In this document: one piece after another, positions 1-64,000 of the stretch
Numbering within the stretch: the stretch's first letter is position 1
Layout of the letters: every line of letters starts with the position of its first letter
Virus record (IMG/VR): IMGVR_UViG_3300037042_006844
Coordinates: 1 to 64,000 of that record
Reading direction: 5' to 3' (one strand)
Length of the DNA: 64,000 bases
The notes under the pieces: generated by a model
Told to the model about the DNA's origin: nothing
The model's database searches: none
Seen by the model: the letters and a program-made list of their open reading frames with translations, nothing else
Made by a program: the position numbers and the translations under genes

Positions 1-130
1 CTGGATGAACACCATCCAACAAATAATCTATACACGTTTGCGACGAGTGAATTGTGTGTGTTTTGCTGCAATGCTTTCGCAGCGATTCATATTTTTCAAA
101 TTTGACACCACATTGTTTACATATATACAT
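1..130 (-). CDS. 5' part of a C2H2 Zn-finger protein, probably another free-standing homing-endonuclease-type gene (runs off the window)
   Basis: Not in the ORF track. Manual translation from ATG at 130 gives MYICKQCGVKFEKYESLRKHCSKTHTIHSSQTCIDYLLDGVHP, open to base 1. It has a CxxC...HxxxxH finger and resembles the HIFNNTHPLCECGCG region of the 13780-15768 protein. GGGGAG SD lies 7 nt upstream. Confidence 0.7.
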   Translation of the reverse strand, partial: MYICKQCGVKFEKYESLRKHCSKTHTIHSSQTCIDYLLDGVHP

Positions 131-162
131 AAAAAAACTCCCCATACAATAAGTATAGGGAG
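131..162 (-). terminator. Rho-independent terminator after the tail tube gene
   Basis: 10-bp stem (138-147 with 153-162, one G-U pair on the minus strand) followed by T7 on the minus strand. Confidence 0.75.
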
Positions 163-179
163 GATTTTTGAAAGTGCAA
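152..179 (-). promoter_or_regulatory. sigma70-like promoter for the Zn-finger gene, overlapping the terminator
   Basis: Minus strand TTGCAC (179-174), 16-nt spacer, TATACT (157-152). Confidence 0.5.
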
Positions 180-216
180 CCTGATTTATGCTTTCTGGAG
201 CAATCAGGTCGATGCG

Positions 217-708
217 TCAATATTGCAAAATTGCATAATCTGGCTGAACCGTGAGATTGATTTTCAATGCTTCACCGTCGTTGCTCCAATCGAGCGAATT
301 GAATGAGGCTTCAGTAATGAACGATCCTTTGAGTGTCCATTCTTCGACCTTGTCGCCGACAGGACCGAGAACATTGATGGTCAAATCTTTCTTGTAGAAA
401 TCTTGATAGCCATCACGACCCGTCACAGATTCGTGATGCAGACGAACCCATTCCATGACTGCTTGTGCGCCAGATGGAACGATTGGATCATAAAGCTCCA
501 TCGTGATGGTTCCCCAAATGCTCTTGCCTTTGTAGAACGTTCTGATGTTGATGTGGTCTAATTCTTTGGCGGCCTGAGTAATTTTTGGGCGGTCCGTCTT
601 TTTGATTATGAAGGACGGCACACCGTCACAATACAAAACAAATCTGTTCTGCACCTTTGGCTCAAACGCCGTGTAAAAAATTTCTGATGGATTTAATAGT
701 TCTGCCAT
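217..708 (-). CDS. gp19: Tail tube protein (T4 gp19-like)
   Basis: 163 aa; FEPKVQNRF, RPKIT, WGTITMELYD, W-x-L-x-G-x-F and final DYA motifs typical of T4-like tube proteins; AAGGA SD. Confidence 0.9.
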   Translation of the reverse strand: MAELLNPSEIFYTAFEPKVQNRFVLYCDGVPSFIIKKTDRPKITQAAKELDHINIRTFYKGKSIWGTITMELYDPIVPSGAQAVMEWVRLHHESVTGRDGYQDFYKKDLTINVLGPVGDKVEEWTLKGSFITEASFNSLDWSNDGEALKINLTVQPDYAILQY

Positions 709-733
709 AATATTTGTCCTTTATTGTCCTAGA

Positions 734-741
734 TATAAATA
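734..741 (-). promoter_or_regulatory. Representative copy of the recurrent sense-strand TATTTAT(A/T) box (putative late promoter)
   Basis: The same box occurs upstream of minus-strand genes at 1942, 2567, 6529, 9852, 10069, 11535, 13734, 18907, 20409, 22964, 30559, 36296, 42515, 44954, 46153 and 61725. It occurs in the opposite orientation before the plus-strand genes, at 11565 and 18948. Confidence 0.75.
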
Positions 742-770
742 TGAATGGAAATCAATATTTGTTGTTTTTT

Positions 771-1934
771 TTATATTTTGTTGATATCCGCATCAATCAA
801 ATTATTAATGGTCGAACGTAATTTGCTGATATATCCACTTGCTCGCAGCAGTTTGAACACCAAATTCTCAGTGCTATATTCACCACCCGTGCTTAAACCT
901 GTTTCGCGCATATTAAATAAACGCTTAACCATGTCTTTGAGAGAATCAACACGATTCGTTTTGATAACAGCGGCGATCTCATCAGTAAATTGTTTGTATT
1001 TCTTTTTGATGGCATCTTTGTCGATTTGCACATCTTCGTGTTTTGGCTGTTTGACCCATTCATTATTGAGAATACTATATACAGCTTGGCTTCGATTTAC
1101 ATCGGCAATGTCTTGGATGTATATTTCGACCGGATGCTCATTGATGTGAATATCGTGATGCTCGTTCCACTTGTTTTTATAGCCATCCACAAGCTTTTTT
1201 ACCAGTTCCTTGTTTGGATCGATCTTGCTGAAATCGATCAAAACATGCAAATCGATATCGCTTGTTGGAGTCCAATTATAACCAGCAGTGCTACCAAGAA
1301 ACAAAACATCCTCGATTGGCGCGGTAAGTTCTGTATCTTTGTAGAAAGTAGTGGCAGTTTTTAGCAGCATATCCAGCATTTCTGGCTTGAGAGTGTTTCC
1401 TTCCCAAATCTCTGGATTAAGAATACTGTTGTATAGTCTGAATTTTTCTTTTACACCCAAAATCTCTTTGAGCTTGTTAATGGTATCAGTGGCACTGGTA
1501 TGTAACAGCCCAATGCCCCCAGCGGCTTTGAATTCATCTATTACGTCCTGTCTGTCATCTATCATGATGGCATCGGGTCCGGCGAACTTAGCCTTATCTT
1601 CCCTGTGAGAAACTAAATTAGGTTTGAAAGTTATACCGTGCTTTTTCAACCATGCTGTTTTTCCGACATTGCTTTCTGGATTGGATGAGTGACTCAAAAT
1701 TTCAGTTGGTAGCTCTTTGACAAAATTGTAAAGAACTTTTCCATCCCTCATCCAAGGCGCATCAGCATAAAAAGCAGGGCTGTTTTTGTGAACAAGCTCA
1801 TAGGTTTGTTTTTTACCATGCTCGGCTTCATATGCTGCTGGAGACCTTCCATCACTGTAATGTTCAAACTGTTTCTCCCAGTCAACTATGACTCCATCCA
1901 TGTCAAGATAGATTTTATACTTACTGTGTATCAT
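771..1934 (-). CDS. HAD-family 5'(3')-nucleotidase-like domain fused to a pol-beta-superfamily nucleotidyltransferase
   Basis: N-terminal YLDMDGV (HAD motif I), K..W and MIDDR (motif IV); C-terminal LGSTAGYNW..SDIDLH (GS + DxD) and VEIYIQD. Confidence 0.8.
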   Translation of the reverse strand: MIHSKYKIYLDMDGVIVDWEKQFEHYSDGRSPAAYEAEHGKKQTYELVHKNSPAFYADAPWMRDGKVLYNFVKELPTEILSHSSNPESNVGKTAWLKKHGITFKPNLVSHREDKAKFAGPDAIMIDDRQDVIDEFKAAGGIGLLHTSATDTINKLKEILGVKEKFRLYNSILNPEIWEGNTLKPEMLDMLLKTATTFYKDTELTAPIEDVLFLGSTAGYNWTPTSDIDLHVLIDFSKIDPNKELVKKLVDGYKNKWNEHHDIHINEHPVEIYIQDIADVNRSQAVYSILNNEWVKQPKHEDVQIDKDAIKKKYKQFTDEIAAVIKTNRVDSLKDMVKRLFNMRETGLSTGGEYSTENLVFKLLRASGYISKLRSTINNLIDADINKI

Positions 1935-2046
1935 CTGTTATAATAAATATATGCTACCTGCTTATTCTTCTAAGCCTAAGCTTATATTAGCTTCTTTAGT
2001 TCTAGTATTCATATTCTAAATAATTAACTAACTGAGCACTTCAAGC

Positions 2047-2250
2047 TCAATGCTTATAGCTTATGCTTTCTATACCTGGTCTGTCAAGATATAAGAAGTC
2101 CAAACCCACTGTTAAGTCTAATTTTATTTTGCCAGACTGGTATTTATAACGAAACAAGTCAAGAAACTCACATATTTCTTGACTTTCCCTATTTTCAGTT
2201 AAGGGTTCGTAATATGTGTTATCAGAATACTGCTCAAACCTGATGTTCAC
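2047..2250 (-). CDS. Small hypothetical protein
   Basis: 67-aa ORF (GTG start) preceded by a TACTTATT variant of the late box 4 nt upstream. Confidence 0.5.
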   Translation of the reverse strand: MNIRFEQYSDNTYYEPLTENRESQEICEFLDLFRYKYQSGKIKLDLTVGLDFLYLDRPGIESISYKH

Positions 2251-2268
2251 ATATAATAAGTATGAAGC

Positions 2269-2562
2269 TTATTTTGTGGTCGGCTTAAAAGTTCCATCTT
2301 TCAGACTCAACACACCGTCACCATATTTCTGACTTAATTGCTGCAACAAAGTATTTTCTTCAGTTTGGACTTTTTTCCATTCGTCAAAAATCTTGGTTCG
2401 CTCACTAGCTAAATCAGCTTTTTGTTGTTCCATTTGTTGTTCCAATTCAACTTTGGCAAGTTCCAGCTGTCCAAGTTCAAAAATCTTTTGTTGATACTTG
2501 GCTTGAAGTTGCGCAATTGCTTGCATTTCTTGTTCCGTGAATTTTGTAACGTTTTCGTTCAT
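2269..2562 (-). CDS. Small coiled-coil protein, possibly a fibre assembly chaperone
   Basis: Q/E-rich heptads, C-terminal KYGDGVLSLKDGTF; lies next to fibre genes; late box 4 nt upstream. Confidence 0.6.
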   Translation of the reverse strand: MNENVTKFTEQEMQAIAQLQAKYQQKIFELGQLELAKVELEQQMEQQKADLASERTKIFDEWKKVQTEENTLLQQLSQKYGDGVLSLKDGTFKPTTK

Positions 2563-2599
2563 ATGATATAAATACCGCAGGTTGCCCCGATCCGCATTT

Positions 2600-4033
2600 T
2601 TATATTACAGTTTGTAGCTTGTCAACGTCTTTACGCTCTGCGTTGATCATGTAATAAAAATCAACTTTTGGTTGAGAAAATATTTTTTTGAAAAGGCTCG
2701 TTTTGCGGTCTACTCCAATGTATGCTTTGTTATTTTCTATTTTCTCAACATAGTAAACGTCTGGTGAACCTATTGGGGTGAGATGCACAGTGATTGAGGC
2801 TTCATCAACTAACCAAGACCAGTATTCAGGAAATTCTATGACCAATGTATTGTTCCGACCACGAACGAAAACTGCATGTTCTGGACCTTCCAAAGTCGCA
2901 TGGACCAATCGTTTTCCAGGCTGGTCTTGGTGCTGAATCACGAACGCTTTGGTAGTTGCTGCAAAACTGCCGTTGACTTCAAGATTGAACGCTGGTTGTG
3001 ATTCATTGATACCGACTCGACTGCCAGTGATATAAAATACAGTTGAGTTATCGAGTTTGCTGACAACTCTAAATGGTGCTGCGCTGCCACTGGCTAGAAT
3101 CTGTCCTTCAACGAGTAGATTTCTGCCAATAGTAACATCGTTCAGAACATCTAAATTGTTGTTGACCGTCGCATTTAACGTGGTAAGCTGGTCTTCAATG
3201 ACGGCAGTTCCAGCTAACAAAGAGCCAATGTCGGCACGGCTCGCGCTCAAACTGCCACTCAAAACAAGACCATCACTTTTATCAACCCAAACACCTTCAG
3301 CAGCATCGTAAACAAAAAACGAATTATCGTGAGGATGTTTGCTGCTACTAAAATTGCTGATTTCGTCGAGTGTTACTGGCTGACGCAGATCGACGTAAAT
3401 TTCACCAGTCGAGCTATTGACAGTGGTTACATAACCAATTTTAACCAAATCGATGGGAGGATGCGGACGAATGTTTGTGAATGACCCAGAAATTGTGGCA
3501 CTCAAATAAACAGTATCACCATCGGCATATCCAGTGTTTGTATTGAGACCGCCCAAATACCCAGATGTCAATACATAACCATCTGCACCTGGAGCAATGT
3601 TGTCGTTTGCAACGCCCAAAACATCGCTGGTAACTTCGCTGCCCAATTCATGAACCATTGCGACAGCTAAATCCACGACTACATATGAACTACCAGTGCT
3701 GCCAATAACCCTAACTACTTGACCTTTGTTGATGGTGACTCCGCTGCCATTTTTAACGATCACCAAAGAATTTTCAGCATTCGCTGAAAATGCGACCAAA
3801 TCGCTGTTTGTTGTGCCGTCGCGATACCAATATTTATACGATGTTCCGCCAACCACCAAACGCACTTCCATCGATTGATAGCGAATTTCTGCTGGAATAG
3901 CTATATTTGCCGCAACAACTGCGGCTGCAATGGTATCAACTGAGCCAGTATAAGGACCAGACCAGCTATCCACGGGCAGTGGATTAACTGGTTGAACTCC
4001 GTATACTAGTTGTAAACCTTGCGTTAATGGCAT
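2600..4033 (-). CDS. Tail fibre/spike-like protein with a C-terminal chaperone-like domain
   Basis: Beta-rich G/S/T/V sequence, VGINESQP repeat-type motif, C-terminal KAFVIQH...LVHATLEGPEHAVFVRG segment seen in fibre proteins of large phages. Confidence 0.65.
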   Translation of the reverse strand: MPLTQGLQLVYGVQPVNPLPVDSWSGPYTGSVDTIAAAVVAANIAIPAEIRYQSMEVRLVVGGTSYKYWYRDGTTNSDLVAFSANAENSLVIVKNGSGVTINKGQVVRVIGSTGSSYVVVDLAVAMVHELGSEVTSDVLGVANDNIAPGADGYVLTSGYLGGLNTNTGYADGDTVYLSATISGSFTNIRPHPPIDLVKIGYVTTVNSSTGEIYVDLRQPVTLDEISNFSSSKHPHDNSFFVYDAAEGVWVDKSDGLVLSGSLSASRADIGSLLAGTAVIEDQLTTLNATVNNNLDVLNDVTIGRNLLVEGQILASGSAAPFRVVSKLDNSTVFYITGSRVGINESQPAFNLEVNGSFAATTKAFVIQHQDQPGKRLVHATLEGPEHAVFVRGRNNTLVIEFPEYWSWLVDEASITVHLTPIGSPDVYYVEKIENNKAYIGVDRKTSLFKKIFSQPKVDFYYMINAERKDVDKLQTVI

Positions 4034-4046
4034 AATTCGTTATTTC

Positions 4047-6521
4047 TCACGCTCTGGTCGTTTGATGTCTGTGCGATGCGCTATATGGTAGAGCGTTTGT
4101 CAACGTATACACACGATACGATACAGCATTTCCGCCAGCATCATTCACGTTAAACGTTGACAATATATAATTAGCAGTAATGTTGGCGTTTAATGCGTCC
4201 AAATCCAATACTTGTGTAATAGCCAATGTTGCGGGCATTGCACTAGTGAAAATTGCATTTGTGGTTCCTGTGAGCAAATTATATGGATTGCTACCGTCTG
4301 TGAAAATTCTGGTGCCCAGTGCTCTTACTGCTGCGGAATTGAGTGGCGCAGTCGCAACTGGACCGTAGTATATCATATACAAAAACGTAATGGTTGTTGT
4401 GCTTCCAGTTGTTGTAGTAAATGCATCGACCACAACCACTCTATATCCAACGCTGGTTGTGCCAACTGAAGTTGGGGTATGAGATGTGGATGGTATTGTG
4501 GCAGATGCGCCCGAGATAGGAATCGCCGAAAGTCCTGGAACGTCGCTCCACGTTCCGCCGTTAATTTGAAACTGCACACTATAGCTACTTAGTGCCACAT
4601 TTGCGCTGTTTCGAGTAATCGTTCCACTCAAAGTTGTGGCGGTGTTTCCACGCTCACGCTTTGTGTTGGTTTCTGGGGATGCGATGGATGTTCCCACAAC
4701 CGATAGCGAAATTGATGGAGCAACATACGCAGCAGGAGTAATGTTTACAGTTGCTGTTGCAGTGCCGCCAACATTATCAGTCACAATATAACGATAGTTG
4801 AATGGTTGCGTGTTATATGCAGAGTCTACATAATTGTGCGTGTATGTAGTAATTCCAGTGTTAGTTGACAATACAACCCAAGAGCCAGCACCATTACGTC
4901 TCCATTCCAAACTTACGGTTGCTGCCGTAGTTCCTGGGGCATGAATAACATAACTAAAATTAAGAACGTTTGCTATTGCAGTTTGGTTAAACGCAATAGA
5001 TGTGGGAGAACTGAGATTGACTGTTGGATTAATTGGTTCAACTATCGCCAAAGCAATAACTTCTGCTGGAGTTTTTCCAGTTGCTGGAATGGTCTCACCG
5101 CTGGCATATTTACCAAACGTTTTTCCTCCCGACAGATACACAATCAAATCTGTTGTAAATATATTCGCACGGGTGGCAAAAGATGCACTATTAACAAATG
5201 AGGCTGTGTTGGCTATGTCTGCGTGCGATGCACTTCTAGCAAACGAAGCACTTTTAACGAAAGATGCGCTTCTTGCGAGTTCAACGAAAGACGCACTTTT
5301 TGCGAATGATGCTGTATTAGCAAGTGATGCGGTGTTGGCAATATTGGCAAACGAAGCAGATTTTGCCATGTTTGCGAAAGATGCACTACGAGCAACTGAA
5401 GCACTGCGTGCATACGACGCACTCCAAGCTATTTGCGCAAAAGAAGCACTTCTAGCAACTGACGCAGATTGTGCTGTTTGAGCAAAAGATGCCGAATTAG
5501 CCCACGATGCGGAGTTTGCAAATTTGGCTGTGCTCGCAGAACGTGCAAACGATGCACTTTTTGCCAGTGACGCACTTCTGGCAAATGACGCAGTTTTTGC
5601 TGTATCTGCAAAAGAAGCACTTTGTGCGTTCCAAGCAATTTGAGCAAAAGACGCGCTTCGTGCAACCGAAGCACTGTATGCAAACGATGCGCTTCTAGCA
5701 ACTGACGCAGATTGTGCTGTTTGAGCAAAAGATGCACTACGAGCAACCGAAGCACTATGAGCATATGATGCGCTCCATGCTGTTTGAGCAAAAGATGCAC
5801 TACGAGCAACCGAAGCACTATGAGCATATGATGCGCTGTTGGCGAATGATGCGCTTTTTGCCAGTGAGGCACTTTTTGCGAATGAAGCACTTGTAGCACT
5901 CCATGCTGTTTGAGCAAAAGATGCACTATGAGCATATGATGCGCTTCTAGCAATTTGAGCAAAAGATGCACTTCTAGTAAACGATGCCGATTCCGCTCTA
6001 CTTGCAAATGAAGCACTTTTTGCAACTGAAGCACTGTGAGCATACGACGAACTCCAAGCTATTTGAGCAAAAGATGCGCTTTTTGCAACTGAAGCACTGC
6101 GTGCCCATGAAGCCGTATTGGCGAACAATGCAAGGCTGGCAGATACAGCACTATGAGCAAACGAAGCCGTGTGCGCAACGGATGCTGTAATGGGATATGT
6201 GCTACCAGTGTGTAAAATCGTCCCACCGCCAGCTGCCCAGCTTGCGCTGTTCGCCCAACTGCTTGTAATGGGATATGTGCTGCCAGTATGCAGCTGCGAT
6301 CCGCCACCAGGAGCCCAGCTTGAGCTATGGGCAAAAGATGCACTATGGGCAACTGAAGCACTAATTGCGAATCCAACGTGCAACGAACTAGATGGGACCA
6401 TTATAGGGTCCAGATTTTCATCAAACACCAATACTGAAGCAGAGTGCGGTCTAATGATCTGTTCTACGAAAGAACTCGCACTTCGTCTACTTACAAGTAA
6501 GTCGTTATTTTGAAAAATCAT
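4047..6521 (-). CDS. Fibre-like structural protein with a long SASFA-type (X-Ala-Y)n repeat and C-terminal Ig/beta-rich domains
   Basis: 824 aa; ~340-aa repeat region; T/S/V-rich beta-sandwich-like C-terminus; late box 7 nt upstream. Confidence 0.7.
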   Translation of the reverse strand: MIFQNNDLLVSRRSASSFVEQIIRPHSASVLVFDENLDPIMVPSSSLHVGFAISASVAHSASFAHSSSWAPGGGSQLHTGSTYPITSSWANSASWAAGGGTILHTGSTYPITASVAHTASFAHSAVSASLALFANTASWARSASVAKSASFAQIAWSSSYAHSASVAKSASFASRAESASFTRSASFAQIARSASYAHSASFAQTAWSATSASFAKSASLAKSASFANSASYAHSASVARSASFAQTAWSASYAHSASVARSASFAQTAQSASVARSASFAYSASVARSASFAQIAWNAQSASFADTAKTASFARSASLAKSASFARSASTAKFANSASWANSASFAQTAQSASVARSASFAQIAWSASYARSASVARSASFANMAKSASFANIANTASLANTASFAKSASFVELARSASFVKSASFARSASHADIANTASFVNSASFATRANIFTTDLIVYLSGGKTFGKYASGETIPATGKTPAEVIALAIVEPINPTVNLSSPTSIAFNQTAIANVLNFSYVIHAPGTTAATVSLEWRRNGAGSWVVLSTNTGITTYTHNYVDSAYNTQPFNYRYIVTDNVGGTATATVNITPAAYVAPSISLSVVGTSIASPETNTKRERGNTATTLSGTITRNSANVALSSYSVQFQINGGTWSDVPGLSAIPISGASATIPSTSHTPTSVGTTSVGYRVVVVDAFTTTTGSTTTITFLYMIYYGPVATAPLNSAAVRALGTRIFTDGSNPYNLLTGTTNAIFTSAMPATLAITQVLDLDALNANITANYILSTFNVNDAGGNAVSYRVYTLTNALPYSASHRHQTTRA
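5165..6200 (-). repeat. Coding tandem repeat (3- and 6-aa units, Ala at nearly every third residue); includes a near-perfect 63-nt tandem duplication at about 5718-5837
   Basis: Read directly: HSASVA RSASFA QTA WSASYA units; DNA unit tgtttgagcaaaagatgcactacgagcaaccgaagcactatgagcatatgatgcgct starts at 5718 and at 5781. Confidence 0.9.
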
Positions 6522-6558
6522 ACTCTACAATAAATATGGAACACTCTGATTTCCCACA

Positions 6559-8034
6559 TTAAAATGTTTCGCCTGTTTCGCCGATGATAGCAATTGGAAC
6601 TCTATGCCAAGCATTGCTTGAATATATATAGAAATAACTTCCGTCATAACTAATCCACCCATCCTCTCCATAATCGGTCGATTGATATGGAACTTGATAA
6701 TAGAATTTGTCTGGAGACCGCTGAAAAATTCTGAATGCTGTATTAATCGGTCGAACTGAAGTGGTATAAATTGGTAGATCGTTACAATCGTAACCGCTGA
6801 TATACGCTCCTGCAATTGAATCGAAATCGAATTCTGGAATTGGTCGGCGCAACCATCCATACGGACTTCTATAAACGTAAATATAGCTTTCATCGTATGC
6901 GAGCCAGCCGTTTTCTCCATAGCTTGTGGTGGAAGCTGGTGCTGGCCGGAACATTGTCTTTACTATAATTGGAGGCACCGGCGGGGTCATAGAAGCAGGA
7001 AGCGATCTATTGGTGTTGATATACTCCACGCCCACATTTTTCAAATATCCATATGGACTTGAAGATGCTATAGCATTGTTTTTCACTATCGACATATCGT
7101 TTTCGCCAATAACATGATCCGTGACCATAATTTTTCTGACAGTAAACGTTTTGAATGTTGTGGATTTCACACCATCAATTGTCTCTGGGAGCAGATATGC
7201 ATTGGTGATCAAATTGAATGTTGTTTTGATATTTCTATCCTCACCATTGGCAATTTCCACCGTGTTGGTGTAATCGTCAATACGAGTTCTGAATCTAAAA
7301 TCATCCACACCCCAATAATCGTGTGTGGCAAAATTGATCTTTTCCAGTAATGCATTATTTTGATCAACGAAATCCGTCCATAATATGCACTCATACGTTA
7401 TAATAACGTGGTCGGGCATCGTCACGTTGAAAATTTGTTTGGTCGGTTTATTTTTGAATGGATTGCGTTCATTCAAAACGTCGAATTTGTCATACTTGTT
7501 TTTTTGATTAAATTTGGTTACGACTTGGTATGACAAATACCGATTGAACGTCATTAAATCTTTATTATTGCTGACGTTTGTGCGTTTAATCAACATTGCG
7601 GGCAGAAGGATTTTACCTTGATTGTCACGCAAATATCCGTCTCGTCTAACAGCATTCCAACGCTCTGGGCTTGCATACAAAACGGGAACCTTGACAAGCG
7701 AGCCATTGTCCATTACGCTTAAACCGACACGATCAGATAGATGCTTCATTATTGTCGTATCAATTTGAAGCAACGATACCGAAAAATTCTCGGTTCCATC
7801 TTGGTCACGACGAATGGCAAATTCTTTTTTATAGCCACCCTCCAAAGGTATTGGGCTGTTATCGTCATCCAACAATGGAATGCGGCGACCCGAGATAATC
7901 AAACCAGTATCGTCGGATTGCACATCTGGAGAACGTATGTCCGACAGGTTCGAATTCTTCTGCTTTGGATTTGGTGCGGGGTTGATCCCCAATCCATTCT
8001 GCTGTTTTGAAGTTGGATTACCTTGCCACGACAT
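6559..8034 (-). CDS. gp15: Tail sheath stabiliser/completion protein (gp15-like) with a C-terminal extension
   Basis: KVPVLYASPERW, LPAMLIKR, PDHVIITYECILWT...LEKI motifs match the gp15 pattern; gene order gp13-gp14-gp15. Confidence 0.75.
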   Translation of the reverse strand: MSWQGNPTSKQQNGLGINPAPNPKQKNSNLSDIRSPDVQSDDTGLIISGRRIPLLDDDNSPIPLEGGYKKEFAIRRDQDGTENFSVSLLQIDTTIMKHLSDRVGLSVMDNGSLVKVPVLYASPERWNAVRRDGYLRDNQGKILLPAMLIKRTNVSNNKDLMTFNRYLSYQVVTKFNQKNKYDKFDVLNERNPFKNKPTKQIFNVTMPDHVIITYECILWTDFVDQNNALLEKINFATHDYWGVDDFRFRTRIDDYTNTVEIANGEDRNIKTTFNLITNAYLLPETIDGVKSTTFKTFTVRKIMVTDHVIGENDMSIVKNNAIASSSPYGYLKNVGVEYINTNRSLPASMTPPVPPIIVKTMFRPAPASTTSYGENGWLAYDESYIYVYRSPYGWLRRPIPEFDFDSIAGAYISGYDCNDLPIYTTSVRPINTAFRIFQRSPDKFYYQVPYQSTDYGEDGWISYDGSYFYIYSSNAWHRVPIAIIGETGETF

Positions 8035-8037
8035 AGA

Positions 8038-8604
8038 TTATGACTGCCTTTCTACGACATTTAGTTTGCTCAATCTGCTATAATGAGTATTGCAAAGAAA
8101 ACTCCAAGATTTGTCGGGATGACCTCCCAAAAATTGCTCTTGAATAACATTGTCAATTTCGTAAAACCGCTCATTATAAAGCAGAATATCGCCGATTTCT
8201 GGGAAAAACCCAGTTCTGACACAATCACGCTCTCTGAATTTATAGACCACACTTTGATTACGATCAGGTCCAAACCCTTGATTATCATCACCAGATATGT
8301 CCTCACGTTGAATCAACGCGGTCATGTCGATACCAGAGTAAAAAGTCTTGCCAGTATCGCTTGAACTTTCTCCGTAAACATTGACAGAGGTTTCTGCCGC
8401 TGCAATTTTGAACAATTGCACAACACACTCAATGATATCTCCAAGCAGTTCTGCATTAACAGAGCCGAGCATGTTCATATCACGCTGCGAAAAGAACCTA
8501 CCGGGCGAATAGGTCGGACTATAAATACCCACGTCTTTACGTCCGTTCGTCCAGTATTGCGGAAAAAGGTTTTTCGGATACTGTTTTGTTACTGGTGCAG
8601 CCAT
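8038..8604 (-). CDS. gp14: Neck/head completion protein (gp14-like)
   Basis: FPEIGDILLYNERFYEIDNV motif; lies between the gp13-like and gp15-like genes. Confidence 0.7.
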   Translation of the reverse strand: MAAPVTKQYPKNLFPQYWTNGRKDVGIYSPTYSPGRFFSQRDMNMLGSVNAELLGDIIECVVQLFKIAAAETSVNVYGESSSDTGKTFYSGIDMTALIQREDISGDDNQGFGPDRNQSVVYKFRERDCVRTGFFPEIGDILLYNERFYEIDNVIQEQFLGGHPDKSWSFLCNTHYSRLSKLNVVERQS

Positions 8605-8608
8605 GTTT

Positions 8609-9847
8609 TCATCCTATATAAATGTGGAGTGGAACCTTGGACAACATTTTGTTCATTGCTTCAGATTCTTTGTCTTTATTTTCAAGCTGGTTCACGCGCA
8701 ATGTTTTCTCAAGCATATCTCGAAGTTTTTCAAGCAATGCGTCTTTTTCTTCCTTAGCTTCACTGCGCAGTTCGGCACCATCTAAAGTGACTTCGCCACC
8801 TGGAATTGGCACAGTGCTATATTTTTGCAAAATACGACCCAACGTTTCTTTACACAATGCCAAGAAATACTTTTTGATCCACTGTTTGCCAGGTTGATTG
8901 ATTTTACAATATTGGCAAAATTCATACGGAACATCACTAGGATCGCTCACAAACTGGTATCTCGATCCGCTAAGGAAGTTGGTAATATCCTTATCGCTTT
9001 CAACGTAATAATCGATCCAGATGTTCATATCGTGGTCTGGAATGGGAAAAATACGCAGCATGTTATTACCGAAAATTTCAAATCCAAAATGGCTTTTACG
9101 CACCAAATCGTTGAATTCGATGGCTTGGATACGCTCCAAATCTTCGAAAATTGGGGTCATCAAAAACTGGGTTGCTGGGCTATATCCACTGAAGCCCATT
9201 TCTTGGAGGACGTTTGAATAACTCATACCAGTCATACTGAATGGGTCATAAATACGTGCTACAGCAGGTGGTCGAAAATGAAATACTCGGCGAACTTCGA
9301 TACGAGAACTGCTCAAATGCTCGACATCTTGACCGATCAGTTTATTCAAATCGAACACTTGTTGGCTGCCTTTTGGACCGCCATAATTGCTATGCACGCT
9401 GGCAGTGACAGCAATACTAGTGCGTTTCATGGGGGTTTCTCCACCAACCAATGCTTCACTACCATACTGCTTGCTGAGTTGCACAACAAACGGAAGACCC
9501 GATCCTTTTACACCCATACCAGTGAGGTTTGGATATTGGTCTTGAGATATACCTTGCACATTTACCATGTTATTAACGATATTGAACTCGTTGATAACAC
9601 GATTGTATTCCAAAACCGACTCTTCAAAACATGCGTAGAAATTTACGTCGATCATTTCAATATCGACTATGGGATAACCCAAACGTTTTGCTGCCCACAT
9701 GGCACTCCCGCTGCAATCGGTTTCAAATGTAGACTCGACACCGCTACAGCTTTCGCCCAGATAATAGCCAAATGGCACCGAAGCCGAATTTACGGAACTG
9801 CCGCTTCCCGGCCATCTAACACGATCCTGATCAAGATTAGCACTCAT
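8609..9847 (-). CDS. gp13: Neck protein (gp13-like)
   Basis: C-terminal WIKKYFLALCKETLG...IPGGEVTLDGAELRSEAKEEKDAL parallels the T4 gp13 C-terminus. Confidence 0.85.
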   Translation of the reverse strand: MSANLDQDRVRWPGSGSSVNSASVPFGYYLGESCSGVESTFETDCSGSAMWAAKRLGYPIVDIEMIDVNFYACFEESVLEYNRVINEFNIVNNMVNVQGISQDQYPNLTGMGVKGSGLPFVVQLSKQYGSEALVGGETPMKRTSIAVTASVHSNYGGPKGSQQVFDLNKLIGQDVEHLSSSRIEVRRVFHFRPPAVARIYDPFSMTGMSYSNVLQEMGFSGYSPATQFLMTPIFEDLERIQAIEFNDLVRKSHFGFEIFGNNMLRIFPIPDHDMNIWIDYYVESDKDITNFLSGSRYQFVSDPSDVPYEFCQYCKINQPGKQWIKKYFLALCKETLGRILQKYSTVPIPGGEVTLDGAELRSEAKEEKDALLEKLRDMLEKTLRVNQLENKDKESEAMNKMLSKVPLHIYIG

Positions 9848-9887
9848 TAAATATAAATATCGCTATGTTCGATATTAGTGCCAATTT

Positions 9888-10049
9888 CTATTCTATTGTT
9901 GGGTCGTTTTCGTCCAAATAGATAGTCGCCAATATTTTATAATCGGAAACGGGAGCCGTTTTAGGCGCAGTCTCCCGACGCAATTTTTCTTCTTTGAGCT
10001 TTTTGGCTCGGAGGACTTTTTGTAGAGTGGTCTTTACTTTCTGATTCAT
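9888..10049 (-). CDS. Small basic hypothetical protein (likely start MNQKV at 10049)
   Basis: ATG at 10049 lies 19 nt below a TATTTATA box. Confidence 0.45.
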   Translation of the reverse strand: MNQKVKTTLQKVLRAKKLKEEKLRRETAPKTAPVSDYKILATIYLDENDPTIE

Positions 10050-10103
10050 AAACGATGCGTTCTTCGGGTATAAATATACCCCGTGCAACAAGAACACGCC
10101 GAA

Positions 10104-11117
10104 TTATACAGTTTTCAGAAACTCGTCGGTATCCCTGCGCAGTTCATCTTCTGGAACACTGTCAATTTTGTCTCCGTATTTTTGAGTCCAGAACAACTTG
10201 ATTTTACCAAGCATTGGTCCTGGCTTAATTTGGGGAAAGTTCTTCATGATCCAATCGCCCCCATATTGGCTTTTGGCTGGAGCGAAGGCTTCTATTTCAG
10301 CCTGCTTTTTCACCATGTCGGCGTATTTGTCTGGAAATTGTGTTTTGATGTAATGATCGGCATCGGGCTGAGTTCTATGCTTTTTGAGAGCTATTAACTT
10401 GGCTTTTATCTCTTGAGCAGTTGGGCGACCCGCACGCATACGTTTGCGGTCACTGTTGTTCAAACCAACGCCTTCAAAATAGCTACTGTCGAAAAGATCG
10501 GTATAGCTGATAAAGTTAACGATGTCGTCGATAGTTTTGATATCATCGAATTTGCCCAAAATTGGGGTATACCCCAGCATTTTGAGTCCGTCCCTAAGAT
10601 TTTTGGTCAAAAGGATATAGTGATACTGCCCCTTTTTATCTTCATAGATTTTGAAGAATCCATCGGTGCCATACTTGAAATGTAATCTGCGAGAAAACAC
10701 GCCCAAAATACCACTAAAATCGTTATAACTCAAATAGTCGTATTGGGCATCATAATCGTCCGCACCAGCATACAAAAAGTCTACGTGAACGGTTTTGCCA
10801 GGAGCTGACTCGCTGCTATACAACACACTATAGATATTGCCATTTTTACTGTAGTCTTTGATCAGCGGTCCCAAGTAAGTAAATAATGCATTTTTGACGT
10901 TCGGATTTCCGCTGACAACGATATCGATATCGCCATGATCGGCTTTGGCGGGCAGTGCTTTGCTCAACTTAAACTTGTCAAACCTATCACCAAGCCTATG
11001 TTTCAGTTCATCGAAAATAGTGTTCATCTCGGTGGTAGATACCCGTTGAGCACGACTCCCAAACAGCTTTCCACCCTCTTTTATCAGCCCCGTTAATATG
11101 TTGCCCAGTTTAATCAT
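10104..11117 (-). CDS. Pol-beta-superfamily nucleotidyltransferase-like protein (likely start MIKLGN at 11117)
   Basis: KADHGDIDIVV (DxD) and VHVDF (third acidic residue); C-terminal IKPGPMLGKI resembles the tail of CCA/polyA-type enzymes. Confidence 0.6.
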   Translation of the reverse strand: MIKLGNILTGLIKEGGKLFGSRAQRVSTTEMNTIFDELKHRLGDRFDKFKLSKALPAKADHGDIDIVVSGNPNVKNALFTYLGPLIKDYSKNGNIYSVLYSSESAPGKTVHVDFLYAGADDYDAQYDYLSYNDFSGILGVFSRRLHFKYGTDGFFKIYEDKKGQYHYILLTKNLRDGLKMLGYTPILGKFDDIKTIDDIVNFISYTDLFDSSYFEGVGLNNSDRKRMRAGRPTAQEIKAKLIALKKHRTQPDADHYIKTQFPDKYADMVKKQAEIEAFAPAKSQYGGDWIMKNFPQIKPGPMLGKIKLFWTQKYGDKIDSVPEDELRRDTDEFLKTV

Positions 11118-11511
11118 ACTGGTTCTTTCATAAAGAATTTCCAAAATTCAACATCCACCGTTTTGATATCGGGATCGATATGTTGAGCAGTTTCGATGAT
11201 AATTTTGCTTTGTGGGCATCTATCATGCAGCTTCACATACACCGAATTATTATCAAACTTATATTGAAATATATATATGGATAAATTCTACATTCCATCG
11301 GTCTTCTGTCATATATTCCACATCTGTCATTGACCAAAAACTTGCAATTCCCGTCGACTCCCCTTTTTATTCTATAAATCACACCATTTTTTGTGTCCAA
11401 ATCATCCACATCAAATTTCGATATTTCATGTGGCAATAAAATGGGAGCGTTCACATCCACGTTCTTTCCACAACATTTTTCTGTGCAAATTCCACAATTC
11501 AGCGTTATCAT
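11114..11511 (-). pseudogene. YkgJ-like (Fe-S/Zn cysteine-cluster) gene interrupted by a 2-nt frameshift in an (AT)5 run
   Basis: CxxCxxxCC...CxFL...CxIYxxRPxECRxYP signature. Removing one AT at 11269-11278 gives a 131-aa ORF with a DRCP motif that ends at an ATGA overlap with the next gene. Confidence 0.7.
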
Positions 11512-11576
11512 AGGTTTCCAACTCCGCCCTATAACATAAATAGGTTTTGGCTATAAAAAAACGATATTTATAATGT

Positions 11577-12530
11577 ATGAAGAAGTCATTTACAACTCTG
11601 GTTCTACTATTGTTTTTGTCTGGATGCGGCACAATCATTCCCGATAACCAAAATGGTAGTCAAAAAAAGATCGCCAACAAAACTGAAGCGGTCACTGATG
11701 CCAAAAGCAAAATTGCCGCAAACACCGAAGAAAAATTGATACAAGTATCAGGACTAAGCTACGGAGTTGGCTACAGTCTCGATCACGTTCCGTTGACCAA
11801 CAAGATCAATGAAATTGAAACAGCCAAAGAGTTGAACAGCAGAATCGTCAGCATTGCTGGTTCTCCAGATTTGGATGAAATGAACCGAATCAAACAAACT
11901 GTAGACCTTTTGAACAGCGAAGTCAAGAAAGAAAGGGACAAAGGAGCCAAACTTTTGACAGACAAAGATCAGGAGATCATGATTGTTCAAAAAGAAAAAG
12001 AAGCCCTTAAAGCCAACTTGGAACGTAAAGTTGAAGACTTGACCAAGGCTGCAAAGAAGCAAGCCGAAGAATCTGATAGCAACAAAGTGGTGATTGAAAA
12101 CGTCAATAAATGGTTTGGATTGGGTGCCGTTTTCTATGGTCTCAAACGATTTGTCACTACTTGTATTGTGGGCATTTTGGTGTTTGGTGTTGCATTTTTG
12201 GTGCTGCGCCTTCTTGCCGCAACAAATCCAATCGCCGCAAGCATTTTCTCGGTGTTCAACATCATTGGTGCTGGAGTGATTCACACGGTGCGTGGTATAG
12301 CACCAAAAGCATTGAATTTTAGTGGGTTTTCATCCACAAACGAAGTTCAAAAATACAAAAACACTTTGGCTAAATTGGTGGACAACATTGAAGAAGTTCA
12401 GATTAAAAACACTGCCCCAGATGCAACCATCTCACTAAAAGATTTGCTTGATCATTTTGACAAAGAATTGGATCAAGCTGATAAAGATGTGATTACAGAA
12501 CTCAAAACTGAATTGCGATGGAAAAAATAA
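11577..12530 (+). CDS. Lipoprotein with coiled coil and C-proximal transmembrane helices (spanin-like or membrane protein)
   Basis: MKK + hydrophobic core + LSG|C lipobox; K/E-rich coiled coil; hydrophobic CIVGILVFGVAFLVLRLL and IAASIFSVFNIIGAGVI segments; TATTTATA 4 nt upstream. Confidence 0.7.
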   Translation: MKKSFTTLVLLLFLSGCGTIIPDNQNGSQKKIANKTEAVTDAKSKIAANTEEKLIQVSGLSYGVGYSLDHVPLTNKINEIETAKELNSRIVSIAGSPDLDEMNRIKQTVDLLNSEVKKERDKGAKLLTDKDQEIMIVQKEKEALKANLERKVEDLTKAAKKQAEESDSNKVVIENVNKWFGLGAVFYGLKRFVTTCIVGILVFGVAFLVLRLLAATNPIAASIFSVFNIIGAGVIHTVRGIAPKALNFSGFSSTNEVQKYKNTLAKLVDNIEEVQIKNTAPDATISLKDLLDHFDKELDQADKDVITELKTELRWKK

Positions 12531-12535
12531 AAAGA

Positions 12536-12564
12536 TTGACGTTCACACAACTCTGTGCTAATAT
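12536..12564 (+). promoter_or_regulatory. sigma70-type promoter (extended -10) of the Mom-like gene
   Basis: TTGACG (12536-41), 17-nt spacer, TGc-TAATAT (12559-64); ATG follows 6 nt later. Confidence 0.7.
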
Positions 12565-12570
12565 AAAAAC

Positions 12571-13344
12571 ATGGCAGAGTCCTATTGCGACACATCACTA
12601 ATTTATTTGGAGCCAATCAGCAAACCGATTGCCCGCAGCATGATCGAAAAAAACCACTATAGTCACAAGTGGTCTTGCTGCACCGTGGCTTACGGGGTTT
12701 TCTACAAAGAATACATCGAAAGCACATTTTTCGGTGGTTATCAGAGTAAACTAATCGGAGTATTGGTTTATGGAAATGCAGTGGGAAGATGCGCCAGCAA
12801 AAGCATCAGTCCTCTATTAGCCAACGATAATGTATTTGAACTCACCCGCTTGTGGGTCGCAGATGGCTATGGAAAAAACATAGAAAGTTATTGTATAGCT
12901 GAAAGCTTTCGGTTGTTAAACAAAGAATATCCCAAAATCAAATGCATATTGACCTATGCTGATAGCGAAGAAGGTCATCGTGGCATCATCTATCAAGCAT
13001 CTGGATTTATTTATCAAGGGGACAATTACGTCGATATTGCAATTATGCCGAACTACAGTGTAAGTTTGGACGGTCCTCCGAGCTACAAATGGATTCATAG
13101 TCGCAGTGTGTATAACCGATGGAAATCACACAATGTTGACAAGCTGAAAGAACGAATCGGCAAAACGTTTTGGCGCAAACGTGAAAGCGGAAAGCATCGC
13201 TATGTCAAATTCATTTGTGGCAAAATTGAAAACAAACGACTCAGAAAATCTTTGAAACACAAAGAATTGCCGTATCCAAAAGGTGCGATTTTCAAAGAAG
13301 TTGTCACTGAACACGTTGTGGACAGTTCACAGTCTTTCTTCTAA
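12571..13344 (+). CDS. Mom-like (GNAT-fold) DNA adenine modification protein
   Basis: KNHYSH, LIGVLVYG, FELTRLW, ILTYADSEEGHRGIIYQASGF, and K.RY motifs characteristic of phage Mom-like proteins. Confidence 0.8.
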   Translation: MAESYCDTSLIYLEPISKPIARSMIEKNHYSHKWSCCTVAYGVFYKEYIESTFFGGYQSKLIGVLVYGNAVGRCASKSISPLLANDNVFELTRLWVADGYGKNIESYCIAESFRLLNKEYPKIKCILTYADSEEGHRGIIYQASGFIYQGDNYVDIAIMPNYSVSLDGPPSYKWIHSRSVYNRWKSHNVDKLKERIGKTFWRKRESGKHRYVKFICGKIENKRLRKSLKHKELPYPKGAIFKEVVTEHVVDSSQSFF

Positions 13345-13350
13345 AACCGT

Positions 13351-13728
13351 TTAATTTTTGTAAAACTTCAATGTTTTTACCACTTTATCCAGACCCAAAT
13401 TTTTGAAGTTCAAATCGTCTTTCTTTTTACCCTGAAAGCTTTCGTGGTGGATGCTTACATCAAACCTTTTCATATCTTTGTCAAGAGGAATCACTGTAGC
13501 AGAATAATATGACACGGTGTTACTGTTTGGCAATACCAGAAACATTCCGAATCCTTTATCATATTTTTTAGTCCACGCATCTTTTCCAGACTCGAAATAT
13601 TTTGTCTCAGACACGTTGACCCCTCTTACATCATCTTGTGATCGGCGCAGTTTGGAAATTATTGTTTGAATAAGAGTGGGTTCATCGATCACTTCTTTGA
13701 TCAGTTGTATCAATTCTGTTTTTGTCAT
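13351..13728 (-). CDS. Hypothetical protein
   Basis: 125-aa ORF with the late box 5 nt upstream; N-terminus ELIQLIKE. Confidence 0.6.
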   Translation of the reverse strand: MTKTELIQLIKEVIDEPTLIQTIISKLRRSQDDVRGVNVSETKYFESGKDAWTKKYDKGFGMFLVLPNSNTVSYYSATVIPLDKDMKRFDVSIHHESFQGKKKDDLNFKNLGLDKVVKTLKFYKN

Positions 13729-13742
13729 ATATTAATAAATAG

Positions 13743-13764
13743 AAAAACCCCAGCTGGGGTTTTT
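13743..13764. terminator. Perfect 22-bp palindrome (terminator-like), a near copy of the capsid terminator
   Basis: AAAAACCCCAGCTGGGGTTTTT read directly. Confidence 0.7.
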
Positions 13765-13779
13765 TCGTCATGTAGTTGA

Positions 13780-15768
13780 TTAAATTTCAACAATGGCCTC
13801 TCGTTTATTTGCAGAATTTTTATCAAAATGACTTGTGTTTGATACTATATACGAGTTTATATTGGTCCAATTCAGCCGTTCGCTTAATTCGCTGGACACA
13901 TTAATGTAACATTTCTTACCCGAATATTTTTCAATTGCGGCGATGAACGTATTTTTCCAATCATTAAACGATCCGTGCGCAGTGCTGTTGCTGTAAATCT
14001 CAAGATCGTAATACGGAATGCTAGTAAAAATCAAATCAAACCGACGATCTGTTGAAAACTCCTCAAATTTACAATTGTGAATTTCTACATTGGTTAAATT
14101 TGCATTTTTAATAAAAGTCTGCAATTCACCGAATGTTTCAACGTTTGGTTCACATCCGATATACGTGCCATTTGGATATTTACTCTTAAATCCCAATAAT
14201 CTGCCGCCAAATCCACAACACGGGTCCAATACCACAGGCGAGGCCGTGTCCCCCAAATATTTGTGATATATTGCGGCTGCTAATAGCGGCTTAAAAAATG
14301 AAACGGTTATTCTTCTGGCAGACAAACCCTGTATCAATTGGTGTAAACTAAAATCAAATATTTCGCCACTATTATTACAACCGATTCTGTATTTTATAAC
14401 ATCGTGCATGATAGATTCGTCCTCCCACGCAGTTTTCGGCGCAACGTTACCTTTATAACTCGCTCCCCAGTAAGAATGGAAATGATGCTTCAAATAATTA
14501 TTGCCGATTGAATAAATATTGTTTGAAAATTCATTGGATTGCGCATTGTAAATCGATGTATAATCATATTCTCTAATTTTGCGCATAACCAATTCTATGC
14601 TCTCATATAACGGGGGATATGGAAATTCCGGTTGGAAATTGCGAATGAATTTTTTAAGCAACCACAAAAATGACTCAACGTAAGGTTGACCTTTGTCGAT
14701 AATGCAATTTGAAAAATATTCTTTATTTATTACCACATCGTCATATCCTAATACCAAATGGTTAATTTTATTATAACATGCTATATTTTTGATCAAATCG
14801 GTCTCACTGCGCGAGTTCGTTATGAGTGCAGACAAATCACTTTCGCGAATTCTATAAATATTATCGATGGTATTATTTTTTTGGCGATCCGATATAACAC
14901 TAGATAGCAGCTTAAAATTCAAATTTTCAATATTTGTTGGATGCCAATATTCGCCATCGATTTCAATGCACATATTGTGATCCTGTAAATAAAAATCAAC
15001 AGACGCGGACCTATCACCACAATCAACTACGTATGGATGTTTATATTTAATATTAAGAGAATTTAATAATGATTCAAAACATAGTTCTGGTTCTGTATCA
15101 ATAGTATTTATGGCACATTTTCTATTAACTGCACTATCCGACATTTTTTTGACAGCAGTTCGTTTATGCGTTTTACCATACATCGGATTATTGATTCCTA
15201 TTGAATTGTGCCCGGTAATATAATCGATTCTATATGGGTAGTAGTTTAACAACTTAACCGTTTTACCACACCCACATTCACACAGTGGGTGTGTATTATT
15301 AAATATGTGTTGTTTGACATAGGTCGGTTTGTCCAATTTGTGTATTTTTTTAATGTGCCAGCCCAGCAAATTACCGGAAGCAAATTGTTCTCCACAGATC
15401 ACACACGAATGTTTATTTTCTGTAGACATTAACCTATTTTTATATTCAATATTTTTAAGTTTGGATGAGCGATATTCACCACAGCGAATAACATAATCAT
15501 CTGGCGATATGCTATGTGTGTCCCTCAGATGAACAAAAAATCCAACCGAAGAATACTTGTTATTGCACAATTTACACTCAATTTTATTGACAGACCTAAT
15601 ATGCGTTTTACTTTTTTGTTTTCTAAACTCGCCGTATTTACATGCGTATTTATCGGATGTCAGTGCATGTTTCCATTTCAAATGACTTGAAAAGCTGTAT
15701 AATGAAATTTTTTCGCCGCAAATATCACAAGATTTCAACGACGGTTTATTAACAATAGCGCGACTCAT
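13780..15768 (-). CDS. Zn-finger/NUMOD3/DUF559-like endonuclease fused to a C-terminal SAM-dependent DNA amino-methyltransferase (likely start MSRAIV at 15768)
   Basis: Three CxxC..H..H fingers, CECGCG, GINNPMYGKTH (NUMOD3-like), TEPE...VDFY...IEIDGEYWH nuclease core, VLDPCCGFGGRLLG (motif I), GCEPN, DLIFTSIPYYDLEIY (motif IV-like). Confidence 0.8.
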   Translation of the reverse strand: MSRAIVNKPSLKSCDICGEKISLYSFSSHLKWKHALTSDKYACKYGEFRKQKSKTHIRSVNKIECKLCNNKYSSVGFFVHLRDTHSISPDDYVIRCGEYRSSKLKNIEYKNRLMSTENKHSCVICGEQFASGNLLGWHIKKIHKLDKPTYVKQHIFNNTHPLCECGCGKTVKLLNYYPYRIDYITGHNSIGINNPMYGKTHKRTAVKKMSDSAVNRKCAINTIDTEPELCFESLLNSLNIKYKHPYVVDCGDRSASVDFYLQDHNMCIEIDGEYWHPTNIENLNFKLLSSVISDRQKNNTIDNIYRIRESDLSALITNSRSETDLIKNIACYNKINHLVLGYDDVVINKEYFSNCIIDKGQPYVESFLWLLKKFIRNFQPEFPYPPLYESIELVMRKIREYDYTSIYNAQSNEFSNNIYSIGNNYLKHHFHSYWGASYKGNVAPKTAWEDESIMHDVIKYRIGCNNSGEIFDFSLHQLIQGLSARRITVSFFKPLLAAAIYHKYLGDTASPVVLDPCCGFGGRLLGFKSKYPNGTYIGCEPNVETFGELQTFIKNANLTNVEIHNCKFEEFSTDRRFDLIFTSIPYYDLEIYSNSTAHGSFNDWKNTFIAAIEKYSGKKCYINVSSELSERLNWTNINSYIVSNTSHFDKNSANKREAIVEI

Positions 15769-15775
15769 GTGTATA

Positions 15776-15804
15776 ACTATACACGATACGCTAAGAAAAT
15801 GCAA
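15776..15804 (-). promoter_or_regulatory. sigma70-like promoter of the endonuclease-methyltransferase gene
   Basis: TTGCAT (15804-15799), 17-nt spacer, TATAGT (15781-15776); ATG follows 7 nt later. Confidence 0.6.
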
Positions 15805-15831
15805 TGTTTTTTGCGTATCCTTTCACTATAC

Positions 15832-15869
15832 AAAAAAAAAAGAAAACCCCAGCGAAAGCTGGGGTTTTC
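15832..15869 (-). terminator. Rho-independent terminator after the major capsid gene
   Basis: Perfect 12-bp stem (15842-53 with 15858-69), 4-nt loop, T10 tract on the minus strand. Confidence 0.9.
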
Positions 15870-15894
15870 GTGTTATTCTAATTCGCTAGATCAA

Positions 15895-17634
15895 TTATAC
15901 TTGATCAAGGTCGGCAACCAGAACTTTTCCATAAAATTCGGGTCTGACTACCTTCTTAGCGTAGCGGGTCATCACACCACGGCGTGGCGTGAAATTCACT
16001 GGATCATAGACCAGTGGAGTTTGGATAAGCGGAATGTATGGGGCATACACTGCGCCGGTTTCGAGGAAGTTATTTCCACGGAAACCAATCAAGATGACGT
16101 TATCGGTCATATATGGGTTCTTGTAGACTTGGAAGCGACTTGCGAAGCTACCAACTCGGGCAACGCCCATTGCGAACTTGGCTTGATCACCATCGGTGTT
16201 GACCACATATCCTGGGATACTTTCTAGAATAGTTGCCACATCTGGAGAACAAACGAGGAAGTTAGCACCACCACGGAGAGTCAATTTGTGGATCGTGTTG
16301 GATACCTTTTGAATCTTGTTGCCAAGAGTCTGGAACCAAGTTGATTTCACATATGCTGTGCGGTTAGCGGCTGTGTTCTGATTACGTGTGAATGAAGCAA
16401 CGTTGGTCGTTGCGTTCACAGTCTTGGTGAACTCAGTTCCGATTGCAGCACTCCATGCTTCGGTGGTGACACCGGTCACGGATTCGTTTAACATGTCGAG
16501 GATTTCGAGGTCGATTTCCATTGACACATATTCGCTCAACAGTGCAGTAAGTTCTGCTTCTGCATCGATGCTGTGGTAAGCATTCAAATCTTGAGCAAGT
16601 TCTGGAGTCCAGATTGCTTTCAATTTGCGGGTCTTAGCCACGATAGGTTCGCTCTTGAGGTCAAGGTTGACTTCAGGAATACCAAGGTCAGTTCCAATTG
16701 CTTGGGTTGCGGTTGCGGCAGCTTTACCAGAACCTTCACCGGCAGTTTTACCATCTTCGAAATCACCACGCAAATTGTCCGTGGGTTGAATTGTATAAAT
16801 CAATCTTGGAGTTGCTGCCGGGTATATTGTGGCAGATGATTGGCTGACGAACATGTTAATTTGATAGTATGGGTTTGCCAAGCTACCAGTATTAACTGCT
16901 GTTGCATAAGTGTTCAACACAGTGTATGCTGTGTTGTTTGCTTGTGTAAGGCCGAATGAACGAACTGCGTTCAAATCAACATTCCAAAGATATCCGTTTG
17001 CAGCAACGGTTCCAGTTTGGGTGTTGTCATCAAGATTCAATGTTACCTTGAAAATACCTTTAACTTTACTAGTAGATGCAACAACTGATGAGCTAAATGC
17101 GGTATCAAATTGGAGATCGTTCCAACTTGCAGATGCAATTGTAGCTGATGTGCATGTAGAACTGGTCACAAATCTCTCTGAGTATGCATAACGACCTTGA
17201 CCGTAAAGACCGTTAACTGCTGAGTCGGTTGAACCGAGCTTCTTTTGAGTTCCACCGAACAAGCTTTCGCCGCTGGTGTGACCCAATTGGTTGTTGCCAT
17301 ACTTGAAGTCCAAGTAGAAAATCAGACCGCTTGGGAGATTCATCGGTTGAACACTGACGAATTCTTTAGCAGCGATTTCTGCGAACACACGGCGAACGAG
17401 TGGGAGAGCTACGCCAGCCCATTGTTCACTGTTTGCGCTTGTTCCGGTTGAGGTTGCTTCGTCAAGCAATTGTTTTGCTTGATTTTCCAAGAGGATCGAC
17501 ATGTGCGCCTTTTCGGTGCCACGGGTGCCTTCGAGAAGACCCGTTCGTTCCCACTTGGTTTGTAGACCACGGGTTTCAGCCATCAGCTTCGCCTGTGGAT
17601 TCATGTTTCCTGTCAATAGACTTTTTACATCCAT
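15895..17634 (-). CDS. gp23: Major capsid protein (gp23-like)
   Basis: LPLVRR, VQPMNLPSGLIFYL, AKTRKLKAIWTPELAQDLNAYHSIDAEAEL, YAPYIPL, GVMTRYA hallmark motifs. Confidence 0.97.
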   Translation of the reverse strand: MDVKSLLTGNMNPQAKLMAETRGLQTKWERTGLLEGTRGTEKAHMSILLENQAKQLLDEATSTGTSANSEQWAGVALPLVRRVFAEIAAKEFVSVQPMNLPSGLIFYLDFKYGNNQLGHTSGESLFGGTQKKLGSTDSAVNGLYGQGRYAYSERFVTSSTCTSATIASASWNDLQFDTAFSSSVVASTSKVKGIFKVTLNLDDNTQTGTVAANGYLWNVDLNAVRSFGLTQANNTAYTVLNTYATAVNTGSLANPYYQINMFVSQSSATIYPAATPRLIYTIQPTDNLRGDFEDGKTAGEGSGKAAATATQAIGTDLGIPEVNLDLKSEPIVAKTRKLKAIWTPELAQDLNAYHSIDAEAELTALLSEYVSMEIDLEILDMLNESVTGVTTEAWSAAIGTEFTKTVNATTNVASFTRNQNTAANRTAYVKSTWFQTLGNKIQKVSNTIHKLTLRGGANFLVCSPDVATILESIPGYVVNTDGDQAKFAMGVARVGSFASRFQVYKNPYMTDNVILIGFRGNNFLETGAVYAPYIPLIQTPLVYDPVNFTPRRGVMTRYAKKVVRPEFYGKVLVADLDQV

Positions 17635-17683
17635 AATATTATTTTCCTATCTTTTTGTTGGTTTGTTTTTACTCGCAAACAAT

Positions 17684-18811
17684 TTACTTCGTGATTCCTG
17701 CGAGCAATTGGAATCTTGAAGCCATCGCATCGGCTTGAGTTGCCACAATCATGGACTCAGGTCTGGTGGATGATACTGGTTTGCTTGCCAAACCTTCGGT
17801 GATAGTTGTTACGGTCGCATTAGATTTCTTTTTCGCAACCGATCCACCGGCATTATTTGATTCGGCTAAAACTGTATAAGCAAGCTTGATTTCACGCAAT
17901 GTTTTGGTGAGATCAAACGTGTTGATGACCCTCAACTTTTGAGCTTCGGTCAAATTCTTGTTTTTGAAAAGCTTGTTGGTATAAAGCAATTTTGCGTTGA
18001 GCAAATTGCTTTCTTCCAAAACGGTCTTAACATACTTGAGACCTTCATTGGCTTCAGAAAGACGTGCTTTCAATACTTCGTTCTCTTCGTTCAGAGCAAT
18101 CAATGCTTCAACCATTTCCTCATTGCTGATATCGCAATCTTCGGTTGGTGAAGGAACTTGTCCAGCTGCTGGAGCCGCTGGAGCCGCTGGGGCAACTGGG
18201 AGTCCAGTGTTAGGATCAATTTGCCCTGCTGCTGGAACTGGCGGCACAACTGGTGCTGGTGCTGCTCCTGGAACGCCATCTTCTTCAAGCTCGGCGAGAA
18301 GTTCGTCGAGGCTAAACTCTTCATCAGCGGGAACGTCGTCGAGGCTAAACTCTTCATCAGCGGGAACGTCGTCGTCGGATACTACAGGTTCGTCGCCCAT
18401 TTGTGCGCCACAACCGTCATCACCACATTCAGTGGTTGGGGTTTCGAGTTCGGCGAGAATCTCGTCAAGCTCTTCACTGGTGATTTCCATGCTCTCTTCC
18501 ATAGTTGCATCAAACTCTTGTTTGCCTGCTGGAGTGCTGTTTTTTGTTGCTGAAGCGGATGGTTTCACAGGATGTTGTTTTGAAGCAACGTTGCCTTTTT
18601 CGCCACCGATTTTTGAAGTAGAAAGTTTTTCTTCAATTTTCTCTCCGTCATCAGCATCTTGCTGCTCTTCTGAATCTTCCTTGAGTTTTTCTGCGAACAT
18701 GTTTTTCATGCTCTTTGCGAAATTTTCCTCAAGAAAAGTTTTTGCGTTCGCAATTGCAGTTTCACGAACTGCTTTTGCGTCGGCGATGCTCTCTTTTAAT
18801 AGATCGCTCAT
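17684..18811 (-). CDS. gp22: Prohead core scaffold protein (gp22-like)
   Basis: Acidic coiled-coil protein immediately upstream of the capsid gene; LLNAKLLY motif. Confidence 0.8.
   Translation of the reverse strand: MSDLLKESIADAKAVRETAIANAKTFLEENFAKSMKNMFAEKLKEDSEEQQDADDGEKIEEKLSTSKIGGEKGNVASKQHPVKPSASATKNSTPAGKQEFDATMEESMEITSEELDEILAELETPTTECGDDGCGAQMGDEPVVSDDDVPADEEFSLDDVPADEEFSLDELLAELEEDGVPGAAPAPVVPPVPAAGQIDPNTGLPVAPAAPAAPAAGQVPSPTEDCDISNEEMVEALIALNEENEVLKARLSEANEGLKYVKTVLEESNLLNAKLLYTNKLFKNKNLTEAQKLRVINTFDLTKTLREIKLAYTVLAESNNAGGSVAKKKSNATVTTITEGLASKPVSSTRPESMIVATQADAMASRFQLLAGITK
18303..18374. repeat. Perfect 33-nt tandem duplication inside the scaffold gene (DDVPADEEFSL x2)
   Basis: Unit tcgtcgaggctaaactcttcatcagcgggaacg starts at 18303 and 18336. 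Confidence 0.95.
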
Positions 18812-18960
18812 AATATAGTGTCCTTTTCTAGTTTTGTTGTGAAGTTATTGAAGAACTCCAAAGAAGATTTATCTGCACTGACATCAAAGACATTGATGTA
18901 TTTGATAATAAATATCGTATAAAAAAGGAAAATCGCAAAAATCTTTCTATTTATAGATAT

Positions 18961-19509
18961 ATGCTAGCACGCTCAGATAAACAACCACGATATTTCCAAT
19001 TCGAAAGAATGATCAAAAAAGGAGATGTATCACCCAATGATTACATCAAAATTCGCGAAATTGTTCAACGTTTGCGAGAAGAAGAAAGCTCGGCTGAATA
19101 TAGCATCAGTAAGATGCGAGAGGTCGAGGGAAAAACTTTTGATCAACTACTGAACGAAAACACAGGAGTTCGTTTTAACAAGCAAGAACTACTTGCTTTT
19201 CAATCAAAGCAAAAAGGGTTCGGTGGATTTGGCAAAGTAAATTTTACTCACAAGCAAGACCGAAACGAAATCGCTGCTGAAATAAGCAGCAACGAATCCA
19301 ACAAAACCTACGTTTTCAAAAAACTCGCAAACAACGAAAGCAAAGGCATGTTCAACTATGCATGTTTTATCGAAGTGCGTGGTGCCACTGAGGAAAAAAG
19401 CAAACCAAAAATTGTTTATACACTCAGCACAATTTTCAGCAACAATGACGATCAAAACACCAAAGTCCTAACAGACTTCATCAACCGAATCAACAACTAT
19501 GGACTATAA
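18961..19509 (+). CDS. Hypothetical protein
   Basis: 182-aa ORF with TATTTATA 5 nt upstream; stop overlaps the next start. Confidence 0.7.
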   Translation: MLARSDKQPRYFQFERMIKKGDVSPNDYIKIREIVQRLREEESSAEYSISKMREVEGKTFDQLLNENTGVRFNKQELLAFQSKQKGFGGFGKVNFTHKQDRNEIAAEISSNESNKTYVFKKLANNESKGMFNYACFIEVRGATEEKSKPKIVYTLSTIFSNNDDQNTKVLTDFINRINNYGL

Positions 19510-19870
19510 ATCATTACATTCTCAGCAAGTAAAATTGGGAAATTTTCTCAATCGATCATCGGGCAGTGATGTTGAAGAAGCCACCAAATTCAAACTGATT
19601 GAAATCGACCATCCAAACGGTTGGAGTTTCAGCGAAATCGATCAACTTGGAGATATGGGATTCAAAATTGACAACGATACGGATATGGTATCTGAAATCG
19701 AAGTTCCCACGATGGAGATGGCAGAAGAAAAAGTCCCCATCCGAGTTTATAAAACCGATGACGGATATGTTCTAGAAACTCACCGTCACTATGTTTTTGA
19801 GAGTTTCGAAAAAATGATTGATTTCATCGACTCAGTTCCGTCAGACCCCAAAATGAAAGGGCTGAAATAA
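19499..19870 (+). CDS. Hypothetical acidic protein
   Basis: 123-aa ORF overlapping the previous gene and followed by a terminator. Confidence 0.7.
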   Translation: MDYKSLHSQQVKLGNFLNRSSGSDVEEATKFKLIEIDHPNGWSFSEIDQLGDMGFKIDNDTDMVSEIEVPTMEMAEEKVPIRVYKTDDGYVLETHRHYVFESFEKMIDFIDSVPSDPKMKGLK

Positions 19871-19888
19871 CGCCCCACTATATAAAGC

Positions 19889-19914
19889 AAAAAACCGCCG
19901 AATGGCGGTTTTTT
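19889..19914. terminator. Bidirectional terminator between convergent genes
   Basis: AAAAAACCGCC-gaat-GGCGGTTTTTT. Confidence 0.9.
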
Positions 19915-19933
19915 CGTTTGTCGATCCAATGAT

Positions 19934-20404
19934 TTACTTTGGAGAATTTTGCGGCTTTTGATTGCTTTGTGGCTGTTGCGGTTGAGCAACTTGTGAGGTT
20001 GGTTGTGCCAGACCTTGTTGCATTTCAACTGGGTCAGCGATTTCAAAATAACGTTCCAACTTCAAACCAATTTCTTCATACAGCATTTCGAGTTGTTGTT
20101 CAACACCTTTGATTTTGTGTGCTTCTTCATACAACTTTGAAGCCATTTTCTTGACTTCTTTCATATCCCGCTCCACCATTTTTGCTTCCATCCACTCACG
20201 GCATTCTTTGAGTGCATAACGTTCGGCTAAATTGACGGCATCCATGATTTTGTTTGCAGTCTCGTAAACACACTCTGCCTTCAAGTTTTTGCGATATTCG
20301 TTGTAAGCCTTGATGGTTTCACGAAGTCTGACTTTCTCCTCTTTTGACAAAGGAGCATATGCTGTCTCGGTTGCATTTTCTACTAGATGTTTTAACTTGA
20401 TCAT
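19934..20404 (-). CDS. Head-module coiled-coil protein
   Basis: 156 aa, MIKLKHLVE leader, late box 4 nt upstream, adjacent to the protease gene. Confidence 0.65.
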   Translation of the reverse strand: MIKLKHLVENATETAYAPLSKEEKVRLRETIKAYNEYRKNLKAECVYETANKIMDAVNLAERYALKECREWMEAKMVERDMKEVKKMASKLYEEAHKIKGVEQQLEMLYEEIGLKLERYFEIADPVEMQQGLAQPTSQVAQPQQPQSNQKPQNSPK

Positions 20405-20425
20405 ATGCTATAAATAGGGTATAAA

Positions 20426-21028
20426 TTATAATTCCGAGATGATATCGTGAATGATTCTTTCAATATCACCATAAGGATTGACAATTTGATTTGGATTGAC
20501 ACTCTCGGCGAGTTTGTTCTGCGGATACATGAATGCACCTTGTGTGCTTGGATTGCTAACGAAATCAAATGCAATTAAATCAAAATCGTCTTGCACGACA
20601 TCGGCTCCCTCACGCATATCCTTTTTAACACTACCCAAACCACGGCTGCTGATTCCCAGCAAAATGCCTGCTTTGAGCAAATCTTTAAGAATGTTGCCGC
20701 TTGGTGTGGGAAGAATTTCAACTGTCCCAACCAAATCATCGCCGTCCCAACCCATATCCACAATATTGTGGCTAACGTTTTTTAGGTTAACAACGCTGCT
20801 TTCTGGATGATCCAGTTCGCCCATTGCCCTACGTTGTTTCACAAAGTTATCCAAATATTTTGCAGCTTCACGCTCTAAAATACCTTTTGGGTAAACTCTA
20901 CCGTTTTGGTTTTTTGCATCGGCACGTTGTAGTGTGCCTGTGACAAGCATTTTGCCATCGGTCAAAGATTCGTTCAACGAAGACCTTTTGAACTCAAATG
21001 GTAATACATCAATTAATACTGTTTTCAT
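20426..21028 (-). CDS. gp21: Prohead protease (gp21-like)
   Basis: KNQNGRVYP, GELDHP, VSH, GISSRGLGS and DFVSNPS motifs. Confidence 0.95.
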   Translation of the reverse strand: MKTVLIDVLPFEFKRSSLNESLTDGKMLVTGTLQRADAKNQNGRVYPKGILEREAAKYLDNFVKQRRAMGELDHPESSVVNLKNVSHNIVDMGWDGDDLVGTVEILPTPSGNILKDLLKAGILLGISSRGLGSVKKDMREGADVVQDDFDLIAFDFVSNPSTQGAFMYPQNKLAESVNPNQIVNPYGDIERIIHDIISEL

Positions 21029-21031
21029 GTG

Positions 21032-22099
21032 TTAAGCTGTTGGTGGCGGTTGAGTTCCAGTTTTATCTGCTGGTTTTTCTTCGCCGACTGGAGCCGCTGG
21101 TTCTTTGCTCGTCACTGTATTGTTGGGACTCGACGAAGACTGTTTGGCTGGATCGACCAATGCTTGCGATTTGGCGATTTGATATCGATCTTTTGGTTTT
21201 GTTTCAGCGGGACCAAGAATTTTGACCTTGAATCCTGGCTTGATAAAGAACTTTGCGGTCTTTTGTTTACTTTCCTCGCGCCCGAGAATGATGATCACAT
21301 AGCGATCATAATAATAATCGATGTTCACGCCAGTCACGTTAATTGTATAATCAGTCTCAGGCTGTTTGAAACCTTTGCTCGCACGGACCACAATTTTTTT
21401 ATTGAGAATTTGATCCTGAATCTTTTTTTGCAGATTCGTTTTCAACTCTTCAGTGCTATCTTTCAGCTTGGTGTCAAACTGAGTAAAATCTGGTTGGAGG
21501 TTATATGCTTGCACTTGCACGTTTGGTGCAGCGGGTTGTTGCTGCTGCGGTTGTGCAGTTTGCGCTGGTGCTTGCGGAGCCGCCGGTTGTTGAGCGGGAA
21601 CTTCACCCGCTTCGGTTCGTAAACGATATCGTAAACCGTTGATCCCTTCAACTACTTTGATGCCCTTTTTGTAAAAATGATTCTCTGTAAACGGCAAGCG
21701 ACCTTGTTTATATCCGTCAAGACCAGGATCCATTTCTGGATCGCCATGTTGAGGAAGCCCGTTTTTATCAGCCCAAACATCGACTGGTTCAATATTTTGT
21801 GCTGGAGTCACATAAGCTGGCTCACTATACATTTGGTTTTCCAATGACAAATCGGTATTCCGATTCACCGGTTTTGCGAGCTTATATCCAAGCTGTGTAG
21901 CTGCTTTAACGTTTCCGGGACCACGGCGGCTAAATGCAAACGGTGACATCACACCGCCAACTGCACTGCTGGTAGTAGCTTCATCTATCCCATTAATTGC
22001 AGCATCAATACGCTCTTTAAGGTCAGGAGCAATATTCTCAGCATTGACCTCCAAATAGCGTTGCAGCTTTGCTTTTTTTAACTCAGTTTTCATTGGCAA
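21032..22099 (-). CDS. Hypothetical head-module protein
   Basis: 355-aa ORF coupled to its neighbours; EATTSSAVGG..PFAF segment; P/A/Q linker. Confidence 0.65.
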   Translation of the reverse strand: MPMKTELKKAKLQRYLEVNAENIAPDLKERIDAAINGIDEATTSSAVGGVMSPFAFSRRGPGNVKAATQLGYKLAKPVNRNTDLSLENQMYSEPAYVTPAQNIEPVDVWADKNGLPQHGDPEMDPGLDGYKQGRLPFTENHFYKKGIKVVEGINGLRYRLRTEAGEVPAQQPAAPQAPAQTAQPQQQQPAAPNVQVQAYNLQPDFTQFDTKLKDSTEELKTNLQKKIQDQILNKKIVVRASKGFKQPETDYTINVTGVNIDYYYDRYVIIILGREESKQKTAKFFIKPGFKVKILGPAETKPKDRYQIAKSQALVDPAKQSSSSPNNTVTSKEPAAPVGEEKPADKTGTQPPPTA

Positions 22100-22949
22100 A
22101 TTTGTTCACTGCTTCAATCAATTCGTATGCACTCAACAAACTGGTCAACTGATTTTCTCTCACAACGCCAACGACAGTTTTATTAGAAAGTTGAGCAATA
22201 GTCTCATTGAGCTTAATTTTGATCACATCGCTTTTGACCAAAATAGCACGTTCTTTCAACACATCAGCCACACGCTTGTATTCTTTATTGACAAATTCCG
22301 TGAATTTATTGGTATTGGACACATTCGTGATATACTCTTTGAGCAGAGTTTTTTGTGATGGAAGTAATGTGGAGTATTTCTTATTGAAATTTTCGATCAA
22401 AAATTTATAAGCGAGCAGTTTCACTTCGGCTGGTTGTGAACTATACATGTCAAGTGGCTGATCATCCGTTTTTTTCTCTCGGATTAAATTCTCGACAACA
22501 AACTCTCGGGCTTCAAGCAAATCGGCAACATCGAATTGAGATTCGCCGTCGGTCTGATTTTCAAACAGTTTGTAGACACTGGCATACAATTTGTAATTGG
22601 GGATTTTGTTTTTCAAAAAATCGTCAATATCAAACTGAGCTTTAATCTCTTTAATGAGATTGTATTTTTGGGTGTTCAAATCCCGCTCATCCAATTTTGA
22701 ACGAGTTTGAAGAACAACGTTAAGGAGTCTTTCGGCTGATTCAGAGTTTTTTGATGCCTGATTGACAACGAAATTATAGAGTTGAAACTCTTTCCCTAGC
22801 GATGTGCTTTCATTGAAGTATTTGAACATCAAATTCTTCGTGAATGACTCGTCCCGCCCAGCCAAAATATCGGCTGTAATTTGGCGGGTAAGTAGCTCAA
22901 ATAATACTCCGCTGTTCTTGAACTTCGAATGTTTAGCTTTCTTACGCAT
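22083..22949 (-). CDS. Hypothetical head-module protein (between portal and protease)
   Basis: 288-aa ORF with the late box upstream. Confidence 0.7.
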   Translation of the reverse strand: MRKKAKHSKFKNSGVLFELLTRQITADILAGRDESFTKNLMFKYFNESTSLGKEFQLYNFVVNQASKNSESAERLLNVVLQTRSKLDERDLNTQKYNLIKEIKAQFDIDDFLKNKIPNYKLYASVYKLFENQTDGESQFDVADLLEAREFVVENLIREKKTDDQPLDMYSSQPAEVKLLAYKFLIENFNKKYSTLLPSQKTLLKEYITNVSNTNKFTEFVNKEYKRVADVLKERAILVKSDVIKIKLNETIAQLSNKTVVGVVRENQLTSLLSAYELIEAVNKFANEN

Positions 22950-23003
22950 ATAGTTCTATTAAATATAAATATGTATCACTTTACAAAATCATCGCGAATT
23001 GTG

Positions 23004-26000
23004 CTATTCCTTGATATTTGTTTCATCCATAAACGATTTTTCTTGTCCTTCTCGCAAAATTTCTTTTTGCCCGTCTACAGATTTTAACGCCGTTGCTAAT
23101 GATTCCATACTTTCCAACGACAACGGGGATTTTTTTCGGTATTTGTGTGCAGGACGCAAATCGCTACGAGAGTTGATTTCCAACGTTCCGAGTGGGTCTT
23201 CGCCAAACGGATAATCTCTAGCTTTTTTTCTACCAGTCTGATCGCGCTCTGTGAGTTTTGGTGCTTCTCCTCCAGCTGGTGCAGCACTAGCATCGGCACC
23301 GCCAGCTGCTTCTCCACCAGCACCAGCTTCTCCACCAGCCTCATCGCCACCTGGTGAGCCGCCCCCGCCTCCGCCGCTTTCATCACCGCCACCTTCCCCG
23401 CCAGCTTCACCATCACCTTTGGCTTTGAGAAACTCCAATGCGGGATCGTTACCTTCTTCTTCGATTTGTTTGAATCGATACATACCTTTCGCATCGTCCA
23501 CAAGCTCTTTTTGTAGCACAATCATGTCTTGATCGCTCATACCAAAAACATTATCATATATCCACTTCTTGCTGAATAGTTTTTGTTCCTGCATGTCTTT
23601 GGACACTTCGACTTTGCTTTTCCAAACGTCGATTTTTTCTTTTTCAAAAATCGTGGATGGGTTCGTCAGTTCCAAAGTGAAATCGACCAATGCTTCATCA
23701 CGGTATCCTTGACTATACAAATGCACCACCGCAATTTTGTTCAATTCGCTCACAATGATGCGTTGAACACGTTGAATGGTTCTGGCAAAACGAATATCTT
23801 CGGCGGCGAGCGTTGCTTTACCAGACAGTGCTTCGTCATATCCCAAAAATGCTTTGGGGATTTTGAGTGCCGCCATCATTTTGTTGCGCAGATATTCAAT
23901 ATCGTCAGTTCCTGTCCATTCAAGGCCTGGCAAATTCTCAATATTGGTTCCGCTATCGCCACCACGAACTGGAAGGAAAAAATCTTCAACCATGTTTTGT
24001 AGGTTGAAACGCAGATTGTAATCACCCGTGTTTTGATCCAAATATGGAGTCTTTTTCATTTGTTGAATAAGACGTTCCATATGGTTATCAACCTCATTTG
24101 GAGGAATATTACCAATGTCCACTTTGAAAATGCGTTTTTCGGGTGCTCGCATGATACGATGGATCAACATAGCGTCTTCCATCAAGCTCAACTGTTTCCA
24201 AACTCGTCGAGCACCTTCCAACATCGAATTATGAACGACTATTCCATTTGCTACAAAATTTGAATTTTCCGATTCAACTTGAATGTCATAAGTTGGTTGT
24301 ATCCCAATTGATTCTATAGATTTAATAGGGTCCAGAATAACACTATCACATCCAATATGAGAATATTTATGTAATTGCGTCTTTTTTAATCCATCCAAAT
24401 AGAAATATATGTAATATGACTTGGTTCTGTTACATGTTGTCCCACATATTATAGTTTCACCATCAAATCCTCGCTCTTTAACATTTGAACACTTAAATCC
24501 TAAACGAGATATCATACACTTGACATCTTCCACTAAAGTCTTATTATTTAATTCTAATGAATATCGATTTGAATTCCATTTATCCGTAAAAATAGACCCA
24601 TCTGCATCCACAAGTCCATTAATAAATGATAACTGCAACGATTCCGATAGTTGAAATACCCAGTATGGGATTCTTTTCGTGGTCGCTTTTCCTTTGAATC
24701 CGTTAATATACAAAAATTCAGCCAACATCTTAGATCCAACAACAGATTGGTCTCCGCTATTTTCGCCTCCTTCTATCAGTCTCGATTGTTTGTTTGCAAA
24801 CTTTTCAAGTAGTGTTGTGTATTTATCATTCAATTCCAAGTTTACACCCCTCGCAAAACACACAGTATCCATTGCTTTGTTCAACCATCCATCACCAAAC
24901 ATGAACCCAAAAAATTCCATGAAATCGTTGGTAGGGTTAACAGGCAACGAGGTTATATCCGATTTCCATCCGTTATGGTTTGATGTGGTAATAAAATCTG
25001 TGCTAAGTTTTATGTCTGCTCTGGATGACATCGATTTATTGTTAAGAACCAATAAGTCTGTTATTGCCAAATCCCCGGCATTTTTATATACAAATACATC
25101 ATCAGAATATACCAAAATAGGATGTGTATCTGTGCATTCGATTGAATTGTGTTGGGTGCTTATTTTATAAGTATGTTTGTCCCCAGAAGCAATCGAATTA
25201 AGAACTGTCGATAATTCATATGTTCTACTTTCTACATTATAAGTCCATACTTTATCACCCACCGCAATTTCGTTTATGCGTTTCGCACCAAATTCCATGT
25301 CCACATATGAGTTTTTTGCCAAACATTTTCCATATGGCAGAAAATTACTGTCATTTAGCAAACGGAAATGCGCCATTTGATAATTCTCAAGGTCTTCAAT
25401 TTTATTGCCGTATGGAAGATTGACTTGGAATTTGGTAAAGTTTTTGTTGGTCAAATGAGAGTTCTCAACGCGGGTGACATAGTATGAACTAAGCGGCTCC
25501 ACCATGTAAACGCCGTATTCTGGACTGATGTGCATTCTCAAATAGAAATCGCCATATTTAGCCAAACTGCGGGTCCAACTCCAAAGATTGAACTCGATAT
25601 TGAGGATGTCATAAAACAAATTGTTTAGAACGCTTTTGATGTCATCATTGCTGCTACGAACCGTGATCACCTCTCCAAGCTCATTGCGAGTGGTGCATTC
25701 GTCGGCATAAATGTCCAGAGCGGATGCCAAAATCGGGTCCATATCCATAGTATTTCCACAGATTACACTATCAGTTGCAAAGTTATGATATTCCTCCACC
25801 GTAACATCATAGACATCCGTTTCACCTATCATTTCAATAGATACTATTTTATGGTTTAATGTAGTTTCTACTTCCTGCTTGAAAGATTTCCAATCATGCC
25901 CCTCTTTTTTGAGACGATTTTGTAGAGTTGAATGATCGCAATGAATATGATCAATGAACTCCCATAAATTTATTTTTGAGTTTTCTTTATAAAACTCCAA

Positions 26001-26804
26001 TGCTTTCTCTTTGACATTGGAAAATGTTATATCTCCACGATATTTTGGATTGTGTTCTCCTGTTTGATTTCTATTAACAAATACTTCTTTGAGAGTTTTT
26101 GATCGTTGTTCATTCGATTCATCGGAATGTTGTTTTCCATAAAACTGTGTAGCAATAAGTTTGTGTTCAGACACCCATCCGTGAGAATAATTATAAATAC
26201 TCCGATACCCAAGTTTATTGGTGTGTTGATAAAACGGCATTACTGAATCTCCAACCCGAAGTTCATATAACATTTTATACGATCCATCTCTCATCATAAA
26301 TGGATGTTTCAAACTTCCAATGACAAATTTGCCATCATCAAACGTCACTTTATATCCTTGGCGGGTTCCTTTTTTCTTACGAGGATGATACGCCTTTCCC
26401 AATTTAATACTATCTGTTTTGTGGTCATAGCTAAACACATAGAATCTTTCTTGGGGTTTATCTTTGTATCGTTCCGTCAATTCTGCTATTGTTGGGTATG
26501 TTCCATCTGGCAATGGGATAATCGTATCCGGTCCAACACAATCATAATCGCGAAACAACTCAACACGACTACTTTGATAACTGAGATTGAAATCTCGGGT
26601 ATACTGATTATATGCAGTTGTGCGAAGACGATTGAACCTATCACGCAGCGAACTACGATCCGCTGCATAAAAAATTTCGTCGGTGTCGATGACTTTGAGC
26701 TTTTTACCACCGATATTGCGAACAATAATATCGTTGCTAAACAGTCGTTTTAACTTAGCGTATAGCGATCTGTTTTTTAGCTCTTGAAATGATTTTTCAT
26801 CCAT
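23004..26804 (-). CDS. gp20: Portal protein (gp20-like) with two inteins
   Basis: After removing inteins: DYD-TMDMDPILASALDIYADE, LPYGK-SMLEGARRVWKQLSLMEDAMLIHRIMRAPEKRIFKVDIGN, EDFFLPVRG. Confidence 0.95.
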   Translation of the reverse strand: MDEKSFQELKNRSLYAKLKRLFSNDIIVRNIGGKKLKVIDTDEIFYAADRSSLRDRFNRLRTTAYNQYTRDFNLSYQSSRVELFRDYDCVGPDTIIPLPDGTYPTIAELTERYKDKPQERFYVFSYDHKTDSIKLGKAYHPRKKKGTRQGYKVTFDDGKFVIGSLKHPFMMRDGSYKMLYELRVGDSVMPFYQHTNKLGYRSIYNYSHGWVSEHKLIATQFYGKQHSDESNEQRSKTLKEVFVNRNQTGEHNPKYRGDITFSNVKEKALEFYKENSKINLWEFIDHIHCDHSTLQNRLKKEGHDWKSFKQEVETTLNHKIVSIEMIGETDVYDVTVEEYHNFATDSVICGNTMDMDPILASALDIYADECTTRNELGEVITVRSSNDDIKSVLNNLFYDILNIEFNLWSWTRSLAKYGDFYLRMHISPEYGVYMVEPLSSYYVTRVENSHLTNKNFTKFQVNLPYGNKIEDLENYQMAHFRLLNDSNFLPYGKCLAKNSYVDMEFGAKRINEIAVGDKVWTYNVESRTYELSTVLNSIASGDKHTYKISTQHNSIECTDTHPILVYSDDVFVYKNAGDLAITDLLVLNNKSMSSRADIKLSTDFITTSNHNGWKSDITSLPVNPTNDFMEFFGFMFGDGWLNKAMDTVCFARGVNLELNDKYTTLLEKFANKQSRLIEGGENSGDQSVVGSKMLAEFLYINGFKGKATTKRIPYWVFQLSESLQLSFINGLVDADGSIFTDKWNSNRYSLELNNKTLVEDVKCMISRLGFKCSNVKERGFDGETIICGTTCNRTKSYYIYFYLDGLKKTQLHKYSHIGCDSVILDPIKSIESIGIQPTYDIQVESENSNFVANGIVVHNSMLEGARRVWKQLSLMEDAMLIHRIMRAPEKRIFKVDIGNIPPNEVDNHMERLIQQMKKTPYLDQNTGDYNLRFNLQNMVEDFFLPVRGGDSGTNIENLPGLEWTGTDDIEYLRNKMMAALKIPKAFLGYDEALSGKATLAAEDIRFARTIQRVQRIIVSELNKIAVVHLYSQGYRDEALVDFTLELTNPSTIFEKEKIDVWKSKVEVSKDMQEQKLFSKKWIYDNVFGMSDQDMIVLQKELVDDAKGMYRFKQIEEEGNDPALEFLKAKGDGEAGGEGGGDESGGGGGGSPGGDEAGGEAGAGGEAAGGADASAAPAGGEAPKLTERDQTGRKKARDYPFGEDPLGTLEINSRSDLRPAHKYRKKSPLSLESMESLATALKSVDGQKEILREGQEKSFMDETNIKE
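24228..25325 (-). mobile_element. Intein with LAGLIDADG homing endonuclease (366 aa) in portal
   Basis: Starts CLAKNS, ends VVHN followed by Ser; FFGFMFGDG and FINGLVDADGS motifs. Confidence 0.92.
25752..26540 (-). mobile_element. Intein (263 aa) in the portal N-terminus with an eroded endonuclease region
   Basis: Starts CVGPDT, block B SLKHPF, ends YHNFATDSVICGN followed by Thr; internal SEHKLIA, NQTGEHNPKY and HTH-like segments. Confidence 0.9.
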
Positions 26805-26828
26805 AATGTGCTATCTTATATATAAGTA

Positions 26829-28037
26829 TTATAACAACCAAGTTAGTGACTCTTTTTTGCCAGTATGCGCTGCGCCGGTGTCGAATTTCCAAGTTTCTTG
26901 AGGAGATTGGATGATTTTGGTCTGACTTGCGGGTCCTGGAGTAGTGTTTACCACCTTTTTAATGCCACTCAGCATGGTGCGTGTGTATAGCATTTGCTCG
27001 GTTCGTATTTTTAATGCGGTGTCTCGCACCCAAAGACCAATACCCAACGACATCACAAGATCGTCGTTATAGCCTTTCATTGCTTCAGCTTTAGCACCGT
27101 TCCAAATAAACACATTAAGCTCTTCGTAAAGACGGACACTACGAATTACAATTTGTTGTTCACGGAAAAACGCCTCCATTTTGTTGATAATGAGTTGGCG
27201 GTTGATGTTTGTCGTTGTGAATCCGGGAACTGCTTTTTTCTCAGTATTATTGAGTTTATTGCTATAAGTTCGCTCTATATCGACAACTTTTAGATCAGAT
27301 GAACTGTAAAAAAGATTTTGGTATTCTCTGTCTATAATTTGCTGCAACGATGCCCAACCAATGTTATTGTTTTCAACGACCAACAAAGCATTGTTATATT
27401 CAGTTGCCACTGTTACCAACAAATTTCCAAAATCTTTGGTTGTAATCTGCCCTTTATATTCCGCAACTTGCTCCAAAGTTTCAACGTCAAATACATGAAA
27501 CGCGCTAAAATCCGCTCCGTCGCCGCGAGCGCAGTCGGCAGATATCATATAGTTTTTGCTGTAATCAGGACGTTCCCATATCCACAAATCCTGTGTGGCA
27601 CCACGTTTTTCAATGGGGTCTTTGATATAAGTTTTTTTGTAAAACTCCAAGACATCGACTGAGACGACTTGATTTCCAGATGTGCTGAAATCACAATTAT
27701 GCGATACAATTCCATCTACATTGAATATATTGCCGTTGCCGACATTTACAATATCATATAAATCGATTGCGGCATCGACTTTCGTAATGGATATAACTTC
27801 GATATCCGCGCCATCAACTCCTGTTATTTTTGAGCCAATTTTTATATCGCACGAACGAATTTCTATTGAATTAAAAATAAAAGGATGATTATCAGAACAC
27901 TTTATCGTCTTGCCATTACTCAAAAATATGACATAATGACAATCTTTTTTTAGCTTTCTAATACCCAAAAAATTTTGATATCCAGAAGGAGTGAGAATCT
28001 GGAATCTTGTGTTAAGCTTAACGTCAGGGATGTTCAT
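26829..28037 (-). CDS. gp17: Terminase large subunit C-terminal (nuclease) half with an N-terminal split-intein C-fragment
   Basis: IntC ending IVSHN followed by CDFSTSG; ISADCARGDGADFS, VVENNNIG, YNDDLVMS RNase-H-like terminase motifs. Confidence 0.92.
   Translation of the reverse strand: MNIPDVKLNTRFQILTPSGYQNFLGIRKLKKDCHYVIFLSNGKTIKCSDNHPFIFNSIEIRSCDIKIGSKITGVDGADIEVISITKVDAAIDLYDIVNVGNGNIFNVDGIVSHNCDFSTSGNQVVSVDVLEFYKKTYIKDPIEKRGATQDLWIWERPDYSKNYMISADCARGDGADFSAFHVFDVETLEQVAEYKGQITTKDFGNLLVTVATEYNNALLVVENNNIGWASLQQIIDREYQNLFYSSSDLKVVDIERTYSNKLNNTEKKAVPGFTTTNINRQLIINKMEAFFREQQIVIRSVRLYEELNVFIWNGAKAEAMKGYNDDLVMSLGIGLWVRDTALKIRTEQMLYTRTMLSGIKKVVNTTPGPASQTKIIQSPQETWKFDTGAAHTGKKESLTWLL
27696..28037 (-). 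mobile_element. Split intein C-fragment (114 aa)
   Basis: MNIPDVKLNTRFQILTPSG...CSDNHPF (block B)...LYDIVN (block F)...VSHN (block G). Confidence 0.88.
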
Positions 28038-28048
28038 AATGTATATGA

Positions 28049-28882
28049 TCAAATTAGATGAGAATATAAATTTTCTAATGAAATCTCATATTCGATACCA
28101 GTATTTTTATCTAGTATTTTAACTGTCGAATCCCCCCATAGACAATCGCATTCTTGAGCCGCCCCTTTTATGCCAGACAATTCGGTCTGTTGATCGCGCC
28201 ATGTTTGATCACGATCTGGATGCAAATTCCAAGGCAGACGAATGGTATTGAACTTGTTTTCACCGGCTTCGGCTGCCACCCACGTTTTATGGAAAAAATT
28301 ACCAACACCGTTTGGCGTTGATAATATGATCGCACGACCGCCGGTTGAAAGAGTGTATTGTGATGACAGCCAAATTTCTTCGATGTTGTCAATAAACGCG
28401 GCTTCGTCAATAATCAGCACAGAGAGTGCTGCTGAACGACCTGCGGTTCCCGCACTGGAAACAGCTTTGATTTGCGACCCGTTTTTGAGACGCAAGCTCA
28501 AACGGTTATCTTCCACGCACTGAACTTTCAACCACGCCGGAAGATTGTCATTTGCGAAACGAACTTTTGTGACAATTTCTTTGGCAGTTTCCTGAGTAAT
28601 GCTGATGATTAGAATATTTTTGTCGGTAAAAAACGTCATCAACCACAAACTATATGCTGCCGTTAGAGTGGAAATACCCATCTGACGACTTTTGAGAATG
28701 ATGTTGAGACTGTTTTCTACCAAATCTGTAAGAGCCTCTTCCTGAAATGGATACAAATCAAAATTACAGGTGCCGCGCACTGGATGTTGGATTTTCACAT
28801 ACTTCTTCATGAAGTATATGGGGTCTTCCAAACATCGTTTATACTCGGCTTTTATTAGCTCTCTGTAATTTTGCTGACTCAT
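28049..28882 (-). CDS. gp17: Terminase large subunit N-terminal (ATPase) half ending in a short split-intein N-fragment
   Basis: LYPFQ, LKSRQMGIS (Walker A), LIIDEAAF (Walker B), STPNG; then QECD followed by CLWGDST. Confidence 0.93.
   Translation of the reverse strand: MSQQNYRELIKAEYKRCLEDPIYFMKKYVKIQHPVRGTCNFDLYPFQEEALTDLVENSLNIILKSRQMGISTLTAAYSLWLMTFFTDKNILIISITQETAKEIVTKVRFANDNLPAWLKVQCVEDNRLSLRLKNGSQIKAVSSAGTAGRSAALSVLIIDEAAFIDNIEEIWLSSQYTLSTGGRAIILSTPNGVGNFFHKTWVAAEAGENKFNTIRLPWNLHPDRDQTWRDQQTELSGIKGAAQECDCLWGDSTVKILDKNTGIEYEISLENLYSHLI
28052..28144 (-). mobile_element. Split intein N-fragment (31 aa)
   Basis: CLWGDSTVKILDKNTGIEYEISLENLYSHLI-stop; block A only. Confidence 0.88.
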
Positions 28883-29489
28883 AATTCCCTTCTAATTCCG
28901 CAATGAACCCGTCAAGTTCTGCCAACCGAGCATTGATAATGGCGAGGTCTCTAGAGACATCTTCCTGGATTTTGCCCAAATCCGCACTGGTTTCCCACTT
29001 TTCAATAGTGCCATCTTCGTTGATAAATTCCAATGGCTTTCCTGTATGATCAACGCACCATTTCAACGTCTCGTCAAATTTCTTTTTGTATTCGCCCAAA
29101 ACACTGCGCTCGTTGCGAAGATCGCGGGCTTTATCAAAAAAGTCCCACGTTCCTTCCAGCTTCATTTGCGTTTCATTTTTTATAAAACAATCGTAACAAA
29201 ACTGAGTTTTTGGCCAAACTCGATCATCAAGATAATTTCCCCATCGAACATCGCAATTACAACCTTTGCAACGTTTTTCGATAATGATCGATTTTTTTGG
29301 AACTCGGCGTTTTTTACCGTCTTTCAAAACCCACTTTTTTCCACTGCTATCCTCCCATTCTTCACCCTCTTTACGAGTTGAATCATTGAGACTTTCAGTA
29401 TAACCAATTTGTATAAACGGACGACTACCATCTATATAGTCTTTGACAATAGCAAGATTACTTTTACCTTGAGCTTTCTTCATAACCAA
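28839..29489 (-). CDS. Hypothetical protein upstream of terminase, with a CxxC..CxxC motif
   Basis: CKGC...CYDC; overlaps the terminase start. Confidence 0.65.
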   Translation of the reverse strand: MVMKKAQGKSNLAIVKDYIDGSRPFIQIGYTESLNDSTRKEGEEWEDSSGKKWVLKDGKKRRVPKKSIIIEKRCKGCNCDVRWGNYLDDRVWPKTQFCYDCFIKNETQMKLEGTWDFFDKARDLRNERSVLGEYKKKFDETLKWCVDHTGKPLEFINEDGTIEKWETSADLGKIQEDVSRDLAIINARLAELDGFIAELEGNYESAKLQRANKSRV

Positions 29490-29501
29490 TATGTATTTGT
29501 T

Positions 29502-30554
29502 TTATTTACCAAAACCACTTTGTAGACCTTTAATGATGAACCCCCCAGTTATTTTATATGGTTTGCTATGAATGCTTGGATCGCGCACCACAATGCCTTC
29601 ATGCTTCTCCAAATCCCCAATTTCACTGGTGGCATTTTTAAGGATTTCATCGCCCAATTTGACCGTTGCGATGTAAACGATTGTATCATTAATGATCTTT
29701 TTGATATCTTCACCTTGAAAATCGGCACTGATATTTTTGCTGTCTGAAGCTTTGACAAACTGCTCACGGGTAATCAATGGAGTTTGAATGCTAATACCTT
29801 TCAGCCAATCTTTGAGAGATTTGGTAACGGGATTGCCGTCTGGATATAACGTAACTTTTTCACCCAATGGTCTGGTTAGATTTGGATTGGATTTGAACGT
29901 TGTGCCAATGCTGCCCAAAACTTTGAATCCGTATTTTTTAGCGACCGCATTCAATTTGTTGATGTAACTTTGCATTGCATCGTGGTCATAGTTGATTTCG
30001 GTTGCCACACGGCTTTTTACTTGCCCATCCTTGCCAATATTTTTTGGTTTGATTTCTTTCAATCCGTGAATTGCCAGAAAATTTCCGATGTCGCCATACC
30101 CAACTACATTGGTTTGCCCTTCCACATATTCGATGTTCAACAAAATGTTAGGATTGTCGAGCATTCCCAATTTTTTCAATTCCGATTTGGTGCTGGGAAT
30201 TGCTGCGTCGAATATATTAAGCACTTTGGCACCAATTTTAACGAATCCGTGTTCTTGACCAGAGGCGGGATCAGTGGGCCAGCGTTTCGCCAAATCGTCG
30301 GGTCGCATTCCTTGAATATCGAACGGTTTGGCACTACCACGGTCCATAACGAATTGTCCTTTTGACAAACGAATACTGGCGTTTACACCGTCAATTTTGA
30401 CACTTCCTGCGCCTTTTTTAAGTGTTTCAATGGTTTTGACAAATACGTCCACCAATTGTTTTCCGTTGGCGGCAAAATCGAACGGGTGGTCCATATGCCC
30501 TCCCGCGCCGCCTTCGGTCAATACTTCATAGAGTAGATTATTTAACTTGATCAT
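29502..30554 (-). CDS. Ligase-like (covalent nucleotidyltransferase superfamily) protein
   Basis: VKIDGVN (motif I KxDG), LNIEYV (III), EGIVVR (IV), YKITG (V); N-terminal EGGAGGHMDHP. Confidence 0.6.
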   Translation of the reverse strand: MIKLNNLLYEVLTEGGAGGHMDHPFDFAANGKQLVDVFVKTIETLKKGAGSVKIDGVNASIRLSKGQFVMDRGSAKPFDIQGMRPDDLAKRWPTDPASGQEHGFVKIGAKVLNIFDAAIPSTKSELKKLGMLDNPNILLNIEYVEGQTNVVGYGDIGNFLAIHGLKEIKPKNIGKDGQVKSRVATEINYDHDAMQSYINKLNAVAKKYGFKVLGSIGTTFKSNPNLTRPLGEKVTLYPDGNPVTKSLKDWLKGISIQTPLITREQFVKASDSKNISADFQGEDIKKIINDTIVYIATVKLGDEILKNATSEIGDLEKHEGIVVRDPSIHSKPYKITGGFIIKGLQSGFGK

Positions 30555-30577
30555 TAACTATAAATATATGACGAAAC

Positions 30578-30606
30578 AAAAAAACCCCGCCTTTTTAGTG
30601 GCGGGG
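30578..30606 (-). terminator. Terminator after the endonuclease-GNAT gene
   Basis: CCCCGCC-8 nt-GGCGGGG stem with a T-tract on the minus strand. Confidence 0.8.
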
Positions 30607-30634
30607 CTGTTTAGGCTATCTCAGTGTTGTCAAT

Positions 30635-32143
30635 TCACATAGGTCGAGTCCACTCAAACTTAAAATGCCCGCAATCCCATATTCTGTCATATCCATTTAT
30701 TTGCATATTTTTCCATTCGCTCAAATTTGTGTCAAATTGTTTGAGTTTTTTATTGAGCTTATGCTTTTGAAAGTGCGATCTGCCAATTGGAACACAATTA
30801 TTTGTATGGAAATAATGATACCCAGCTGGTGTATGTGACACAAATCTCATGCCTATATTTTTATACACGGACCCAGTAAATAATCTTTTATCGGAGTATG
30901 TTACTACTGAATTAACATCGTAATTTTTTACAAAGTGCGCAAACAATTTAGATGCACCACCCACAATATGCGTATTGAGAGTATTGCAATAACGAGATAA
31001 TTCATATTGATATTTTTTATCGTATCTAGACTTGACAAACGTCATAATGGACAATAGAACGTCATCTTTATACAACCCGATTCTTATTGAAGATGTGTCA
31101 TCCCCCTGAATATGATTTTTGATTAAAAACTCCGTTTTATCAACGTTTGAAACTTCTTTAATTACGCATTTCCGAGCATGAAATTTCTCAGATTTTTTAA
31201 TTTTATTTAGCAATATACTTTTGACGATATCTTGTTTGCATTTCCACTCCCAATCCCAAATGTGCATCAATTCAATATTTTTTTCCGCACATCTATTTGT
31301 TTTCGACAAATGGTATTTTTTATTCTTTTTACCAGCCAACTCGCCATGCCAATATATGCCGTCGCATTCTATAGCCATATTTAACTGCGGCAGTAAAATA
31401 TCGATCTCCTCTCCGCCCAATATTGTTCTATCGTGTGGCTTTGTAACAACGTTATATTCATGCAAAAAACTCAAAATTTCTGTTTCTATGGAAGACGCGA
31501 ATCTGTTGTGTGGATTGCAATTCAAGCATCGAGGAATGTTCCCAGAATACAGATTATCTTCAAAATTATTGCCGCATTTACAACAAGTAAATTTGTATAG
31601 GGTATCATAAGAAGAACCGGCGTATTGTTCGCGGGTAAATAACGGGGTAACGATATTATGCAGCCTGCCCCCATCAAATATATCCGCCACGGTCTCGCTC
31701 GCAATTCTGGCGCGATGTTTTTCTTTAACAGCGTCCAATTGAGAAACGTTTGTAATATTATTATCGACTAAATATTGTTTATATTTTTTTGATTCGAATC
31801 CAATTTGCTTTGATTCGAGTCGTTTCTGTGTGCTTTTGAGTGTATTCGGAGATACATTCATGCCATATTTTTCATTATTCGTTTTTAGCATTTTATCGCG
31901 ATTATTGAAATGCTCGTCACCATATTTTTCCAATTTCGTGCGTTTTGCTTTTTCTAAATTGTTGTAATTTTCATCGCCGTATTTTTCTTTCAACGTAGAT
32001 TTCATGTTCAAAACCATTTTATCATACGCCCCATTTTCTCGTTTTTGGCGTATTTTGTCTTTGACATGTGGTAATTGCGATGGATGATACACACCATATT
32101 TTTTGAAAAAAGCGTCTCTTATTTTTTTACCTCGTTCGGTCAT
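30635..32143 (-). CDS. Hef-like free-standing endonuclease (DUF559-like core) fused to a C-terminal Mom-like GNAT domain (ATG at 32143)
   Basis: KYG repeats, CCKCG..CLNC Zn ribbon, SSIETE...EIDILLP...IECDGIYWHG nuclease core; NHIQG, ELSRY, VVTYSD, GSVYKNIGM; AAGGAG SD. Confidence 0.8.
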   Translation of the reverse strand: MTERGKKIRDAFFKKYGVYHPSQLPHVKDKIRQKRENGAYDKMVLNMKSTLKEKYGDENYNNLEKAKRTKLEKYGDEHFNNRDKMLKTNNEKYGMNVSPNTLKSTQKRLESKQIGFESKKYKQYLVDNNITNVSQLDAVKEKHRARIASETVADIFDGGRLHNIVTPLFTREQYAGSSYDTLYKFTCCKCGNNFEDNLYSGNIPRCLNCNPHNRFASSIETEILSFLHEYNVVTKPHDRTILGGEEIDILLPQLNMAIECDGIYWHGELAGKKNKKYHLSKTNRCAEKNIELMHIWDWEWKCKQDIVKSILLNKIKKSEKFHARKCVIKEVSNVDKTEFLIKNHIQGDDTSSIRIGLYKDDVLLSIMTFVKSRYDKKYQYELSRYCNTLNTHIVGGASKLFAHFVKNYDVNSVVTYSDKRLFTGSVYKNIGMRFVSHTPAGYHYFHTNNCVPIGRSHFQKHKLNKKLKQFDTNLSEWKNMQINGYDRIWDCGHFKFEWTRPM

Positions 32144-32170
32144 ATACAATACTCCTTATCTAATAGATAC

Positions 32171-32198
32171 ATATTAACACACATGTCAAAAATGTCAA
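32171..32198 (-). promoter_or_regulatory. sigma70-type promoter of the endonuclease-GNAT gene
   Basis: TTGACA (32198-93), 16-nt spacer, TGt-TAATAT (32176-71); a second TTGACA lies at 32189-84. Confidence 0.65.
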
Positions 32199-32208
32199 AA
32201 ATATAAAC

Positions 32209-32238
32209 AAAAAAGGAGAGCAATTTCTTGCTCTCCTT
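32209..32238 (-). terminator. Terminator after the tail sheath gene
   Basis: 11-bp stem AAGGAGAGCAA/TTGCTCTCCTT with a T-tract on the minus strand. Confidence 0.9.
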
Positions 32239-32257
32239 GTGAATGAGGTTTTATTAG

Positions 32258-35200
32258 TTATGCGCTAAAAGTTGCGCCAGTAGGCATAATGTTGAAATCA
32301 AGCATGATGAATTCAGCAGTTCTGGTTGGCTGGATATAAATCTGACCATAGAGGATATTTCTATCGATCAAATCAGGTGTGTTGTTTTCAGCATCCATTT
32401 TAACTTGGAATGCGTAAACACCGTTGCGCTGTTGGACACTCTCCAAGTATGGGTTAACAATTGCCAAGAAACGGTTGCGAGTTGCAGCAACGTTTTGTTC
32501 GAAAACAAGGTAGTTGCTTGAGCTTGCAATGAATTTCTTGAGGTTGATCAACAGACGGCGAACATTCACACGATCCGTTGCGCTTGGTGCGAGTTGGAGG
32601 GTTTTTTGACCCCACACCACGATGCCTTGGCCTGGGAATGCCACGATTGGGTTGACACGATTTTCATACAATTGATCACGTTCTTGGTGATTCAAGCGGT
32701 CAAGGACTTGCACTGCTTGAGGGATACCACCACGATTCAAACCTGCTGGAGCATACCATTCGGCGGCAGCGTTGTCGTTTGCTGCATAGATGCTTGGCAG
32801 AACCACAGAAGGTGGAACGCTGATGATTTTGTTCATGTTGGTGTCAAGAATCTTGACCCAAGGATAGTAGGTTGCGACATAGTTACTGTCGATTGTTGCA
32901 ACGCTGTTAATTGCTGCTTCAATCAAACCTACGCTTTGGTTGCTTGCTGGGAACACCACGTTGTCCATGATGTAGAAACAATCACCACGGGCTTCACACA
33001 TAGTGATGGTTAAGTTGGTAACATAGCTGTGTTGTTCACAGAAGATACCTGGGAGCACAATCAAGTTGATATCCCATTCATCAGAATTACTGAGGGCAGC
33101 GATACATTGTTTGTATGCAATGCTACCAGGACTCTTGATGGTTGTGCAATCCATACCTTGGGTGTTACCAGCGGTAATGTCGCTTCCGACGTTGATCGGA
33201 ATTGCAGGCCATTGACCGTCGAAACCACCTTGGAAACCAACCACGAATTTACGCAATCTCACGTAAATAGGCTCGTTAACTGGATCGTAGACACTTGGAA
33301 TACTACCACTCAACTCTGGGGCGAGCAGCGAACCTGTGCTTGCTGCGACACCTTGAGCATAATACTTAGCATCTGCATAGCCCCAAACCTTGGCTTCAAG
33401 ATCAAAGTCGATGTTGTCACCATTTTGATCGTTGCCGCCATAGTATGGAAGTGGCTTGAACCATTGCTGGGTATCAGTTGCAACACCAACTCCAAATGAA
33501 GAGGTTGGATAGAGATGTGCGATTTCATCACTTGCTTCTGGAACTTCTCCGAACACCGTTCCAGATGGATATTTACCTGGTGCCAGACCGTAGATACTTG
33601 CTTTGCTGTAACGGACTGACGGCAACAAATTGCTCAAAGTTCCGTCGATAGGAGCATAATATCCTTCGAATCCATAAGGAATAACGCTTTCTGCGTAAGG
33701 CATGTCAGTCATTTCGATTCTGACATACTTACTCAAATTAACGTAAGTTCCGTATTCCACAATTTTACCTGCAAAGGTAATATATGCATAACGATCACCG
33801 ATACGACGAGCCACAAAGTTTGCGCTGTCTGGATCAAGGTTCAAGTTTTGGAAGATTTCCAAATACTTAGGACGTTTATCGGTATCACTGTATGCACGAA
33901 CTGCAAGAGTGAATGTGCCCCAGGCGCTTCCTGGAACAGTTCCAGCCAACTTGACGTTGCTGATTTCAATCTTGAATTTTCTGTTTGCCAAATTGCCATC
34001 GCTCAGAGTATGAACTTTGAACAATTTGAATTTGGTTGCGGTTGCGCTTTCATCTGCACTACCTTTGAATGGCGCAATTTGTTGTGAATAAATCCAAGGA
34101 GTTTTTGCATTGGTGATTGCAAATTGTGAGTCTCCGCTATTTGGATCATATGAATATTGGTCAACAAACTTCATGGACTCACCAACGCTGAATCCGGTTG
34201 TTGGTGCTGTTGCGACCTGAATTCTCCAACCACCACCTTCATCTGCTGGACGGGTTTTTTCCGCCAAGAAACGTTTGATGCTGTCTTCGAATAGCACGTA
34301 GTTGTATGCTGCTTCGATTTTTTGACCGGCAACTTGTTTTGCTGGATTACCAACTGTTGGGTCCATACCAAACACGTCTTTGATGTAGTTATTTGCGTTT
34401 TCTTCCATCGAGAAATCGTAATAACCGTATGTTCCAGAAGAAACATTGCCATCTGGATCTGAGAAGTTATAGCGAAGTGCCAATTGATATTGGTTTTCGT
34501 TTGGATTGACTTGTCCTTTGTATGGATACACAGAACTTGTCAATTGAGCAACCGTTGAATCTCCGAATCCGGAAACCGCATAGTTGCTGTCAAACTCGGT
34601 TGAGCCATTTTGGGTATTTGCCAACACGCTCAACACCATGTTTTTGCGGGTGCTTGGATTTGGATTACATGGGTCAGAACCACCATTTGCAACCGAGACG
34701 AACGTTCCATTGAATGGACCATATTCGCCACTGACGATGCCGAGGAATCTCAATGCTGCACCGCAAGTAGCTGCACTGCGAACAGTTGCAAAACTTGCGC
34801 TGTGAACAACCAATGCAGTAGTTGCATCAAACGTGTCCTTATCATAGTCCAAAGTGATTTGATCAAAAGGAGTGGTGGTATTCAACATCGAAGAACTCAA
34901 ACGAAATGCCGTTTCAGTGCTTTCGTTGATTGCTGTTGATATTTGAATGGCTTCTGTGGTTTGCAAGCCTTGAGCACTCGATGTTAGATAGAAATAGCCA
35001 ACTGCGCCAGATGGAAGTGACCCTCCAGTAAACGGACGGACCAACTTGCCACTTGCAACTGTGCCGAGGCTAACTTGTTTGCCAGCATAAATTAAGCTAC
35101 CGCTGAGAGTGCCAGTGCCGTTATAATTTGCTGGATAATTGCTGGTCAATGCTGTTGAACCGAAACGAGCATTGATGCTGCCGCTCAAAATCAGTTCTGA

Positions 35201-36244
35201 AGTATCATTTGATACAATTGCGTCAAACTGATTTTTTGGAGCAGTCGATTTTTTGCTGTAAGTATATCCTTTCAACTTGGTTGTTGAAGCAACGTTGCCT
35301 GCCACAAATACGAATGGCCAATTGATTTCGCCGTTCACTTGATTGATTGATGCAGTCAAATACGAACCAGAATTTGCTGGAAATGTTTTGGTTCCGCCCG
35401 GGACGCCGGACCATGTTCCGTGTATCGCGCTATTGATGATATAATCAGTCTGTAGAAGAGTGCTGCCGCTCATATAAACGCTGCCAGTAGGAATGAATCT
35501 GTTGACATCGAACCATGCCATAACATAATCAGAAGAGCCATTGTGTCTGGCTACTTTTTTGCCAGCACTCACCACAGATGCGCTGAAAGCTGCATATGCA
35601 TTTAGTGTGGCAATATTAACCAATTGTCGATTTTTATATGCATCTCCGAGAGATGAACTCAACGATGCGATATCTGGCAAATAAGAATATGATCCAAGGA
35701 AGCTGGTAATTTGAGCTTTCGTGGTGAGACTAACACTTGCACTAAGACCAACGATACCAGTTGGGATACCTACAACAGTGCTTCCGCTGACTTTCCAAGC
35801 TGAAGCAGAGTGAGTGTATTGAATATTGGCGGTTAAATCGTCGCTATTCAAATACATGAATGAAGCGGTTGTTAAAGCACCAACGTCTGCTGATCGGTCC
35901 CAATAACCTGGTTCAGCATACACGACCAAAGGATTTTTTTGCCAGTAACCAGTCAAACCGCCGACACGAACAATCGTGACGATACCTTGTTGAACAAGAT
36001 ATTCTTTGGCAGTATATGGTCCATAATAAACACCGTCAGCAAGCCCGTATCTTTGTTCGAGCGTTGCTACGTCAGTGATAATATTTGGAAAAAATGCAGG
36101 TCCGTCAGCAAATGGAGCGACGATTGCACCTCCGATGTTGGCTACCCCTTGAGCTAGCCCCGATAAGTCATTCTCACGGGTAAATACCCCTGGACTGACG
36201 ATTGATTGTTCTGGACTCCAGCGTCCACCTTCTTGTATTGGCAT
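32258..36244 (-). CDS. gp18: Tail sheath protein (gp18-like), unusually long
   Basis: N-terminal SPGVFTRENDLS; C-terminal WYAPAGLNRG, NRVNPIVAFPGQGIVVWGQKTL, RVNVRRL, FEQN, PTRTAEFI. Confidence 0.95.
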   Translation of the reverse strand: MPIQEGGRWSPEQSIVSPGVFTRENDLSGLAQGVANIGGAIVAPFADGPAFFPNIITDVATLEQRYGLADGVYYGPYTAKEYLVQQGIVTIVRVGGLTGYWQKNPLVVYAEPGYWDRSADVGALTTASFMYLNSDDLTANIQYTHSASAWKVSGSTVVGIPTGIVGLSASVSLTTKAQITSFLGSYSYLPDIASLSSSLGDAYKNRQLVNIATLNAYAAFSASVVSAGKKVARHNGSSDYVMAWFDVNRFIPTGSVYMSGSTLLQTDYIINSAIHGTWSGVPGGTKTFPANSGSYLTASINQVNGEINWPFVFVAGNVASTTKLKGYTYSKKSTAPKNQFDAIVSNDTSELILSGSINARFGSTALTSNYPANYNGTGTLSGSLIYAGKQVSLGTVASGKLVRPFTGGSLPSGAVGYFYLTSSAQGLQTTEAIQISTAINESTETAFRLSSSMLNTTTPFDQITLDYDKDTFDATTALVVHSASFATVRSAATCGAALRFLGIVSGEYGPFNGTFVSVANGGSDPCNPNPSTRKNMVLSVLANTQNGSTEFDSNYAVSGFGDSTVAQLTSSVYPYKGQVNPNENQYQLALRYNFSDPDGNVSSGTYGYYDFSMEENANNYIKDVFGMDPTVGNPAKQVAGQKIEAAYNYVLFEDSIKRFLAEKTRPADEGGGWRIQVATAPTTGFSVGESMKFVDQYSYDPNSGDSQFAITNAKTPWIYSQQIAPFKGSADESATATKFKLFKVHTLSDGNLANRKFKIEISNVKLAGTVPGSAWGTFTLAVRAYSDTDKRPKYLEIFQNLNLDPDSANFVARRIGDRYAYITFAGKIVEYGTYVNLSKYVRIEMTDMPYAESVIPYGFEGYYAPIDGTLSNLLPSVRYSKASIYGLAPGKYPSGTVFGEVPEASDEIAHLYPTSSFGVGVATDTQQWFKPLPYYGGNDQNGDNIDFDLEAKVWGYADAKYYAQGVAASTGSLLAPELSGSIPSVYDPVNEPIYVRLRKFVVGFQGGFDGQWPAIPINVGSDITAGNTQGMDCTTIKSPGSIAYKQCIAALSNSDEWDINLIVLPGIFCEQHSYVTNLTITMCEARGDCFYIMDNVVFPASNQSVGLIEAAINSVATIDSNYVATYYPWVKILDTNMNKIISVPPSVVLPSIYAANDNAAAEWYAPAGLNRGGIPQAVQVLDRLNHQERDQLYENRVNPIVAFPGQGIVVWGQKTLQLAPSATDRVNVRRLLINLKKFIASSSNYLVFEQNVAATRNRFLAIVNPYLESVQQRNGVYAFQVKMDAENNTPDLIDRNILYGQIYIQPTRTAEFIMLDFNIMPTGATFSA

Positions 36245-36353
36245 AATTTATGTTCCTTTCAAAGTTAACGCTAACTTTCGAAGTTATGTTTACTTTATAA
36301 ATATTGCCAAAAAAGTTGAAGCTCTAACTATTTATGTCAACTTCTCGTTTTTC

Positions 36354-39300
36354 TTACCGAAAGCTTATCTTGCTATACCCATTTTCTTTTTTGATTTCGA
36401 GATGCATATCAACCATATCTCGCATTTGATCCAAATGGCTGATAATCCAAATGAAATCGAATTGGTGTTTCAAATACGTGAACAGAGCACCCATCTGCCC
36501 CAAATGGTCGCTATCAGCACAACCAAATCCCTCGTCGATGCAAATGATATTGGGTCTCGGAAGATTGCTGATATTGATAAGAGCAACACGAATAGCCAGT
36601 CCACTGATGAATTTCTCCATTCCACTTCCCATTTCCAATGCCCAGCGGCGATCTTCATACACAATATTACTCATGATGTTTTTACCATCGGTTTGCAAAG
36701 TAACAGTGAACTCCACAATCTGATGCAAAATGTTGTTAACCTCTTTTTCAATCTCTGGCAAAGTTTTTGTAATTACTTCGTAGGGAATGCCATCTCGACT
36801 TATTACAGAAGTATACAGTTTATACGTTTCATAGGTCGATTCCAACTCTTTTACTTTTTTCAATTGATCTGTGGTGTTTTTATACTGAAGCTCCAGCTTT
36901 CCTTTTTCAGTGGATGCTTTGAACAGATCATTATTGGTGTTTTTGATGTCGGATTCGACGCGTTTTACCGAGTTTTTACAGTCAGTAATTTCAGCAAGCA
37001 GTTTGTTATTGTTCTCGATAATATCCTTATTTTTGTAAAATATGTCGATATTATCCGTGACCAATTTGAGCTTGTTTTGTAGATCATTTAGAGCGTTTTC
37101 CAATTTCAAAATGGTATTATTGAACGATGACCGAGCCTTTTCCAGCGTGGTTTTTTCAGTGTTGGATCGTTGACATTCTTTGTAGCGAACCTCAATGTCA
37201 CCATGTTTTTCAACTTTTTGTTTTATGCCGTTGTAAAGAGTCACAATTGCTGTGGCACGGTTTCGTTCATTATCCAAATCTTGTTTGGTTGCAATTGCAT
37301 CTTTAACAAACACATTGTTGACGCAGTATGAACAGTCAGGATCGTATTTATGTTCCTCAAGCTTTTTGAGTTTGTCCATCTTACTACGAATCACCAATTT
37401 GAGCTTTTCGATGTCGGATGAGGTTTTGCTTTCTTCGGCTTTATCAATTTTGTATTGCTCATACTCGACATCGATATTTTCACACGTTGCGAGTGAACCG
37501 CTCAATTCAGCTATGCGACGTTCCACATTGGCGAGTTCGGCTTTTTGATCAGAAATGTCGTTTTGAGTAGTTGCGATCTTTTTGTCGAATTCGATTTTGT
37601 CGGATTCCAGCACAGTAATATCGTGAGCAAAAGAATCAGCTTTGGTAATGTTATTGCTCAGTTCAAGCAATTTACCATTCCACTCTTCTTTTTTAATTTC
37701 CAGATCAGCCATCTGTTTATTTGAATCAACAATTTTTGCAGTGTTGATCTCGATGCTGCCAGAGATGTGTTCCAGTTCTTCGACGAGCTGGTCTTTGCTA
37801 ATGTTTTTCAACAGTGTATTTGTATCTCTGAAATTGTCATTTGCAATGTTATACAACTGATCGAATACTGTTAATCCCATGAATTGGCACAGCAAATCTT
37901 TACGTTCAGTCTGCCCAAGGTCTACAAACGATCCTGCTTTGCTGTTCTGAACACTCAAAACCGTGAGAATAAAATCCTCATATGTTCCAACATAATCGCG
38001 AATAATGTCGTTGGTGCTGCGCCGGGCTTCTCCATTCAATGGAATTTCGTTACCATTCTCGATTTTGTAAAATTTGACCTCTACCTTAACGTTGCCCTTT
38101 TTATCAGCTGCCCCTTTGCGTTCAATAAAATAATCAACACCGCTCACTTCAAAATTGAACTTACAACTGAAGCTCATCTTTTGAGTGTTCATTACATTAA
38201 CGGCTTTGTAGCCTTTGCTGAACTTATCAAACACACAAAATGCCAACGCATCCATGATGCTGCTCTTGCCACTGGCATTCGGAGCAAACAAACCTATCGT
38301 GCCTTTCAACTGAGTGAAATCAATGAAATTATCCTCACCATAACTGAACATATTGTCAAACTCAAAAGTTTTGGGTTTCCAACGAATGTTTTTTGGCGTT
38401 TTGTCTTTTGGAATTTGTGTGTTGATCGTTTTGTTGAGTTGTTTGACTTTCTCAATCAACTCGGGGTCCACTTTCTTCGCAAGCAGATTGTCCTCAATCA
38501 ATGTGTTTTGGTAGTCTGCGTCAAAAATGCTATGAATATCTAGCACTTGACCGATCTTGGATGCTTGCGTATCATACTCATCAATTCTGATAAACGTTGA
38601 TTCCAAAATCTCGCATTTGGTTTTGATGGTATTAATAACCTCTTTAACTTGAGATGGAATTGTTTCAAAACACTTGGTGCGAATACGAGCTTTTTTGGGA
38701 ATGTTACTGATATCTGTGAGCAGTTCACCCTTGCTGATTTCGACGGTATAAAACCCATAGTCATTTGAAAGTTCGTAATGTTTGAACAGTCGGCGTTTCA
38801 AATCCCATGCCAAAAATCCGTGACCTTTGAGTTCTTCACCGTGATTTTGTTGGATCATTGAACCGGCATAAACAATTACTGGCTTGCCTTCGCCGTCATC
38901 ATACTCTTGCAATACTTGATGTTTATGTATGTCGCCCAACATTACTATATGATGCCCATCAAATAGATCGTTTGTGATGGCGCGATTGCTGACAGTATAG
39001 CCAACATCCGTAATGGCGTTGTTTACTGGACCGTGAAACAGAGCAATATGGTGATCAGTTTCCAATCGATATTTGGCTGGAATATTGTCATACTTGATGT
39101 ATTTGTCTGGAGCGTCAAACACACTGAAATGGTTGAACAGTATGTTTTCGTATCGAAATATGTCGGTGGGTTTGAGATAATAAAGATTCGGATGATTCAG
39201 AGCATCCACGATTGGAGTCAAACAATCCAAACGATTTTTATTGGAAAGCATACAATTTCCGCATATACTAATCAGCCCGTTTCTACGAGTCAAAACATTA

Positions 39301-40517
39301 GTATTGGGCACAGACACACAATATACATTTCCATCATATCTAACTTTTCGAATTTCTTTAATAGACGTGTTATTCACCGTATCAGTCAAATTAATATGCC
39401 CAGAATACTGTTGTTTGGAGTTTTCATAATTGCCAAATATAATTCTATCAGATTTTGTTGATGATGCTCCAATTAACCTGGCGATTGTATATAATATATC
39501 AATACTTTCTTTTGATATTGATGTAAAATACCAATAATTTTTACCATTTTTAGACAAACTCCCATCGCCATGTAAATAGCCGTCCATAAAACTTTTCAAT
39601 TCGGAATTTGTATGTGAAAAAATAGATGGCGGTATTTCTTTTTTATTATTGAAAAATTTACATATGTCTTTTGCCAAACTTTCATAAACAACAATGAAAA
39701 CTGATCCATCTTTTTGAGGTCTGGTTTTTGTTGTATAGTTTAATTTTTTTAATATATTCTCTAAATAAGTTATTTCCCGTTCACATTTGAGATGGAATTG
39801 AACTCGGCATCCATCAAATTTATTTTCATCGGTGTTATTTACATGGTCTCTTAAAACAAAAGTTCCTTCTGCGAAAGAGAATCCCAGCAACTTAAAAAAT
39901 GGGCTTTCTGCGTAATTATTAACAATGCCATTAATTGGAATTAATCCCGTAAGAGGAACATCTTTTGCTTCTTTTTTATAAAATTTATCGGTTTGAGTGT
40001 GATAATACAACATCTGATGTGTCGGAGTAACTAATATATCTGTTTTCTTACCAAGAAAATTATACATGGCTCCGTCGGATCGTTTGATTATTGTTTCACT
40101 TGGGGATTGAAATTCAATTTCCTTTGTATCAACATTGAATGTGGCGATTTTATCCATGCTTTTATTTTCAACATATTTTTTAATGTTGACCCATCCGGAT
40201 TGAGTCAATAGTTCATGATCTTCACTATAACAATCGTGATTGCCAGCAATGAGAATGGTGGGCATTCTATCTGCACACCCTTTCAGAAAATCCCCACCTA
40301 TTTTTACGCACTCTGGACTCAGATCGCTTTTGTTGTGAAACACGTCGCCAGTGATCACACAAATTCCAGCTGCATTTTTACTCAGCCTATCTAGAGCCAA
40401 ATAAAACCGATCAAAAACAGTTGTGTATTCGTCGTGCCGTTTGGTCAATCGGATGTGAATATCCGATACTTGCATTACGATGTCTATTTTTTTGTCTGTA
40501 TTTTTTAGCACTATCAT
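36354..40517 (-). CDS. Fused Mre11/SbcD nuclease-Rad50/SbcC ATPase (gp47-gp46 fusion) with an intein
   Basis: SDIH, GDVFH, GNHD, FHG, GDIH phosphoesterase motifs; APNASGKSS Walker A, CSYC hook, GSGMEK signature, ICIDEGFG Walker B, ISH. Confidence 0.92.
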   Translation of the reverse strand: MIVLKNTDKKIDIVMQVSDIHIRLTKRHDEYTTVFDRFYLALDRLSKNAAGICVITGDVFHNKSDLSPECVKIGGDFLKGCADRMPTILIAGNHDCYSEDHELLTQSGWVNIKKYVENKSMDKIATFNVDTKEIEFQSPSETIIKRSDGAMYNFLGKKTDILVTPTHQMLYYHTQTDKFYKKEAKDVPLTGLIPINGIVNNYAESPFFKLLGFSFAEGTFVLRDHVNNTDENKFDGCRVQFHLKCEREITYLENILKKLNYTTKTRPQKDGSVFIVVYESLAKDICKFFNNKKEIPPSIFSHTNSELKSFMDGYLHGDGSLSKNGKNYWYFTSISKESIDILYTIARLIGASSTKSDRIIFGNYENSKQQYSGHINLTDTVNNTSIKEIRKVRYDGNVYCVSVPNTNVLTRRNGLISICGNCMLSNKNRLDCLTPIVDALNHPNLYYLKPTDIFRYENILFNHFSVFDAPDKYIKYDNIPAKYRLETDHHIALFHGPVNNAITDVGYTVSNRAITNDLFDGHHIVMLGDIHKHQVLQEYDDGEGKPVIVYAGSMIQQNHGEELKGHGFLAWDLKRRLFKHYELSNDYGFYTVEISKGELLTDISNIPKKARIRTKCFETIPSQVKEVINTIKTKCEILESTFIRIDEYDTQASKIGQVLDIHSIFDADYQNTLIEDNLLAKKVDPELIEKVKQLNKTINTQIPKDKTPKNIRWKPKTFEFDNMFSYGEDNFIDFTQLKGTIGLFAPNASGKSSIMDALAFCVFDKFSKGYKAVNVMNTQKMSFSCKFNFEVSGVDYFIERKGAADKKGNVKVEVKFYKIENGNEIPLNGEARRSTNDIIRDYVGTYEDFILTVLSVQNSKAGSFVDLGQTERKDLLCQFMGLTVFDQLYNIANDNFRDTNTLLKNISKDQLVEELEHISGSIEINTAKIVDSNKQMADLEIKKEEWNGKLLELSNNITKADSFAHDITVLESDKIEFDKKIATTQNDISDQKAELANVERRIAELSGSLATCENIDVEYEQYKIDKAEESKTSSDIEKLKLVIRSKMDKLKKLEEHKYDPDCSYCVNNVFVKDAIATKQDLDNERNRATAIVTLYNGIKQKVEKHGDIEVRYKECQRSNTEKTTLEKARSSFNNTILKLENALNDLQNKLKLVTDNIDIFYKNKDIIENNNKLLAEITDCKNSVKRVESDIKNTNNDLFKASTEKGKLELQYKNTTDQLKKVKELESTYETYKLYTSVISRDGIPYEVITKTLPEIEKEVNNILHQIVEFTVTLQTDGKNIMSNIVYEDRRWALEMGSGMEKFISGLAIRVALINISNLPRPNIICIDEGFGCADSDHLGQMGALFTYLKHQFDFIWIISHLDQMRDMVDMHLEIKKENGYSKISFR
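39255..40232 (-). mobile_element. Intein with LAGLIDADG endonuclease (326 aa) inserted right after GNHD of the Mre11 domain
   Basis: Starts CYSEDH, VTPTHQM block B, LLGFSFAEG and FMDGYLHGDG motifs, ends ISICGN followed by Cys. Confidence 0.9.
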
Positions 40518-41428
40518 AGTTTATGTCTTATTTTCAATCTGAACAAATTGCTCTCATCCATCTTAACACTAGCATCGATATTTTGCCAAGTTTTGACATG
40601 CCCAATCTCATTCGGGTCTTTTCCATCCAACAAAACCAGATGGGCATCGATGCCATTTTGGATCAAAAATTCGCAAATATCAAAGCTACTTTTGATGGCA
40701 TCATTATCCAAAAGCACGTTAACTCTTGGTGGTTTTTGCTGCATCAATTTGATTTTAAGTTTGCTGGAAAGGGATTTTCCAAACAAAGGAATTGCGTTAT
40801 ATTTGACAGAAAACGCATCAAAAACCCCTTCAACCAACGTAATCGGTTTGCTGAAATCGGTCAGCATTTCAAAGCCAATAATGTTTTTGGATGCCTCGCA
40901 CAACCGATATTTCATCTTGCTTTGATAAAAATCACGACCGCAATAAAAATTCAATTCTCCCGTTGCAGAGTAGGATGGAACCACAATTCGATTCGCAAAT
41001 TTACCTTCGCAACAGTATCCTATGTTGTATCGGAGAATGTCGTAAACACTCAAACCCCGTTTGAAACAATAACTCAACGCATGTTTATGGCACACATCTG
41101 CTGCGGATTTATACAAAGGTTTGAACTCTTGAGGAAGGCGTAGTTTTTCAACTTCGTGTATTTCGGATGGTTTCGGAGCCCTGATTTTACAAAGAGTCTG
41201 GTAAAATTCACCAGGAGCTCTGATTTTGTTCAAAAGGCTTTTGAAGCTTTTTCCACTGAAATTGCACACCCAACAATGATAATAACCATTGGTTGTATTA
41301 ACGTTTAATTTGCGTTTATAATGGTTGCAATTCGGACAAAAAAACATAACCTCCTCGCCACCCTTTTGGATGTAAGGTTTATGCTTAAAAAGCCGAGTCA
41401 ATGTTTCTATAACGGAGGTGTCTACCAT
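40514..41428 (-). CDS. DNA primase-like protein (Zn finger + TOPRIM); likely start MVDTS at 41428
   Basis: CPNC..H..CWVC, LVEGVFDA, LLDND; TGcTATACT extended -10 lies 7 nt upstream of the ATG. Confidence 0.85.
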   Translation of the reverse strand: MVDTSVIETLTRLFKHKPYIQKGGEEVMFFCPNCNHYKRKLNVNTTNGYYHCWVCNFSGKSFKSLLNKIRAPGEFYQTLCKIRAPKPSEIHEVEKLRLPQEFKPLYKSAADVCHKHALSYCFKRGLSVYDILRYNIGYCCEGKFANRIVVPSYSATGELNFYCGRDFYQSKMKYRLCEASKNIIGFEMLTDFSKPITLVEGVFDAFSVKYNAIPLFGKSLSSKLKIKLMQQKPPRVNVLLDNDAIKSSFDICEFLIQNGIDAHLVLLDGKDPNEIGHVKTWQNIDASVKMDESNLFRLKIRHKL

Positions 41429-41472
41429 ACGCCTGAGTATAGCATACACCAAACTGTCTAAGACGCAACTTT

Positions 41473-41985
41473 TTATTTTTCGTCATACATGGCGGCAACC
41501 ACGGCATCATACATATCACCATTGCGCTCATCCCAGTTGCCCTTTTTATTGGATACGGTGAAATTGATAATATCGGGCATCATCAGTTCCAATTGTGCTT
41601 TGACAAATGCTTTCGGTTTGATACCTTTGATTCTACACTTACCAAACAAATGCTTGCGCATTGTGGTCACACTTAAAAGATTGACCTTCTTTTTGAAATG
41701 CTCCTCCATGATGTAGGCAAACACCGCATTGTGCCTTGCCAGTGTTATAATAACCTGCTGTGAAGTAAATCCACCAGCGAAGCCACTAAGAGCGGCTTCT
41801 AAATTGATGCATGAAATCTGCTTGGTGAGCGGGTTTTTTTCCAATTCGGATATGACATGAAACGTTTTTTCCCTGGTCGTATCGAATTTTTTGGTGTCAA
41901 CAAAGCCAGCAGAGAGGATTTTTTTATCCTCTCTGAATGCCCAGCCCGTGACCGACGTTGAAGAATCTAGTCCTAGTGTAACCAT
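41473..41985 (-). CDS. RuvC-like Holliday junction resolvase
   Basis: LGLDSS, INLE, DMYDAVV acidic catalytic pattern. Confidence 0.8.
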   Translation of the reverse strand: MVTLGLDSSTSVTGWAFREDKKILSAGFVDTKKFDTTREKTFHVISELEKNPLTKQISCINLEAALSGFAGGFTSQQVIITLARHNAVFAYIMEEHFKKKVNLLSVTTMRKHLFGKCRIKGIKPKAFVKAQLELMMPDIINFTVSNKKGNWDERNGDMYDAVVAAMYDEK

Positions 41986-42005
41986 TACCTAATACATAGT
42001 AATGA

Positions 42006-42494
42006 TCAGCGAGTAAACTTAGCGTTACTGTATCTGTCGCTATTAAAGCCCTTTAGATACAGTGATAACTGCTTTGATTTATTTCCAATTGCGTCTTTGA
42101 ATTGGGTCTGACCGATTGGAGTTTTGAGTTTGAAACCTTGATCAACAGTATACATCGCGTCTTGCACCGCACCCTGACCGTTCCAATTCACAGAAATTTT
42201 ATTAACACCATCTGTTCGAATACCACCGTTTGTGGTGTCGCTATAGTTGAGTGCTGTTTGATTGAAATTCTCAGTTCCGTTGTTGGCGTGGAGTTTGAAC
42301 CCTTTTGTGGCAGTGTATTTAGTATCAAACGTGCTGGTTCCTACAGATAGTTCATTTGAACCGTCACCCGTTTTGACGTTTTTTTGAACTGGTTGGTATG
42401 CACCACCAGCAGCTTGACCGGACAAATACCTATCTGCCAAGCTTTTGTTGGAAGATTCACGATCAATTGTTTTGCTATCTGATAAAGTTGCCAT
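42006..42494 (-). CDS. Hypothetical (probably structural) protein
   Basis: 162 aa; late box and AAGGA SD upstream. Confidence 0.65.
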   Translation of the reverse strand: MATLSDSKTIDRESSNKSLADRYLSGQAAGGAYQPVQKNVKTGDGSNELSVGTSTFDTKYTATKGFKLHANNGTENFNQTALNYSDTTNGGIRTDGVNKISVNWNGQGAVQDAMYTVDQGFKLKTPIGQTQFKDAIGNKSKQLSLYLKGFNSDRYSNAKFTR

Positions 42495-42525
42495 ATATTT
42501 CTAATGTTCCTTATAATAAATAGGT

Positions 42526-44949
42526 TTATGTGTCCCATTTCACCACAATATTGATGGGAATCTGACCGTTATTTTTAATCGGATTTGCGATCTTTCCAAT
42601 AGCGACCAAATCAGCCCCCGCATACAAACCTACTTGGGTGATGTATGGTGCTAGATATGATCCTGTAGGATCGACGGAAGCACTGTAATGATAAGAGAAA
42701 AATTCTGATTTAATCTTATTGCCAAATCCCTTCCCAGTTCTAGCATCCAAAAATTTAATGATGTCGTCATAATTTTTACGCTTTGCGGTTGGTGAAACGT
42801 ATTGTTTGTAGTTTTCGATTTGAAGATTTTGTATGTAGTAGTTCCAAATCAAAAATGCATCGGCATAATCCACAACACCATCGTTGTTGGCATCAAAATT
42901 TTTCGTGGACATTGCGCAACGCAATTCTGGAGTCAAACGGTCGGCGGTATAGTCATTCATAGACGACGCAAAATAAGAAAACATACTTTGCTGCACATCT
43001 CCCTCGACCAACACATCCCACCAAGATTCTTTGCGCGGTGCCGTCAATCTATAGTTGATATAGCGAAGGATGATGTCTAGGTTGCTGAAATCAAATGTCG
43101 CTTGATTAATGATGCCGTAATCAAACAATGACCCAGTAACAGCCGTTGGGTTTGTGGATACATTGAACTCTCCTGGTTCGACCGTGCAGATATACTGCTT
43201 TTCATTCAAACCGACTTGACTTTGATAAGTTCCATATATATAGTCGATAAGAGGATTTATTGGATCTTTGAGAAAGTCGCTCAATATACTACCAGTGTTG
43301 TTCACAATGATGCGGTTGTTATTGTAAAATACGTTGCCGATCACAGCGTCTTTTTGCAAATCCGCAAAGTTATAAATGAACGATTTTCCGCACACATCAT
43401 ACATTGCGGGTTGATCCAAAACATAAATAATACCACCCGTGCCACCGTTGATATCATCACCAGAACAATCACAGATAGCATCTTCCATTTTGAATTCCAC
43501 AATATTTTCTGGAACCGAAAACGAGCAATCTAAATCTCCACTACCACTTTGTTCAGCCAGCATTGCTGTGGCAAGATACATATCATCGTTCAATGGAGCG
43601 GGAGACCCTATAACCAGGTTTTCATTGCTTACTGCCACAGATGCTCCAAACGCACTAAAGCATTCGCCCACACGCTTTCTATAAGCAATTGGCGCAGTTG
43701 TTGCCAATGTTAAAATCGACGACCCAGAACACGCATTTGGAATCCATTTATACAACAATGCTTGACCGTTGAAAGTGCTGGCACCAAAATCGTTGTTTTC
43801 GAAATTTGTGTCGAACGTATCAACCGAAGATGACAAATAAATGCTTGAAAATGGAAAATAGGGTTTTGGAGAGCCAACCAGCACATATTGGTTGGTCATA
43901 TCGACACTATATCCAAGCATGTTGTCTTTGAATGTGGTAGCATCCCCATACAATTTTTTGTTGAGAATATATTCGGTTGAGCCAGTTGAATGATAGTAAA
44001 AATAAAACGCTCCACGCTGCCTAACGGTTGATGATCCACTATATTCCAAATATACCAAATCGTTTGGAGCACCAACAACGAGACCTTGGTTAGACAATGC
44101 CACAGAATACCCATATCGAGATGCGGATTGTGCAAGTGGATAAAATTCAACATCTGGAACAGATTCGAGTTTCAGCCAATTTGACGCAGTATTTTGTGAC
44201 AACGTTTGAACCAGCCCCCAATTATCAGTGGAACCATCTCTCTGATAAATATACACTCTGCTGTGAGTCGTCGATAGCGTTCCGACTGCAATACGATTTT
44301 CACTGGTTTTATCGATGGCGACCGCAGAGCCAAAAAATTTTTGTCCAGCATCTCCACTTGTTAATGTCGTTTGAAGATCATAGTCGTCGGATAGAGTATT
44401 GTATTTATAAACATAAACAGCACCCCGTCCGCTGCTTGCACTTGGCGCACTTATCGCCAAATAATTATCTGAAATACCCACAGATTTTCCAAACCAATCA
44501 GCGGGATTGCCATCAATTGTGCAGAATGGATCGGTTGGTAATATGAAATCGGTATCGTCCGTATCGGCACAAGCAGAAGAATTGCTGTTGTCATACATAC
44601 GATACACGTCTACAGCAGCGGACCAATCATAATAAGTTGGACCGGTGCTATTATAGATTTTGCGATCCCAATCACCAATCCCCATATATTTATCGCATAA
44701 AGATACCGAATCTCCATATCTACTTTGCAGCAACGTGTGTGACGGAGGAGTGGACGGGCGATAGTTTCTAACAAACGAATAATTTGTATCGAATTGATTT
44801 CTATGATATACAGCTACTTCTCCAATTCTGGCAAAACTCTCACTACAGTTGTAAAGTTTTGAGTTTGGATTACCAACTGCGACATACGTTCCGTTGGTCG
44901 CAACTTGATATCCGAAATTCTCGTTATAGATGTTCAGGAGTGTTGACAT
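42526..44949 (-). CDS. Baseplate/fibre-associated protein with FG-GAP-like beta-propeller repeats
   Basis: Repeats WFGKSVGIS, FFGSAVAID, RYGYSVALS, FGASVAVS; DANNDGVVDYAD Ca-binding loop; C-terminal YITQVGLY...LVAIGKI. Confidence 0.7.
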   Translation of the reverse strand: MSTLLNIYNENFGYQVATNGTYVAVGNPNSKLYNCSESFARIGEVAVYHRNQFDTNYSFVRNYRPSTPPSHTLLQSRYGDSVSLCDKYMGIGDWDRKIYNSTGPTYYDWSAAVDVYRMYDNSNSSACADTDDTDFILPTDPFCTIDGNPADWFGKSVGISDNYLAISAPSASSGRGAVYVYKYNTLSDDYDLQTTLTSGDAGQKFFGSAVAIDKTSENRIAVGTLSTTHSRVYIYQRDGSTDNWGLVQTLSQNTASNWLKLESVPDVEFYPLAQSASRYGYSVALSNQGLVVGAPNDLVYLEYSGSSTVRQRGAFYFYYHSTGSTEYILNKKLYGDATTFKDNMLGYSVDMTNQYVLVGSPKPYFPFSSIYLSSSVDTFDTNFENNDFGASTFNGQALLYKWIPNACSGSSILTLATTAPIAYRKRVGECFSAFGASVAVSNENLVIGSPAPLNDDMYLATAMLAEQSGSGDLDCSFSVPENIVEFKMEDAICDCSGDDINGGTGGIIYVLDQPAMYDVCGKSFIYNFADLQKDAVIGNVFYNNNRIIVNNTGSILSDFLKDPINPLIDYIYGTYQSQVGLNEKQYICTVEPGEFNVSTNPTAVTGSLFDYGIINQATFDFSNLDIILRYINYRLTAPRKESWWDVLVEGDVQQSMFSYFASSMNDYTADRLTPELRCAMSTKNFDANNDGVVDYADAFLIWNYYIQNLQIENYKQYVSPTAKRKNYDDIIKFLDARTGKGFGNKIKSEFFSYHYSASVDPTGSYLAPYITQVGLYAGADLVAIGKIANPIKNNGQIPINIVVKWDT

Positions 44950-45016
44950 TTCCTATAAATATTGAGCAAAAACAAAATTCACTGGAAGTTTCAATATAAT
45001 AAACCCGGTTATTTGT

Positions 45017-46147
45017 TTATGCTGGGCAGCCTACTTTAACAACCCAGTAAGTGTCTGGCAATGGAGAGTATATACGTAATGTTGCGGTTGGTGTAGTAGT
45101 ATTTTTAACAAATTGCGCAGTTCCATCTCCAGGTCCCGAACAAATTGCGCCATAAAATCCATATGCCGCCAACTCAGGAATAGGAGCTCCTGGTAGCAAT
45201 GCGCTGCTTCTCCAACCAGTCATAACGACAGTAACTCCCTCATAAATAATTTCAAACATATCTGGAACAGCATATGCTGAATACGTCATAGTAACAACCC
45301 CAGTGGCAGATCCAAGAGTTATTTCATAATCGTAATAGTATGGGGCTGCTGCTGAAAATCCATATGCAAAAAGAGTGTTGCAAGAAACTGGACCGGGCGG
45401 TGCCACCGTTGGCGGCACTGGACCAGGCGGAACTGGTTCTATTGGGCAGCACGGACCCACAATGGAGGGATTTGCCAAATATGATCCCAACCCGCAGACG
45501 CTTACTGGAACAGCCAGATCATCCGAATCAGAAATCAATCCATATTTGTTGATAAAAAATGACCCAGATAGTCTAAGATTATAATTACCATCATCGACGA
45601 TGTCGCCCGGAATATCGCCACTTTGGTTGTTGATAACCAATGTATTTGGGCGAATTTTATCGCCAGTTTGATCAACCCGCAAATTCAATGCTGAAAAATC
45701 GTTGGTAAGATGTAAAGATGCCCCATCCGTGTCATATCCATCGAAACCAAAAATATTGTAAGCGTTGTTGTAGTTGTTGTAATACATTTTTTGGACTGTA
45801 TTAAACACTTGGCGTTGGTAGGTGCCGTCTAAATTCATTGGGTTGGACACGGCATTATACTGAGCACTACCGCTTGGATAAAACACCGAGCTAGAATGAA
45901 CATATTTACCAATTTGAAAATCGATGGGGTCGAGAAATTGGCTGACGGCTAAAAACCCGCTCACCGGCTCTCTGGCACAACTACCAGAAACGTTGTTGTT
46001 GCACGAAGCAATAGGAGTAACGAGCGGAAATAGATCATCGCCTTCGTTGGCAAGAATCAGATCATTCAAAACACTATTGAGTGTCTGCTCCTTGGCAATC
46101 GTAAACGACGTTACAATTATGTCTTGATTTCTAAAGAATTTGATCAT
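45017..46147 (-). CDS. Baseplate-region structural protein with a Pro-rich linker
   Basis: 376 aa; PIEPVPPGPVPPTVAPPGP linker followed by a beta-rich domain; late box 5 nt upstream. Confidence 0.6.
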   Translation of the reverse strand: MIKFFRNQDIIVTSFTIAKEQTLNSVLNDLILANEGDDLFPLVTPIASCNNNVSGSCAREPVSGFLAVSQFLDPIDFQIGKYVHSSSVFYPSGSAQYNAVSNPMNLDGTYQRQVFNTVQKMYYNNYNNAYNIFGFDGYDTDGASLHLTNDFSALNLRVDQTGDKIRPNTLVINNQSGDIPGDIVDDGNYNLRLSGSFFINKYGLISDSDDLAVPVSVCGLGSYLANPSIVGPCCPIEPVPPGPVPPTVAPPGPVSCNTLFAYGFSAAAPYYYDYEITLGSATGVVTMTYSAYAVPDMFEIIYEGVTVVMTGWRSSALLPGAPIPELAAYGFYGAICSGPGDGTAQFVKNTTTPTATLRIYSPLPDTYWVVKVGCPA

Positions 46148-46169
46148 CCCTATATAAATAGGATGTGTC

Positions 46170-47285
46170 TTAGAAATCGATGCGGACTTTTATTAGCAAC
46201 TCACTATCAAAGCTTTTTTGAACTGGGCGACTAACTTTGCCAATTGCCAACAACTCATTGTTGGAATCATACAAGCCAACGCTCGTAATATAGGTTCTTG
46301 GGTTGTTGATCAAATCTTGGTAAATGATCGTTCCTTTTGTCTTACCATCGGTTCCATCAGACACAAATGTTGGATTATTGCTATAATTATACTCTTTGTT
46401 TTTGACACGGACGAAATAATTGGTGCTGGGAACAAACTCACTTTTACGAACCGCCATAGGCTTTGTGCTGGTTTTCAATCTGTAAAAGAAATATCGGCTC
46501 CAAACTCTCCAGTGACTTTGGAAAGCCGTCGAGAAATCGTTGCTGGTTCTGGCGGTAGTGATTTCGTTGCCGGTTGATGATATACCAACACGTTTTTCCA
46601 GATTGATAGCATTGAAAATGACCACGCCATTTGAAGGGTAGGACAAGCCAATACCTTCATAAACTGGACTACCGGTTTTCAAATATGGAGTAGGAACTCC
46701 ACTGCGGACTGACCCAGAAATCAAATTGTAAACACTCTGCTGTTTGTTGACCACAGATGAATCGTCAATATATGAGAACTGACCGTGGGTTCCCATGAAA
46801 TTGATTTGGACTTGACCAGGATCAATTTGGTCTTTCATTTTGTCAGCAGAGAAATTCACCACGAAAATTGCTTCGCTGTCTTGTGACGTAGAAGCACTGC
46901 CAGACGCAAAAGAAAACAAGTTATCACCTGGTTGCAGCAACACATTTCTGTATTGAGAATAAATGACTTTGGTTTCGTTTGTCAAAACTTCATCTGATGC
47001 TTGAATGATTGCGCCAGTAGTGCTGTCGTATTGGGAGCTACCAGAATTGACATAATCACCATACGCAACTGAAAAATATTGGTCGCCGCCAGCATACACG
47101 TTAACATAGTATTGACCGTTACGAACGTCCCACTGAGTGCTACCAATCATTGTGTTGGCTTGAGCGGACGATGTTGAAAAGAGCGATTGGCTCAAATACA
47201 AACTCCCCGTTCCGAATAGACCAGAAGATACCTGGTTTATTCGACCCACTACGATGTCGTCTGATGTAAATTGGCTAAAAATCAT
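46170..47285 (-). CDS. Baseplate/fibre attachment protein
   Basis: C-terminal YITSVGLYDSNNELLAIGKVSRP, reminiscent of the P2 gpH-type fibre-root domain. Confidence 0.6.
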   Translation of the reverse strand: MIFSQFTSDDIVVGRINQVSSGLFGTGSLYLSQSLFSTSSAQANTMIGSTQWDVRNGQYYVNVYAGGDQYFSVAYGDYVNSGSSQYDSTTGAIIQASDEVLTNETKVIYSQYRNVLLQPGDNLFSFASGSASTSQDSEAIFVVNFSADKMKDQIDPGQVQINFMGTHGQFSYIDDSSVVNKQQSVYNLISGSVRSGVPTPYLKTGSPVYEGIGLSYPSNGVVIFNAINLEKRVGISSTGNEITTARTSNDFSTAFQSHWRVWSRYFFYRLKTSTKPMAVRKSEFVPSTNYFVRVKNKEYNYSNNPTFVSDGTDGKTKGTIIYQDLINNPRTYITSVGLYDSNNELLAIGKVSRPVQKSFDSELLIKVRIDF

Positions 47286-47293
47286 ATGTTATC

Positions 47294-47935
47294 TTAGGTT
47301 GTTGTAGGAACTTTCACCGTGACAGTGATCGACGTATTACCACCGCTTTCATTACCGATGAGAGTAATGTTGGTTGTAGTTGTCAGTGCCAAAGAGGCGT
47401 TTGGAACAAATCTAAATTTATTGCCCACAACCACTTGAGATGTTTGTGAGGTCAAATCGCCAGCAAATGAAGGAACCGTGGCTGTGGTCGAATTCAAACT
47501 GTTCGTTTCCGTCACAATCAATGTGCCAACGTTTTTGTTCGAAAGGATTGCTGTATAGCCCAAAGTGACGTTGTAAGTAGGATTGGTGCTTGGGCTGATA
47601 GAAATATCACCAGTATAATCACGATCAACAGTAATAACGCTTTGCGCTACACTGATCGTAGGAACTGCGGTCACACCTTCGTTCAAACTGACCAGTTTAT
47701 ACTTCATCAATTGCGATTCATTCGTGATCGGTTCCATTACTGGAGTATTGCGAATGGCAATGTCGTAATACGCACTACCAAGTGGATGCGTTGGGTTAAA
47801 CTGAGTGTAGTCGATTTCATCGTCTGCCAACGCAAACGCTGTGATGTTCAGACCGCCAGTTTTTGCGAGAATTTCACGACCTTTTCTCGTCAAACCGGCG
47901 TTAATCGTAATTACATTGTTGTCAAGATATGCCAT
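47294..47935 (-). CDS. Baseplate/fibre attachment protein
   Basis: LTRKGREILAK...ITAFALADDE, reminiscent of the N-terminus of gpH-type fibre roots. Confidence 0.6.
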   Translation of the reverse strand: MAYLDNNVITINAGLTRKGREILAKTGGLNITAFALADDEIDYTQFNPTHPLGSAYYDIAIRNTPVMEPITNESQLMKYKLVSLNEGVTAVPTISVAQSVITVDRDYTGDISISPSTNPTYNVTLGYTAILSNKNVGTLIVTETNSLNSTTATVPSFAGDLTSQTSQVVVGNKFRFVPNASLALTTTTNITLIGNESGGNTSITVTVKVPTTT

Positions 47936-47981
47936 ATACAAATAATTATCAAGCTAATTCGGTTTTTTACCAAAATAGATA

Positions 47982-50900
47982 CTATAAGTTCATAATATAC
48001 ATATTCAGGCTGGCACTATTTTCCATAGATGCGGTAAGCGGAACCGCAACAAATAGACTGTTCGGACTATCAATTGAACCAGTCGTTGTGCCATATATAG
48101 GAAAATTGCTGCTACTAACGTTCAAACTCAAAAACCCTGGGATTGTAATGACCGGTTCTGAACCATTTGTAACGCCACTTCTGTTGATGGTGGTTGTAGA
48201 ATCATTTTTCCCTTTGATGTAAGTATAGAAAGTGACTTTCGATTTTGCGGAAAGTTTTACACCACTTTTGATAGAATAGTTCGATGCACTAACCGCTTGA
48301 TAGCTGTATCGGGAACCTGGCATTACGAGCTTGCTCAAATGTCGTGGTGAATAACCACTGTTCATGTTTCCATAATAACGGTTTGTAAAGCCACTGGACC
48401 CCGTGATTGAACCCGATCCAATCGATTCAACTCGATCAAAGCTTGCCGTAAATCCAACAATTTTACCGTTGTTATCGGCAAATTGGTAATAATCATTGTC
48501 CGAGACGTTGTAGGTATTCCGAACGTTGAACCCATTCTGGTTGACAAAAACATTCTTGCCGTATCTAGCAAAAATGAAATCGCGATCATCGATAGTATCG
48601 GGAATTTCAAACCGTGAATAATTATAAGTATTATGGTCGGTATCTATACCAGTGATGGAACCGATGGCGACGTTCATCGCACTGCCAGTTGTGTATGACC
48701 CCGATAAATGTGCCGCGTTATCGAACCCAAAACTTGCGGTCGAAAATCCACCCACGTTATAAGTGATGTCTTTATAATTGAATTTTTTTCTTTCAAGAAC
48801 AGACGGCTCAATCAGCAATCCGCGTTTAAGGGCAGCGCGGTTTGGAACAACTTTACTGATATAGTCAAACACACTGAAATCGATATAGAATCTGTATGTG
48901 GTATAGAATTCTTGCGGATAAATGTATTTCTCGTTTGTTGCCGCAAAATCAGCAAGACGTTGTTGTAATGCTGGATAGTTTTGGCTAGTCAGATATTTTG
49001 GATCGCCAATCACATCAGTTACGCCCTCTTTACCAATGAAATTTTCAATTGAATTTTCCAAATACGTAAATGGACTGATATAGTAACCAATCACGTTACT
49101 ATCGCTACCAACAATGTCATTTGTCTTTGTGCTGTAATCGTATGGCACCAAATTTGATGTTGCGAACTCATCAATTTTGTTGATCTTAACGTTGTTTTTG
49201 TAATTTGGACCGAAATTATTGGCGTTGATTGCCTGCTTCATGACCAGTCGTTCAAACTGATATGGGAAATTCGAAACGACTGCGGGTGTGCATTCTGGAT
49301 ACGACTGAACAATGGATTCGCCCGTGAAATTATATGCTCGGAATGCATTGGCGTTTGGACTGCCAATCACATGATATCGAACATTTTGATTCGGAACCCA
49401 CACATAATCAACCGAAGATGTGTGCGACCACAAATCAACGGGCGTGTCGAAACTCCACAGATACAGCAAATTGTCATAAATCAAAGCTTTATCTGGCGAA
49501 GAAATACTATCGATATTATAGCTATGTTCATTGAAATCCTCATCGGCAAGTGGGGCGATCATCACCTTCACCTTATCAATATTTCCTTTGAACGACACAT
49601 CGGACTCGTAGTTGCCGATATAGAAACTACCCGACGAAAAATATTGGTTCTGGGAATAGGTAATGACTTTTGTTGCTGAGTCATGAAAATTGTTCAAAGA
49701 CCCTTCATACTGATTCACCGCAAGTTTGTATGATTTTGGCACATATTTCTCCGCACTCGATGCGGTGAATGATGCGGTGATGTTGTAATAGTTATGTCCA
49801 CTTCGTATAAACGAATGGATTGAAGACAGATTTTCGACCACTGGCAGCGCGTCATATTCGTAGCCGTCTGCGACATCCCGCGATACCATGAATGTAAAAA
49901 GATTGCCATTCAAAAAGGGCAACTCTTTAGTTTTCAAACTGGATGTGAAATTGGATTCCAACGGATGGAAATCAAAAATCAAAATACCAGATTCGGTCTG
50001 GCGTGTTTTTTTGATATAAACTCTCCAATCAACATGGTCGTTACGCATTTTGGTAACAATCGGTATTTGATCGTCGGCAAAATAGTTTGTGCTGGCAAAT
50101 CGAAATGCCGTTTCAAACGTATTGAATCCTGTGAACACTTCGTTGATGTTGCGAGAAGATGTGAGATGATAATCACCCGCCACAGAAGCAGTTATCGTAT
50201 ATTGTGGCTGCGACTCATATTTGTATTCGCTGCCAGTATGATTGAACGTGACGTATTTGTCACTGTCAAATTTAGCCAAATAAACAATGCTATCAAAATC
50301 AAAATAGTTGATCCGATTGACAGTGACATCCGTGCTGCCATATTCACGCAATTGAACCAGTCCGGTTGGAATGCCAAACAGTGATGTGATCAACTCCAAT
50401 GAGTTAGCAGTTCCTTTGGTTTTGTAAATATATGGTAGATTGTTCGCAAATCGGTTGAGAAGTCGTTTGCCATAGTCAAAATACGAGCTTGACAATGATC
50501 CGCTATATTGAGTCTGGTCAAACAGATACTGTGTTACGTCGCTGTTTTGTAGTTTGAAATTATCAGTATTCCAACTGAATGAGTTGAGCAATTCGTCCAA
50601 GAAATTTTTTGGATAGTCACTCGCTTCTGATGCGCCTAGAGGATATGTCTTTGGAAACTTTTTGACATACACCAAAATGTTGTCAAAGAAATGCCCCACC
50701 ATAGAGGTGAATTTCAAATAATCGGTGTAGTCACCATCTTCTTGAATATATGCAGGAAGTTGATTGATTAAACTGTCAACATTGTTTTTATCATATTCAA
50801 TACCATCGAGCACTTTCTCGTCGAGGCTCGACGTATAGAAAAACAAATACGATTCGTATTCATCAAATGAATTCAGCAATGCGATTTGATCTTGCTCCAA

Positions 50901-52469
50901 ACGGTTACGCTCCTCGGCGTATGAAGCACTAATGACCAGATTTGCGGTGTCCGCTCTCAAAGCAATTGCCGCTTTTTGTGAGTTCTTTTTGTTGAACTCG
51001 GATATTTTGTTCTTGGCGATTTTCGTTCGCAACTCAGCAGAACTATACACGACGAAGTTCTCAAAGCTGTTGTAGTCGATCAAAAGATCATTGATTTTTT
51101 GCTTGAGGCTTGCCTTTGCGGAAGTTAAAGTATCAACAGAGTGCTCTCCGTATTTATCGTTTGTAGGGTTTGCCGCGTCAACCGAAACGCTGAAATTCAC
51201 TCCGTTCAGATAAATTTTACGGCTTACTGGCTCAACAAACAAATTCGTTTTGAAATAGACTGGGGCAATCGAAATATTGCTGATCCAGCATGTTGTTCGC
51301 ACATCATATTCCAAAGGAAGCGGCTGATCCAATTTTATCTGAACATTGACTCTACCATCAGTCGGGTTCAAATAGTTTGTGTGGGTCAAAATCTTGACCA
51401 ACATACCGCCATCAAAATTCAACGCATTTTTGTAATAACCGAAATATCTGTTGGCATACCCGTCCAACATTGATGTCGTTTGAACAGCCAACCAATCTGT
51501 GTAAATGATTTTGACAAACAAATCCAGAATGGTTTGAAGCTGGACGGAATTGATGCTGGTTTTCTGCAAAATGCGATCCTGCGACACTTTCGTAACAATG
51601 GTTTTGAATGCGAGCAGAATATCACTTTCACTAAATTCTGTTGAATTGTATGTGTAAGTGAAGTTTTTAAGTTGGTCATCGATACCAGTAAACTTGACCG
51701 ATTGTTGAATCATTTGATCATCGGCTTTGGACAAATTTTGAATTTTGTCATAGCCAACGTAAGTATCAATGATAAACTGTTGCAATTGGGCTTCAGATTT
51801 CAATCCCAGACTTTGGGCGATTTGTATGTAATTGTAGTTTGGCGCATTGGCAACGAACGTCTGCGAAATAGGATTGCTATCAATAATCCGATCCACCATC
51901 GAAGAAATTTGCAGAAACAAATATTTTTTGTCTGCGAACGCACTGGCTTTTGTTGCGTCTAAAGCTGCGACTGGCGATAAGGTGGGGTTGAACGCAAACG
52001 ATAACCGAATTTCAGTTCGACTTGGACTGATTTCTTTGATCACCAAACGGTTTTTATTGTTACCAGCGACATTCCTAATAAAATTGTAAAGAATGTAATA
52101 CAGCCCAGGTGCAATTTGGGTTTGTTTTAAGACATTTTGAGTGTTCAACAAAAGTTCGTTATTGAACTTCGAAAAGTTTGTGAACGGTTTGGCAAAATTG
52201 TAGTATGACATCGTATTATTGATGTCAACATATGAGCCTTGTATCACAGAATATGACACAGTTGGAACAATGCGATTGAAAAATATACCCTCTTGTGAGC
52301 TATTGTAAAGAGAAAACTCGATCAGATCGTTGTCGGATGTTCCAAAAAATTGCTCTTTATTTACAAATTTTTGTTCATAAAGTGTTTGCAAATTTACAGG
52401 AAGGTATGAACCACTAGCTATGCCAGTAGTCAACGTCGTCTCATCAATTGATAGGTAACTGTATGGCAT
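47982..52469 (-). CDS. Large baseplate wedge-like protein
   Basis: 1495 aa in the baseplate cluster; YIYKTKGTANSLELITSLFG resembles the gp7/gpI-type KGT motif. Confidence 0.6.
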   Translation of the reverse strand: MPYSYLSIDETTLTTGIASGSYLPVNLQTLYEQKFVNKEQFFGTSDNDLIEFSLYNSSQEGIFFNRIVPTVSYSVIQGSYVDINNTMSYYNFAKPFTNFSKFNNELLLNTQNVLKQTQIAPGLYYILYNFIRNVAGNNKNRLVIKEISPSRTEIRLSFAFNPTLSPVAALDATKASAFADKKYLFLQISSMVDRIIDSNPISQTFVANAPNYNYIQIAQSLGLKSEAQLQQFIIDTYVGYDKIQNLSKADDQMIQQSVKFTGIDDQLKNFTYTYNSTEFSESDILLAFKTIVTKVSQDRILQKTSINSVQLQTILDLFVKIIYTDWLAVQTTSMLDGYANRYFGYYKNALNFDGGMLVKILTHTNYLNPTDGRVNVQIKLDQPLPLEYDVRTTCWISNISIAPVYFKTNLFVEPVSRKIYLNGVNFSVSVDAANPTNDKYGEHSVDTLTSAKASLKQKINDLLIDYNSFENFVVYSSAELRTKIAKNKISEFNKKNSQKAAIALRADTANLVISASYAEERNRLEQDQIALLNSFDEYESYLFFYTSSLDEKVLDGIEYDKNNVDSLINQLPAYIQEDGDYTDYLKFTSMVGHFFDNILVYVKKFPKTYPLGASEASDYPKNFLDELLNSFSWNTDNFKLQNSDVTQYLFDQTQYSGSLSSSYFDYGKRLLNRFANNLPYIYKTKGTANSLELITSLFGIPTGLVQLREYGSTDVTVNRINYFDFDSIVYLAKFDSDKYVTFNHTGSEYKYESQPQYTITASVAGDYHLTSSRNINEVFTGFNTFETAFRFASTNYFADDQIPIVTKMRNDHVDWRVYIKKTRQTESGILIFDFHPLESNFTSSLKTKELPFLNGNLFTFMVSRDVADGYEYDALPVVENLSSIHSFIRSGHNYYNITASFTASSAEKYVPKSYKLAVNQYEGSLNNFHDSATKVITYSQNQYFSSGSFYIGNYESDVSFKGNIDKVKVMIAPLADEDFNEHSYNIDSISSPDKALIYDNLLYLWSFDTPVDLWSHTSSVDYVWVPNQNVRYHVIGSPNANAFRAYNFTGESIVQSYPECTPAVVSNFPYQFERLVMKQAINANNFGPNYKNNVKINKIDEFATSNLVPYDYSTKTNDIVGSDSNVIGYYISPFTYLENSIENFIGKEGVTDVIGDPKYLTSQNYPALQQRLADFAATNEKYIYPQEFYTTYRFYIDFSVFDYISKVVPNRAALKRGLLIEPSVLERKKFNYKDITYNVGGFSTASFGFDNAAHLSGSYTTGSAMNVAIGSITGIDTDHNTYNYSRFEIPDTIDDRDFIFARYGKNVFVNQNGFNVRNTYNVSDNDYYQFADNNGKIVGFTASFDRVESIGSGSITGSSGFTNRYYGNMNSGYSPRHLSKLVMPGSRYSYQAVSASNYSIKSGVKLSAKSKVTFYTYIKGKNDSTTTINRSGVTNGSEPVITIPGFLSLNVSSSNFPIYGTTTGSIDSPNSLFVAVPLTASMENSASLNMYIMNL

Positions 52470-52473
52470 ATTG

Positions 52474-52947
52474 TTATGTTAATGGTAGGAACGGAAAATC
52501 ATCGCTAAAATCAGATGGCACATTTCCTTGTCCCAAACTGATCCTCAAATTGATAATTTCGGTTTTCATCGCAGCAATGACTTGCTTATCGTCATTGTTT
52601 TCATATTTCTCAACCAAATTGTTGACCGTTTCGTTGAGAATACGGTTTTCTGCCAATTGCACATTGTATTGTTGCAGCAGAGTAGCCATATCTTGAGTTT
52701 GTTGCTGTTGAGGATTTTGCAGTTCACTAAACTCAACACTATTCGTGTCAAGAATTTTGTTGGTGTTGTATTCCAACGTTTTGAGCAGAATATTGCTGTA
52801 ATAATACTTCCCATCGGAAGTTTTATCGTTGTTGAAAATAAGTTGGAAGTTTCCGAACGGATCAATATTGTTCGAAAACACACCTGTATCTCTAAAGGTT
52901 TGTAGGTCACTGAGACCAACCCCATACTCTACAACTATGTCAGCCAT
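52474..52947 (-). CDS. Hypothetical baseplate-region protein
   Basis: 157-aa ORF coupled to its neighbours; coiled-coil C-terminus. Confidence 0.6.
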   Translation of the reverse strand: MADIVVEYGVGLSDLQTFRDTGVFSNNIDPFGNFQLIFNNDKTSDGKYYYSNILLKTLEYNTNKILDTNSVEFSELQNPQQQQTQDMATLLQQYNVQLAENRILNETVNNLVEKYENNDDKQVIAAMKTEIINLRISLGQGNVPSDFSDDFPFLPLT

Positions 52948-52948
52948 A

Positions 52949-54814
52949 TTATCTTATAATTTTGAACACCTTGGCAGTATCGACAATATCGACCGTGCCA
53001 TCTGGATACTCTGCCTTTATAAATATCTTGAAATACCGTTCTTGAGGCAATCCAGTGGTATCAAACTTAAAATAATTTCCCTTGGTGGGGTCGCAGCTTA
53101 GTTTAGAGTATTCGTCAAAATCAATCAAAACCTCCTCGGACTCCGCATCTTTGATCATAAAATACGATGAGCTAGGCAAATATTTTGGAGTAATCATCGA
53201 AGGCTGTTGATATGCCTTTTGGAAGTTTTTAAGCGGGTATCGATCTCTAGCAAATACGAACACTTTTGGCAAACTGCCAGCTTTGTATGTGCCTTTGAGT
53301 TGCTGCAAGGTGATTAAATTCTCAGTGGAACCCGTCACTGGAGACAAGCTGCCAGTGTTAAGAACCGAATCGTCCCATGCCACATCCATATATGGCGAAT
53401 AAATAGTGTTGGTTTCTTTACTGAAAAATTGCAACAAACCATTAGTTTTACCCACAGGCGGCACAGAGGTTTCCAGTGATGTTGCCAGAATAATTCCGTT
53501 GTTTGGAACACATCCACACAACCATGCTCTCACAATACGAGTTACGTCCATTGTGATATCGCCCTGTTGCCCCAAAGTATAGGATTGACTACAAACCAGC
53601 CCAGACCCACTCAATGCGGGAAAAGCCGATGAACTACAAATCCAATGAGGCTTATCAGTATATGAAGCCGGAACGATGTAATACCATGTCCCTCCACCAT
53701 TTTGAAAACTTGCGGTTCCATACGAAGCGGTTCTCAAATAATCAACTTGTTGGTAACTGCTGGTCATAGGAGTGACCCATTGACCACTACCAGAGTAATT
53801 TCGAAAATCCCAACTTGCTCCCATTGTAGTGCCACCATCTGCCCATCTTCCATCGCCGTTATACCAACTTTGGCTAATCGGATATGCGTAGATGGTATAG
53901 TCCAGCGGCAGATTGCGCTGACCACAAGCCGTCATGTTCAAACTGAATTTGATGTTGGAGCTTGATAATTGATTTTTTGCGATGGACTGACTGACGTTAG
54001 TCAAATCAAATTGAACCATTGTTCTGGAAAAATCGGGCTTCAATAAAAACTGCGCCGTGTCAGGTGGTGTAACTGACCCAGAATATTCTCCCTTGAAATA
54101 ACCCTCAAAATTTGTCAAATCGATATAATAATAACGACTCGAAGTTACAGTGCTAACATATCCAGAAAAATTTGTTCCGTAAACACTACCAGAAAAGGTG
54201 CCGTTTTCTACACACAATGGACCCGTTCCAGTGCAACTAGTTCCGACAACAACACCGTTGAAATTGTGAAAACTGCCACTACCGACCAAAGAACTGGTAA
54301 GCGGCGTGACAGTATATGCCGATCCATTAACAACTAAGCTGTCAAACGTGCTTCCGATATTCAAAGCACCATTGAAACTACCCGTGGTCAACAATCCATC
54401 AACATAGGTGTTTGACGCAAACGAATAGCTGCCACTGAACGAGCCAGAAGCAACTGCGGCAGTTCCAGAAAAATACAAAGCGGTTTTTGGATCGGTGGTG
54501 ACATTGGATATGCGCCCAGTGAACGCTGCAATGGCAATTATGTTGTCAACAATCGAATTGGCAATCGGAAAGCTGCGCCAGGCACTGCCAGAGTAAACGT
54601 AGATGTAGCTTTCATCGTAAGCCAGCCATCCTTCATTGCCGTATGAATTACTGTTTTGAGGTGGTGTGTGCCAAAGAGGATTTGTATACACCAGTTTATT
54701 GCCGTTGTTGGATGCGTAAACTTCAAGAATCTCGTCAATTCCGAAATTTTTGGTTCGATACGCCGCTGAATTATTTAGGTAGGTATCTTGAGATGGATAG
54801 ATGAAAGTATGCAT
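52949..54814 (-). CDS. Baseplate-region structural protein (likely start MHTFIY at 54814)
   Basis: SRTMVQFDL..., DITMDVTRIV, NNGIIL, FFSKE motifs of a DNRLRE-like beta domain. Confidence 0.6.
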   Translation of the reverse strand: MHTFIYPSQDTYLNNSAAYRTKNFGIDEILEVYASNNGNKLVYTNPLWHTPPQNSNSYGNEGWLAYDESYIYVYSGSAWRSFPIANSIVDNIIAIAAFTGRISNVTTDPKTALYFSGTAAVASGSFSGSYSFASNTYVDGLLTTGSFNGALNIGSTFDSLVVNGSAYTVTPLTSSLVGSGSFHNFNGVVVGTSCTGTGPLCVENGTFSGSVYGTNFSGYVSTVTSSRYYYIDLTNFEGYFKGEYSGSVTPPDTAQFLLKPDFSRTMVQFDLTNVSQSIAKNQLSSSNIKFSLNMTACGQRNLPLDYTIYAYPISQSWYNGDGRWADGGTTMGASWDFRNYSGSGQWVTPMTSSYQQVDYLRTASYGTASFQNGGGTWYYIVPASYTDKPHWICSSSAFPALSGSGLVCSQSYTLGQQGDITMDVTRIVRAWLCGCVPNNGIILATSLETSVPPVGKTNGLLQFFSKETNTIYSPYMDVAWDDSVLNTGSLSPVTGSTENLITLQQLKGTYKAGSLPKVFVFARDRYPLKNFQKAYQQPSMITPKYLPSSSYFMIKDAESEEVLIDFDEYSKLSCDPTKGNYFKFDTTGLPQERYFKIFIKAEYPDGTVDIVDTAKVFKIIR

Positions 54815-54815
54815 A

Positions 54816-56807
54816 TTATACCACGAGTCCTTTAATATCAGTCGTTGGGAATTTGACCTCAAAAATCGATGGGTCTTTCGATGGATACACAATGTTGTTT
54901 TGTGTGGCTATATCGATGTTATAAGCAATCGGGGAATAATCACCATCGTCAATGGTCAAATTCTTCACAGTAATATTAATTACCGATTGAACTCCTTCAT
55001 TTTTCATGATTTCGAACATCAACTGGCTAAGATTAATTGGTTGGTTGAAGCCCCAACTATCAATTGCGAAAAATTCTTGAACTGAAGCAATACATGTGTT
55101 GAGCACATCGCGCTTATTGAAACCAGCGAACACAGTGATTTGGAAATCAATACCAATGTTGATGATATATCCGTCGATCACGTTGAATTTATCAGTCAAA
55201 ATTTTGTATTGGCTCAGATAGTTTTTAAGGTTCAACAACGTAGCTGCGTTGATCTGAGACAAATGTTTGTTGATATCATAACCAAGCAAATACAAATTGT
55301 TGGTGAACGGATTGTTGCTTTCCAAAAACTTTCGACGGTCCAAAGGATTGAGCGGATTCAAATTGAGGGTCTCATTTTGTGCTGCCGAACCACTAATAAC
55401 GCCACTAATCAATCCAGTATATGATACTTGGCGTGTAGAATTTGACTGAACAAATGCTTTTGCAACGCTGCCAAACTGAGGACTCATCGAATAAACTCGC
55501 AGCAAAATATCTTCTTCTGTGATGATACGGTTTTGCGATGAAAAATTGGCAATGGCGTTTTGGCGGATTTCATCGTCCGTTTCTGGTCCGGCACCTCCTG
55601 TTGCAGCGATTGGGTTGTTGACCCGCAAACTGTTTTTAATGTTGTTTAACAGAGTAATCTGGCTGTCAGTTAGACCACTGGTGTCATTGAGATAATCAAC
55701 GGCTCCAATCGTGGTAATTTCGCCAGAATTGATGTTGGACACAAGACCACCACCCACAATGTAGTTAATCGTCAACACCGTGTTGGATGGTGATACTCCG
55801 TAGCTGTTGCTCTTCAAAACGTTGGTTCCATCCAAACTAATGTTCAGATTTCCAAGGTTCGACATTCCCACACCCACGTTTGTTGGGTTAGGAACAATCA
55901 CGGTGTTGTCAAAGTTTTCTATATTGGCACCAAACTGCAAATAGGTGTTGTTGTTTTCATCTATAAACGTTGTGAAACGTTTCTCCGTTCGCAGATATTT
56001 AAGCAGTTTTGGAGTTTCAGATTGATATTTGGACAGCGTTTGGTTGTTCAACGGAACATTGTCAACGGCGAGGGGCAGCGTTTCTTGCGCCAAATAATTG
56101 ACCTCGTAGTAGTTGTTATTGTTGCTGTCAACAACGCTAACAATTTTCAAAATGTTGGATGAGTCCAGTTTTATTTGCAAAAATGGCGTTGCGGCACCCA
56201 CACTAATTTGGGTCGATGCCAACCGCCCCGAAAATGCTTTAGTGGTTTTTTTGATCAAATAAAACTGAGGTGCTCCCGTTTCATCACGACTATAAACGCT
56301 AATTTCCCGTGGTGAAAATGCCGTGTTTTGGCTAAAATCTACGCTGTCATCAATCAAAAACGGCACGTTGGAAACACTATTGAATGACGTATATGGTTTC
56401 AGAATCAAACAATAGTTTTCATCTGGAACATACTCACCGTCCATTGTCCCCACCCGCTTCGATGGAAGCAATTGAAACAATTCCAGATTTGTTGTGGCTG
56501 CCGATGCTACTTTTGGTTTGTATCCAAGGTATGCCGCTTGGTTGATTATGTTTCTGCGGTCAGTGGCGAACTGAATGAAACTTTCTTTGAATTGTTGATC
56601 GGTATAATATGAAAGAATATCACCAACATATGCGGCTTGCTCGATGAAGATTTGCCCTGGAGAACTTTCACTAAAATCCCTATAATTTTGAGGATAGTAT
56701 TGTTTAGTGAAGTCGATCAGTTGTTGCTTCAAAGACGCAAAATCACGGCTGACGTATATAACGTCTTTTGTGTTCGCCCGGAACGTCTTATTAGTTATTT
56801 GTGCCAT
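54816..56807 (-). CDS. gp6: Baseplate wedge subunit (gp6-like)
   Basis: RDFASLKQQL...YRDFSESSPG...LSYY, LGYKP, ATGGAGPET..EIR, QNRIIT..D motifs. Confidence 0.9.
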   Translation of the reverse strand: MAQITNKTFRANTKDVIYVSRDFASLKQQLIDFTKQYYPQNYRDFSESSPGQIFIEQAAYVGDILSYYTDQQFKESFIQFATDRRNIINQAAYLGYKPKVASAATTNLELFQLLPSKRVGTMDGEYVPDENYCLILKPYTSFNSVSNVPFLIDDSVDFSQNTAFSPREISVYSRDETGAPQFYLIKKTTKAFSGRLASTQISVGAATPFLQIKLDSSNILKIVSVVDSNNNNYYEVNYLAQETLPLAVDNVPLNNQTLSKYQSETPKLLKYLRTEKRFTTFIDENNNTYLQFGANIENFDNTVIVPNPTNVGVGMSNLGNLNISLDGTNVLKSNSYGVSPSNTVLTINYIVGGGLVSNINSGEITTIGAVDYLNDTSGLTDSQITLLNNIKNSLRVNNPIAATGGAGPETDDEIRQNAIANFSSQNRIITEEDILLRVYSMSPQFGSVAKAFVQSNSTRQVSYTGLISGVISGSAAQNETLNLNPLNPLDRRKFLESNNPFTNNLYLLGYDINKHLSQINAATLLNLKNYLSQYKILTDKFNVIDGYIINIGIDFQITVFAGFNKRDVLNTCIASVQEFFAIDSWGFNQPINLSQLMFEIMKNEGVQSVINITVKNLTIDDGDYSPIAYNIDIATQNNIVYPSKDPSIFEVKFPTTDIKGLVV

Positions 56808-57208
56808 TAAATTCTGTTGGTCGTGACTTCGACATTGGTTGTAGCCGTCGTCTTGTTATACGTAAATACCACACTTATAAATATCTTGTTCTTATCAGTA
56901 TTCTCAGGTTGGTTTGTCGCTATTTTAACTTTTACGTCATTAATAAGAACTCCTGCTAAAAATCGGTCAATATCTCGCTGAACGCAATCGACAATGATAC
57001 TTTTGTTCACTTCCAGATCAGTTTGCTGAAACAATAATCTATACAAACTTGACCCAAATTCGTTGTTAAAACGCCTTTCGCCTGGCTGGGTGAGCAAAAG
57101 ATTCCGAATATTGTCGGCTACTTGGTCAACAGTAGCCGTATTGGTCGCAAAGTATCCCTCCTTGCCCAATTGAATCGGTAAACTCAGTCCAAGTGCTTGT
57201 GTAGCCAT
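56807..57208 (-). CDS. gp25: Baseplate wedge/sheath initiator (gp25-like)
   Basis: NIRNLLLTQPGERRFNNEFGSSLYRLLF. Confidence 0.92.
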   Translation of the reverse strand: MATQALGLSLPIQLGKEGYFATNTATVDQVADNIRNLLLTQPGERRFNNEFGSSLYRLLFQQTDLEVNKSIIVDCVQRDIDRFLAGVLINDVKVKIATNQPENTDKNKIFISVVFTYNKTTATTNVEVTTNRI

Positions 57209-57211
57209 ATG

Positions 57212-57697
57212 TTAGGGTCTCTTTTTGTCGGCAACTTTTTTATCTATTGCCTTCATGAGCGAACGAAAATCGCGATTTATTACTGCGGCGACATTTTTTA
57301 CTGGCTCAGGAGCGGTTTCTGGAACAACCACGGGCATCGCAGTTTCGTTGATCAGTTCACTGGTGCTGCTACCACCAAAACCACCCATCATACTCGCCAT
57401 GCTGCCTTCTTGGGGAATGCCACCAGTGGTTTCATTCAAAATCGCATTCAATGCTGGGTTGTTGGTATAATTCACCCTCTTTTTTGGTCTTTGTGGAACA
57501 GACGGCAATTCTTCCGTTTCGACGGTTTCGTCCGAATCGGTTTCGTCCGAATCGGACGATGTCGGACGATTGGAGGGTCGATGTGCTTTTCCAGAAAAAA
57601 CCTCTGATAAATAACTGCGCACCTCTTGTCTCATGATGGGCTGCATTTCGGCTCTCACCATTTTAGCGATAATCTTTCTTAGTTGTTCGGCATTCAT
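57212..57697 (-). CDS. Hypothetical protein
   Basis: 161-aa ORF; includes a 15-nt tandem repeat near 57524-57555. Confidence 0.65.
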   Translation of the reverse strand: MNAEQLRKIIAKMVRAEMQPIMRQEVRSYLSEVFSGKAHRPSNRPTSSDSDETDSDETVETEELPSVPQRPKKRVNYTNNPALNAILNETTGGIPQEGSMASMMGGFGGSSTSELINETAMPVVVPETAPEPVKNVAAVINRDFRSLMKAIDKKVADKKRP

Positions 57698-57767
57698 AGT
57701 ATCTCTATTATATATAATTATTGGCGTTTGGCAGAATTCTTCAATTTTAATATAGTGGTTCTGGGTT

Positions 57768-59645
57768 TTACCAAGTTGGATGGTCTGGCCAATAGTCAGC
57801 GGGGTCTGGCGGGCGGAGATTTTTCCGGTCTTCCTGTATTTGTTTTCTCGCTTCTTTTTTCGATTTCAATTTCACTTTTTTAACGCGGGGCGTATTTGCT
57901 GGCTTTGGAACTTTTGGCTTTGGCATATCTTTTTTGACCGATGCCAATTTTGCAGCTGCCCCACCAAGAACGGCACCTCCTGCTGCACCAATCAATGCTC
58001 CTTTTCCTCCTCCGGCCAAAGCACCAATTCCAGCACCCAAACCACCACCCACCAATCCACCCGTTGCTACTTTTGCCAATGTGCTCGGCGAAGAAATTCC
58101 AGCATTTGGATTGAGAGAACTGACCGAATCGATATTTCCACCCGCCAGTTTAGTTATAGCGGCATCTGCGTTGCTAAAATTAGCCGGTGGAGCTATACTT
58201 GGCAAATTTGGAAAATTCGGTTTTGGAATATATGGAGTGACACTTTTCAGTTTATCTACAGCCGCCAGTTGCTCCGTCGAGCCAATATCTCCCGTGATTG
58301 GATCAACAATTTTGGTATTTCCAGCAATGGTTTCGGGCTTGAATTTATCTGGGCTCCAATTATCACCCAATCCATCCTTAACAAACGCAGGGGTCTCAAT
58401 TTTTGGAACTTCAGGGATAGCCTTTTTGAGAGCAGAGTCCGTTTGTAACTTCGAGACAACATCGCTTCCAGACGCTTTTATTGAACTCGTAGCAGAAGAT
58501 ACCGTGCTCGAAACCGAATCTACTGTGCCAGAAATACTGGTTCCCGCCGCATCTTGAACAGTAGATATTGAAGAATTTACTGCACTGGTAGTGGTAGTAA
58601 CACTATCTTGCCCTGGAGTTGTGAATACGGTTTGACCAGCACCGTTTGGTAATGCTGCCAATTGATCCTGTGTCATTCTCGATCTAGGATCACTTGATGA
58701 AAAAGCGGTTCGAATGGTCGAGCCTCCACCCGATACAGTATTAGTTTCAGTGACGGTGGCAGTGGTTTCCACAGTCGATTTTGAAACAACGTCCGATCCC
58801 GCCGCTTTCAGTTTATCGAGCGGATCTAACGGCTTATCGAGCGGATCTAACGGTTTCAAAAAATCTTTTGAGTCCAATTTAACATTTGGGTCAAGACTTT
58901 TCGCAGCTTGTGACGGAAGTTTTATATTTGGATTATCCACCGTAGGCGGTCTGTTCAAAGTTCCAAAAATAGTTTGTGTTGGTGGCCCTGGTAATGCTGG
59001 ACCCGGGTCTGGTAAAAAACATGTGGGAATTTTGGTTTTATCCAACTTTCCACTTTTTACGTCGTCCTCAACACTCTGCCGAAGGCTTTTTAACTCAGAA
59101 ACGAGTTCGACTTCATATTTGTCTGCACCATCAACGTTGCCTTGAAGCAAAAGTCTTTCATATGCAGCCACATTGTCTACGAGGGTGGGTAAATAATTGA
59201 GCGATTTGGATTTTGACAATGCGAGTAAGCATCCCCAATGATTGGCATATACCCGGTTGAATATTGGACGGGCATTGATATTAACAATGATATTCTGTTT
59301 GTTAGTATTCGGTCCAGCATACCCAACCATCGCGGGCGGCAGATTATTTTGATCAGGAACATCTGGCAACAATTTTTGAGCATTGAGAAATTTATACAAT
59401 GCTTTATAACTCCATCCACCGGTGGTATGGCCGATTGAATAGCCATCGTTCCCATGACGAACGCCATCAGTCCCGATTCGACCTTGTTCATAAAATGCAG
59501 ATTTCTCCATTTCGGCGAACAGAGTGACAGGTTCCTCAAACGCATATATAATCATTGCATTGCCATCAAGTTGACGACCCGATGACCAATTATTACCAGA
59601 TGCTGGTTGCAAGAATCCCAAAATATCTACTAAATTGTCTGCCAT
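57768..59645 (-). CDS. Baseplate-hub-region protein with low-complexity stalk and glycine zipper
   Basis: S/T-rich and P/K-rich segments, KPLDPLD x2 (21-nt repeat at 58813-58853), GGLVGGGLGAGIGALAGGGKGALIGAAGGAVLGG. Confidence 0.6.
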   Translation of the reverse strand: MADNLVDILGFLQPASGNNWSSGRQLDGNAMIIYAFEEPVTLFAEMEKSAFYEQGRIGTDGVRHGNDGYSIGHTTGGWSYKALYKFLNAQKLLPDVPDQNNLPPAMVGYAGPNTNKQNIIVNINARPIFNRVYANHWGCLLALSKSKSLNYLPTLVDNVAAYERLLLQGNVDGADKYEVELVSELKSLRQSVEDDVKSGKLDKTKIPTCFLPDPGPALPGPPTQTIFGTLNRPPTVDNPNIKLPSQAAKSLDPNVKLDSKDFLKPLDPLDKPLDPLDKLKAAGSDVVSKSTVETTATVTETNTVSGGGSTIRTAFSSSDPRSRMTQDQLAALPNGAGQTVFTTPGQDSVTTTTSAVNSSISTVQDAAGTSISGTVDSVSSTVSSATSSIKASGSDVVSKLQTDSALKKAIPEVPKIETPAFVKDGLGDNWSPDKFKPETIAGNTKIVDPITGDIGSTEQLAAVDKLKSVTPYIPKPNFPNLPSIAPPANFSNADAAITKLAGGNIDSVSSLNPNAGISSPSTLAKVATGGLVGGGLGAGIGALAGGGKGALIGAAGGAVLGGAAAKLASVKKDMPKPKVPKPANTPRVKKVKLKSKKEARKQIQEDRKNLRPPDPADYWPDHPTW

Positions 59646-59650
59646 AATAT

Positions 59651-61369
59651 TTATGTTGTGAATTCGAATTCGATTTGAACTGGACCTTCACGTCGATTGC
59701 GTCCTTTGAAATCTCCGAGAACACCAGCACCAGAAACAGTATTGATAATAACTGGGTCTGCGCACTCGCCCCCACTACCAGTTGGTTTGACACCATCGGC
59801 TCCTGGGGCATAGCCGCCGCCCGTTACGTAAACGCGTCTACTCAACGTTTTATGTAAATTATCACGCAACAATTTAAGTTTGATTTGCTGAACTGAAATT
59901 TGTGTTTGGTCTTGCACCGCATCTTTTGTGTTTACATCGGTAATTTGTCCAGCATCCTCGTGACCGTGCGGATGAGGATGGACGTGATGATACCAATGAA
60001 CGTGGTCTAGGAGCCAATTGCAAAGATCATATAGCCAATCGACCGTGGTTTGCCCCAACAATGCTGGTTCGTTTGTCTCACCATACTGACCTAAAAATAT
60101 TTGCGGTGCGTTGATGCAAGCGATACGATTGGTTGTGAGCACAATTTGATCGTTGGCATCCACCGTATACTCGGCATCTGTGGCTACACCATAGCGGCGT
60201 TTGCTGAAATGCAACGATTCCCCAAAACGACTGCTTAACACAATTCTGTCAGAATTGATAATCGTTTGCTCACCATTCAACACTGGCATTTGGAAACTGG
60301 TTGCCCCAGGAGGATTATATTGAACCTGTTCTTCAGTTCCATCACTCTGTTTGGTTATACCAAACATGCTTTTATAAACAGTCGTTGTCCATCTACTTAC
60401 AATCGGACCACTATTAATTTCTATCGTGGTTCCATCATTGTTGATATCTTCTTCAATTTGACCGCCATAATTTTTCTCACGGGGAGTGACCACGGGGATT
60501 GGAGGAAGTTTTGGGTGCAATTGCTGTGGCTTATCCAACGCAATATTTCTTTGCCGATTGCGAATGATAAGTCTCGGGTTGCCATAACCACCGTTCACAG
60601 AGTCTCTGAACAAGTTTGCATTCAATGCATACGATGGATTGCTGGACCTATCGTTTTGGCGACTGTCGTTGTAAGCCGTAAAACGAATGCTTTGACCAAA
60701 TCGGCTTTCTAATACAGTATCTCCTTCAAACTTTCGAACGCTACGAATAAACGGATTGAGAAGAAAATAGTCCCCAAGGAATCCAGTTTTTGTGATCGTT
60801 TTGAAAAATGGATGTGATAGATAGCTTTGTCGCAGTGGGTCTGGATTTGGCACCGATGGAATTGCACTGGAATTATTGTTGCTCAGTGCCTGCTCAGTGA
60901 CATAATCCGCATTGGTTCCAGTAAAATTAAATCTGTTAAACGGTTTGGTGTAGTAATAGTTTCCCGCCAATTTCAACACCATCACTTGTTCATTCAACAA
61001 TGGGTATTGTGTAACGGTATTATCCAATGGCATTGCCCAAGGCAGTTTATCCAATGGAGTTTTCTTTTCCAGTTCCAGGATGCGAATCTTGACTCGTCCG
61101 ATATAGCTGTAATCAATATCTTTGCTGTTGGGAACTTCATTTTTGTAATTGACTGGAATTTGCTGCGGGTTGACAGTTATTGGACCTTTCGAACGAAGGC
61201 TGTCTGGGTTTTTACTAAAAAACGGATGTTGATCATTGAGAATAACATCCACCACAACCGCAAGTTGGAAATTTGAGTTTTCGCCCGTCAAATTATCTGA
61301 GCCAGAACTTCTGCCAGATGGATTCTGAACTTGTAGGTATTTTGAAATGTTTGTTGATGAATCGCTCAT
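59651..61369 (-). CDS. gp5: Baseplate central spike/hub (gp5-like, no lysozyme domain)
   Basis: IGRVKIRI, YPLLNEQV (OB fold), FEGDTVLESRFGQSIRF, LNGEQTIINSDRIV beta-helix, His-rich tip. Confidence 0.75.
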   Translation of the reverse strand: MSDSSTNISKYLQVQNPSGRSSGSDNLTGENSNFQLAVVVDVILNDQHPFFSKNPDSLRSKGPITVNPQQIPVNYKNEVPNSKDIDYSYIGRVKIRILELEKKTPLDKLPWAMPLDNTVTQYPLLNEQVMVLKLAGNYYYTKPFNRFNFTGTNADYVTEQALSNNNSSAIPSVPNPDPLRQSYLSHPFFKTITKTGFLGDYFLLNPFIRSVRKFEGDTVLESRFGQSIRFTAYNDSRQNDRSSNPSYALNANLFRDSVNGGYGNPRLIIRNRQRNIALDKPQQLHPKLPPIPVVTPREKNYGGQIEEDINNDGTTIEINSGPIVSRWTTTVYKSMFGITKQSDGTEEQVQYNPPGATSFQMPVLNGEQTIINSDRIVLSSRFGESLHFSKRRYGVATDAEYTVDANDQIVLTTNRIACINAPQIFLGQYGETNEPALLGQTTVDWLYDLCNWLLDHVHWYHHVHPHPHGHEDAGQITDVNTKDAVQDQTQISVQQIKLKLLRDNLHKTLSRRVYVTGGGYAPGADGVKPTGSGGECADPVIINTVSGAGVLGDFKGRNRREGPVQIEFEFTT

Positions 61370-61380
61370 ACGGAGTTGTA

Positions 61381-61719
61381 TTAGCTTTTTGAGATGGAGA
61401 TCACGTTTTCCATCAATTGTTTGCGATCTTCGTCACTCAGAAGCATCGCTCCTCCCTCACCAGACGCATCTCCTTTGGAAACCAGTTTTTGAACGATGGC
61501 TGCAAGTTTAACGAGTTGCTCGTCGTTTTTCACGCCGACATCGTAATAATCTTTGATGAGAGGAACAATAATGACCGCGTCATTGACTGTTTTGATCAAC
61601 GTCCGCAATTCAGAAATAAGGATATCAATTTGATCTTTTTTGCTCTCCGAATTCTTAACGATATCTTTGCATAAGCCAGAAAAGTTCTTACCTTTATAAA
61701 TTTCAAAGTTTGTATCCAT
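61381..61719 (-). CDS. Hypothetical protein (helical)
   Basis: 112 aa; late box 5 nt upstream. Confidence 0.65.
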   Translation of the reverse strand: MDTNFEIYKGKNFSGLCKDIVKNSESKKDQIDILISELRTLIKTVNDAVIIVPLIKDYYDVGVKNDEQLVKLAAIVQKLVSKGDASGEGGAMLLSDEDRKQLMENVISISKS

Positions 61720-61789
61720 ATGTCAATAAATAGAAAAAACCAACCATTTTCACGATTGGTTTTGATTTTATAGTTCAAACACGACTGGG

Positions 61790-62773
61790 TCAGTGAATCG
61801 TGCCTTTGTTGGTGTAGTTACGGGCGACCAAGTTTTGATAGCATTTCATTTTGTTCAAAACCTTTGTGATCTGTTGGGTTTTGCAATTGCTAATTTCGCG
61901 TATGTAGAGATACAACGTCTTTTTGTTGAAATTTTCGATACGTTCACAATTGCGGAACAATTCGATCACAGCATACGCAATGTTCAAATCCTTCGCCTTG
62001 CCGAAAATTTTGGCTACGTTTTTTTCCCAATAATCAATGAGCAATTTCATAAATTCTTGGGTTTGAACTTTGCGATGATGATCGTCTTCGGTTTGAAGGC
62101 AAACGGTATCTTCACTGGGCATTTCGCTGATTTCAACGTGCTGGTTGAACCGTTTGTAATTATTGTTGTTGTGGAAAATCAAATAGTTTTTGGCTACAAT
62201 GCTGAAATAGCTGAAAGCCTTTCCCTTTTCGGGGGCATATTTGTTCATATTTGCCACAAGATGGGCGACCGTTTCACGTTGAATTTCGAGCGGGCCTGAA
62301 TCGAAATATGTGAATTTGAACGTATTATAAATGTTCTCTACCAGCTTTTCAAAACTGAATTTGATTCGCTCGTTGTAGATGTTGTTGCGGATGTCCCAAT
62401 CCGGTTGGGCATTATATTCAACAACAGCTTCTTGGGTAGCTTTGCTAAAATAGATTTTTTCTTTCTTATTTCTACCCCGACGACGAGGACGTTTCCCTTC
62501 ATCATCGTAGGGTTCTGAAGCCACTTCAACGTTAATGGCAGAGGGGTCTTGTTTTACAGACTCTATCACTTCAACATCGCTGTCACGTTGAACACTGATG
62601 TTGAGAGGTGCTGTTGATTTTACCAGTTTTGGTTTTTTAACCTTTACCTTATAGACTACAGTAGTTTTTCTCTTCTTGTCTTTAGGTGGTGTAGACAAAA
62701 GTTTAGCACTCTTCGATTTGGAAGATGGTTTCCTTTTATCCTTGTTTTTCATCTGCGGCAATACTGTCGTCAT
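61790..62773 (-). CDS. Phage RNA polymerase sigma factor (gp55-like late sigma candidate)
   Basis: KIYFSK..EAVVEYN, KLVENI, KYAPEKGKAFSYFSIVAKNYL (sigma region 2-like); basic N-terminal extension. Confidence 0.7.
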   Translation of the reverse strand: MTTVLPQMKNKDKRKPSSKSKSAKLLSTPPKDKKRKTTVVYKVKVKKPKLVKSTAPLNISVQRDSDVEVIESVKQDPSAINVEVASEPYDDEGKRPRRRGRNKKEKIYFSKATQEAVVEYNAQPDWDIRNNIYNERIKFSFEKLVENIYNTFKFTYFDSGPLEIQRETVAHLVANMNKYAPEKGKAFSYFSIVAKNYLIFHNNNNYKRFNQHVEISEMPSEDTVCLQTEDDHHRKVQTQEFMKLLIDYWEKNVAKIFGKAKDLNIAYAVIELFRNCERIENFNKKTLYLYIREISNCKTQQITKVLNKMKCYQNLVARNYTNKGTIH

Positions 62774-63206
62774 TGGAATTTATCCTTTTGTTATATTCAG
62801 TGATGATAGCTAGCATGTCTTGAAAAAGAAACCCAACTTCATCATCTTTCTCAAACATACCACGTTCATCGATAGATTTCAACTGATTATATACGTTTTT
62901 AGTAAGTTTTCCGAAATCAGTGACCCATTTTACGAGTTCCGTATTCATTTTTTCGGATTCTTCCAGGTTATTTTGAATCGTATCCAGTCGATCCAATGAC
63001 GTTTTCAATGAAATATGCAGAAATGCCGCGACACCCGTGCTCAAAATCTGTGTGAGATCATTTTGTGCTCGATCAACCATTTCTGCTTGATATACTTTTT
63101 CTAGAGCCTTTTTAAGAGCAGCGTTGGTTTTGCGGAGTGACAAATATAGGTAGGTGCTAAATCCGATAGCTAGCACTACGAGTGTAACAAGTATAGTTGT
63201 AATCAT
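62736..63206 (-). CDS. Membrane-anchored coiled-coil protein
   Basis: N-terminal TM helix, coiled coil, FEKDDEVG..F motif. Confidence 0.65.
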   Translation of the reverse strand: MITTILVTLVVLAIGFSTYLYLSLRKTNAALKKALEKVYQAEMVDRAQNDLTQILSTGVAAFLHISLKTSLDRLDTIQNNLEESEKMNTELVKWVTDFGKLTKNVYNQLKSIDERGMFEKDDEVGFLFQDMLAIITEYNKRINSNDDSIAADEKQG

Positions 63207-63214
63207 AATAGGAA

Positions 63215-63352
63215 TTATAGGTCGTCGCCAGAGTCATCAGTTTCTACGAACTCGTTGATGAATTCAATAGCATCCTCAATTAAGGACCAATCGTTGCTTT
63301 GGTTTGATTCAAGAAGGATACGACGCAGTTCTAAAAGTTCTTGGTTATTCAT
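63215..63352 (-). CDS. Small acidic hypothetical protein (45 aa)
   Basis: Not in the track; MNNQELLELRRILLESNQSNDWSLIEDAIEFINEFVETDDSGDDL fills the gap between genes. Confidence 0.5.
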   Translation of the reverse strand: MNNQELLELRRILLESNQSNDWSLIEDAIEFINEFVETDDSGDDL

Positions 63353-63412
63353 GGGTCTAATACAGTAATATATAGTTTCCAGAATGAAAAACCAATTTTT
63401 ATTTTAGAGTTT

Positions 63413-64000
63413 TTAGAAACTAAACATTCCTCTAACCCCAGTTCCTTTACCTTTAGTATGTTTGATAACTTGCTTTTCAACGGGCACCTCTACAATTTTT
63501 TCGACCTCTCGCACAACGTCAACAGGCACCTCCACAATTTTTTCCACCTCTTTTATAACCTCGACTGGCTTTTCGACTTCGACGATTTTTTCCACTTCTC
63601 TGATTGTTTCGTGGATTTGTGGCTCATTATATTCATGTAACGCCGCTTCCGACTTCTCACTTATGTTGTATGCCAGCAACAACACAATTGCCAATGGATC
63701 AAACACCGTGATCAACACTACAATGAACCATTTGACTATCGTTCGGATGTTTGTGTTAAACTCTTCTGCCACGAATTTGAACGTGGTGATGTCTTTTTTC
63801 TGGCTGTTGTCAATTTTCAGCTTGAAAACGTCATCGTCAATTTTACTGGATTTATCGCCAGCTTCTTTTAGTTTGGCATTCTCGGTTTCAATTTGTTTAT
63901 TTAGATCAGTGATTTGATCGTTGATCTGATTCTGAATATTTTGCATTTGAATCGGATTACGAGCGATCAATGCGTTGGTAAGAGTCTCACTTAATCTGGA
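63413..64000 (-). CDS. 3' part of a membrane/coiled-coil protein with EVEKIVEVP repeats (5' end outside the window)
   Basis: Frame stays open to base 64000; WFIVVLITVFDPLAIVLLLAYN TM segment; VEKIVEV repeats. Confidence 0.7.
   Translation of the reverse strand, partial: SRLSETLTNALIARNPIQMQNIQNQINDQITDLNKQIETENAKLKEAGDKSSKIDDDVFKLKIDNSQKKDITTFKFVAEEFNTNIRTIVKWFIVVLITVFDPLAIVLLLAYNISEKSEAALHEYNEPQIHETIREVEKIVEVEKPVEVIKEVEKIVEVPVDVVREVEKIVEVPVEKQVIKHTKGKGTGVRGMFSF

What the first reader, a model, noticed from the sequence alone, without database searches (positions are those of the whole stretch)
1..32240. Capsid, sheath and tube genes are each followed by a terminator and an independently promoted Zn-finger/endonuclease-type gene
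Seen: the capsid terminator (15832-69) is followed by a sigma70-like promoter and the nuclease-MTase. The sheath terminator (32209-38) is followed by a sigma70 promoter and the nuclease-GNAT. The tube terminator (131-162) overlaps a sigma70-like promoter and is followed by an unannotated C2H2 ORF starting at 130. Neighbouring virion genes use the TATTTAT box instead. Inference: a family of moron-like or homing cassettes targets the 3' ends of the most conserved structural genes, is insulated from late read-through and is expressed early by host RNA polymerase.
Basis: partly seen in the sequence, partly recalled or inferred. Interest (0 to 1): 0.68.

Follow-up and report, generated by a model that had tools for sequence, protein, structure and literature searches.

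The report
Homing endonuclease genes behind virion genes
Three selfish, mobile nuclease genes sit just behind the tube, capsid and sheath genes of a large T4-like freshwater phage, each with its own stop and start signals; this is a clear case of a phenomenon already known from phage T4.

Summary
Strong intrinsic terminators follow the tube (162-131), capsid (15869-15832) and sheath (32238-32209) genes. Each is followed by a nuclease gene.

- A: C2H2 finger plus HNH, 271 aa once the circular contig is closed.
- B: three zinc fingers, NUMOD3, a Vsr-like nuclease and an amino-methyltransferase.
- C: hef-like, with DUF7487 repeats, a Vsr-like nuclease and a Mom-like GNAT fold.

The TATTTAT box is a real, enriched motif.

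All three are free-standing homing-endonuclease-type cassettes. Most related phages lack them at these sites. A lake-water phage 99.4% identical in the flank has an empty A site. Other relatives carry different endonuclease genes (GIY-YIG, other hef-like) at the same sites. hef-like genes form clades by insertion site, and their divergence is decoupled from that of the flanking genes.

The native terminators of the tube and sheath genes lie downstream of A and C. These cassettes therefore brought their own upstream hairpins. A's hairpin also buries its ribosome-binding site, as in T4 mobE and I-TevI.

Promoter-like elements are conserved within each family, but early expression is untested. 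The kind is known: T4 seg/mob/hef genes and REase-Mom fusions in jumbo phages.

The parts
217..708 (-). gp19-like tail tube gene, 163 aa
   Evidence: phrog_4542 1.3e-24; Pfam Phage_T4_gp19, weak
131..162 (-). Hairpin plus U7 carried by cassette A. It acts as a terminator for tube transcripts, and its 3' arm holds A's Shine-Dalgarno GGAG.
   Evidence: -18.3 kcal/mol, z -4.7. An equivalent hairpin with different stem sequences is present in 5 homologous loci. The native tube terminator lies after A.
152..179 (-). Promoter-like element of A: TTGCAC, 16 nt, TATACT. The -10 lies in the 5' arm and loop of the hairpin.
   Evidence: Read. The same layout occurs in L173, L191, L214, L225 and L243. Function is inferred.
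1..130 (-). First 43 codons of cassette A (C2H2 finger). The gene continues at G000:C1:302663..301851, giving 271 aa with a CxCGCG zinc ribbon and a C-terminal HNH.
   Evidence: The junction is seen in assemblies of two samples. Relative L173 has the uninterrupted homolog, 81% identical.
15895..17634 (-). gp23-like major capsid protein gene
   Evidence: Pfam Gp23 1.2e-73
15832..15869 (-). Native capsid-gene terminator, bidirectional
   Evidence: The same terminator is present at empty sites, for example L009.
15776..15804 (-). Promoter-like element of B: TTGCAT, 17 nt, TATAGT, then 7 nt to the ATG (a leaderless layout)
   Evidence: L257 has the same layout, TTGAAC-17-TATAGT-7-ATG.
13780..15768 (-). 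Cassette B, 662 aa: three C2H2-type fingers, CxCGCG ribbon and NUMOD3, a Vsr-like PD-(D/E)xK nuclease, a helical domain, and a class I amino-methyltransferase
13743..13764 (-). Terminator after B. Its stem nearly duplicates the capsid terminator.
13351..13728 (-). 125-aa ORF of unknown function with a TATTTAT box. It is also absent from empty-site relatives.
   Evidence: no family hit
12571..13344 (+). Mom homolog (DNA adenine methylcarbamoylase family). It is the conserved convergent neighbour of the capsid gene.
   Evidence: phrog_1384 1.9e-44; PDB 8bv8 5.4e-13; synteny
32258..36244 (-). Tail sheath gene, 1328 aa
   Evidence: Pfam Phage_sheath_1 and 1C; phrog_23 2.3e-63
32209..32238 (-). Terminator upstream of C, cassette-borne in this genome
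   Evidence: The native sheath terminator is the one after C.
32171..32198 (-). Promoter-like element of C: TTGACA, 16 nt, TAATAT with TG. It is followed by the palindrome TATCTA-T-TAGATA (32169-32157) and SD AGGAG (32156-32152).
   Evidence: The 5' region is nearly identical in L089, L103 and L105, although the proteins are only 71-73% identical.
30635..32143 (-). Cassette C, 502 aa, hef-like: DUF7487 repeats, zinc ribbon, Vsr-like nuclease, and a C-terminal GNAT fold closest to Mu Mom
   Evidence: phrog_3339 1.8e-103
30583..30608 (-). Native sheath-gene terminator, now downstream of C. It is followed by the TATTTAT box of gene 29502-30554.
   Evidence: It is homologous to the post-sheath terminator of empty-site relatives L085 and L090.

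Best explanation
A, B and C are three free-standing homing endonuclease genes. Each is a self-contained transcription unit inserted in the short spacer just downstream of a highly conserved, highly expressed late gene: tube, major capsid and sheath.

Shown:
- Each encodes a nuclease of a type used by homing endonucleases, joined to modular DNA-binding domains. A is HNH. B and C are Vsr-like PD-(D/E)xK with conserved catalytic residues.
- Each is missing from the same site in most related phages.
- The same sites hold unrelated endonuclease genes in other relatives.
- hef-like genes group by insertion site rather than by phage lineage.

Inferred, by analogy with intronless homing of T4 seg, mob and hef genes:
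- In a mixed infection the enzyme cuts the cassette-free allele in or next to the conserved neighbouring gene.
- Recombinational repair then copies the cassette and its flanks into the cut genome.

Regulation (anatomy shown, function inferred):
- Each cassette sits between terminators. For A and C the upstream one was brought by the cassette, and the native terminator of the virion gene now follows the cassette.
- Late read-through from the virion gene is therefore mostly stopped.
- In A, any read-through RNA has its ribosome-binding site paired inside the hairpin. A promoter whose -10 lies within the hairpin would produce a shorter, translatable RNA. This is the arrangement described for T4 I-TevI, segB and Aeh1 mobE.

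The C-terminal methyltransferase of B and the Mom-like GNAT of C are probably active DNA-modifying domains. Their role is open: self-protection of the resident target, or target recognition.
For: Identity of the cassettes.
- C matches phrog_3339 'homing endonuclease' at 1.8e-103 over its full length.
- C is 32-35% identical over 93-98% of its length to Hef or 'homing endonuclease' genes of Campylobacter phages CP220, CPt10 and IBB_35 and Klebsiella phages RaK2 and Muenster.
- Hef is reported to have endonuclease activity, with cleavage sites near its own locus (PMC3322345).
- A matches HNH PHROGs and shows the CxxC...HxHH...CxxCH motif.
- B matches phrog_559, Pfam Vsr 2.2e-5 and NUMOD3.
- The nuclease motif D...ExDG..(W/Y/F)H recurs in both the B and the C families: 61 of 119 C-family and 30 of 46 B-family proteins of 400 aa or more match the strict pattern.

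Empty and alternatively occupied sites.
- Capsid site: at least 21 of 80 relatives (MCP 74-85% identical) go straight from the capsid terminator to the convergent Mom gene. 15 carry a GIY-YIG gene there, 3 a hef-like gene and 1 a B homolog.
- Sheath site: 6 of 80 carry a C ortholog, 2 a 595-aa hef-like gene and 4 another Vsr-like gene. The rest carry none.
- Tube site: the closest relatives, L165-L168 and L174, lack A. 6 carry A homologs and 3 carry hef-like genes.
- Lake-water contigs with 5 differences in 813 nt join the tube stop codon to 2 nt past A's stop. This is an empty site, and it sizes cassette A at about 903 nt.

Mobility.
- The hef-like tree splits into clades by site: sheath-downstream 100, capsid-downstream 100, protease-downstream 99, tube-downstream 97 and tube-upstream 99 (SH-aLRT). 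It needs 10 label changes against 21.1 in shuffles, reached in 0 of 200.
- C identity is decoupled from the flanks. L089 against L103: C 83%, sheath 67%. Window against L089: C 73%, sheath 79%.
- B-family proteins P0127 and P0154, and the B-like gene of LR756508, also lie just downstream of Gp23 genes.

Signals.

Literature.
- T4 segD lies between genes 23 and 24, with terminators on both sides.
- Hairpins that bury the ribosome-binding site and contain an internal promoter are described for I-TevI, I-TevII, I-TevIII, segB and Aeh1 mobE (PMC2988022).
- Homing endonuclease genes cluster near terminase, ribonucleotide reductase and capsid genes (PMC10448857).
Against: - No cleavage site, homing event or transcript has been observed for these three genes. 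All function is inferred from sequence and comparison.
- My related loci were fetched by anchoring on capsid, sheath and tube genes, so they cannot show that such genes are preferred over others.
- Within this genome, only 4 of about 7 endonuclease-like genes follow a clearly conserved core gene.
- Promoter matches for A and B are weak (8 of 12), and such matches are at chance level in the window.
- The MAFFT-based consensus fold of A's leader was poor. The hairpin argument rests on separate folds of each sequence.
- The site tree is a quick tree, not the finished careful search.
- Iyer et al. 2021 read REase-Mom fusions in jumbo phages as restriction-modification-like weapons rather than homing genes (PMC7824862).
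Confidence: 0.8

Rival explanations
1. B and C are mainly single-chain restriction-modification-like weapons. The methyltransferase or Mom-like domain marks the phage's own DNA, and the nuclease destroys unmodified host DNA or DNA of superinfecting phages. Their position behind virion genes is incidental. This reading can coexist with mobility.
For: - Both carry a DNA-modification-type domain after the same kind of nuclease, with conserved cofactor and catalytic motifs: DPxxGxG and S-x-P-Y are invariant in 26 B-type sequences, and GG-SK is nearly invariant in 30 C-type sequences.
- The GNAT fold has Mu Mom as the top Foldseek hit (E 1e-6).
- B's methyltransferase part resembles N4-cytosine DNA methylases of Vibrio phages (2e-8).
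- Iyer et al. 2021 propose exactly this reading for REase-Mom fusions in jumbo phages.
- C has an early-type promoter.
Against: - A defence role does not explain why clades track insertion sites, why presence is sporadic among close relatives, or why divergence is decoupled from the flanks.
- B-type genes recur specifically behind gp23 in unrelated contigs.
- The DNA-binding modules (NUMOD3, zinc fingers, DUF7487 repeats) are those found in homing endonucleases.
- A has no modification domain, yet behaves in the same way.
Confidence: 0.15
2. The three genes are old, vertically inherited accessory genes (morons) that many lineages have lost. The terminator-promoter layout simply reflects ordinary operon boundaries.
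For: - Terminators after the capsid, sheath and tube genes exist with or without a cassette.
- C orthologs at the sheath site occur in two sheath lineages.
Against: - A flank 99.4% identical has an empty A site.
- Different endonuclease families occupy the same spacer in different relatives.
- C divergence does not track flank divergence.
- Cassette-borne terminators are inserted between the stop codon and the native terminator.
Confidence: 0.03
3. The apparent cassette A is an assembly artefact. The contig start merely overlaps a paralogous gene elsewhere in the genome, and the ORF at 1-130 is a fragment.
For: - The overlap is exactly 127 nt, a typical assembler word length.
- The other copy is preceded by a TnpB gene and lacks an ATG.
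Against: - Contigs from two independent samples join C1:302663 directly to window 128 onward. In the likely source sample this form has depth 25.6, against 8.1 for the TnpB branch.
- Relatives place the genes of the contig's far end right after the tube gene.
- L173 has the uninterrupted tube, hairpin and A homolog.
Confidence: 0.02

Closest known systems
Free-standing homing endonuclease genes of T4 and relatives (seg, mob; intronless homing), especially segD between genes 23 and 24, and the hairpin-regulated mobE and segB
   Same: - Intergenic insertion next to conserved essential genes, with sporadic distribution among relatives.
- Terminators flank the gene behind the capsid gene.
- A hairpin buries the ribosome-binding site and contains an internal promoter (PMC2988022).
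   Different: - B and C use a Vsr-like nuclease rather than GIY-YIG or HNH.
- The cassettes carry sigma70-like promoter elements, whereas the review notes no early promoters for T4 endonuclease genes.
- B and C carry extra modification-type domains.
- No activity data exist here.
Hef (homing endonuclease-like function) of T4-related phage U5, and hef-like genes of Campylobacter phages CP220, CPt10 and IBB_35 and Klebsiella phage RaK2
   Same: C aligns over its full length, 32-35% identical, GNAT-fold end included. It belongs to the same PHROG.
   Different: The link to U5 Hef is by chain of annotation; I did not align U5 Hef itself. C sits behind the sheath gene rather than in the nrd region.
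REase-fold nuclease fused to a Mom-family GNAT in group 2 jumbo phages (Iyer et al. 2021, PMC7824862)
   Same: The domain pair is the same as in C, and this genome is also of jumbo-phage size (303,564 bp). The phage also encodes a stand-alone Mom homolog.
   Different: That paper reads the fusions as restriction-modification-like. The evidence here shows that they behave as site-specific mobile cassettes.
I-Bth0305I and the EDxHD family of Vsr-like homing endonucleases
   Same: The nuclease belongs to the Vsr/DUF559 branch of the PD-(D/E)xK superfamily. A Klebsiella phage homolog of C is annotated 'EDxHD'.
   Different: I-Bth0305I is intron-encoded and has no modification domain. I did not align it to B or C.
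Type IIG/IIL single-chain restriction-modification enzymes such as MmeI
   Same: Like B, they combine a PD-(D/E)xK nuclease and an amino-methyltransferase in one polypeptide.
   Different: - In B, the DNA-binding part is a zinc-finger and NUMOD3 array at the N-terminus.
- B-type genes are found behind phage gp23 genes and are sporadic.
- No homology beyond the shared folds was tested.
Homing endonuclease islands around essential genes in ICP1 and other phages (Barth et al. 2023, PMC10448857)
   Same: Endonuclease genes are enriched next to terminase, ribonucleotide reductase and capsid genes.
   Different: The nuclease families differ there (T5orf172, IPA-HNH).

Membership tests
Free-standing homing endonuclease gene | Encodes a nuclease domain of a family used by homing endonucleases, with catalytic residues intact | tested here: met
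   A: HNH motif and HNH PHROGs. B and C: Vsr-like PD-(D/E)xK, with the D...ExDG..WH core recurring in both families.
Free-standing homing endonuclease gene | Present or absent at the same locus among close relatives (empty sites exist) | tested here: met
   near-isogenic empty A site
Free-standing homing endonuclease gene | Gene history differs from that of the flanking genes (lateral spread) | tested here: met
   For C only: pairwise identities and clades by insertion site (quick tree). Not tested for A or B.
Free-standing homing endonuclease gene | The enzyme cleaves the cassette-free allele at a specific site near the insertion point | not testable with these tools
   Needs purified protein and substrates
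Free-standing homing endonuclease gene | Over-transmission of the gene and flanking markers in mixed infections | not testable with these tools
   The phage is uncultured (an IMG/VR contig from a sediment metagenome).
hef-like family (phrog_3339) | Full-length similarity to annotated Hef proteins | tested here: met
   phrog_3339 1.8e-103 over residues 10-499; tblastn to Hef-annotated genes, 93-98% coverage
GNAT superfamily, Mom family | GNAT fold | tested here: met
   Model pLDDT 91. VIA Z 12-13 to many GNATs, with Mom at Z 12.9, rmsd 2.3 over 132 residues.
GNAT superfamily, Mom family | Specific sequence kinship to Mom rather than to GNATs in general | tested here: inconclusive
   Mom is the top Foldseek hit (E 1e-6), and there is a shared local motif (T-Y-S/A-D ... 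G-x-V/I-Y). However, hhalign against the phage's own Mom homolog gives probability 2.6%, and the profile does not find 8bv8 by sequence.
Class I SAM-dependent amino-methyltransferase (DNA N6A/N4C type) | Rossmann fold with motif I (DPxxGxG) and motif IV ((D/N/S)-P-P-(Y/F)-like) | tested here: met
   Invariant D186, P187, G190 and T253, S254, P256, Y257 in 26 sequences. Fold matches to METTL5, Trm11 and others. Pfam N6_Mtase 0.0064.
Class I SAM-dependent amino-methyltransferase (DNA N6A/N4C type) | DNA, rather than RNA, protein or a small molecule, is the substrate | tested here: inconclusive
   Distant hits to proteins with PF01555 and to N4-cytosine DNA methylases of Vibrio phages (2e-8). The top fold hits are small-molecule and RNA methyltransferases.
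Intrinsic (rho-independent) terminator | GC-rich hairpin followed by a U-run, placed after a stop codon | tested here: met
   Termination itself has not been measured.
Ribosome-binding-site-sequestering hairpin with internal promoter (T4 I-TevI and mobE type) | The SD lies in the 3' arm of a stable hairpin just upstream of the start codon, and a promoter -10 lies within the hairpin | tested here: met
   Six A-family loci have hairpins of -16.7 to -28.1 kcal/mol (z -4.3 to -8.5). Stem sequences differ, GGAG or GAGG always lies in the 3' arm, and a TTGnnn and TAnnnT pair is positioned so that the -10 falls in the 5' arm or loop. Start sites have not been mapped.
Sigma70-type early promoter | Match to TTGACA-N16-18-TATAAT beyond chance | tested here: inconclusive
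   C scores 10 of 12; A and B score 8 of 12. The window-wide count equals chance. Genome-wide, matches of 10 of 12 or better lie upstream of 37 ORFs against roughly 10 expected. The elements are conserved in homologs.

The most novel reading that the evidence does not exclude
B and C are 'homing restriction-modification' elements. Each polypeptide pairs a site-specific Vsr-like nuclease with a DNA-modifying domain: an amino-methyltransferase in B and a Mom-like acyltransferase in C. That domain marks the enzyme's own target in the resident genome. A free-standing homing gene would thus gain immunity without needing a target-site mutation in an essential virion gene. Two different modification chemistries at the same position after the same nuclease, in lineages tied to particular insertion sites, would then reflect convergent solutions to one problem.
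Probability: 0.2. Interest if true: 0.7.

Novelty: new member of a known kind. Interest (0 to 1): 0.4.

Why it matters
The locus is a clean natural example of how selfish nuclease genes colonise the spacers behind the most conserved phage genes. It shows the empty site, the occupied site and alternatively occupied sites side by side, and it shows cassettes that bring their own terminator and promoter so as not to disturb late gene expression.

It also bears on two published readings of the same protein type. One calls it Hef, a homing endonuclease. The other calls it a REase-Mom fusion that works like a restriction-modification system. Here these proteins behave as site-specific mobile elements, and there is a parallel methyltransferase-bearing lineage that is found behind gp23 in every context examined here.

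If the modification domains do protect the resident target, that would be a new immunity mechanism for homing endonucleases. It would also provide compact enzymes that both cut and mark long DNA sites.

For annotation, the result warns that 'moron-like' genes behind capsid, sheath and tube genes in uncultured T4-like phages are often mobile endonuclease genes.

Tried and rejected
- Megablast of the capsid and sheath regions against GenBank phages found nothing. The closest named phages are distant: Microcystis phage Mel-JY01 at 51% and Flavobacterium phage immuto at 59% over part of the MCP. Their synteny was too remote to define empty sites.
- The MAFFT and RNAalifold consensus of A's leader gave a poor, mis-registered alignment (-2.8 kcal/mol). 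I used separate folds of each sequence instead.
- hhalign of C's GNAT profile against the phage's Mom homolog gave probability 2.6%. A profile search of PDB sequences did not find Mom. Specific Mom kinship is therefore left open.
- NCBIfam gave nothing useful for A or C.
- Exact-pattern scans of IMG/VR for near-isogenic empty B and C sites found none. This says little, because a single mismatch defeats the pattern.
- A look-up of the exact tube protein returned only the source contig and one short Logan contig.
- Rfam found no RNA family in the window, so the split terminase is not explained by a recognised group I intron.
- I first read A's -10 as TACTTA with an 18-nt spacer. Recounting gives TATACT with a 16-nt spacer.
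- I considered that the contig-end copy of A was a second paralog. The read evidence favours a minority variant that carries an insertion sequence.

Full report
**What the window is.** The window is bases 1-64000 of a 303,564-bp IMG/VR virus contig, classed as linear and 89% complete. Nearly all genes in 1-64000 lie on the minus strand. Family scans identify three virion genes:
- a gp19-like tail tube gene (217-708);
- a gp23-like major capsid gene (15895-17634; Pfam Gp23 1.2e-73);
- a 1328-aa sheath gene (32258-36244).

Other genes in the window include a prohead protease, portal, terminase and a head-tail adaptor. No GenBank phage is close at the DNA level. By capsid protein, the nearest named phages are Microcystis phage Mel-JY01 (51%) and Flavobacterium phage immuto (59% over part). 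Public runs that hold the sequence are sediment and lake-water metagenomes.

**The observation.** Each is followed by a nuclease gene.
- Cassette C (30635-32143, 502 aa) matches phrog_3339 'homing endonuclease' at 1.8e-103 over its whole length.
- Cassette B (13780-15768, 662 aa) has weak but consistent profile hits to C2H2-type fingers, NUMOD3, Vsr and methyltransferase families.
- The ORF starting at 130 encodes a classical C2H2 finger.

The TATTTAT box is real. It is the most enriched word upstream of ORFs in the genome, present before 64 of 381 ORFs against about 8 expected.

The promoter part is weaker. Only C reaches the scan's threshold (TTGACA-16-TAATAT). A and B score 8 of 12, and sigma70-like matches in the window occur at chance frequency.

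**Closing the circle and completing cassette A.**
- Window 1-127 is identical to C1:302537-302663, and the match stops exactly there.
- Reading on from 302663 gives a 271-aa protein. It has the C2H2 finger, a CxCGCG zinc ribbon and a C-terminal HNH motif with HNH PHROG hits.
- In the closest relatives, the tube gene is followed by orthologs of the genes at the contig's far end: 300980-301774, 300124-300930 and 297187-299859.
- Relative L173 has an uninterrupted tube gene, hairpin and A homolog, 81% identical.
- Contigs from two samples join 302663 directly to window 128 onward. In the likely source sample this form has depth 25.6.
- The last 901 bases of the contig belong to a minority branch of depth 8.1. 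There, a TnpB-bearing insertion sequence sits between A's ATG and its second codon.

**Empty and alternatively occupied sites.** I fetched 80 IMG/VR loci each for the capsid, the sheath C-terminus and the tube. I then mapped their ORFs onto this genome.
- Capsid site. At least 21 relatives (MCP 74-85% identical) run from the capsid stop through the same terminator straight into the convergent Mom-like gene. They have neither B nor the 125-aa ORF. 15 carry a GIY-YIG endonuclease gene there, 3 a hef-like gene, and 1 (L022) a B homolog.
- Sheath site. 6 relatives carry a C ortholog (71-73% identical), 2 a 595-aa hef-like gene, and 4 another Vsr-like gene. The rest carry none.
- Tube site. The closest relatives lack A. 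6 loci carry A homologs and 3 carry hef-like genes.
- Lake-water contigs with 5 differences in 813 nt join the tube stop codon, through one base, to the position 2 nt past A's stop. This near-isogenic empty site sizes cassette A at about 903 nt.

**Where the terminators come from.** The post-capsid terminator is native, because empty sites have it. B is followed by a near-duplicate of that stem.

For the sheath and tube genes, the sequence homologous to the empty-site terminator lies downstream of C (30608-30583) and downstream of A. The hairpins at 32238-32213 and 162-138 therefore belong to the cassettes in this genome. In other C-bearing relatives the layout differs: L089 has a terminator on both sides, and L105 has one only upstream. 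In this genome, each cassette is thus a unit of terminator, promoter-like element, ORF and terminator. The TATTTAT box of the next virion gene follows it.

**Regulatory anatomy.**
- C's 5' region is almost unchanged in L089, L103 and L105, although the proteins are only 71-73% identical. It comprises TTGAC/A, TAATAT, a 13-nt palindrome, AGGAG and the ATG.
- B's layout, TTGnnn-17-TATAGT-7 nt-ATG, recurs in L257. It resembles many early-type promoters of this genome that end 6-9 nt before a start codon.
- All six A-family loci have a strong hairpin (-16.7 to -28.1 kcal/mol; z -4.3 to -8.5). Stem sequences differ, but the 3' arm always contains the SD, followed by a U-run and the ATG. A -35-like and -10-like pair is placed so that the -10 falls inside the hairpin.

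This matches the arrangement described for T4 I-TevI, I-TevII, I-TevIII, segB and Aeh1 mobE. In those genes, read-through RNA is untranslatable and the internally started RNA is translatable (PMC2988022). That review also notes that T4 endonuclease genes have no early promoters. Early expression here would therefore be a difference, but it is untested, because no RNA run holds the phage.

**What the proteins are.**
- A and B share the finger and ribbon DNA-binding module (A residues 3-91 against B residues 133-217).
- B and C share a Vsr/DUF559-type PD-(D/E)xK core.
- C's last 200 residues fold with pLDDT 91 into a GNAT domain. Mu Mom is the best Foldseek hit (E 1e-6) and ties with other GNATs by VIA (Z 12.9). 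Sequence-level kinship to Mom is not established.
- B's last 330 residues fold with pLDDT 89 into a helical domain plus a class I methyltransferase. Motifs DPxxGxG and S-x-P-Y are invariant, and there are distant links to N4/N6 DNA methylases.
- C has more than 2600 relatives. It is homologous over its full length to genes annotated Hef or homing endonuclease in Campylobacter and Klebsiella jumbo phages. Hef is reported to be an active endonuclease that cuts near its own locus (PMC3322345).
- REase-Mom fusions in jumbo phages have been described and interpreted as restriction-modification-like (PMC7824862).
- B's architecture has about 75 metagenomic relatives and one uncultured phage record. 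In every context I examined, it lies just downstream of a gp23 gene (with 13).

**Evidence of mobility.** A tree of 39 hef-like proteins from these loci splits into well-supported clades by insertion site. It needs 10 label changes against 21.1 in shuffles, reached in 0 of 200 (this is the quick tree, as the careful search did not finish). C identity does not track flank identity. L089 against L103: C 83%, sheath 67%. Window against L089: C 73%, sheath 79%.

**Scope.** The genome holds about seven endonuclease-like genes besides two TnpB genes. A fourth, 283805-284716, follows the UvsX-like recombinase gene. Two HNH genes follow a PstS-like gene and a methyltransferase gene. The preference is thus for conserved core genes in general. 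This agrees with published surveys (PMC10448857) and is not specific to structural genes. My related loci were all anchored on virion genes, so they cannot measure that preference.

**Verdict.** The homing interpretation is well supported by comparative evidence. The 'single family', 'structural genes only' and 'early expression' parts are not established. The phenomenon belongs to a known kind. The most interesting open point is what the methyltransferase and Mom-like domains do in these mobile nucleases.

Noticed in passing
window 26829-28882 (-): The large terminase is encoded in two ORFs joined by an atypically split intein. ORF1 (28049-28882) ends with a 31-residue N-intein starting CLWGDSTV. 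ORF2 (26829-28052) begins with an approximately 118-residue C-intein ending VSHN, followed by CDFSTSG. Relatives L085 and L101 have the uninterrupted junction QECD|CDFSTSG, while L121 and L116 are also split. From memory, this resembles the AceL-TerL and GOS-TerL split inteins.
   Followed up: partly
G000:C1:302665-303564 (-) and 187733-189521 (-): There are two IS607-like elements (TnpB with a Cas12f-like TNB domain, 5e-18). Copy 2 has a serine-recombinase transposase (phrog_6620, 2.2e-56) and ends 1 nt before a thyA-like ORF. Copy 1 is a minority variant (depth 8.1 against 25.6) inserted exactly between the ATG and codon 2 of cassette A, so one mobile element disrupts another. Both copies end in GTAAC and abut TAT.
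   Followed up: partly
whole genome; for example window 30560-30566, 13736-13742, 740-746: The TATTTAT box usually starts only 12-15 nt before the start codon. Many TTGACA-type promoters end 6-9 nt before an ATG. This suggests widespread leaderless or near-leaderless mRNAs in this phage. TATTTATA is the reverse complement of the T4 late box TATAAATA.
   Followed up: partly
window 12571-13344 (+): A stand-alone Mom homolog (PDB 8bv8, 5.4e-13) is the conserved convergent neighbour of the capsid gene across relatives. The phage DNA is therefore probably adenine-modified.
   Followed up: partly
window 30554-32258, compared with L085-L164: Most relatives have a roughly 257-aa gene between the sheath gene and the ortholog of 29502-30554. 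It has no homolog anywhere in this genome, and L089 lacks it too. Both genomes carry C at that place.
   Followed up: no
window 23004-26804 (-): The portal ORF is 1266 aa, but portal profiles match only residues about 844-1117. The long N-terminal part is unexplained and could be an extra domain or another intervening element.
   Followed up: no
L183, L187-L200, L203-L212, L220-L222 (loci): About 20 relatives carry a hef-like gene on the opposite strand immediately upstream of the tube gene. These genes form their own clade (99 support). In this genome that position is occupied by gene 771-1934.
   Followed up: partly
window 32157-32169 (-): A perfect 13-nt palindrome (TATCTA-T-TAGATA) lies between C's -10 box and its SD. 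It is conserved in C-bearing relatives whose proteins are only 71-73% identical. It could be an operator for autorepression, as shown for I-TevI.
   Followed up: no
window 771-1934 (-): This 387-aa protein appears to be a fusion. Its N-terminal part resembles a 5'-3' deoxyribonucleotidase (phrog_2643) and its C-terminal part matches phrog_36119. Several relatives encode the two parts as separate ORFs (for example L189, L204, L206).
   Followed up: no

What the first reader, a model, noticed from the sequence alone, without database searches (positions are those of the whole stretch)
734..61732. Sense-strand TATTTAT(A/T) box, the inverse of the T4 late promoter, usually 4-7 nt before start codons
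Seen: at least 18 intergenic copies. In 12 or more genes the box ends 4-7 nt before the start (2562, 6521, 9847, 13728, 20404, 30554, 44949, 46147, 61719, 1934, +11577, +18961). Longer leaders with an AAGGA SD occur before tube, sheath, scaffold and 42494. The box is absent before coupled downstream genes, and variants TACTTATW and TAATTATW occur at 2255, 26821, 47941 and 57713. Known: T4 gp55 reads TATAAATA on the non-template strand. Inference: a phage sigma with different specificity (candidate at 61790-62773) produces largely leaderless late mRNAs, or the box is an AU-rich translation signal. Caveat: the two divergent regions alone are ambiguous in orientation.
Basis: partly seen in the sequence, partly recalled or inferred. 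Interest (0 to 1): 0.65.

Follow-up and report, generated by a model that had tools for sequence, protein, structure and literature searches.

The report
Late-promoter box giving leaderless phage mRNAs
A freshwater T4-like jumbo phage marks its late genes with an exact TATTTAT(A/T) box that most likely serves as a promoter read by the phage's own diverged gp55-type sigma factor, and it sits so close to the ATG that about 45 messages should start at the start codon itself.

Summary
TATTTATW occurs 29 times in the window against 9.4 expected. In the whole 303.6-kb phage contig it occurs 110 times, 64 of them in the 14% that is intergenic.

The box lies on the sense strand: 45 sense against 4 antisense in same-strand intergenic regions. 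It lies 3-8 nt before an ATG in 46 cases. It never precedes tightly coupled genes, and it tolerates almost no mismatch.

It is conserved in 80 related environmental contigs and in two cultured relatives. In the cultured relatives and in marine relatives it lies 11-36 nt from the ATG, in the marine ones with an AGGAG ribosome-binding site in between. That fits a promoter, not a translation signal.

It differs from the T4 late promoter TATAAATA only at the two central bases.

T4 gp55 is the top hit by fold (Z 10.8) and by PDB sequence profile. The protein carries an extra, possibly sigma-4-like domain.

Host-type TTGAC-N17-TAnnnT promoters in the same genome also sit 6-9 nt before ATGs (42 cases), so leaderless messages look like a general strategy of this phage.

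No transcript start sites could be tested, so timing and start sites are inferred. I rate it a new variant of a known kind.

The parts
61790..62773 (-). Gene for a diverged gp55-type late sigma factor, 327 aa. It has a variable basic N-terminal extension (residues 1-107), a gp55-like sigma domain 2 (about 108-210), and a C-terminal helix-turn-helix domain that may be sigma-4-like (about 230-325).
   Evidence: No Pfam or PHROG hit. The AlphaFold2 model of the core, built on 76 diverse homologues, has pLDDT 93.2. Its top hit among 48,161 PDB representatives is T4 gp55, 7d7d_F, at Z 10.8, rmsd 2.6 A over 94 residues. Ranks 2-33 are all sigma-type chains (sigma factors, pro-sigma K, phage AR9 polymerase), bar one engineered scaffold. 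A profile of the family against PDB sequences also puts T4 gp55 first, at a borderline E 0.033. hhalign against T4 gp55 gives E 1.2e-4 over 98 columns. The C-terminal domain matches the sigma-H C-terminus at Z 6.6 and SigA region 4 at Z 5.3.
1942..1949 (-). Box TATTTATT, 7 nt before the ATG at 1934 (387-aa nucleotidase-like protein)
2567..2574 (-). Box TATTTATA, 4 nt before the ATG at 2562
6529..6536 (-). Box TATTTATT, 7 nt before the ATG at 6521 (824 aa)
9852..9859 (-). Box TATTTATA, 4 nt before the ATG at 9847 (412 aa, weak head-tail adaptor match)
11565..11572 (+). Box TATTTATA, 4 nt before the ATG at 11577
13734..13741 (-). Box TATTTATT, 5 nt before the ATG at 13728. It directly abuts a terminator hairpin at 13743-13764, so only 14 nt separate the hairpin from the ATG.
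18907..18914 (-). Box TATTTATT with a leader of about 95 nt carrying a conserved hairpin and an AAGGA ribosome-binding site. It heads the scaffold gene (start 18811), with the major capsid gene (15895-17634) behind it.
   Evidence: The box is invariant in 21 relatives while the spacer between the two boxes varies.
18948..18955 (+). Box TATTTATA, 5 nt before the ATG at 18961. It forms a divergent pair with the box at 18907-18914.
20409..20416 (-). Box TATTTATA, 4 nt before the ATG at 20404
22964..22971 (-). Box TATTTATA, 14 nt before the ATG at 22949 (short leader)
30559..30566 (-). Box TATTTATA, 4 nt before the ATG at 30554. A terminator hairpin lies just upstream at 30583-30608.
36296..36303 (-). 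Box TATTTATA, 51 nt before the sheath gene start at 36244, with an AAGGA ribosome-binding site in the leader
42515..42522 (-). Box TATTTATT, 20 nt before the ATG at 42494, with an AAGGA ribosome-binding site in the leader
44954..44961 (-). Box TATTTATA, 4 nt before the ATG at 44949 (807-aa FG-GAP repeat protein)
46153..46160 (-). Box TATTTATA, 5 nt before the ATG at 46147
61725..61732 (-). Box TATTTATT, 5 nt before the ATG at 61719. It directly follows a hairpin and T-run downstream of the sigma gene.
734..741 (-). Box TATTTATA, 25 nt before the ATG at 708, with an AAGGA ribosome-binding site in the leader
26821..26828 (-). Variant box TACTTATA, 16 nt before the start of the intein-bearing portal gene at 26804
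47941..47948 (-). Variant box TAATTATT, 5 nt before an ATG at 47935
57713..57720 (-). Variant box TAATTATA, 15 nt before the ATG at 57697
41991..41998 (-).
   Evidence: TATGTATA is the best single-mismatch variant genome-wide: 4 of 24 copies lie before an ATG.
12536..12564 (+). Comparison feature: a sigma-70-type promoter, TTGACG-N17-TAATAT, whose -10 hexamer ends 6 nt before the ATG at 12571. It is the early-class counterpart of the leaderless layout.

Best explanation
TATTTAT(A/T), preceded by A or C, is the -10-type element of this phage clade's late promoters. It is the counterpart of the T4 late promoter TATAAATA and differs from it only at the two central bases.

Like the T4 element it has no -35 partner, and the consensus is kept almost without exception. 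It is most likely read on the non-template strand by the phage's own sigma factor, encoded at 61790-62773. That protein is a diverged homologue of T4 gp55 bound to the host core RNA polymerase. It also carries a C-terminal helix-turn-helix domain that may be sigma-4-like and may do the job that the separate protein gp33 does in T4.

The T4 box spans -13 to -6. A box ending 4-5 nt before an ATG therefore puts the transcript start on or within a base of the A of the ATG. About 45 genes of this phage, 12 or more of them in the window, would then be expressed as leaderless mRNAs translated from a 5'-terminal AUG.

A minority of box promoters (scaffold and capsid, sheath, 42494, 708) have 20-100-nt leaders with an AAGGA ribosome-binding site.

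Shown here: enrichment, strand, spacing, conservation, the sigma fold and homology, and the parallel layout of the sigma-70-type promoters.

Inferred, not shown: late timing, that this sigma reads this box, and the exact transcript start.
For: 1. Enrichment. 29 copies against 9.4 expected in the window. Genome-wide there are 110 copies, 64 of them in the 14% that is intergenic.

2. Sharp definition. 46 of 110 copies sit 3-8 nt before an ATG-led ORF, against a 3.3% background. Most single-mismatch variants fall to near background (the best, TATGTATA, 4 of 24), and the base before the box is A or C in 44 of 46.

3. Orientation. 45 sense against 4 antisense in same-strand intergenic regions; only 3 copies in 9.1 kb of convergent regions.

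4. Operon heads only. 0 of 43 box genes have under 15 nt of upstream spacer, against 102 of 274 others. Terminator hairpins lie just upstream at 19% of box genes against 4% at random positions. At 13728 and 61719 the hairpin abuts the box.

5. Start codon and ribosome-binding site. All 46 starts are ATG; none of the 43 box genes has a Shine-Dalgarno-like string.

6. Conservation.
- 80 related contigs (major capsid protein 64-85% identical) carry 738 boxes, 227 of them 2-9 nt before an ATG, with spacers of 4 (114) and 5 (58) most common.
- Both boxes in the scaffold/p182 divergent region are invariant in 21 relatives, while the spacer between them varies.

7. Variable distance in relatives. TATTTAT is the top enriched upstream 7-mer in Flavobacterium phage immuto and Microcystis phage Mel-JY01, but there it lies 11-36 nt before terminase, portal and sheath genes. 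In marine relatives AGGAG lies between box and ATG.

8. Geometry. The T4 box spans -13 to -6 (PMC2988020).

9. Independent calibration. Of 152 TTGAC-N16-19-TAnnnT matches, 42 have an ATG-led ORF exactly 6-9 nt after the -10 hexamer, and at most 2 at any other distance. These promoters cluster at 104-161 kb, where boxes are few (5).

10. The sigma.
- T4 gp55 is the top fold hit: Z 10.8, rmsd 2.6 A over 94 residues, with ranks 2-33 all sigma-type chains bar one engineered scaffold.
- T4 gp55 is also the top PDB sequence-profile hit, at a borderline E 0.033.
- hhalign against T4 gp55 gives E 1.2e-4.
- Among cultured phages, only immuto, Mel-JY01 and LR756508 have a homologue. Immuto and Mel-JY01, which infect hosts of different phyla, both share the box. 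That argues for recognition by a phage protein rather than a host one.
Against: - No transcript 5' ends are available. All 20 runs holding this sequence are DNA metagenomes.
- The host is unknown, so its ability to translate leaderless mRNA is assumed.
- The link from the sigma to gp55 is weak by sequence: no Pfam or PHROG hit for the window protein, and the immuto homologue scores only E 0.62 library-wide.
- LR756508 has a homologue of the sigma (44% identity) but no TATTTATW enrichment in the 41.6 kb around its capsid gene. The family does not always read this box.
- The sigma has a possibly sigma-4-like domain, yet no -35 element is conserved (information content 0.38 bit or less).
- 'Late' rests on the gene classes behind the boxes, not on timing data. 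Some box genes, such as the nucleotidase-like 771-1934, are not structural.
- My gene calls come from a home-made caller. The box-to-ATG counts do not depend on it.
Confidence: 0.7

Rival explanations
1. The box is an mRNA element. It would be an AU-rich translation-initiation signal, bound by protein S1 or a phage factor, that substitutes for a Shine-Dalgarno site in a genome poor in such sites. Transcription would start further upstream.
For: - The genome is poor in Shine-Dalgarno sites: 66 of 318 genes qualify even under a loose definition.
- Leaders are A/U-rich, with U at -1 in about 70% of genes, including coupled ones.
- The box lies at a nearly fixed short distance from the ATG in this clade.
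Against: - It never occurs before coupled genes, where a translation signal would be needed most (0 of 43 with under 15 nt of spacer).
- In relatives the same box lies 11-36 nt from the ATG, and in marine ones an AGGAG lies in between. In this genome 15 boxes lie 20-120 nt upstream, 10 of them with their own Shine-Dalgarno-like site.
- Mismatch intolerance, plus a conserved flanking A/C, is not what S1-type AU-rich enhancers show.
- Terminator hairpins abut the box, leaving no room for an upstream promoter.
- Sigma-70-type promoters of the same genome also end 6-9 nt before ATGs, so leaderless starts are needed anyway.
Confidence: 0.08
2. The functional element is the T4-type TATAAATA on the opposite strand. 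It would fire away from the adjacent ATG, as antisense or divergent promoters.
For: - TATTTATA is the exact reverse complement of the T4 consensus.
- 21 copies lie in divergent intergenic regions, where either reading is possible.
Against: - In same-strand intergenic regions 45 of 49 copies are sense to the downstream gene. Read on the other strand, they would fire antisense into the end of the upstream gene.
- The W at position 8 and the A/C before position 1 are asymmetric and follow the sense reading.
- The tight spacing to the downstream ATG would be unexplained.
Confidence: 0.03
3. The box is a promoter element, but something other than the 61790-62773 protein reads it: host sigma with a phage-encoded appropriator or activator, or another phage factor. 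The gp55-like protein would serve a different promoter class.
For: - No experiment links this protein to this box.
- LR756508 has a homologue of the sigma without box enrichment near its capsid gene.
- The contig is estimated 89% complete, so other factors could be missing from it.
Against: - The box does not fit TAnnnT and has no -35. The phage's sigma-70-type promoters form a separate, spatially segregated class.
- The box is shared by phages of Flavobacterium and Microcystis, whose housekeeping sigmas read different promoters by established knowledge. Both phages carry this sigma.
- No other sigma was found in the genome: PF04542, phrog_234 and phrog_12791 all gave nothing.
Confidence: 0.15
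4. The box marks an RNA-processing site. A phage or host endonuclease would cut long transcripts just upstream of the ATGs, so the leaderless or short-leader mRNAs would arise by cleavage rather than initiation.
For: Primer-extension-type 5' ends cannot tell initiation from processing, a caution raised for T4 itself (PMC2988020). T4 does encode a sequence-specific mRNA endonuclease, RegB (my own knowledge).
Against: - Boxes follow terminators and occupy divergent intergenic regions of about 50 nt, where no upstream transcript in the right orientation is expected.
- The similarity to the T4 late promoter, and the presence of a gp55 homologue, fit initiation more simply.
Confidence: 0.04

Closest known systems
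T4 late promoter TATAAATA with gp55, gp33 and the gp45 clamp (Geiduschek & Kassavetis 2010, PMC2988020)
   Same: - An 8-bp A/T box in the -10 position, kept almost without exception.
- No -35 element.
- An A/T-rich stretch between box and start.
- Found before structural genes on either strand, often right after terminators.
- The phage encodes a gp55 homologue and a gp45-like clamp.
   Different: - The central AA is TT.
- Most boxes abut the ATG at 3-8 nt. T4 late mRNAs have leaders with Shine-Dalgarno sites (my own knowledge).
- The sigma carries an added C-terminal helix-turn-helix domain and a basic N-terminal extension.
- No gp33 similarity was found within the sigma. A separate gp33 gene was not searched for.
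Leaderless mRNAs from promoters that abut the start codon: lambda cI from PRM, the leaderless transcriptomes of Mycobacterium (PMC4633059), Thermus phage P23-45 middle and late genes (the first and last from my own knowledge)
   Same: - The -10 element ends 5-8 nt before an AUG.
- AUG is the only start codon used.
- There is no Shine-Dalgarno site.
- Both promoter classes of this phage show the layout.
   Different: Here a phage-specific sigma and a non-canonical box are involved, in a T4-like jumbo phage with an unknown freshwater host. The transcript starts are predicted, not mapped.
Two-domain (sigma-2 plus sigma-4) group 4/ECF-type sigma factors
   Same: A sigma-2 fold at Z 8-9 to SigW, SigK, SigC and sigma-E region 2, followed by a short linker and a C-terminal helix-turn-helix domain.
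   Different: No Pfam Sigma70_r2 or r4 match. The nearest structure is gp55, not an ECF sigma. The promoters show no -35 element.
Rhodothermus phage RM378 upstream motif TATTTAA (found here, not described in the papers I searched)
   Same: It shares the TATTTA core, lies on the sense strand, and sits 6-31 nt before ATGs of genes near the capsid gene: 9 genes against 0.4 expected.
   Different: The seventh base is A, not T. RM378 has no tblastn-detectable homologue of the window sigma. Its own annotated sigma shows no significant similarity to the family.

Membership tests
T4-type late promoter | Consensus TATAAATA on the non-template strand | tested here: not met
   The box is TATTTAT(A/T), matching at 6 of 8 positions. 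A sense-strand TATAAATA is rare before genes: only 4 of 49 copies in same-strand intergenic regions have that orientation.
T4-type late promoter | A single -10-type 8-mer kept tightly to consensus, with no -35 element | tested here: met
   Single-mismatch variants fall to background. No upstream column exceeds 0.38 bit.
T4-type late promoter | Precedes late (virion) genes | tested here: inconclusive
   Boxes head the scaffold and capsid, sheath, neck-like and baseplate-region genes, and a variant heads the portal gene. Boxes are few (5) in the 104-161 kb region rich in sigma-70-type promoters. There are no timing data.
T4-type late promoter | Transcript start about 6 nt downstream of the box, dependent on gp55 | not testable with these tools
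   No RNA runs hold this phage.
T4 gp55 family of late sigma factors | Sequence match to the family model (phrog_234) | tested here: not met
   The model finds nothing in this genome or in the complete relative G001. The immuto homologue scores E 0.008 in a single-family search but 0.62 library-wide.
T4 gp55 family of late sigma factors | Homology detectable by profile, and the gp55 fold | tested here: met
   T4 gp55 is the top PDB hit of the 76-sequence profile, at a borderline E 0.033, collinear over gp55 residues 6-159. hhalign gives E 1.2e-4. It is also the top structural hit of 48,161 chains: 7d7d_F, Z 10.8, rmsd 2.6 A over 94 residues.
T4 gp55 family of late sigma factors | Small single-domain protein with a C-terminal clamp-binding tail, working with gp33 | tested here: not met
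   The protein has an extra 90-residue helix-turn-helix domain and an N-terminal extension. The sigma shows no similarity to gp33. A clamp-binding motif was not identified.
Sigma-70 family | Sigma domain 2 fold | tested here: met
   Ranks 2-33 of the unbiased fold search are all sigma-type chains (sigma factors, pro-sigma K, phage AR9 polymerase), bar one engineered scaffold, at Z 6.4-10.3. The first, lower-confidence model gave the same picture.
Sigma-70 family | Pfam Sigma70_r2 or r4 match | tested here: not met
Leaderless mRNA | The -10 element ends 5-8 nt before the start codon, AUG is the only start codon, and there is no Shine-Dalgarno site | tested here: met
   Spacers of 3-8 nt (mode 4-5) after an element that in T4 ends at -6. 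All 46 starts are ATG; none of the 43 box genes has a Shine-Dalgarno-like string. The sigma-70-type promoters show the same layout in 42 cases.
Leaderless mRNA | The 5' triphosphate end lies at the A of the AUG | not testable with these tools
   No transcript data.
Translation-initiation signal (Shine-Dalgarno-like or AU-rich enhancer) | Present before internal genes of operons, at a conserved distance from the start codon across relatives | tested here: not met
   0 of 43 box genes are coupled. In immuto, Mel-JY01 and marine relatives the distance is 11-36 nt, and in the marine ones AGGAG lies in between.

The most novel reading that the evidence does not exclude
The 61790-62773 protein represents a very large, unannotated family of unsplit late sigmas: 2,038 clusters at 50% identity. 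In it a gp55-type domain 2 and a sigma-4-type domain sit in one chain. T4's gp55/gp33 pair would be the split or reduced form of this arrangement.

In one freshwater jumbo-phage lineage, this sigma and the host sigma have both been harnessed to an almost wholly leaderless transcriptome, about 90 first-in-operon genes. That would imply a host, or a phage-modified ribosome, that prefers 5'-terminal AUGs.
Probability: 0.3. Interest if true: 0.75.

Novelty: new variant of a known kind. Interest (0 to 1): 0.6.

Why it matters
- **Annotation.** It supplies a promoter rule (A/C-TATTTATW) and a sigma annotation for a widespread, so far 'hypothetical' protein family: 2,038 clusters, including cultured Flavobacterium and Microcystis phages. 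That allows operon and timing predictions in many environmental T4-like phages.
- **Evolution of the system.** The T4 late-transcription system appears to exist in a form where gp55 carries a possibly sigma-4-like domain. This bears on how the gp55/gp33/clamp mechanism evolved.
- **Leaderless translation.** The phage seems to express about 90 genes from promoters abutting the ATG, in both the host-sigma and the phage-sigma classes. It is therefore a natural test case for leaderless translation in an unidentified freshwater host.
- **Testability.** The predictions can be tested directly in the cultured relatives.

Tried and rejected
- **gp55 and gp45 by direct search.** T4 gp55 and gp45 proteins found nothing in the genome. 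The models phrog_234, phrog_12791 and PF04542 also found nothing. phrog_234 found nothing in five related records, one of them complete.
- **Sigma candidate against libraries.** Pfam and PHROG scans of the candidate and its homologues gave no significant hit. The shallow 19-sequence profile against PDB returned only spurious RGS10 hits. The first AlphaFold2 model was poor (pLDDT 54). Foldseek E-values stayed above 0.01 for both models, probably because the two domains are free to move.
- **hhalign.** The shallow alignment against T4 gp55, and the family against the RM378 sigma, were not significant. The family against gp33 gave nothing.
- **Transcript data.** None exist: the 20 runs holding the sequence are lake, sediment and other freshwater DNA metagenomes. 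I did not use read laying, because contigs from DNA runs cannot show RNA ends.
- **Host.** Not identified. Six MAG contigs carrying the sigma are spread over Gammaproteobacteria, Saprospirales, Bacteroidales and even an archaeal bin, so they look like mis-binned phage DNA. The Bacteroidota promoter TAnnTTTG is not enriched in intergenic DNA. This argues against a Bacteroidota host despite the scarcity of Shine-Dalgarno sites.
- **U at -1.** I considered it as a mark of the initiating YR dinucleotide and dropped it, because it is equally common before coupled genes.
- **Literature.** Searches for TATTTATA as a phage promoter, and for promoter descriptions in Mel-JY01, immuto or RM378, found nothing relevant.
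- **Not attempted or not needed.** Complex prediction, because the host polymerase is unknown. No alternative genetic code was needed.

Full report
**What the window is.** The window is the first 64 kb of a single 303,564-bp viral contig with 41% G+C. IMG/VR classes it as linear and about 89% complete. It carries the structural module of a distant T4-like myovirus:
- the major capsid protein at 15895-17634, minus strand (phrog_138);
- a gp20-type portal interrupted by an intein at 23004-26804;
- the tail sheath at 32258-36244;
- an Mre11/Rad50-like fusion with an intein at 36354-40517.

The nearest cultured phages by capsid protein are Microcystis phage Mel-JY01 (51% identity), Flavobacterium phage immuto (59%, partial) and Rhodothermus phage RM378 (35%). 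The same DNA is found in lake-water and sediment metagenomes. No RNA run holds it.

- TATTTATW occurs 29 times in the window against 9.43 +/- 3.17 in dinucleotide-preserving shuffles, and no shuffle reached 29.
So are the leadered cases with AAGGA (708, 18811, 36244, 42494) and the TACTTATW and TAATTATW variants.
- In the whole contig there are 110 copies, 64 of them in the 14% of DNA that lies between my gene calls.
- Independently of any gene call, 46 copies are followed within 3-8 nt by an ATG that opens an ORF of at least 40 aa. The spacers are 3:8, 4:9, 5:16, 6:4, 7:5, 8:4. The background rate for random positions is 3.3%, and the other 20 permutations of the same letters give at most 8, the highest being shifted versions of the box itself.
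- The motif is sharply defined. TATTTATA scores 29 of 65 and TATTTATT 17 of 45. Most single-mismatch variants are near background; the best are TATGTATA (4 of 24), TAGTTATA (2 of 12) and TCTTTATA (2 of 17).
- The base before the box is A or C in 44 of 46 sites, and no upstream column suggests a -35 element.

**Strand and context.**
- In intergenic regions flanked by genes on the same strand, the box is sense to the downstream gene 45 times and antisense 4 times. Divergent regions hold 21 copies, and convergent regions hold 3 in 9.1 kb.
- No box gene has less than 15 nt of upstream spacer: 0 of 43, against 102 of 274 other genes.
- Terminator-like hairpins precede 19% of box genes, against 4% of random positions.
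- The tool scan confirms hairpins at 13764-13743 and 30608-30583. The first ends one base before the box, leaving 14 nt between hairpin and ATG.
- All 46 starts are ATG, and none of the 43 box genes has a Shine-Dalgarno-like string.

**Promoter or translation signal?** The comparison with relatives decides this.
- Eighty IMG/VR contigs whose capsid protein is 64-85% identical carry 738 boxes in 980 kb. Of these, 227 lie 2-9 nt before an ATG-led ORF, with spacer 4 (114) and 5 (58) dominant.
- In the divergent region between the scaffold gene and the 182-aa gene (window 18812-18960), both boxes are invariant in 21 distinct relatives, while the roughly 30 nt between them drift.
- In immuto and Mel-JY01, TATTTAT is the most enriched 7-mer upstream of genes. 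There it lies 11-36 nt before the terminase, portal, sheath and other genes.
- In more distant marine contigs, an AGGAG lies between box and ATG.
- In this genome, 15 intergenic boxes lie 20-120 nt upstream of a gene, and 10 of them have their own Shine-Dalgarno-like site.

An element kept exactly while its distance to the start codon varies, with a ribosome-binding site sometimes in between, behaves as a promoter and not as a translation signal.

**Relation to T4.** The T4 late promoter is an 8-bp TATA box, tightly kept, at the -10 position with its first base at -13. It has no -35 element and an A/T-rich segment downstream (PMC2988020). TATTTATA differs from TATAAATA only at positions 4 and 5. 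'Inverse' and 'two-base variant' describe the same thing, because the T4 box is nearly palindromic. If the box spans -13 to -6 as in T4, a 5-nt spacer puts the A of the ATG at +1, and a 4-nt spacer puts it within one base.

**An independent calibration from the same genome.** Canonical TTGAC-N16-19-TAnnnT promoters are strongly intergenic: 83 of 152 matches. Forty-two of them have an ATG-led ORF exactly 6-9 nt after the -10 hexamer (16, 10, 6 and 10 cases), against at most 2 at any other distance up to 30 nt. Six nucleotides is the standard distance from a sigma-70 -10 hexamer to +1, by established knowledge. These promoters therefore also predict leaderless messages.

They cluster at 104-161 kb, where boxes are few (5 box-to-ATG sites), whereas the structural region is rich in boxes. 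One lies in the window, at 12536-12564 before the ATG at 12571. The related contigs show the same layout, with 36 cases at 6-9 nt. Leaderless architecture thus looks like a general trait of this lineage, and the box is its late-class version.

**The sigma factor.** It also cannot be found with T4 gp55, phrog_234 or PF04542. The link to gp55 came in steps:
- A weak phrog_234 hit in immuto (E 0.008 in a single-family search) pointed to a 240-aa ORF. That ORF matches the candidate at E 4e-35.
- Eighty IMG/VR homologues show a conserved core, residues 108-327, behind a variable basic N-terminus.
- A profile search of 1.84 billion cluster representatives found 2,038 family members at E <= 1e-3 and 1,307 at E <= 1e-10.
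- With 76 diverse members, the profile's best hit in the whole PDB sequence set is T4 gp55, at a borderline E 0.033, collinear over gp55 residues 6-159.
- hhalign against T4 gp55 gives E 1.2e-4 over 98 columns.
- The AlphaFold2 model reaches pLDDT 93.2.
- In an unbiased structural comparison with 48,161 PDB chains, the top hit is again gp55: 7d7d_F, from the gp45-dependent activation complex, at Z 10.8 and rmsd 2.6 A over 94 residues. Ranks 2-33 are all sigma-type chains (sigma factors, pro-sigma K, phage AR9 polymerase), bar one engineered scaffold.
- The C-terminal domain resembles the sigma-H C-terminus (Z 6.6), SigA region 4 (Z 5.3) and TrpR-type helix-turn-helix proteins.
- It shows no similarity to gp33.

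In T4, gp33 provides the sigma-4-like activity (PMC4621102). Here that role may be built into the sigma; this is my inference. The genome also encodes a gp45-like clamp at 242919-243254.

Among 50,697 cultured or deposited phage records, only immuto (4 records), Mel-JY01 and LR756508 carry a homologue. Immuto and Mel-JY01 both share the box although their hosts belong to different phyla. That argues for recognition by a phage protein.

Two observations limit this argument. LR756508, whose homologue is 44% identical, shows no TATTTATW enrichment near its capsid gene. RM378 has no detectable homologue and uses a related TATTTAA motif, seen before 9 genes against 0.4 expected.

**Most likely mechanism.** The steps below are inferred unless marked as shown above.
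1. The gp55-like sigma replaces host sigma on the core polymerase.
2. It recognises A/C-TATTTATW as a -10-type element without a -35 contact and opens the A/T-rich spacer.
3. It starts at the A of the ATG at about 45 genes, and the 5'-terminal AUG is translated without a leader.
4. The most abundant virion proteins (scaffold and capsid, sheath, 42494) are made from box promoters with 20-100-nt leaders that carry AAGGA.

**What is not established.**
- Late timing is not established; it rests on the gene classes behind the boxes.
- No experiment shows that this sigma reads this box.
- The exact transcript start has not been mapped.
- The host is unknown. TAnnTTTG promoters are not enriched in intergenic DNA, which argues against Bacteroidota. 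The MAG bins that hold the sigma are scattered across taxa.

**Verdict.** I found no description of this box, this sigma family, or a leaderless late class in T4-like phages in the searchable literature. I rate it a new variant of a known kind: the T4 late-transcription system with a changed box, a two-domain sigma and leaderless targets.

Noticed in passing
whole contig G000:C1, including window 1-64000: GTAC is completely absent from 303.6 kb (575 expected) and GGCC is at 0.26 of expectation. Fifteen palindromic hexamers are absent, among them TTTAAA, CTCGAG, AGATCT, GCATGC, CACGTG and GTGCAC. This points to strong restriction-site avoidance and a host rich in restriction systems. It also explains why the box variant TATTTAAA never occurs here.
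   Followed up: partly
G000:C1 near 142952(+), 259088(+), 270575(-), 267036(-), 244047(-), 237393(-); loci L175-L178: Six copies of a conserved leader of about 55 nt lie between a sigma-70-type promoter and an ATG. The leader has a hairpin (CCTCTTGG...CCGAAGAGG) that carries compensatory changes in two copies, and CCTCC / CCTTCCTCC tracts that resemble the anti-Shine-Dalgarno sequence. There is no Rfam or tRNA match. It may be a translational control element of a set of early genes.
   Followed up: partly
window 18812-18906 (minus strand), and the same region in L004-L042: The leader of about 95 nt before the scaffold gene, with the capsid gene behind it, is conserved across 21 relatives far better than the neighbouring promoter spacer. 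It holds a hairpin (CATCAATG..TTTGATG) right after the predicted start and an invariant block TCTTCTTTGGAGTTCT.
   Followed up: no
window 23004-26804 and 36354-40517: The portal gene carries an intein with a LAGLIDADG domain. An Mre11-like phosphoesterase and a Rad50/SMC-like ATPase (the gp47 and gp46 analogues) are fused in one 1387-aa ORF that also holds an intein splicing domain.
   Followed up: no
window 30635-32149 and 13780-15804: Free-standing HNH homing-endonuclease genes sit among the structural genes. The one starting near 32143 has its own sigma-70-type promoter (TTGACA-N17-TAATAT at about 32198) and an AAGGA leader, instead of a box.
   Followed up: no
whole contig; window examples: Genes without a box or Shine-Dalgarno site, including tightly coupled ones, have U at -1 in about 70% of cases and A-rich upstream regions. 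Shine-Dalgarno-like strings are rare: 66 of 318 genes under a loose definition.
   Followed up: partly
L083 (Microcystis phage Mel-JY01) 17185-17412: Mel-JY01 encodes ribosomal protein bS21 inside its head-gene cluster, according to the record's annotation. I did not check whether this phage has one.
   Followed up: no
window 10069-10076 (minus strand): One intergenic box, between the genes ending at 9847 and starting at 10104, has no obvious ORF behind it. It is an orphan promoter, or it heads a small unannotated gene or RNA.
   Followed up: no
L172 (Rhodothermus phage RM378): TATTTAA is the top enriched upstream 7-mer, seen before 9 genes against 0.4 expected, 6-31 nt before ATGs. It is probably RM378's late promoter. 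I did not find it described in the papers I searched.
   Followed up: partly

What the first reader, a model, noticed from the sequence alone, without database searches (positions are those of the whole stretch)
10104..30554. Shared MIKLxxL..E N-terminal leader on enzyme-like proteins suggests capsid targeting and co-injection
Seen: MIKLGNILTGLIKE-GG (NTase-like, 11117), MIKLKHLVE (20404) and MIKLNNLLYEVLTE-GG (ligase-like, 30554), plus a looser MTKTELIQLIKE (13728). Known: T4 internal proteins carry a ~10-aa capsid-targeting sequence ending in Glu that the gp21 protease removes. Inference: unrelated enzymes have acquired a common packaging tag, so this phage may inject nucleotidyltransferase or ligase activities with its DNA, for example to counter host tRNA/RNA-cleaving defences.
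Basis: inference. Interest (0 to 1): 0.62.

Follow-up and report, generated by a model that had tools for sequence, protein, structure and literature searches.

The report
Portable capsid-targeting-like leader on phage proteins
A 300-kb T4-related freshwater phage and its relatives put the same roughly 10-residue N-terminal peptide on at least a dozen unrelated proteins, which closely resembles the tag phage T4 uses to load proteins into its head for injection, though loading was not tested here.

Summary
Three proteins in the head-gene module start with MIKL: a Pol-X-like nucleotidyltransferase (10104-11117), a small coiled-coil protein just after the prohead protease (19934-20404), and an RNA-ligase-like protein (29502-30554). 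The fourth, looser case (13728) is not supported.

The phage is a "Far-T4" jumbo phage of 303.6 kb. It has T4-type portal, major capsid protein and Peptidase_S77 (gp21-type) protease.

In about 150 related metagenomic loci the leader is conserved at peptide level while synonymous codons vary freely. It has hydrophobic residues at positions 4, 7 and 8, and ends in [LIV]-x-Glu at position 9/10 or 14, which is the gp21 cleavage motif. It heads at least 12 unrelated families, including a CCA-adding enzyme, a J-domain protein and a lysozyme.

These genes form a variable array of 1-4 tagged genes between the sheath and terminase genes. One insertion is flanked by a 25-nt repeat of leader-coding DNA. 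AlphaFold leaves the leader as a detached, low-confidence helix. Distant homologues without a leader begin M-GG, exactly at the predicted cut.

Caveat: in the ligase family the helix-Glu-Gly-Gly junction is ancestral and also occurs inside fusion proteins.

Capsid loading, cleavage and injection remain inference. I rate this a new variant of the T4 capsid-targeting sequence, with new cargo.

The parts
29502..30554 (-). P0002, 350 aa. Leader residues 1-14 (MIKLNNLLYE, then VLTE, then GG) followed by an RNA-ligase-like covalent nucleotidyltransferase domain.
   Evidence: AF2 mean pLDDT 92, residues 1-14 below 50. Best structural match is T4 RNA ligase 1 (Z 9.2), followed by RNA/DNA ligases and capping enzymes. 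K53-x-D55-G56, E319-G320 and K334 are invariant. Orthologues keep the leader.
30513..30554 (-). Leader-coding segment of P0002 (codons 1-14). Predicted cuts after Glu10 and/or Glu14.
   Evidence: L-Y-E and L-T-E fit the L/I-x-E motif of gp21 (PMC9026906). Leaderless homologues start M-GG at the position after Glu14.
19934..20404 (-). P0003, 156 aa. Leader MIKLKHLVE, then a coiled-coil protein with a Gln/Pro-rich tail, immediately downstream of the prohead protease. Probable prohead core or scaffold component.
   Evidence: Position next to the protease. 112 orthologous ORFs were detected; 70 carry a full leader, M(I)KLKHL[VL]E then NSTE, and most of the rest begin MKL. No Pfam or PHROG family.
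10104..11117 (-). P0001, 337 aa. Leader residues 1-14 (MIKLGNILTGLIKE, then GG) followed by a Pol-X-like (Pol beta/lambda palm-thumb) nucleotidyltransferase and a helical C-terminal domain.
   Evidence: AF2 mean pLDDT 89, residues 1-15 below 50. Foldseek matches Pol beta/lambda/mu at E about 3e-6, prob 1.0. D63, D65 and D113 are invariant. phrog_24943. Orthologue leaders are 10-19 aa and always end E-GG.
20426..21028 (-). Prohead protease, gp21 type (Peptidase_S77). The enzyme proposed to remove the leader.
   Evidence: Pfam PF03420 at 7.5e-30. phrog_207. The catalytic His and Ser motifs align with RB14 gp21.
15895..17634 (-). Major capsid protein, gp23 type. Carries L-D-E then A at the position that aligns with the gp23 maturation site.
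   Evidence: Pfam PF07068 at 1.2e-73. Alignment with RB14 gp23 and gp24.
17684..18811 (-). 375-aa acidic protein placed like the gp22 scaffold. Its N-terminus, MSDLLKE, also ends L-x-E.
   Evidence: Gene order. Similar to the protein at the same position in Flavobacterium phage immuto.
23004..26804 (-). Portal protein, gp20 type, interrupted by intein(s). Part of the head module that frames the tagged genes.
   Evidence: PF07230 at 1.2e-65, plus Intein_splicing and LAGLIDADG_3.
21032..22093 (-). 353-aa protein between portal and protease. It has no leader here, but a homologue in a relative (L104) starts MIKLKSLLNE.
13351..13728 (-). P0004, 125 aa. Not supported as a leader protein.
   Evidence: Low matrix score. 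No relatives found. No family hit.

Best explanation
The MIKL-type peptide is a capsid-targeting propeptide of the T4 kind. It is a short amphipathic N-terminal helix: Met1, Ile2, Leu or Phe at 4, Leu or Ile at 7, Leu or Val at 8, and Glu at 9/10, sometimes extended by one more helical turn to a second Glu at 14.

Proposed mechanism (all inferred):
- The helix docks the protein to the scaffolding core while the prohead is built.
- The gp21-type protease encoded at 20426-21028 then cuts after the [LIV]-x-Glu.
- The mature proteins stay in the head with the DNA and enter the cell at infection.

In this genome the mature proteins would be a Pol-X-like nucleotidyltransferase and an RNA-ligase-like enzyme, both then starting Gly-Gly. 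In relatives the cargo also includes a CCA-adding enzyme, a J-domain protein, a lysozyme and small basic proteins. A core or scaffold protein (P0003) uses the same peptide.

New cargo genes appear to join the set by recombination within the leader-coding DNA.

Shown here: the leader is modular, selected at peptide level and coupled to the protease motif; the genes lie in the head module; the T4-type assembly genes are present.
For: 1. T4-type head machinery: Peptidase_S77, Gp23 and Portal_T4. The catalytic His and Ser motifs of the protease are kept, and the capsid protein has L-D-E then A aligned with the gp23 cleavage site.

2. Published T4 rules. gp21 cuts after L/I-x-E. The first 10 residues of IPIII suffice for targeting. 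Residues 4 and 7 matter for targeting, 8 and 10 for processing (PMC9026906). The T4 tag is MKTYQEFIAE (PMC8442874). The leader here has the same length and the same hydrophobic/Glu pattern. It shares 6 of 10 residues with the RB14 gp24 N-terminus read from L163.

3. Modularity. 218 of 2,605 ORFs in 157 related loci carry the leader, in at least 12 unrelated families. These include PolyA_pol+HD CCA-adding enzyme and Phage_lysozyme and DnaJ.

4. Coupling to the cleavage motif. Among N-termini with the hydrophobic pattern, 65 of 78 have [LIV]-x-E ending at positions 8-10, against 46 of 565 other ORFs.

5. Peptide-level selection. Ile2 uses three codons and Leu4 uses six.

6. A variable array of 1-4 tagged genes lies between sheath and terminase. 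The J-domain gene insertion is flanked by an identical 25-nt leader repeat, and the flank is shared with genomes that lack the gene.

7. AF2 leaves residues 1-14/15 as an unpacked helix with pLDDT below 50 in both enzymes.

8. Leaderless homologues begin M-GG at the predicted mature end: P0001 relatives in three other large phages and many P0002 relatives.

9. Synteny is kept at 40% identity on a 239.5-kb contig, with a 10-residue leader ending L-L-E.

10. Most tagged proteins are basic, pI 8.5-9.9.
Against: There are no virion proteomics, no cleavage data and no cultured isolate, so targeting, cutting and injection are all analogy.

In the P0002 family an amphipathic helix ending [LIV]-x-E-G-G precedes the domain even when it lies 200-900 residues inside multidomain proteins. 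That part of the 'leader' is therefore an old family feature and may have a structural or other role.

A few orthologues have Cys instead of Glu before GG.

L/I-x-E is a short motif that is common in helical, Glu-rich sequence.

Similarity to the T4 tag is in pattern only; 10 residues are too few to prove homology.

The interaction test between protease and leader could not be run.
Confidence: 0.6

Rival explanations
1. The helix is a functional part of the proteins, or a shared binding peptide for some partner other than the prohead (for example a chaperone, a membrane or an assembly factor). It is neither removed nor used for packaging.
For: The helix-E-GG junction is conserved inside fusion proteins of the P0002 family, where it cannot be an N-terminal tag. 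A J-domain protein is among the tagged set, which could hint at a chaperone-linked role.
Against: At least 12 unrelated folds carry it. AF2 does not pack it against either enzyme. Leaderless homologues start at GG. Leader length varies from 8 to 19 residues while its ends are kept. A core-like protein next to the protease and a homologue of the portal-protease spacer gene carry it. It is tightly coupled to the protease motif.
Confidence: 0.17
2. The conserved 5' sequence is mainly a DNA-level device. It acts as a recombination junction for swapping gene cassettes, or as part of the promoter and start region of leaderless mRNAs, and the shared peptide is a by-product.
For: A 25-nt direct repeat of leader DNA flanks the inserted J-domain gene. 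P0002 and P0003 share TATTTATAG, a short spacer and 14 identical coding bases. TATTTATA lies 3-6 nt before the ATG of many genes, suggesting leaderless transcripts. The leader is rich in residues encoded by A/U-rich codons.
Against: About 30 other genes have the same promoter-like motif with quite different N-termini. Codons for the conserved Ile2 and Leu4 vary freely, three and six codons respectively, while the residues stay fixed. P0001 in this genome uses different codons from P0002 for the same MIKL. The Glu at 9/10 and the [LIV] two residues before it are conserved at protein level. Recombination at the leader fits the targeting model and does not replace it.
Confidence: 0.12
3. Chance resemblance of a few N-termini.
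For: MIKL as a bare 4-mer is only mildly over-represented (P about 0.009), and MKKL is as frequent.
Against: Matrix scores are far above all controls. The leader is conserved in hundreds of orthologues and recurs on at least 12 families.
Confidence: 0.01

Closest known systems
[quoted passage not shown]
   Same: About 10 N-terminal residues, hydrophobic at positions 4, 7 and 8, with Glu at 10 in an L/I-x-E site. Shared by otherwise unrelated, mostly basic proteins. The phage has a gp21-type protease. The genes sit in variable loci.
   Different: Different sequence (MIKL... against MKTYQEFIAE). Often 9 or 14-19 residues, with two possible cut sites. Cargo here is enzymes of 200-480 aa rather than small anti-restriction proteins. 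Nothing has been tested experimentally.
T4 Alt (packaged ADP-ribosyltransferase) and the gp24, gp22 and gp21 N-terminal propeptides
   Same: Alt is an enzyme loaded into the head and injected after gp21 processing. The N-termini of RB14 gp24, gp22 and gp21 read in L163 end L/I-x-E at residue 9 or 10, like P0003 and the enzymes here.
   Different: The cargo activities differ: ligase-like, Pol-X-like, CCA-adding, J-domain and lysozyme. Here the same peptide is used by a core-like protein and by the cargo.
Ejection proteins of phiKZ and SPN3US giant phages, with protease-removed propeptides
   Same: Large phages with gp21-related proteases that cut many head proteins after Glu and inject a protein bolus (PMC9026906).
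   Different: Their motif is S/A-x-E, their propeptides are long and not a common short tag, and their capsid genes are not T4-type.
T4 RNA ligase 1 and other ATP-dependent RNA ligases (for P0002); family X polymerases (for P0001)
   Same: The nucleotidyltransferase fold and catalytic motifs are conserved.
   Different: No Pfam match. P0002 has a conserved Gly-rich, His-containing N-terminal motif not known from characterised ligases. P0001 matches only palm and thumb. Neither family is known to be packaged.

Membership tests
T4-type capsid targeting propeptide | Phage encodes a gp21-type (Peptidase_S77) prohead protease with catalytic His and Ser | tested here: met
   PF03420 at 7.5e-30. His and Ser motifs align with RB14 gp21.
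T4-type capsid targeting propeptide | Short N-terminal peptide ending in the L/I-x-Glu cleavage motif | tested here: met
   All three window proteins. 65 of 78 unique leader-type N-termini in relatives against 46 of 565 controls. Motif taken from PMC9026906.
T4-type capsid targeting propeptide | Hydrophobic residues at positions 4 and 7 (targeting) and 8, with Glu at 10 (processing) | tested here: met
   Position table: Leu/Phe at 4, Leu/Ile at 7, Leu/Val at 8, Glu at 9 or 10. The roles of these positions are from the IPIII genetics summarised in PMC9026906.
T4-type capsid targeting propeptide | Same peptide on otherwise unrelated proteins | tested here: met
   At least 12 families after removing the first 16 residues. 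Pfam identities.
T4-type capsid targeting propeptide | Peptide is sufficient to load a protein into proheads | not testable with these tools
   Needs a reporter fusion in an infected host.
T4-type capsid targeting propeptide | Proteins are found in virions with the peptide removed | not testable with these tools
   No proteome available.
T4-type capsid targeting propeptide | Sequence homology to the T4 tag | tested here: inconclusive
   Same pattern, and 6 of 10 identities with the RB14 gp24 N-terminus, but 10 residues are too short for a statistical test.
ATP-dependent ligase / capping-enzyme nucleotidyltransferase superfamily (P0002) | Motif I Lys-x-Asp-Gly, motif IV Glu-Gly and motif V Lys | tested here: met
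   K53, D55, G56, E319, G320 and K334 are invariant in 48 sequences.
ATP-dependent ligase / capping-enzyme nucleotidyltransferase superfamily (P0002) | Nucleotidyltransferase fold | tested here: met
   Z 9.2 to T4 Rnl1 over 190 residues at rmsd 4.0. The next roughly 30 rows are almost all ligases or capping enzymes. Foldseek is weak (E 2e-3) but gives the same families.
ATP-dependent ligase / capping-enzyme nucleotidyltransferase superfamily (P0002) | Match to a curated family model | tested here: not met
   No Pfam or PHROG hit. No PDB sequence hit.
Family X (Pol beta-like) nucleotidyltransferase (P0001) | Catalytic Asp triad on the palm | tested here: met
   G62, D63, D65 and D113 are invariant in 30 sequences.
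Family X (Pol beta-like) nucleotidyltransferase (P0001) | Palm-thumb fold | tested here: met
   Foldseek E about 3e-6, prob 1.0, about 170-200 aligned columns to Pol beta, lambda and mu.
Family X (Pol beta-like) nucleotidyltransferase (P0001) | Fingers and 8-kDa domains of a full Pol X | tested here: not met
   Only about 170-200 alignment columns of the 337-residue protein align, with TM-scores of 0.34-0.39 normalised to its length. The C-terminal half is a separate helical domain. No Pfam hit.

The most novel reading that the evidence does not exclude
Far-T4 jumbo phages pre-load their capsids with an RNA-repair kit (an RNA-ligase-like enzyme, a Pol-X-like nucleotidyltransferase and a CCA-adding enzyme), together with a J-domain co-chaperone and a lysozyme. 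They do so through one portable 10-residue tag, and they gain or swap cargo genes by recombination inside the tag-coding DNA. The enzymes would then act from the first second of infection, for instance against tRNA-cutting defences.
Probability: 0.3. Interest if true: 0.8.

Novelty: new variant of a known kind. Interest (0 to 1): 0.6.

Why it matters
If the tag works as in T4, protein delivery through a short capsid-targeting peptide is an old and widespread feature of the T4 superfamily, not a peculiarity of the T-even coliphages. The cargo would also be broader than thought: nucleic-acid repair enzymes, a co-chaperone and a wall-degrading enzyme.

It would point to a class of injected counter-defence enzymes in abundant, uncultured freshwater phages. 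It would give a simple sequence rule for listing candidate injected proteins from metagenomes. It would offer a second, independent tag for engineering protein delivery by phage heads.

The Gly-Gly start shared by processed and leaderless homologues also raises a testable question: whether a free N-terminus matters for these two enzyme families.

Tried and rejected
- Near-identical phage DNA: none in the phage collection. tblastn of P0002 found nothing.
- Pfam, PHROG and PDB sequence searches left P0002, P0003 and P0004 unnamed.
- Paralogy of P0001 and P0002 as the reason for the shared start: rejected. BLASTP aligns only residues 1-16 and the folds differ.
- Leaderless-mRNA constraint as the cause of MIKL: rejected. 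About 30 genes share the TATTTATA-N3-6-ATG arrangement with unrelated N-termini.
- P0004 as a fourth member: no relatives and a low matrix score.
- The 660-aa protein at genome position 287479-289461 (MKFKSIINDV, matrix score 12): no Glu site, no family hit, and it lies among non-head genes. Left as doubtful.
No verdict.
- A context look-up for one leaderless homologue returned no DNA.
- The literature gave no earlier description of this leader in Far-T4 phages.
- No reads tools were used.


Full report
**What is in the sequence.** The window is the first 64 kb of a single 303,564-bp contig with 41% G+C. Three minus-strand genes begin with MIKL:
- P0001 (10104-11117, 337 aa)
- P0003 (19934-20404, 156 aa)
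- P0002 (29502-30554, 350 aa)

P0004 (13351-13728) begins MTKTELIQLIKE. For P0001 the open frame continues 9 codons upstream. Conservation in orthologues starts at the ATG at 11117, which overlaps the stop of the preceding ORF.

BLASTP between P0001 and P0002 aligns only residues 1-16.

**Context.** The genes lie in a T4-type head module. Reading along the minus strand the order is:
- tail sheath (32258-36244)
- a homing endonuclease
- P0002
- a 214-aa protein
- large terminase, in two ORFs
- a gp20-type portal with inteins (23004-26804)
- two unnamed genes
- a Peptidase_S77 prohead protease (20426-21028; PF03420, 7.5e-30)
- P0003
- two plus-strand genes
- a 375-aa acidic scaffold-like protein
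- a gp23-type capsid protein (15895-17634; PF07068, 1e-73)
- further on, P0004 and then P0001
- a head-tail adaptor-like gene

The nearest cultured capsid proteins are those of Microcystis phage Mel-JY01 (51%), Flavobacterium phage immuto (59% over part) and Rhodothermus phage RM378. That places the phage in the "Far-T4" group (PMC4360716).

The protease keeps the His and Ser motifs of RB14 gp21. The capsid protein has L-D-E followed by Ala aligned with the gp23 maturation site.

**Is it more than chance?** The 4-mer alone is weak evidence: 0.42 expected, P about 0.009. I built a 10-position matrix from relatives' leaders only. It gives 18.5 and 18.4 for P0003 and P0002. The next real N-termini score 12.0 and 5.3, and none of 1,617 internal Met positions reaches 5. 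P0004 does not fit the matrix and has no relatives.

**Relatives.** IMG/VR holds many related contigs. Orthologues keep the leader:
- P0002: MI[KR]L, two variable residues, IL, one variable residue, E, three more residues, E, then GG.
- P0003: M(I)KLKHL[VL]E.
- P0001: most often exactly ten residues (MIKLMDLL[KV]E) before GG, but also 14, 16, 17 or 19.

Ile2 is written with three codons and Leu4 with six, so selection acts on the peptide.

A pattern for the hydrophobic positions finds 218 of 2,605 ORFs in 157 loci. After removing the first 16 residues these fall into at least 12 unrelated families. Named families are:
- a complete CCA-adding enzyme (PolyA_pol, RNA-binding, HD and tRNA_NucTran2_2 domains) and a phage lysozyme
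- a DnaJ J-domain protein

The rest are a 257-aa, a 96-aa and a basic 173-aa family, a homologue of the portal-protease spacer gene 21032-22093, and singletons.

Without demanding a Glu, 65 of 78 such N-termini have [LIV]-x-E ending at residue 8-10, against 46 of 565 other ORFs.

**Gene arrays and exchange.** Between the sheath gene and the 214-aa gene the relatives carry 1 to 4 consecutive tagged genes in varying combinations.

Where the J-domain gene is present, it and the following P0002 gene begin with the same 25 nucleotides. The J gene's upstream flank is the flank that directly precedes P0002 in genomes lacking it. This is what insertion by recombination within the leader-coding DNA would leave.

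In L057 an HNH-like ORF has captured the first 20 codons of P0002, and the P0002 gene behind it has a different N-terminus that is again leader-like.

**The two enzymes.**
- P0002 folds with mean pLDDT 92. Its best structural match is T4 RNA ligase 1 (Z 9.2, 190 residues, rmsd 4.0), followed almost only by RNA and DNA ligases and capping enzymes. The ligase motifs I, IV and V are invariant.
- P0001 folds with mean pLDDT 89 and matches the palm-thumb of Pol beta, lambda and mu (E about 3e-6, prob 1.0). Three Asp residues are invariant.

In both models residues 1-14/15 form a short helix with pLDDT below 50 that is not packed on the domain.

**Where the mature end would be.** Distant P0001 relatives in Xanthomonas phage BUDD, a Variovorax phage and an uncultured 636-kb phage start M-GG with no leader. 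Many P0002 relatives also start M-GG. A cut after the Glu would give the same Gly-Gly start.

A 40%-identical P0002 relative with a 10-residue leader ending L-L-E sits in the same sheath-terminase-portal-protease synteny on a 239.5-kb contig.

**Comparison with T4.**
- gp21 cuts after L/I-x-E (PMC9026906).
- The first ten residues of IPIII suffice for loading (same source).
- Residues 4 and 7 govern targeting; residues 8 and 10 govern processing (same source).
- The T4 tag is MKTYQEFIAE (PMC8442874).
- In RB14 the N-termini of gp24, gp22 and gp21 end L/I-x-E at residue 9 or 10.

The leader here has the same length and the same pattern, in a phage with the same protease family.

**Caveat.** In the P0002 family the domain is very often preceded by an amphipathic helix ending [LIV]-x-E-G-G, even when it lies hundreds of residues inside fusion proteins whose N-terminal part is an NMNAT-like nucleotidyltransferase. 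The distal half of the P0002 leader is therefore ancestral to the family. It may have another role, or those fusions may themselves be cut; I cannot tell which.

A promoter-like TATTTATA lies 3-6 nt before the ATG of P0002, P0003 and about 30 other genes with unrelated N-termini. The leaderless-type start therefore does not explain the peptide.

**Verdict.** The shared leader is real, modular and built like a T4 capsid-targeting propeptide. Loading, cleavage, injection and an anti-defence role are inferred, not shown.

Noticed in passing
window 20405-20417 and 30555-30567, and about 30 other sites genome-wide: The motif TATTTATA lies 3-6 nt upstream of the ATG of many genes on both strands, with no Shine-Dalgarno sequence. 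This suggests a phage promoter that gives leaderless or nearly leaderless mRNAs.
   Followed up: partly
window 23004-26804: The gp20-type portal gene is 1,266 codons long because of intein insertion(s), with Intein_splicing and LAGLIDADG_3 domains. A 40%-diverged relative (L164) also has an intein in its portal gene.
   Followed up: no
window 26829-28882: The large terminase is split into two adjacent ORFs: an ATPase part (28049-28882) and a nuclease part (26829-28037). The second ORF has about 118 extra N-terminal residues. Flavobacterium phage immuto has a single 524-aa gene.
   Followed up: no
window 12571-13344 (+), 13780-15768 (-) and 30635-32143 (-): A Mom-like DNA modification gene (phrog_1384, 2e-44) and two homing-endonuclease-like genes sit inside the head module. 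One of the endonuclease-like genes has weak Vsr, NUMOD3 and methyltransferase hits.
   Followed up: no
L057:9163-10017: In one relative an HNH-like ORF is fused in frame to the first 20 codons of the P0002 gene. The P0002 copy behind it has a replaced but still leader-like N-terminus, with Cys instead of Glu before GG.
   Followed up: partly
genome 300980-301774 (outside the window): A stand-alone NMNAT-like nucleotidyltransferase gene. In many other phages this domain is fused upstream of the P0002-like ligase domain, which suggests the two enzymes work together.
   Followed up: no
genome 76595-110554 and 166213-167800 (outside the window): ARAGORN finds 37 tRNA genes, including two with odd anticodon loops.
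   Followed up: no
genome 287479-289461 (L162:4480-6462): A 660-aa protein starts MKFKSIINDV behind the same TATTTATA-N4-ATG arrangement and scores 12 with the leader matrix. It lacks an L/I-x-E site near the start and has no family hit.
   Followed up: partly
window 15895-17634: The gp23-type capsid protein has an insertion relative to RB14 gp23, starting at roughly residue 130; its exact length was not measured.
   Followed up: no
L161 (Flavobacterium phage immuto, record positions 106896-148503): Several genes around the head module of this cultured relative start with a different short peptide (MKK...) that ends L/I-x-E, for example an 841-aa protein starting MKKLIRIVE. This may be a lineage-specific version of the same device.
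   Followed up: partly
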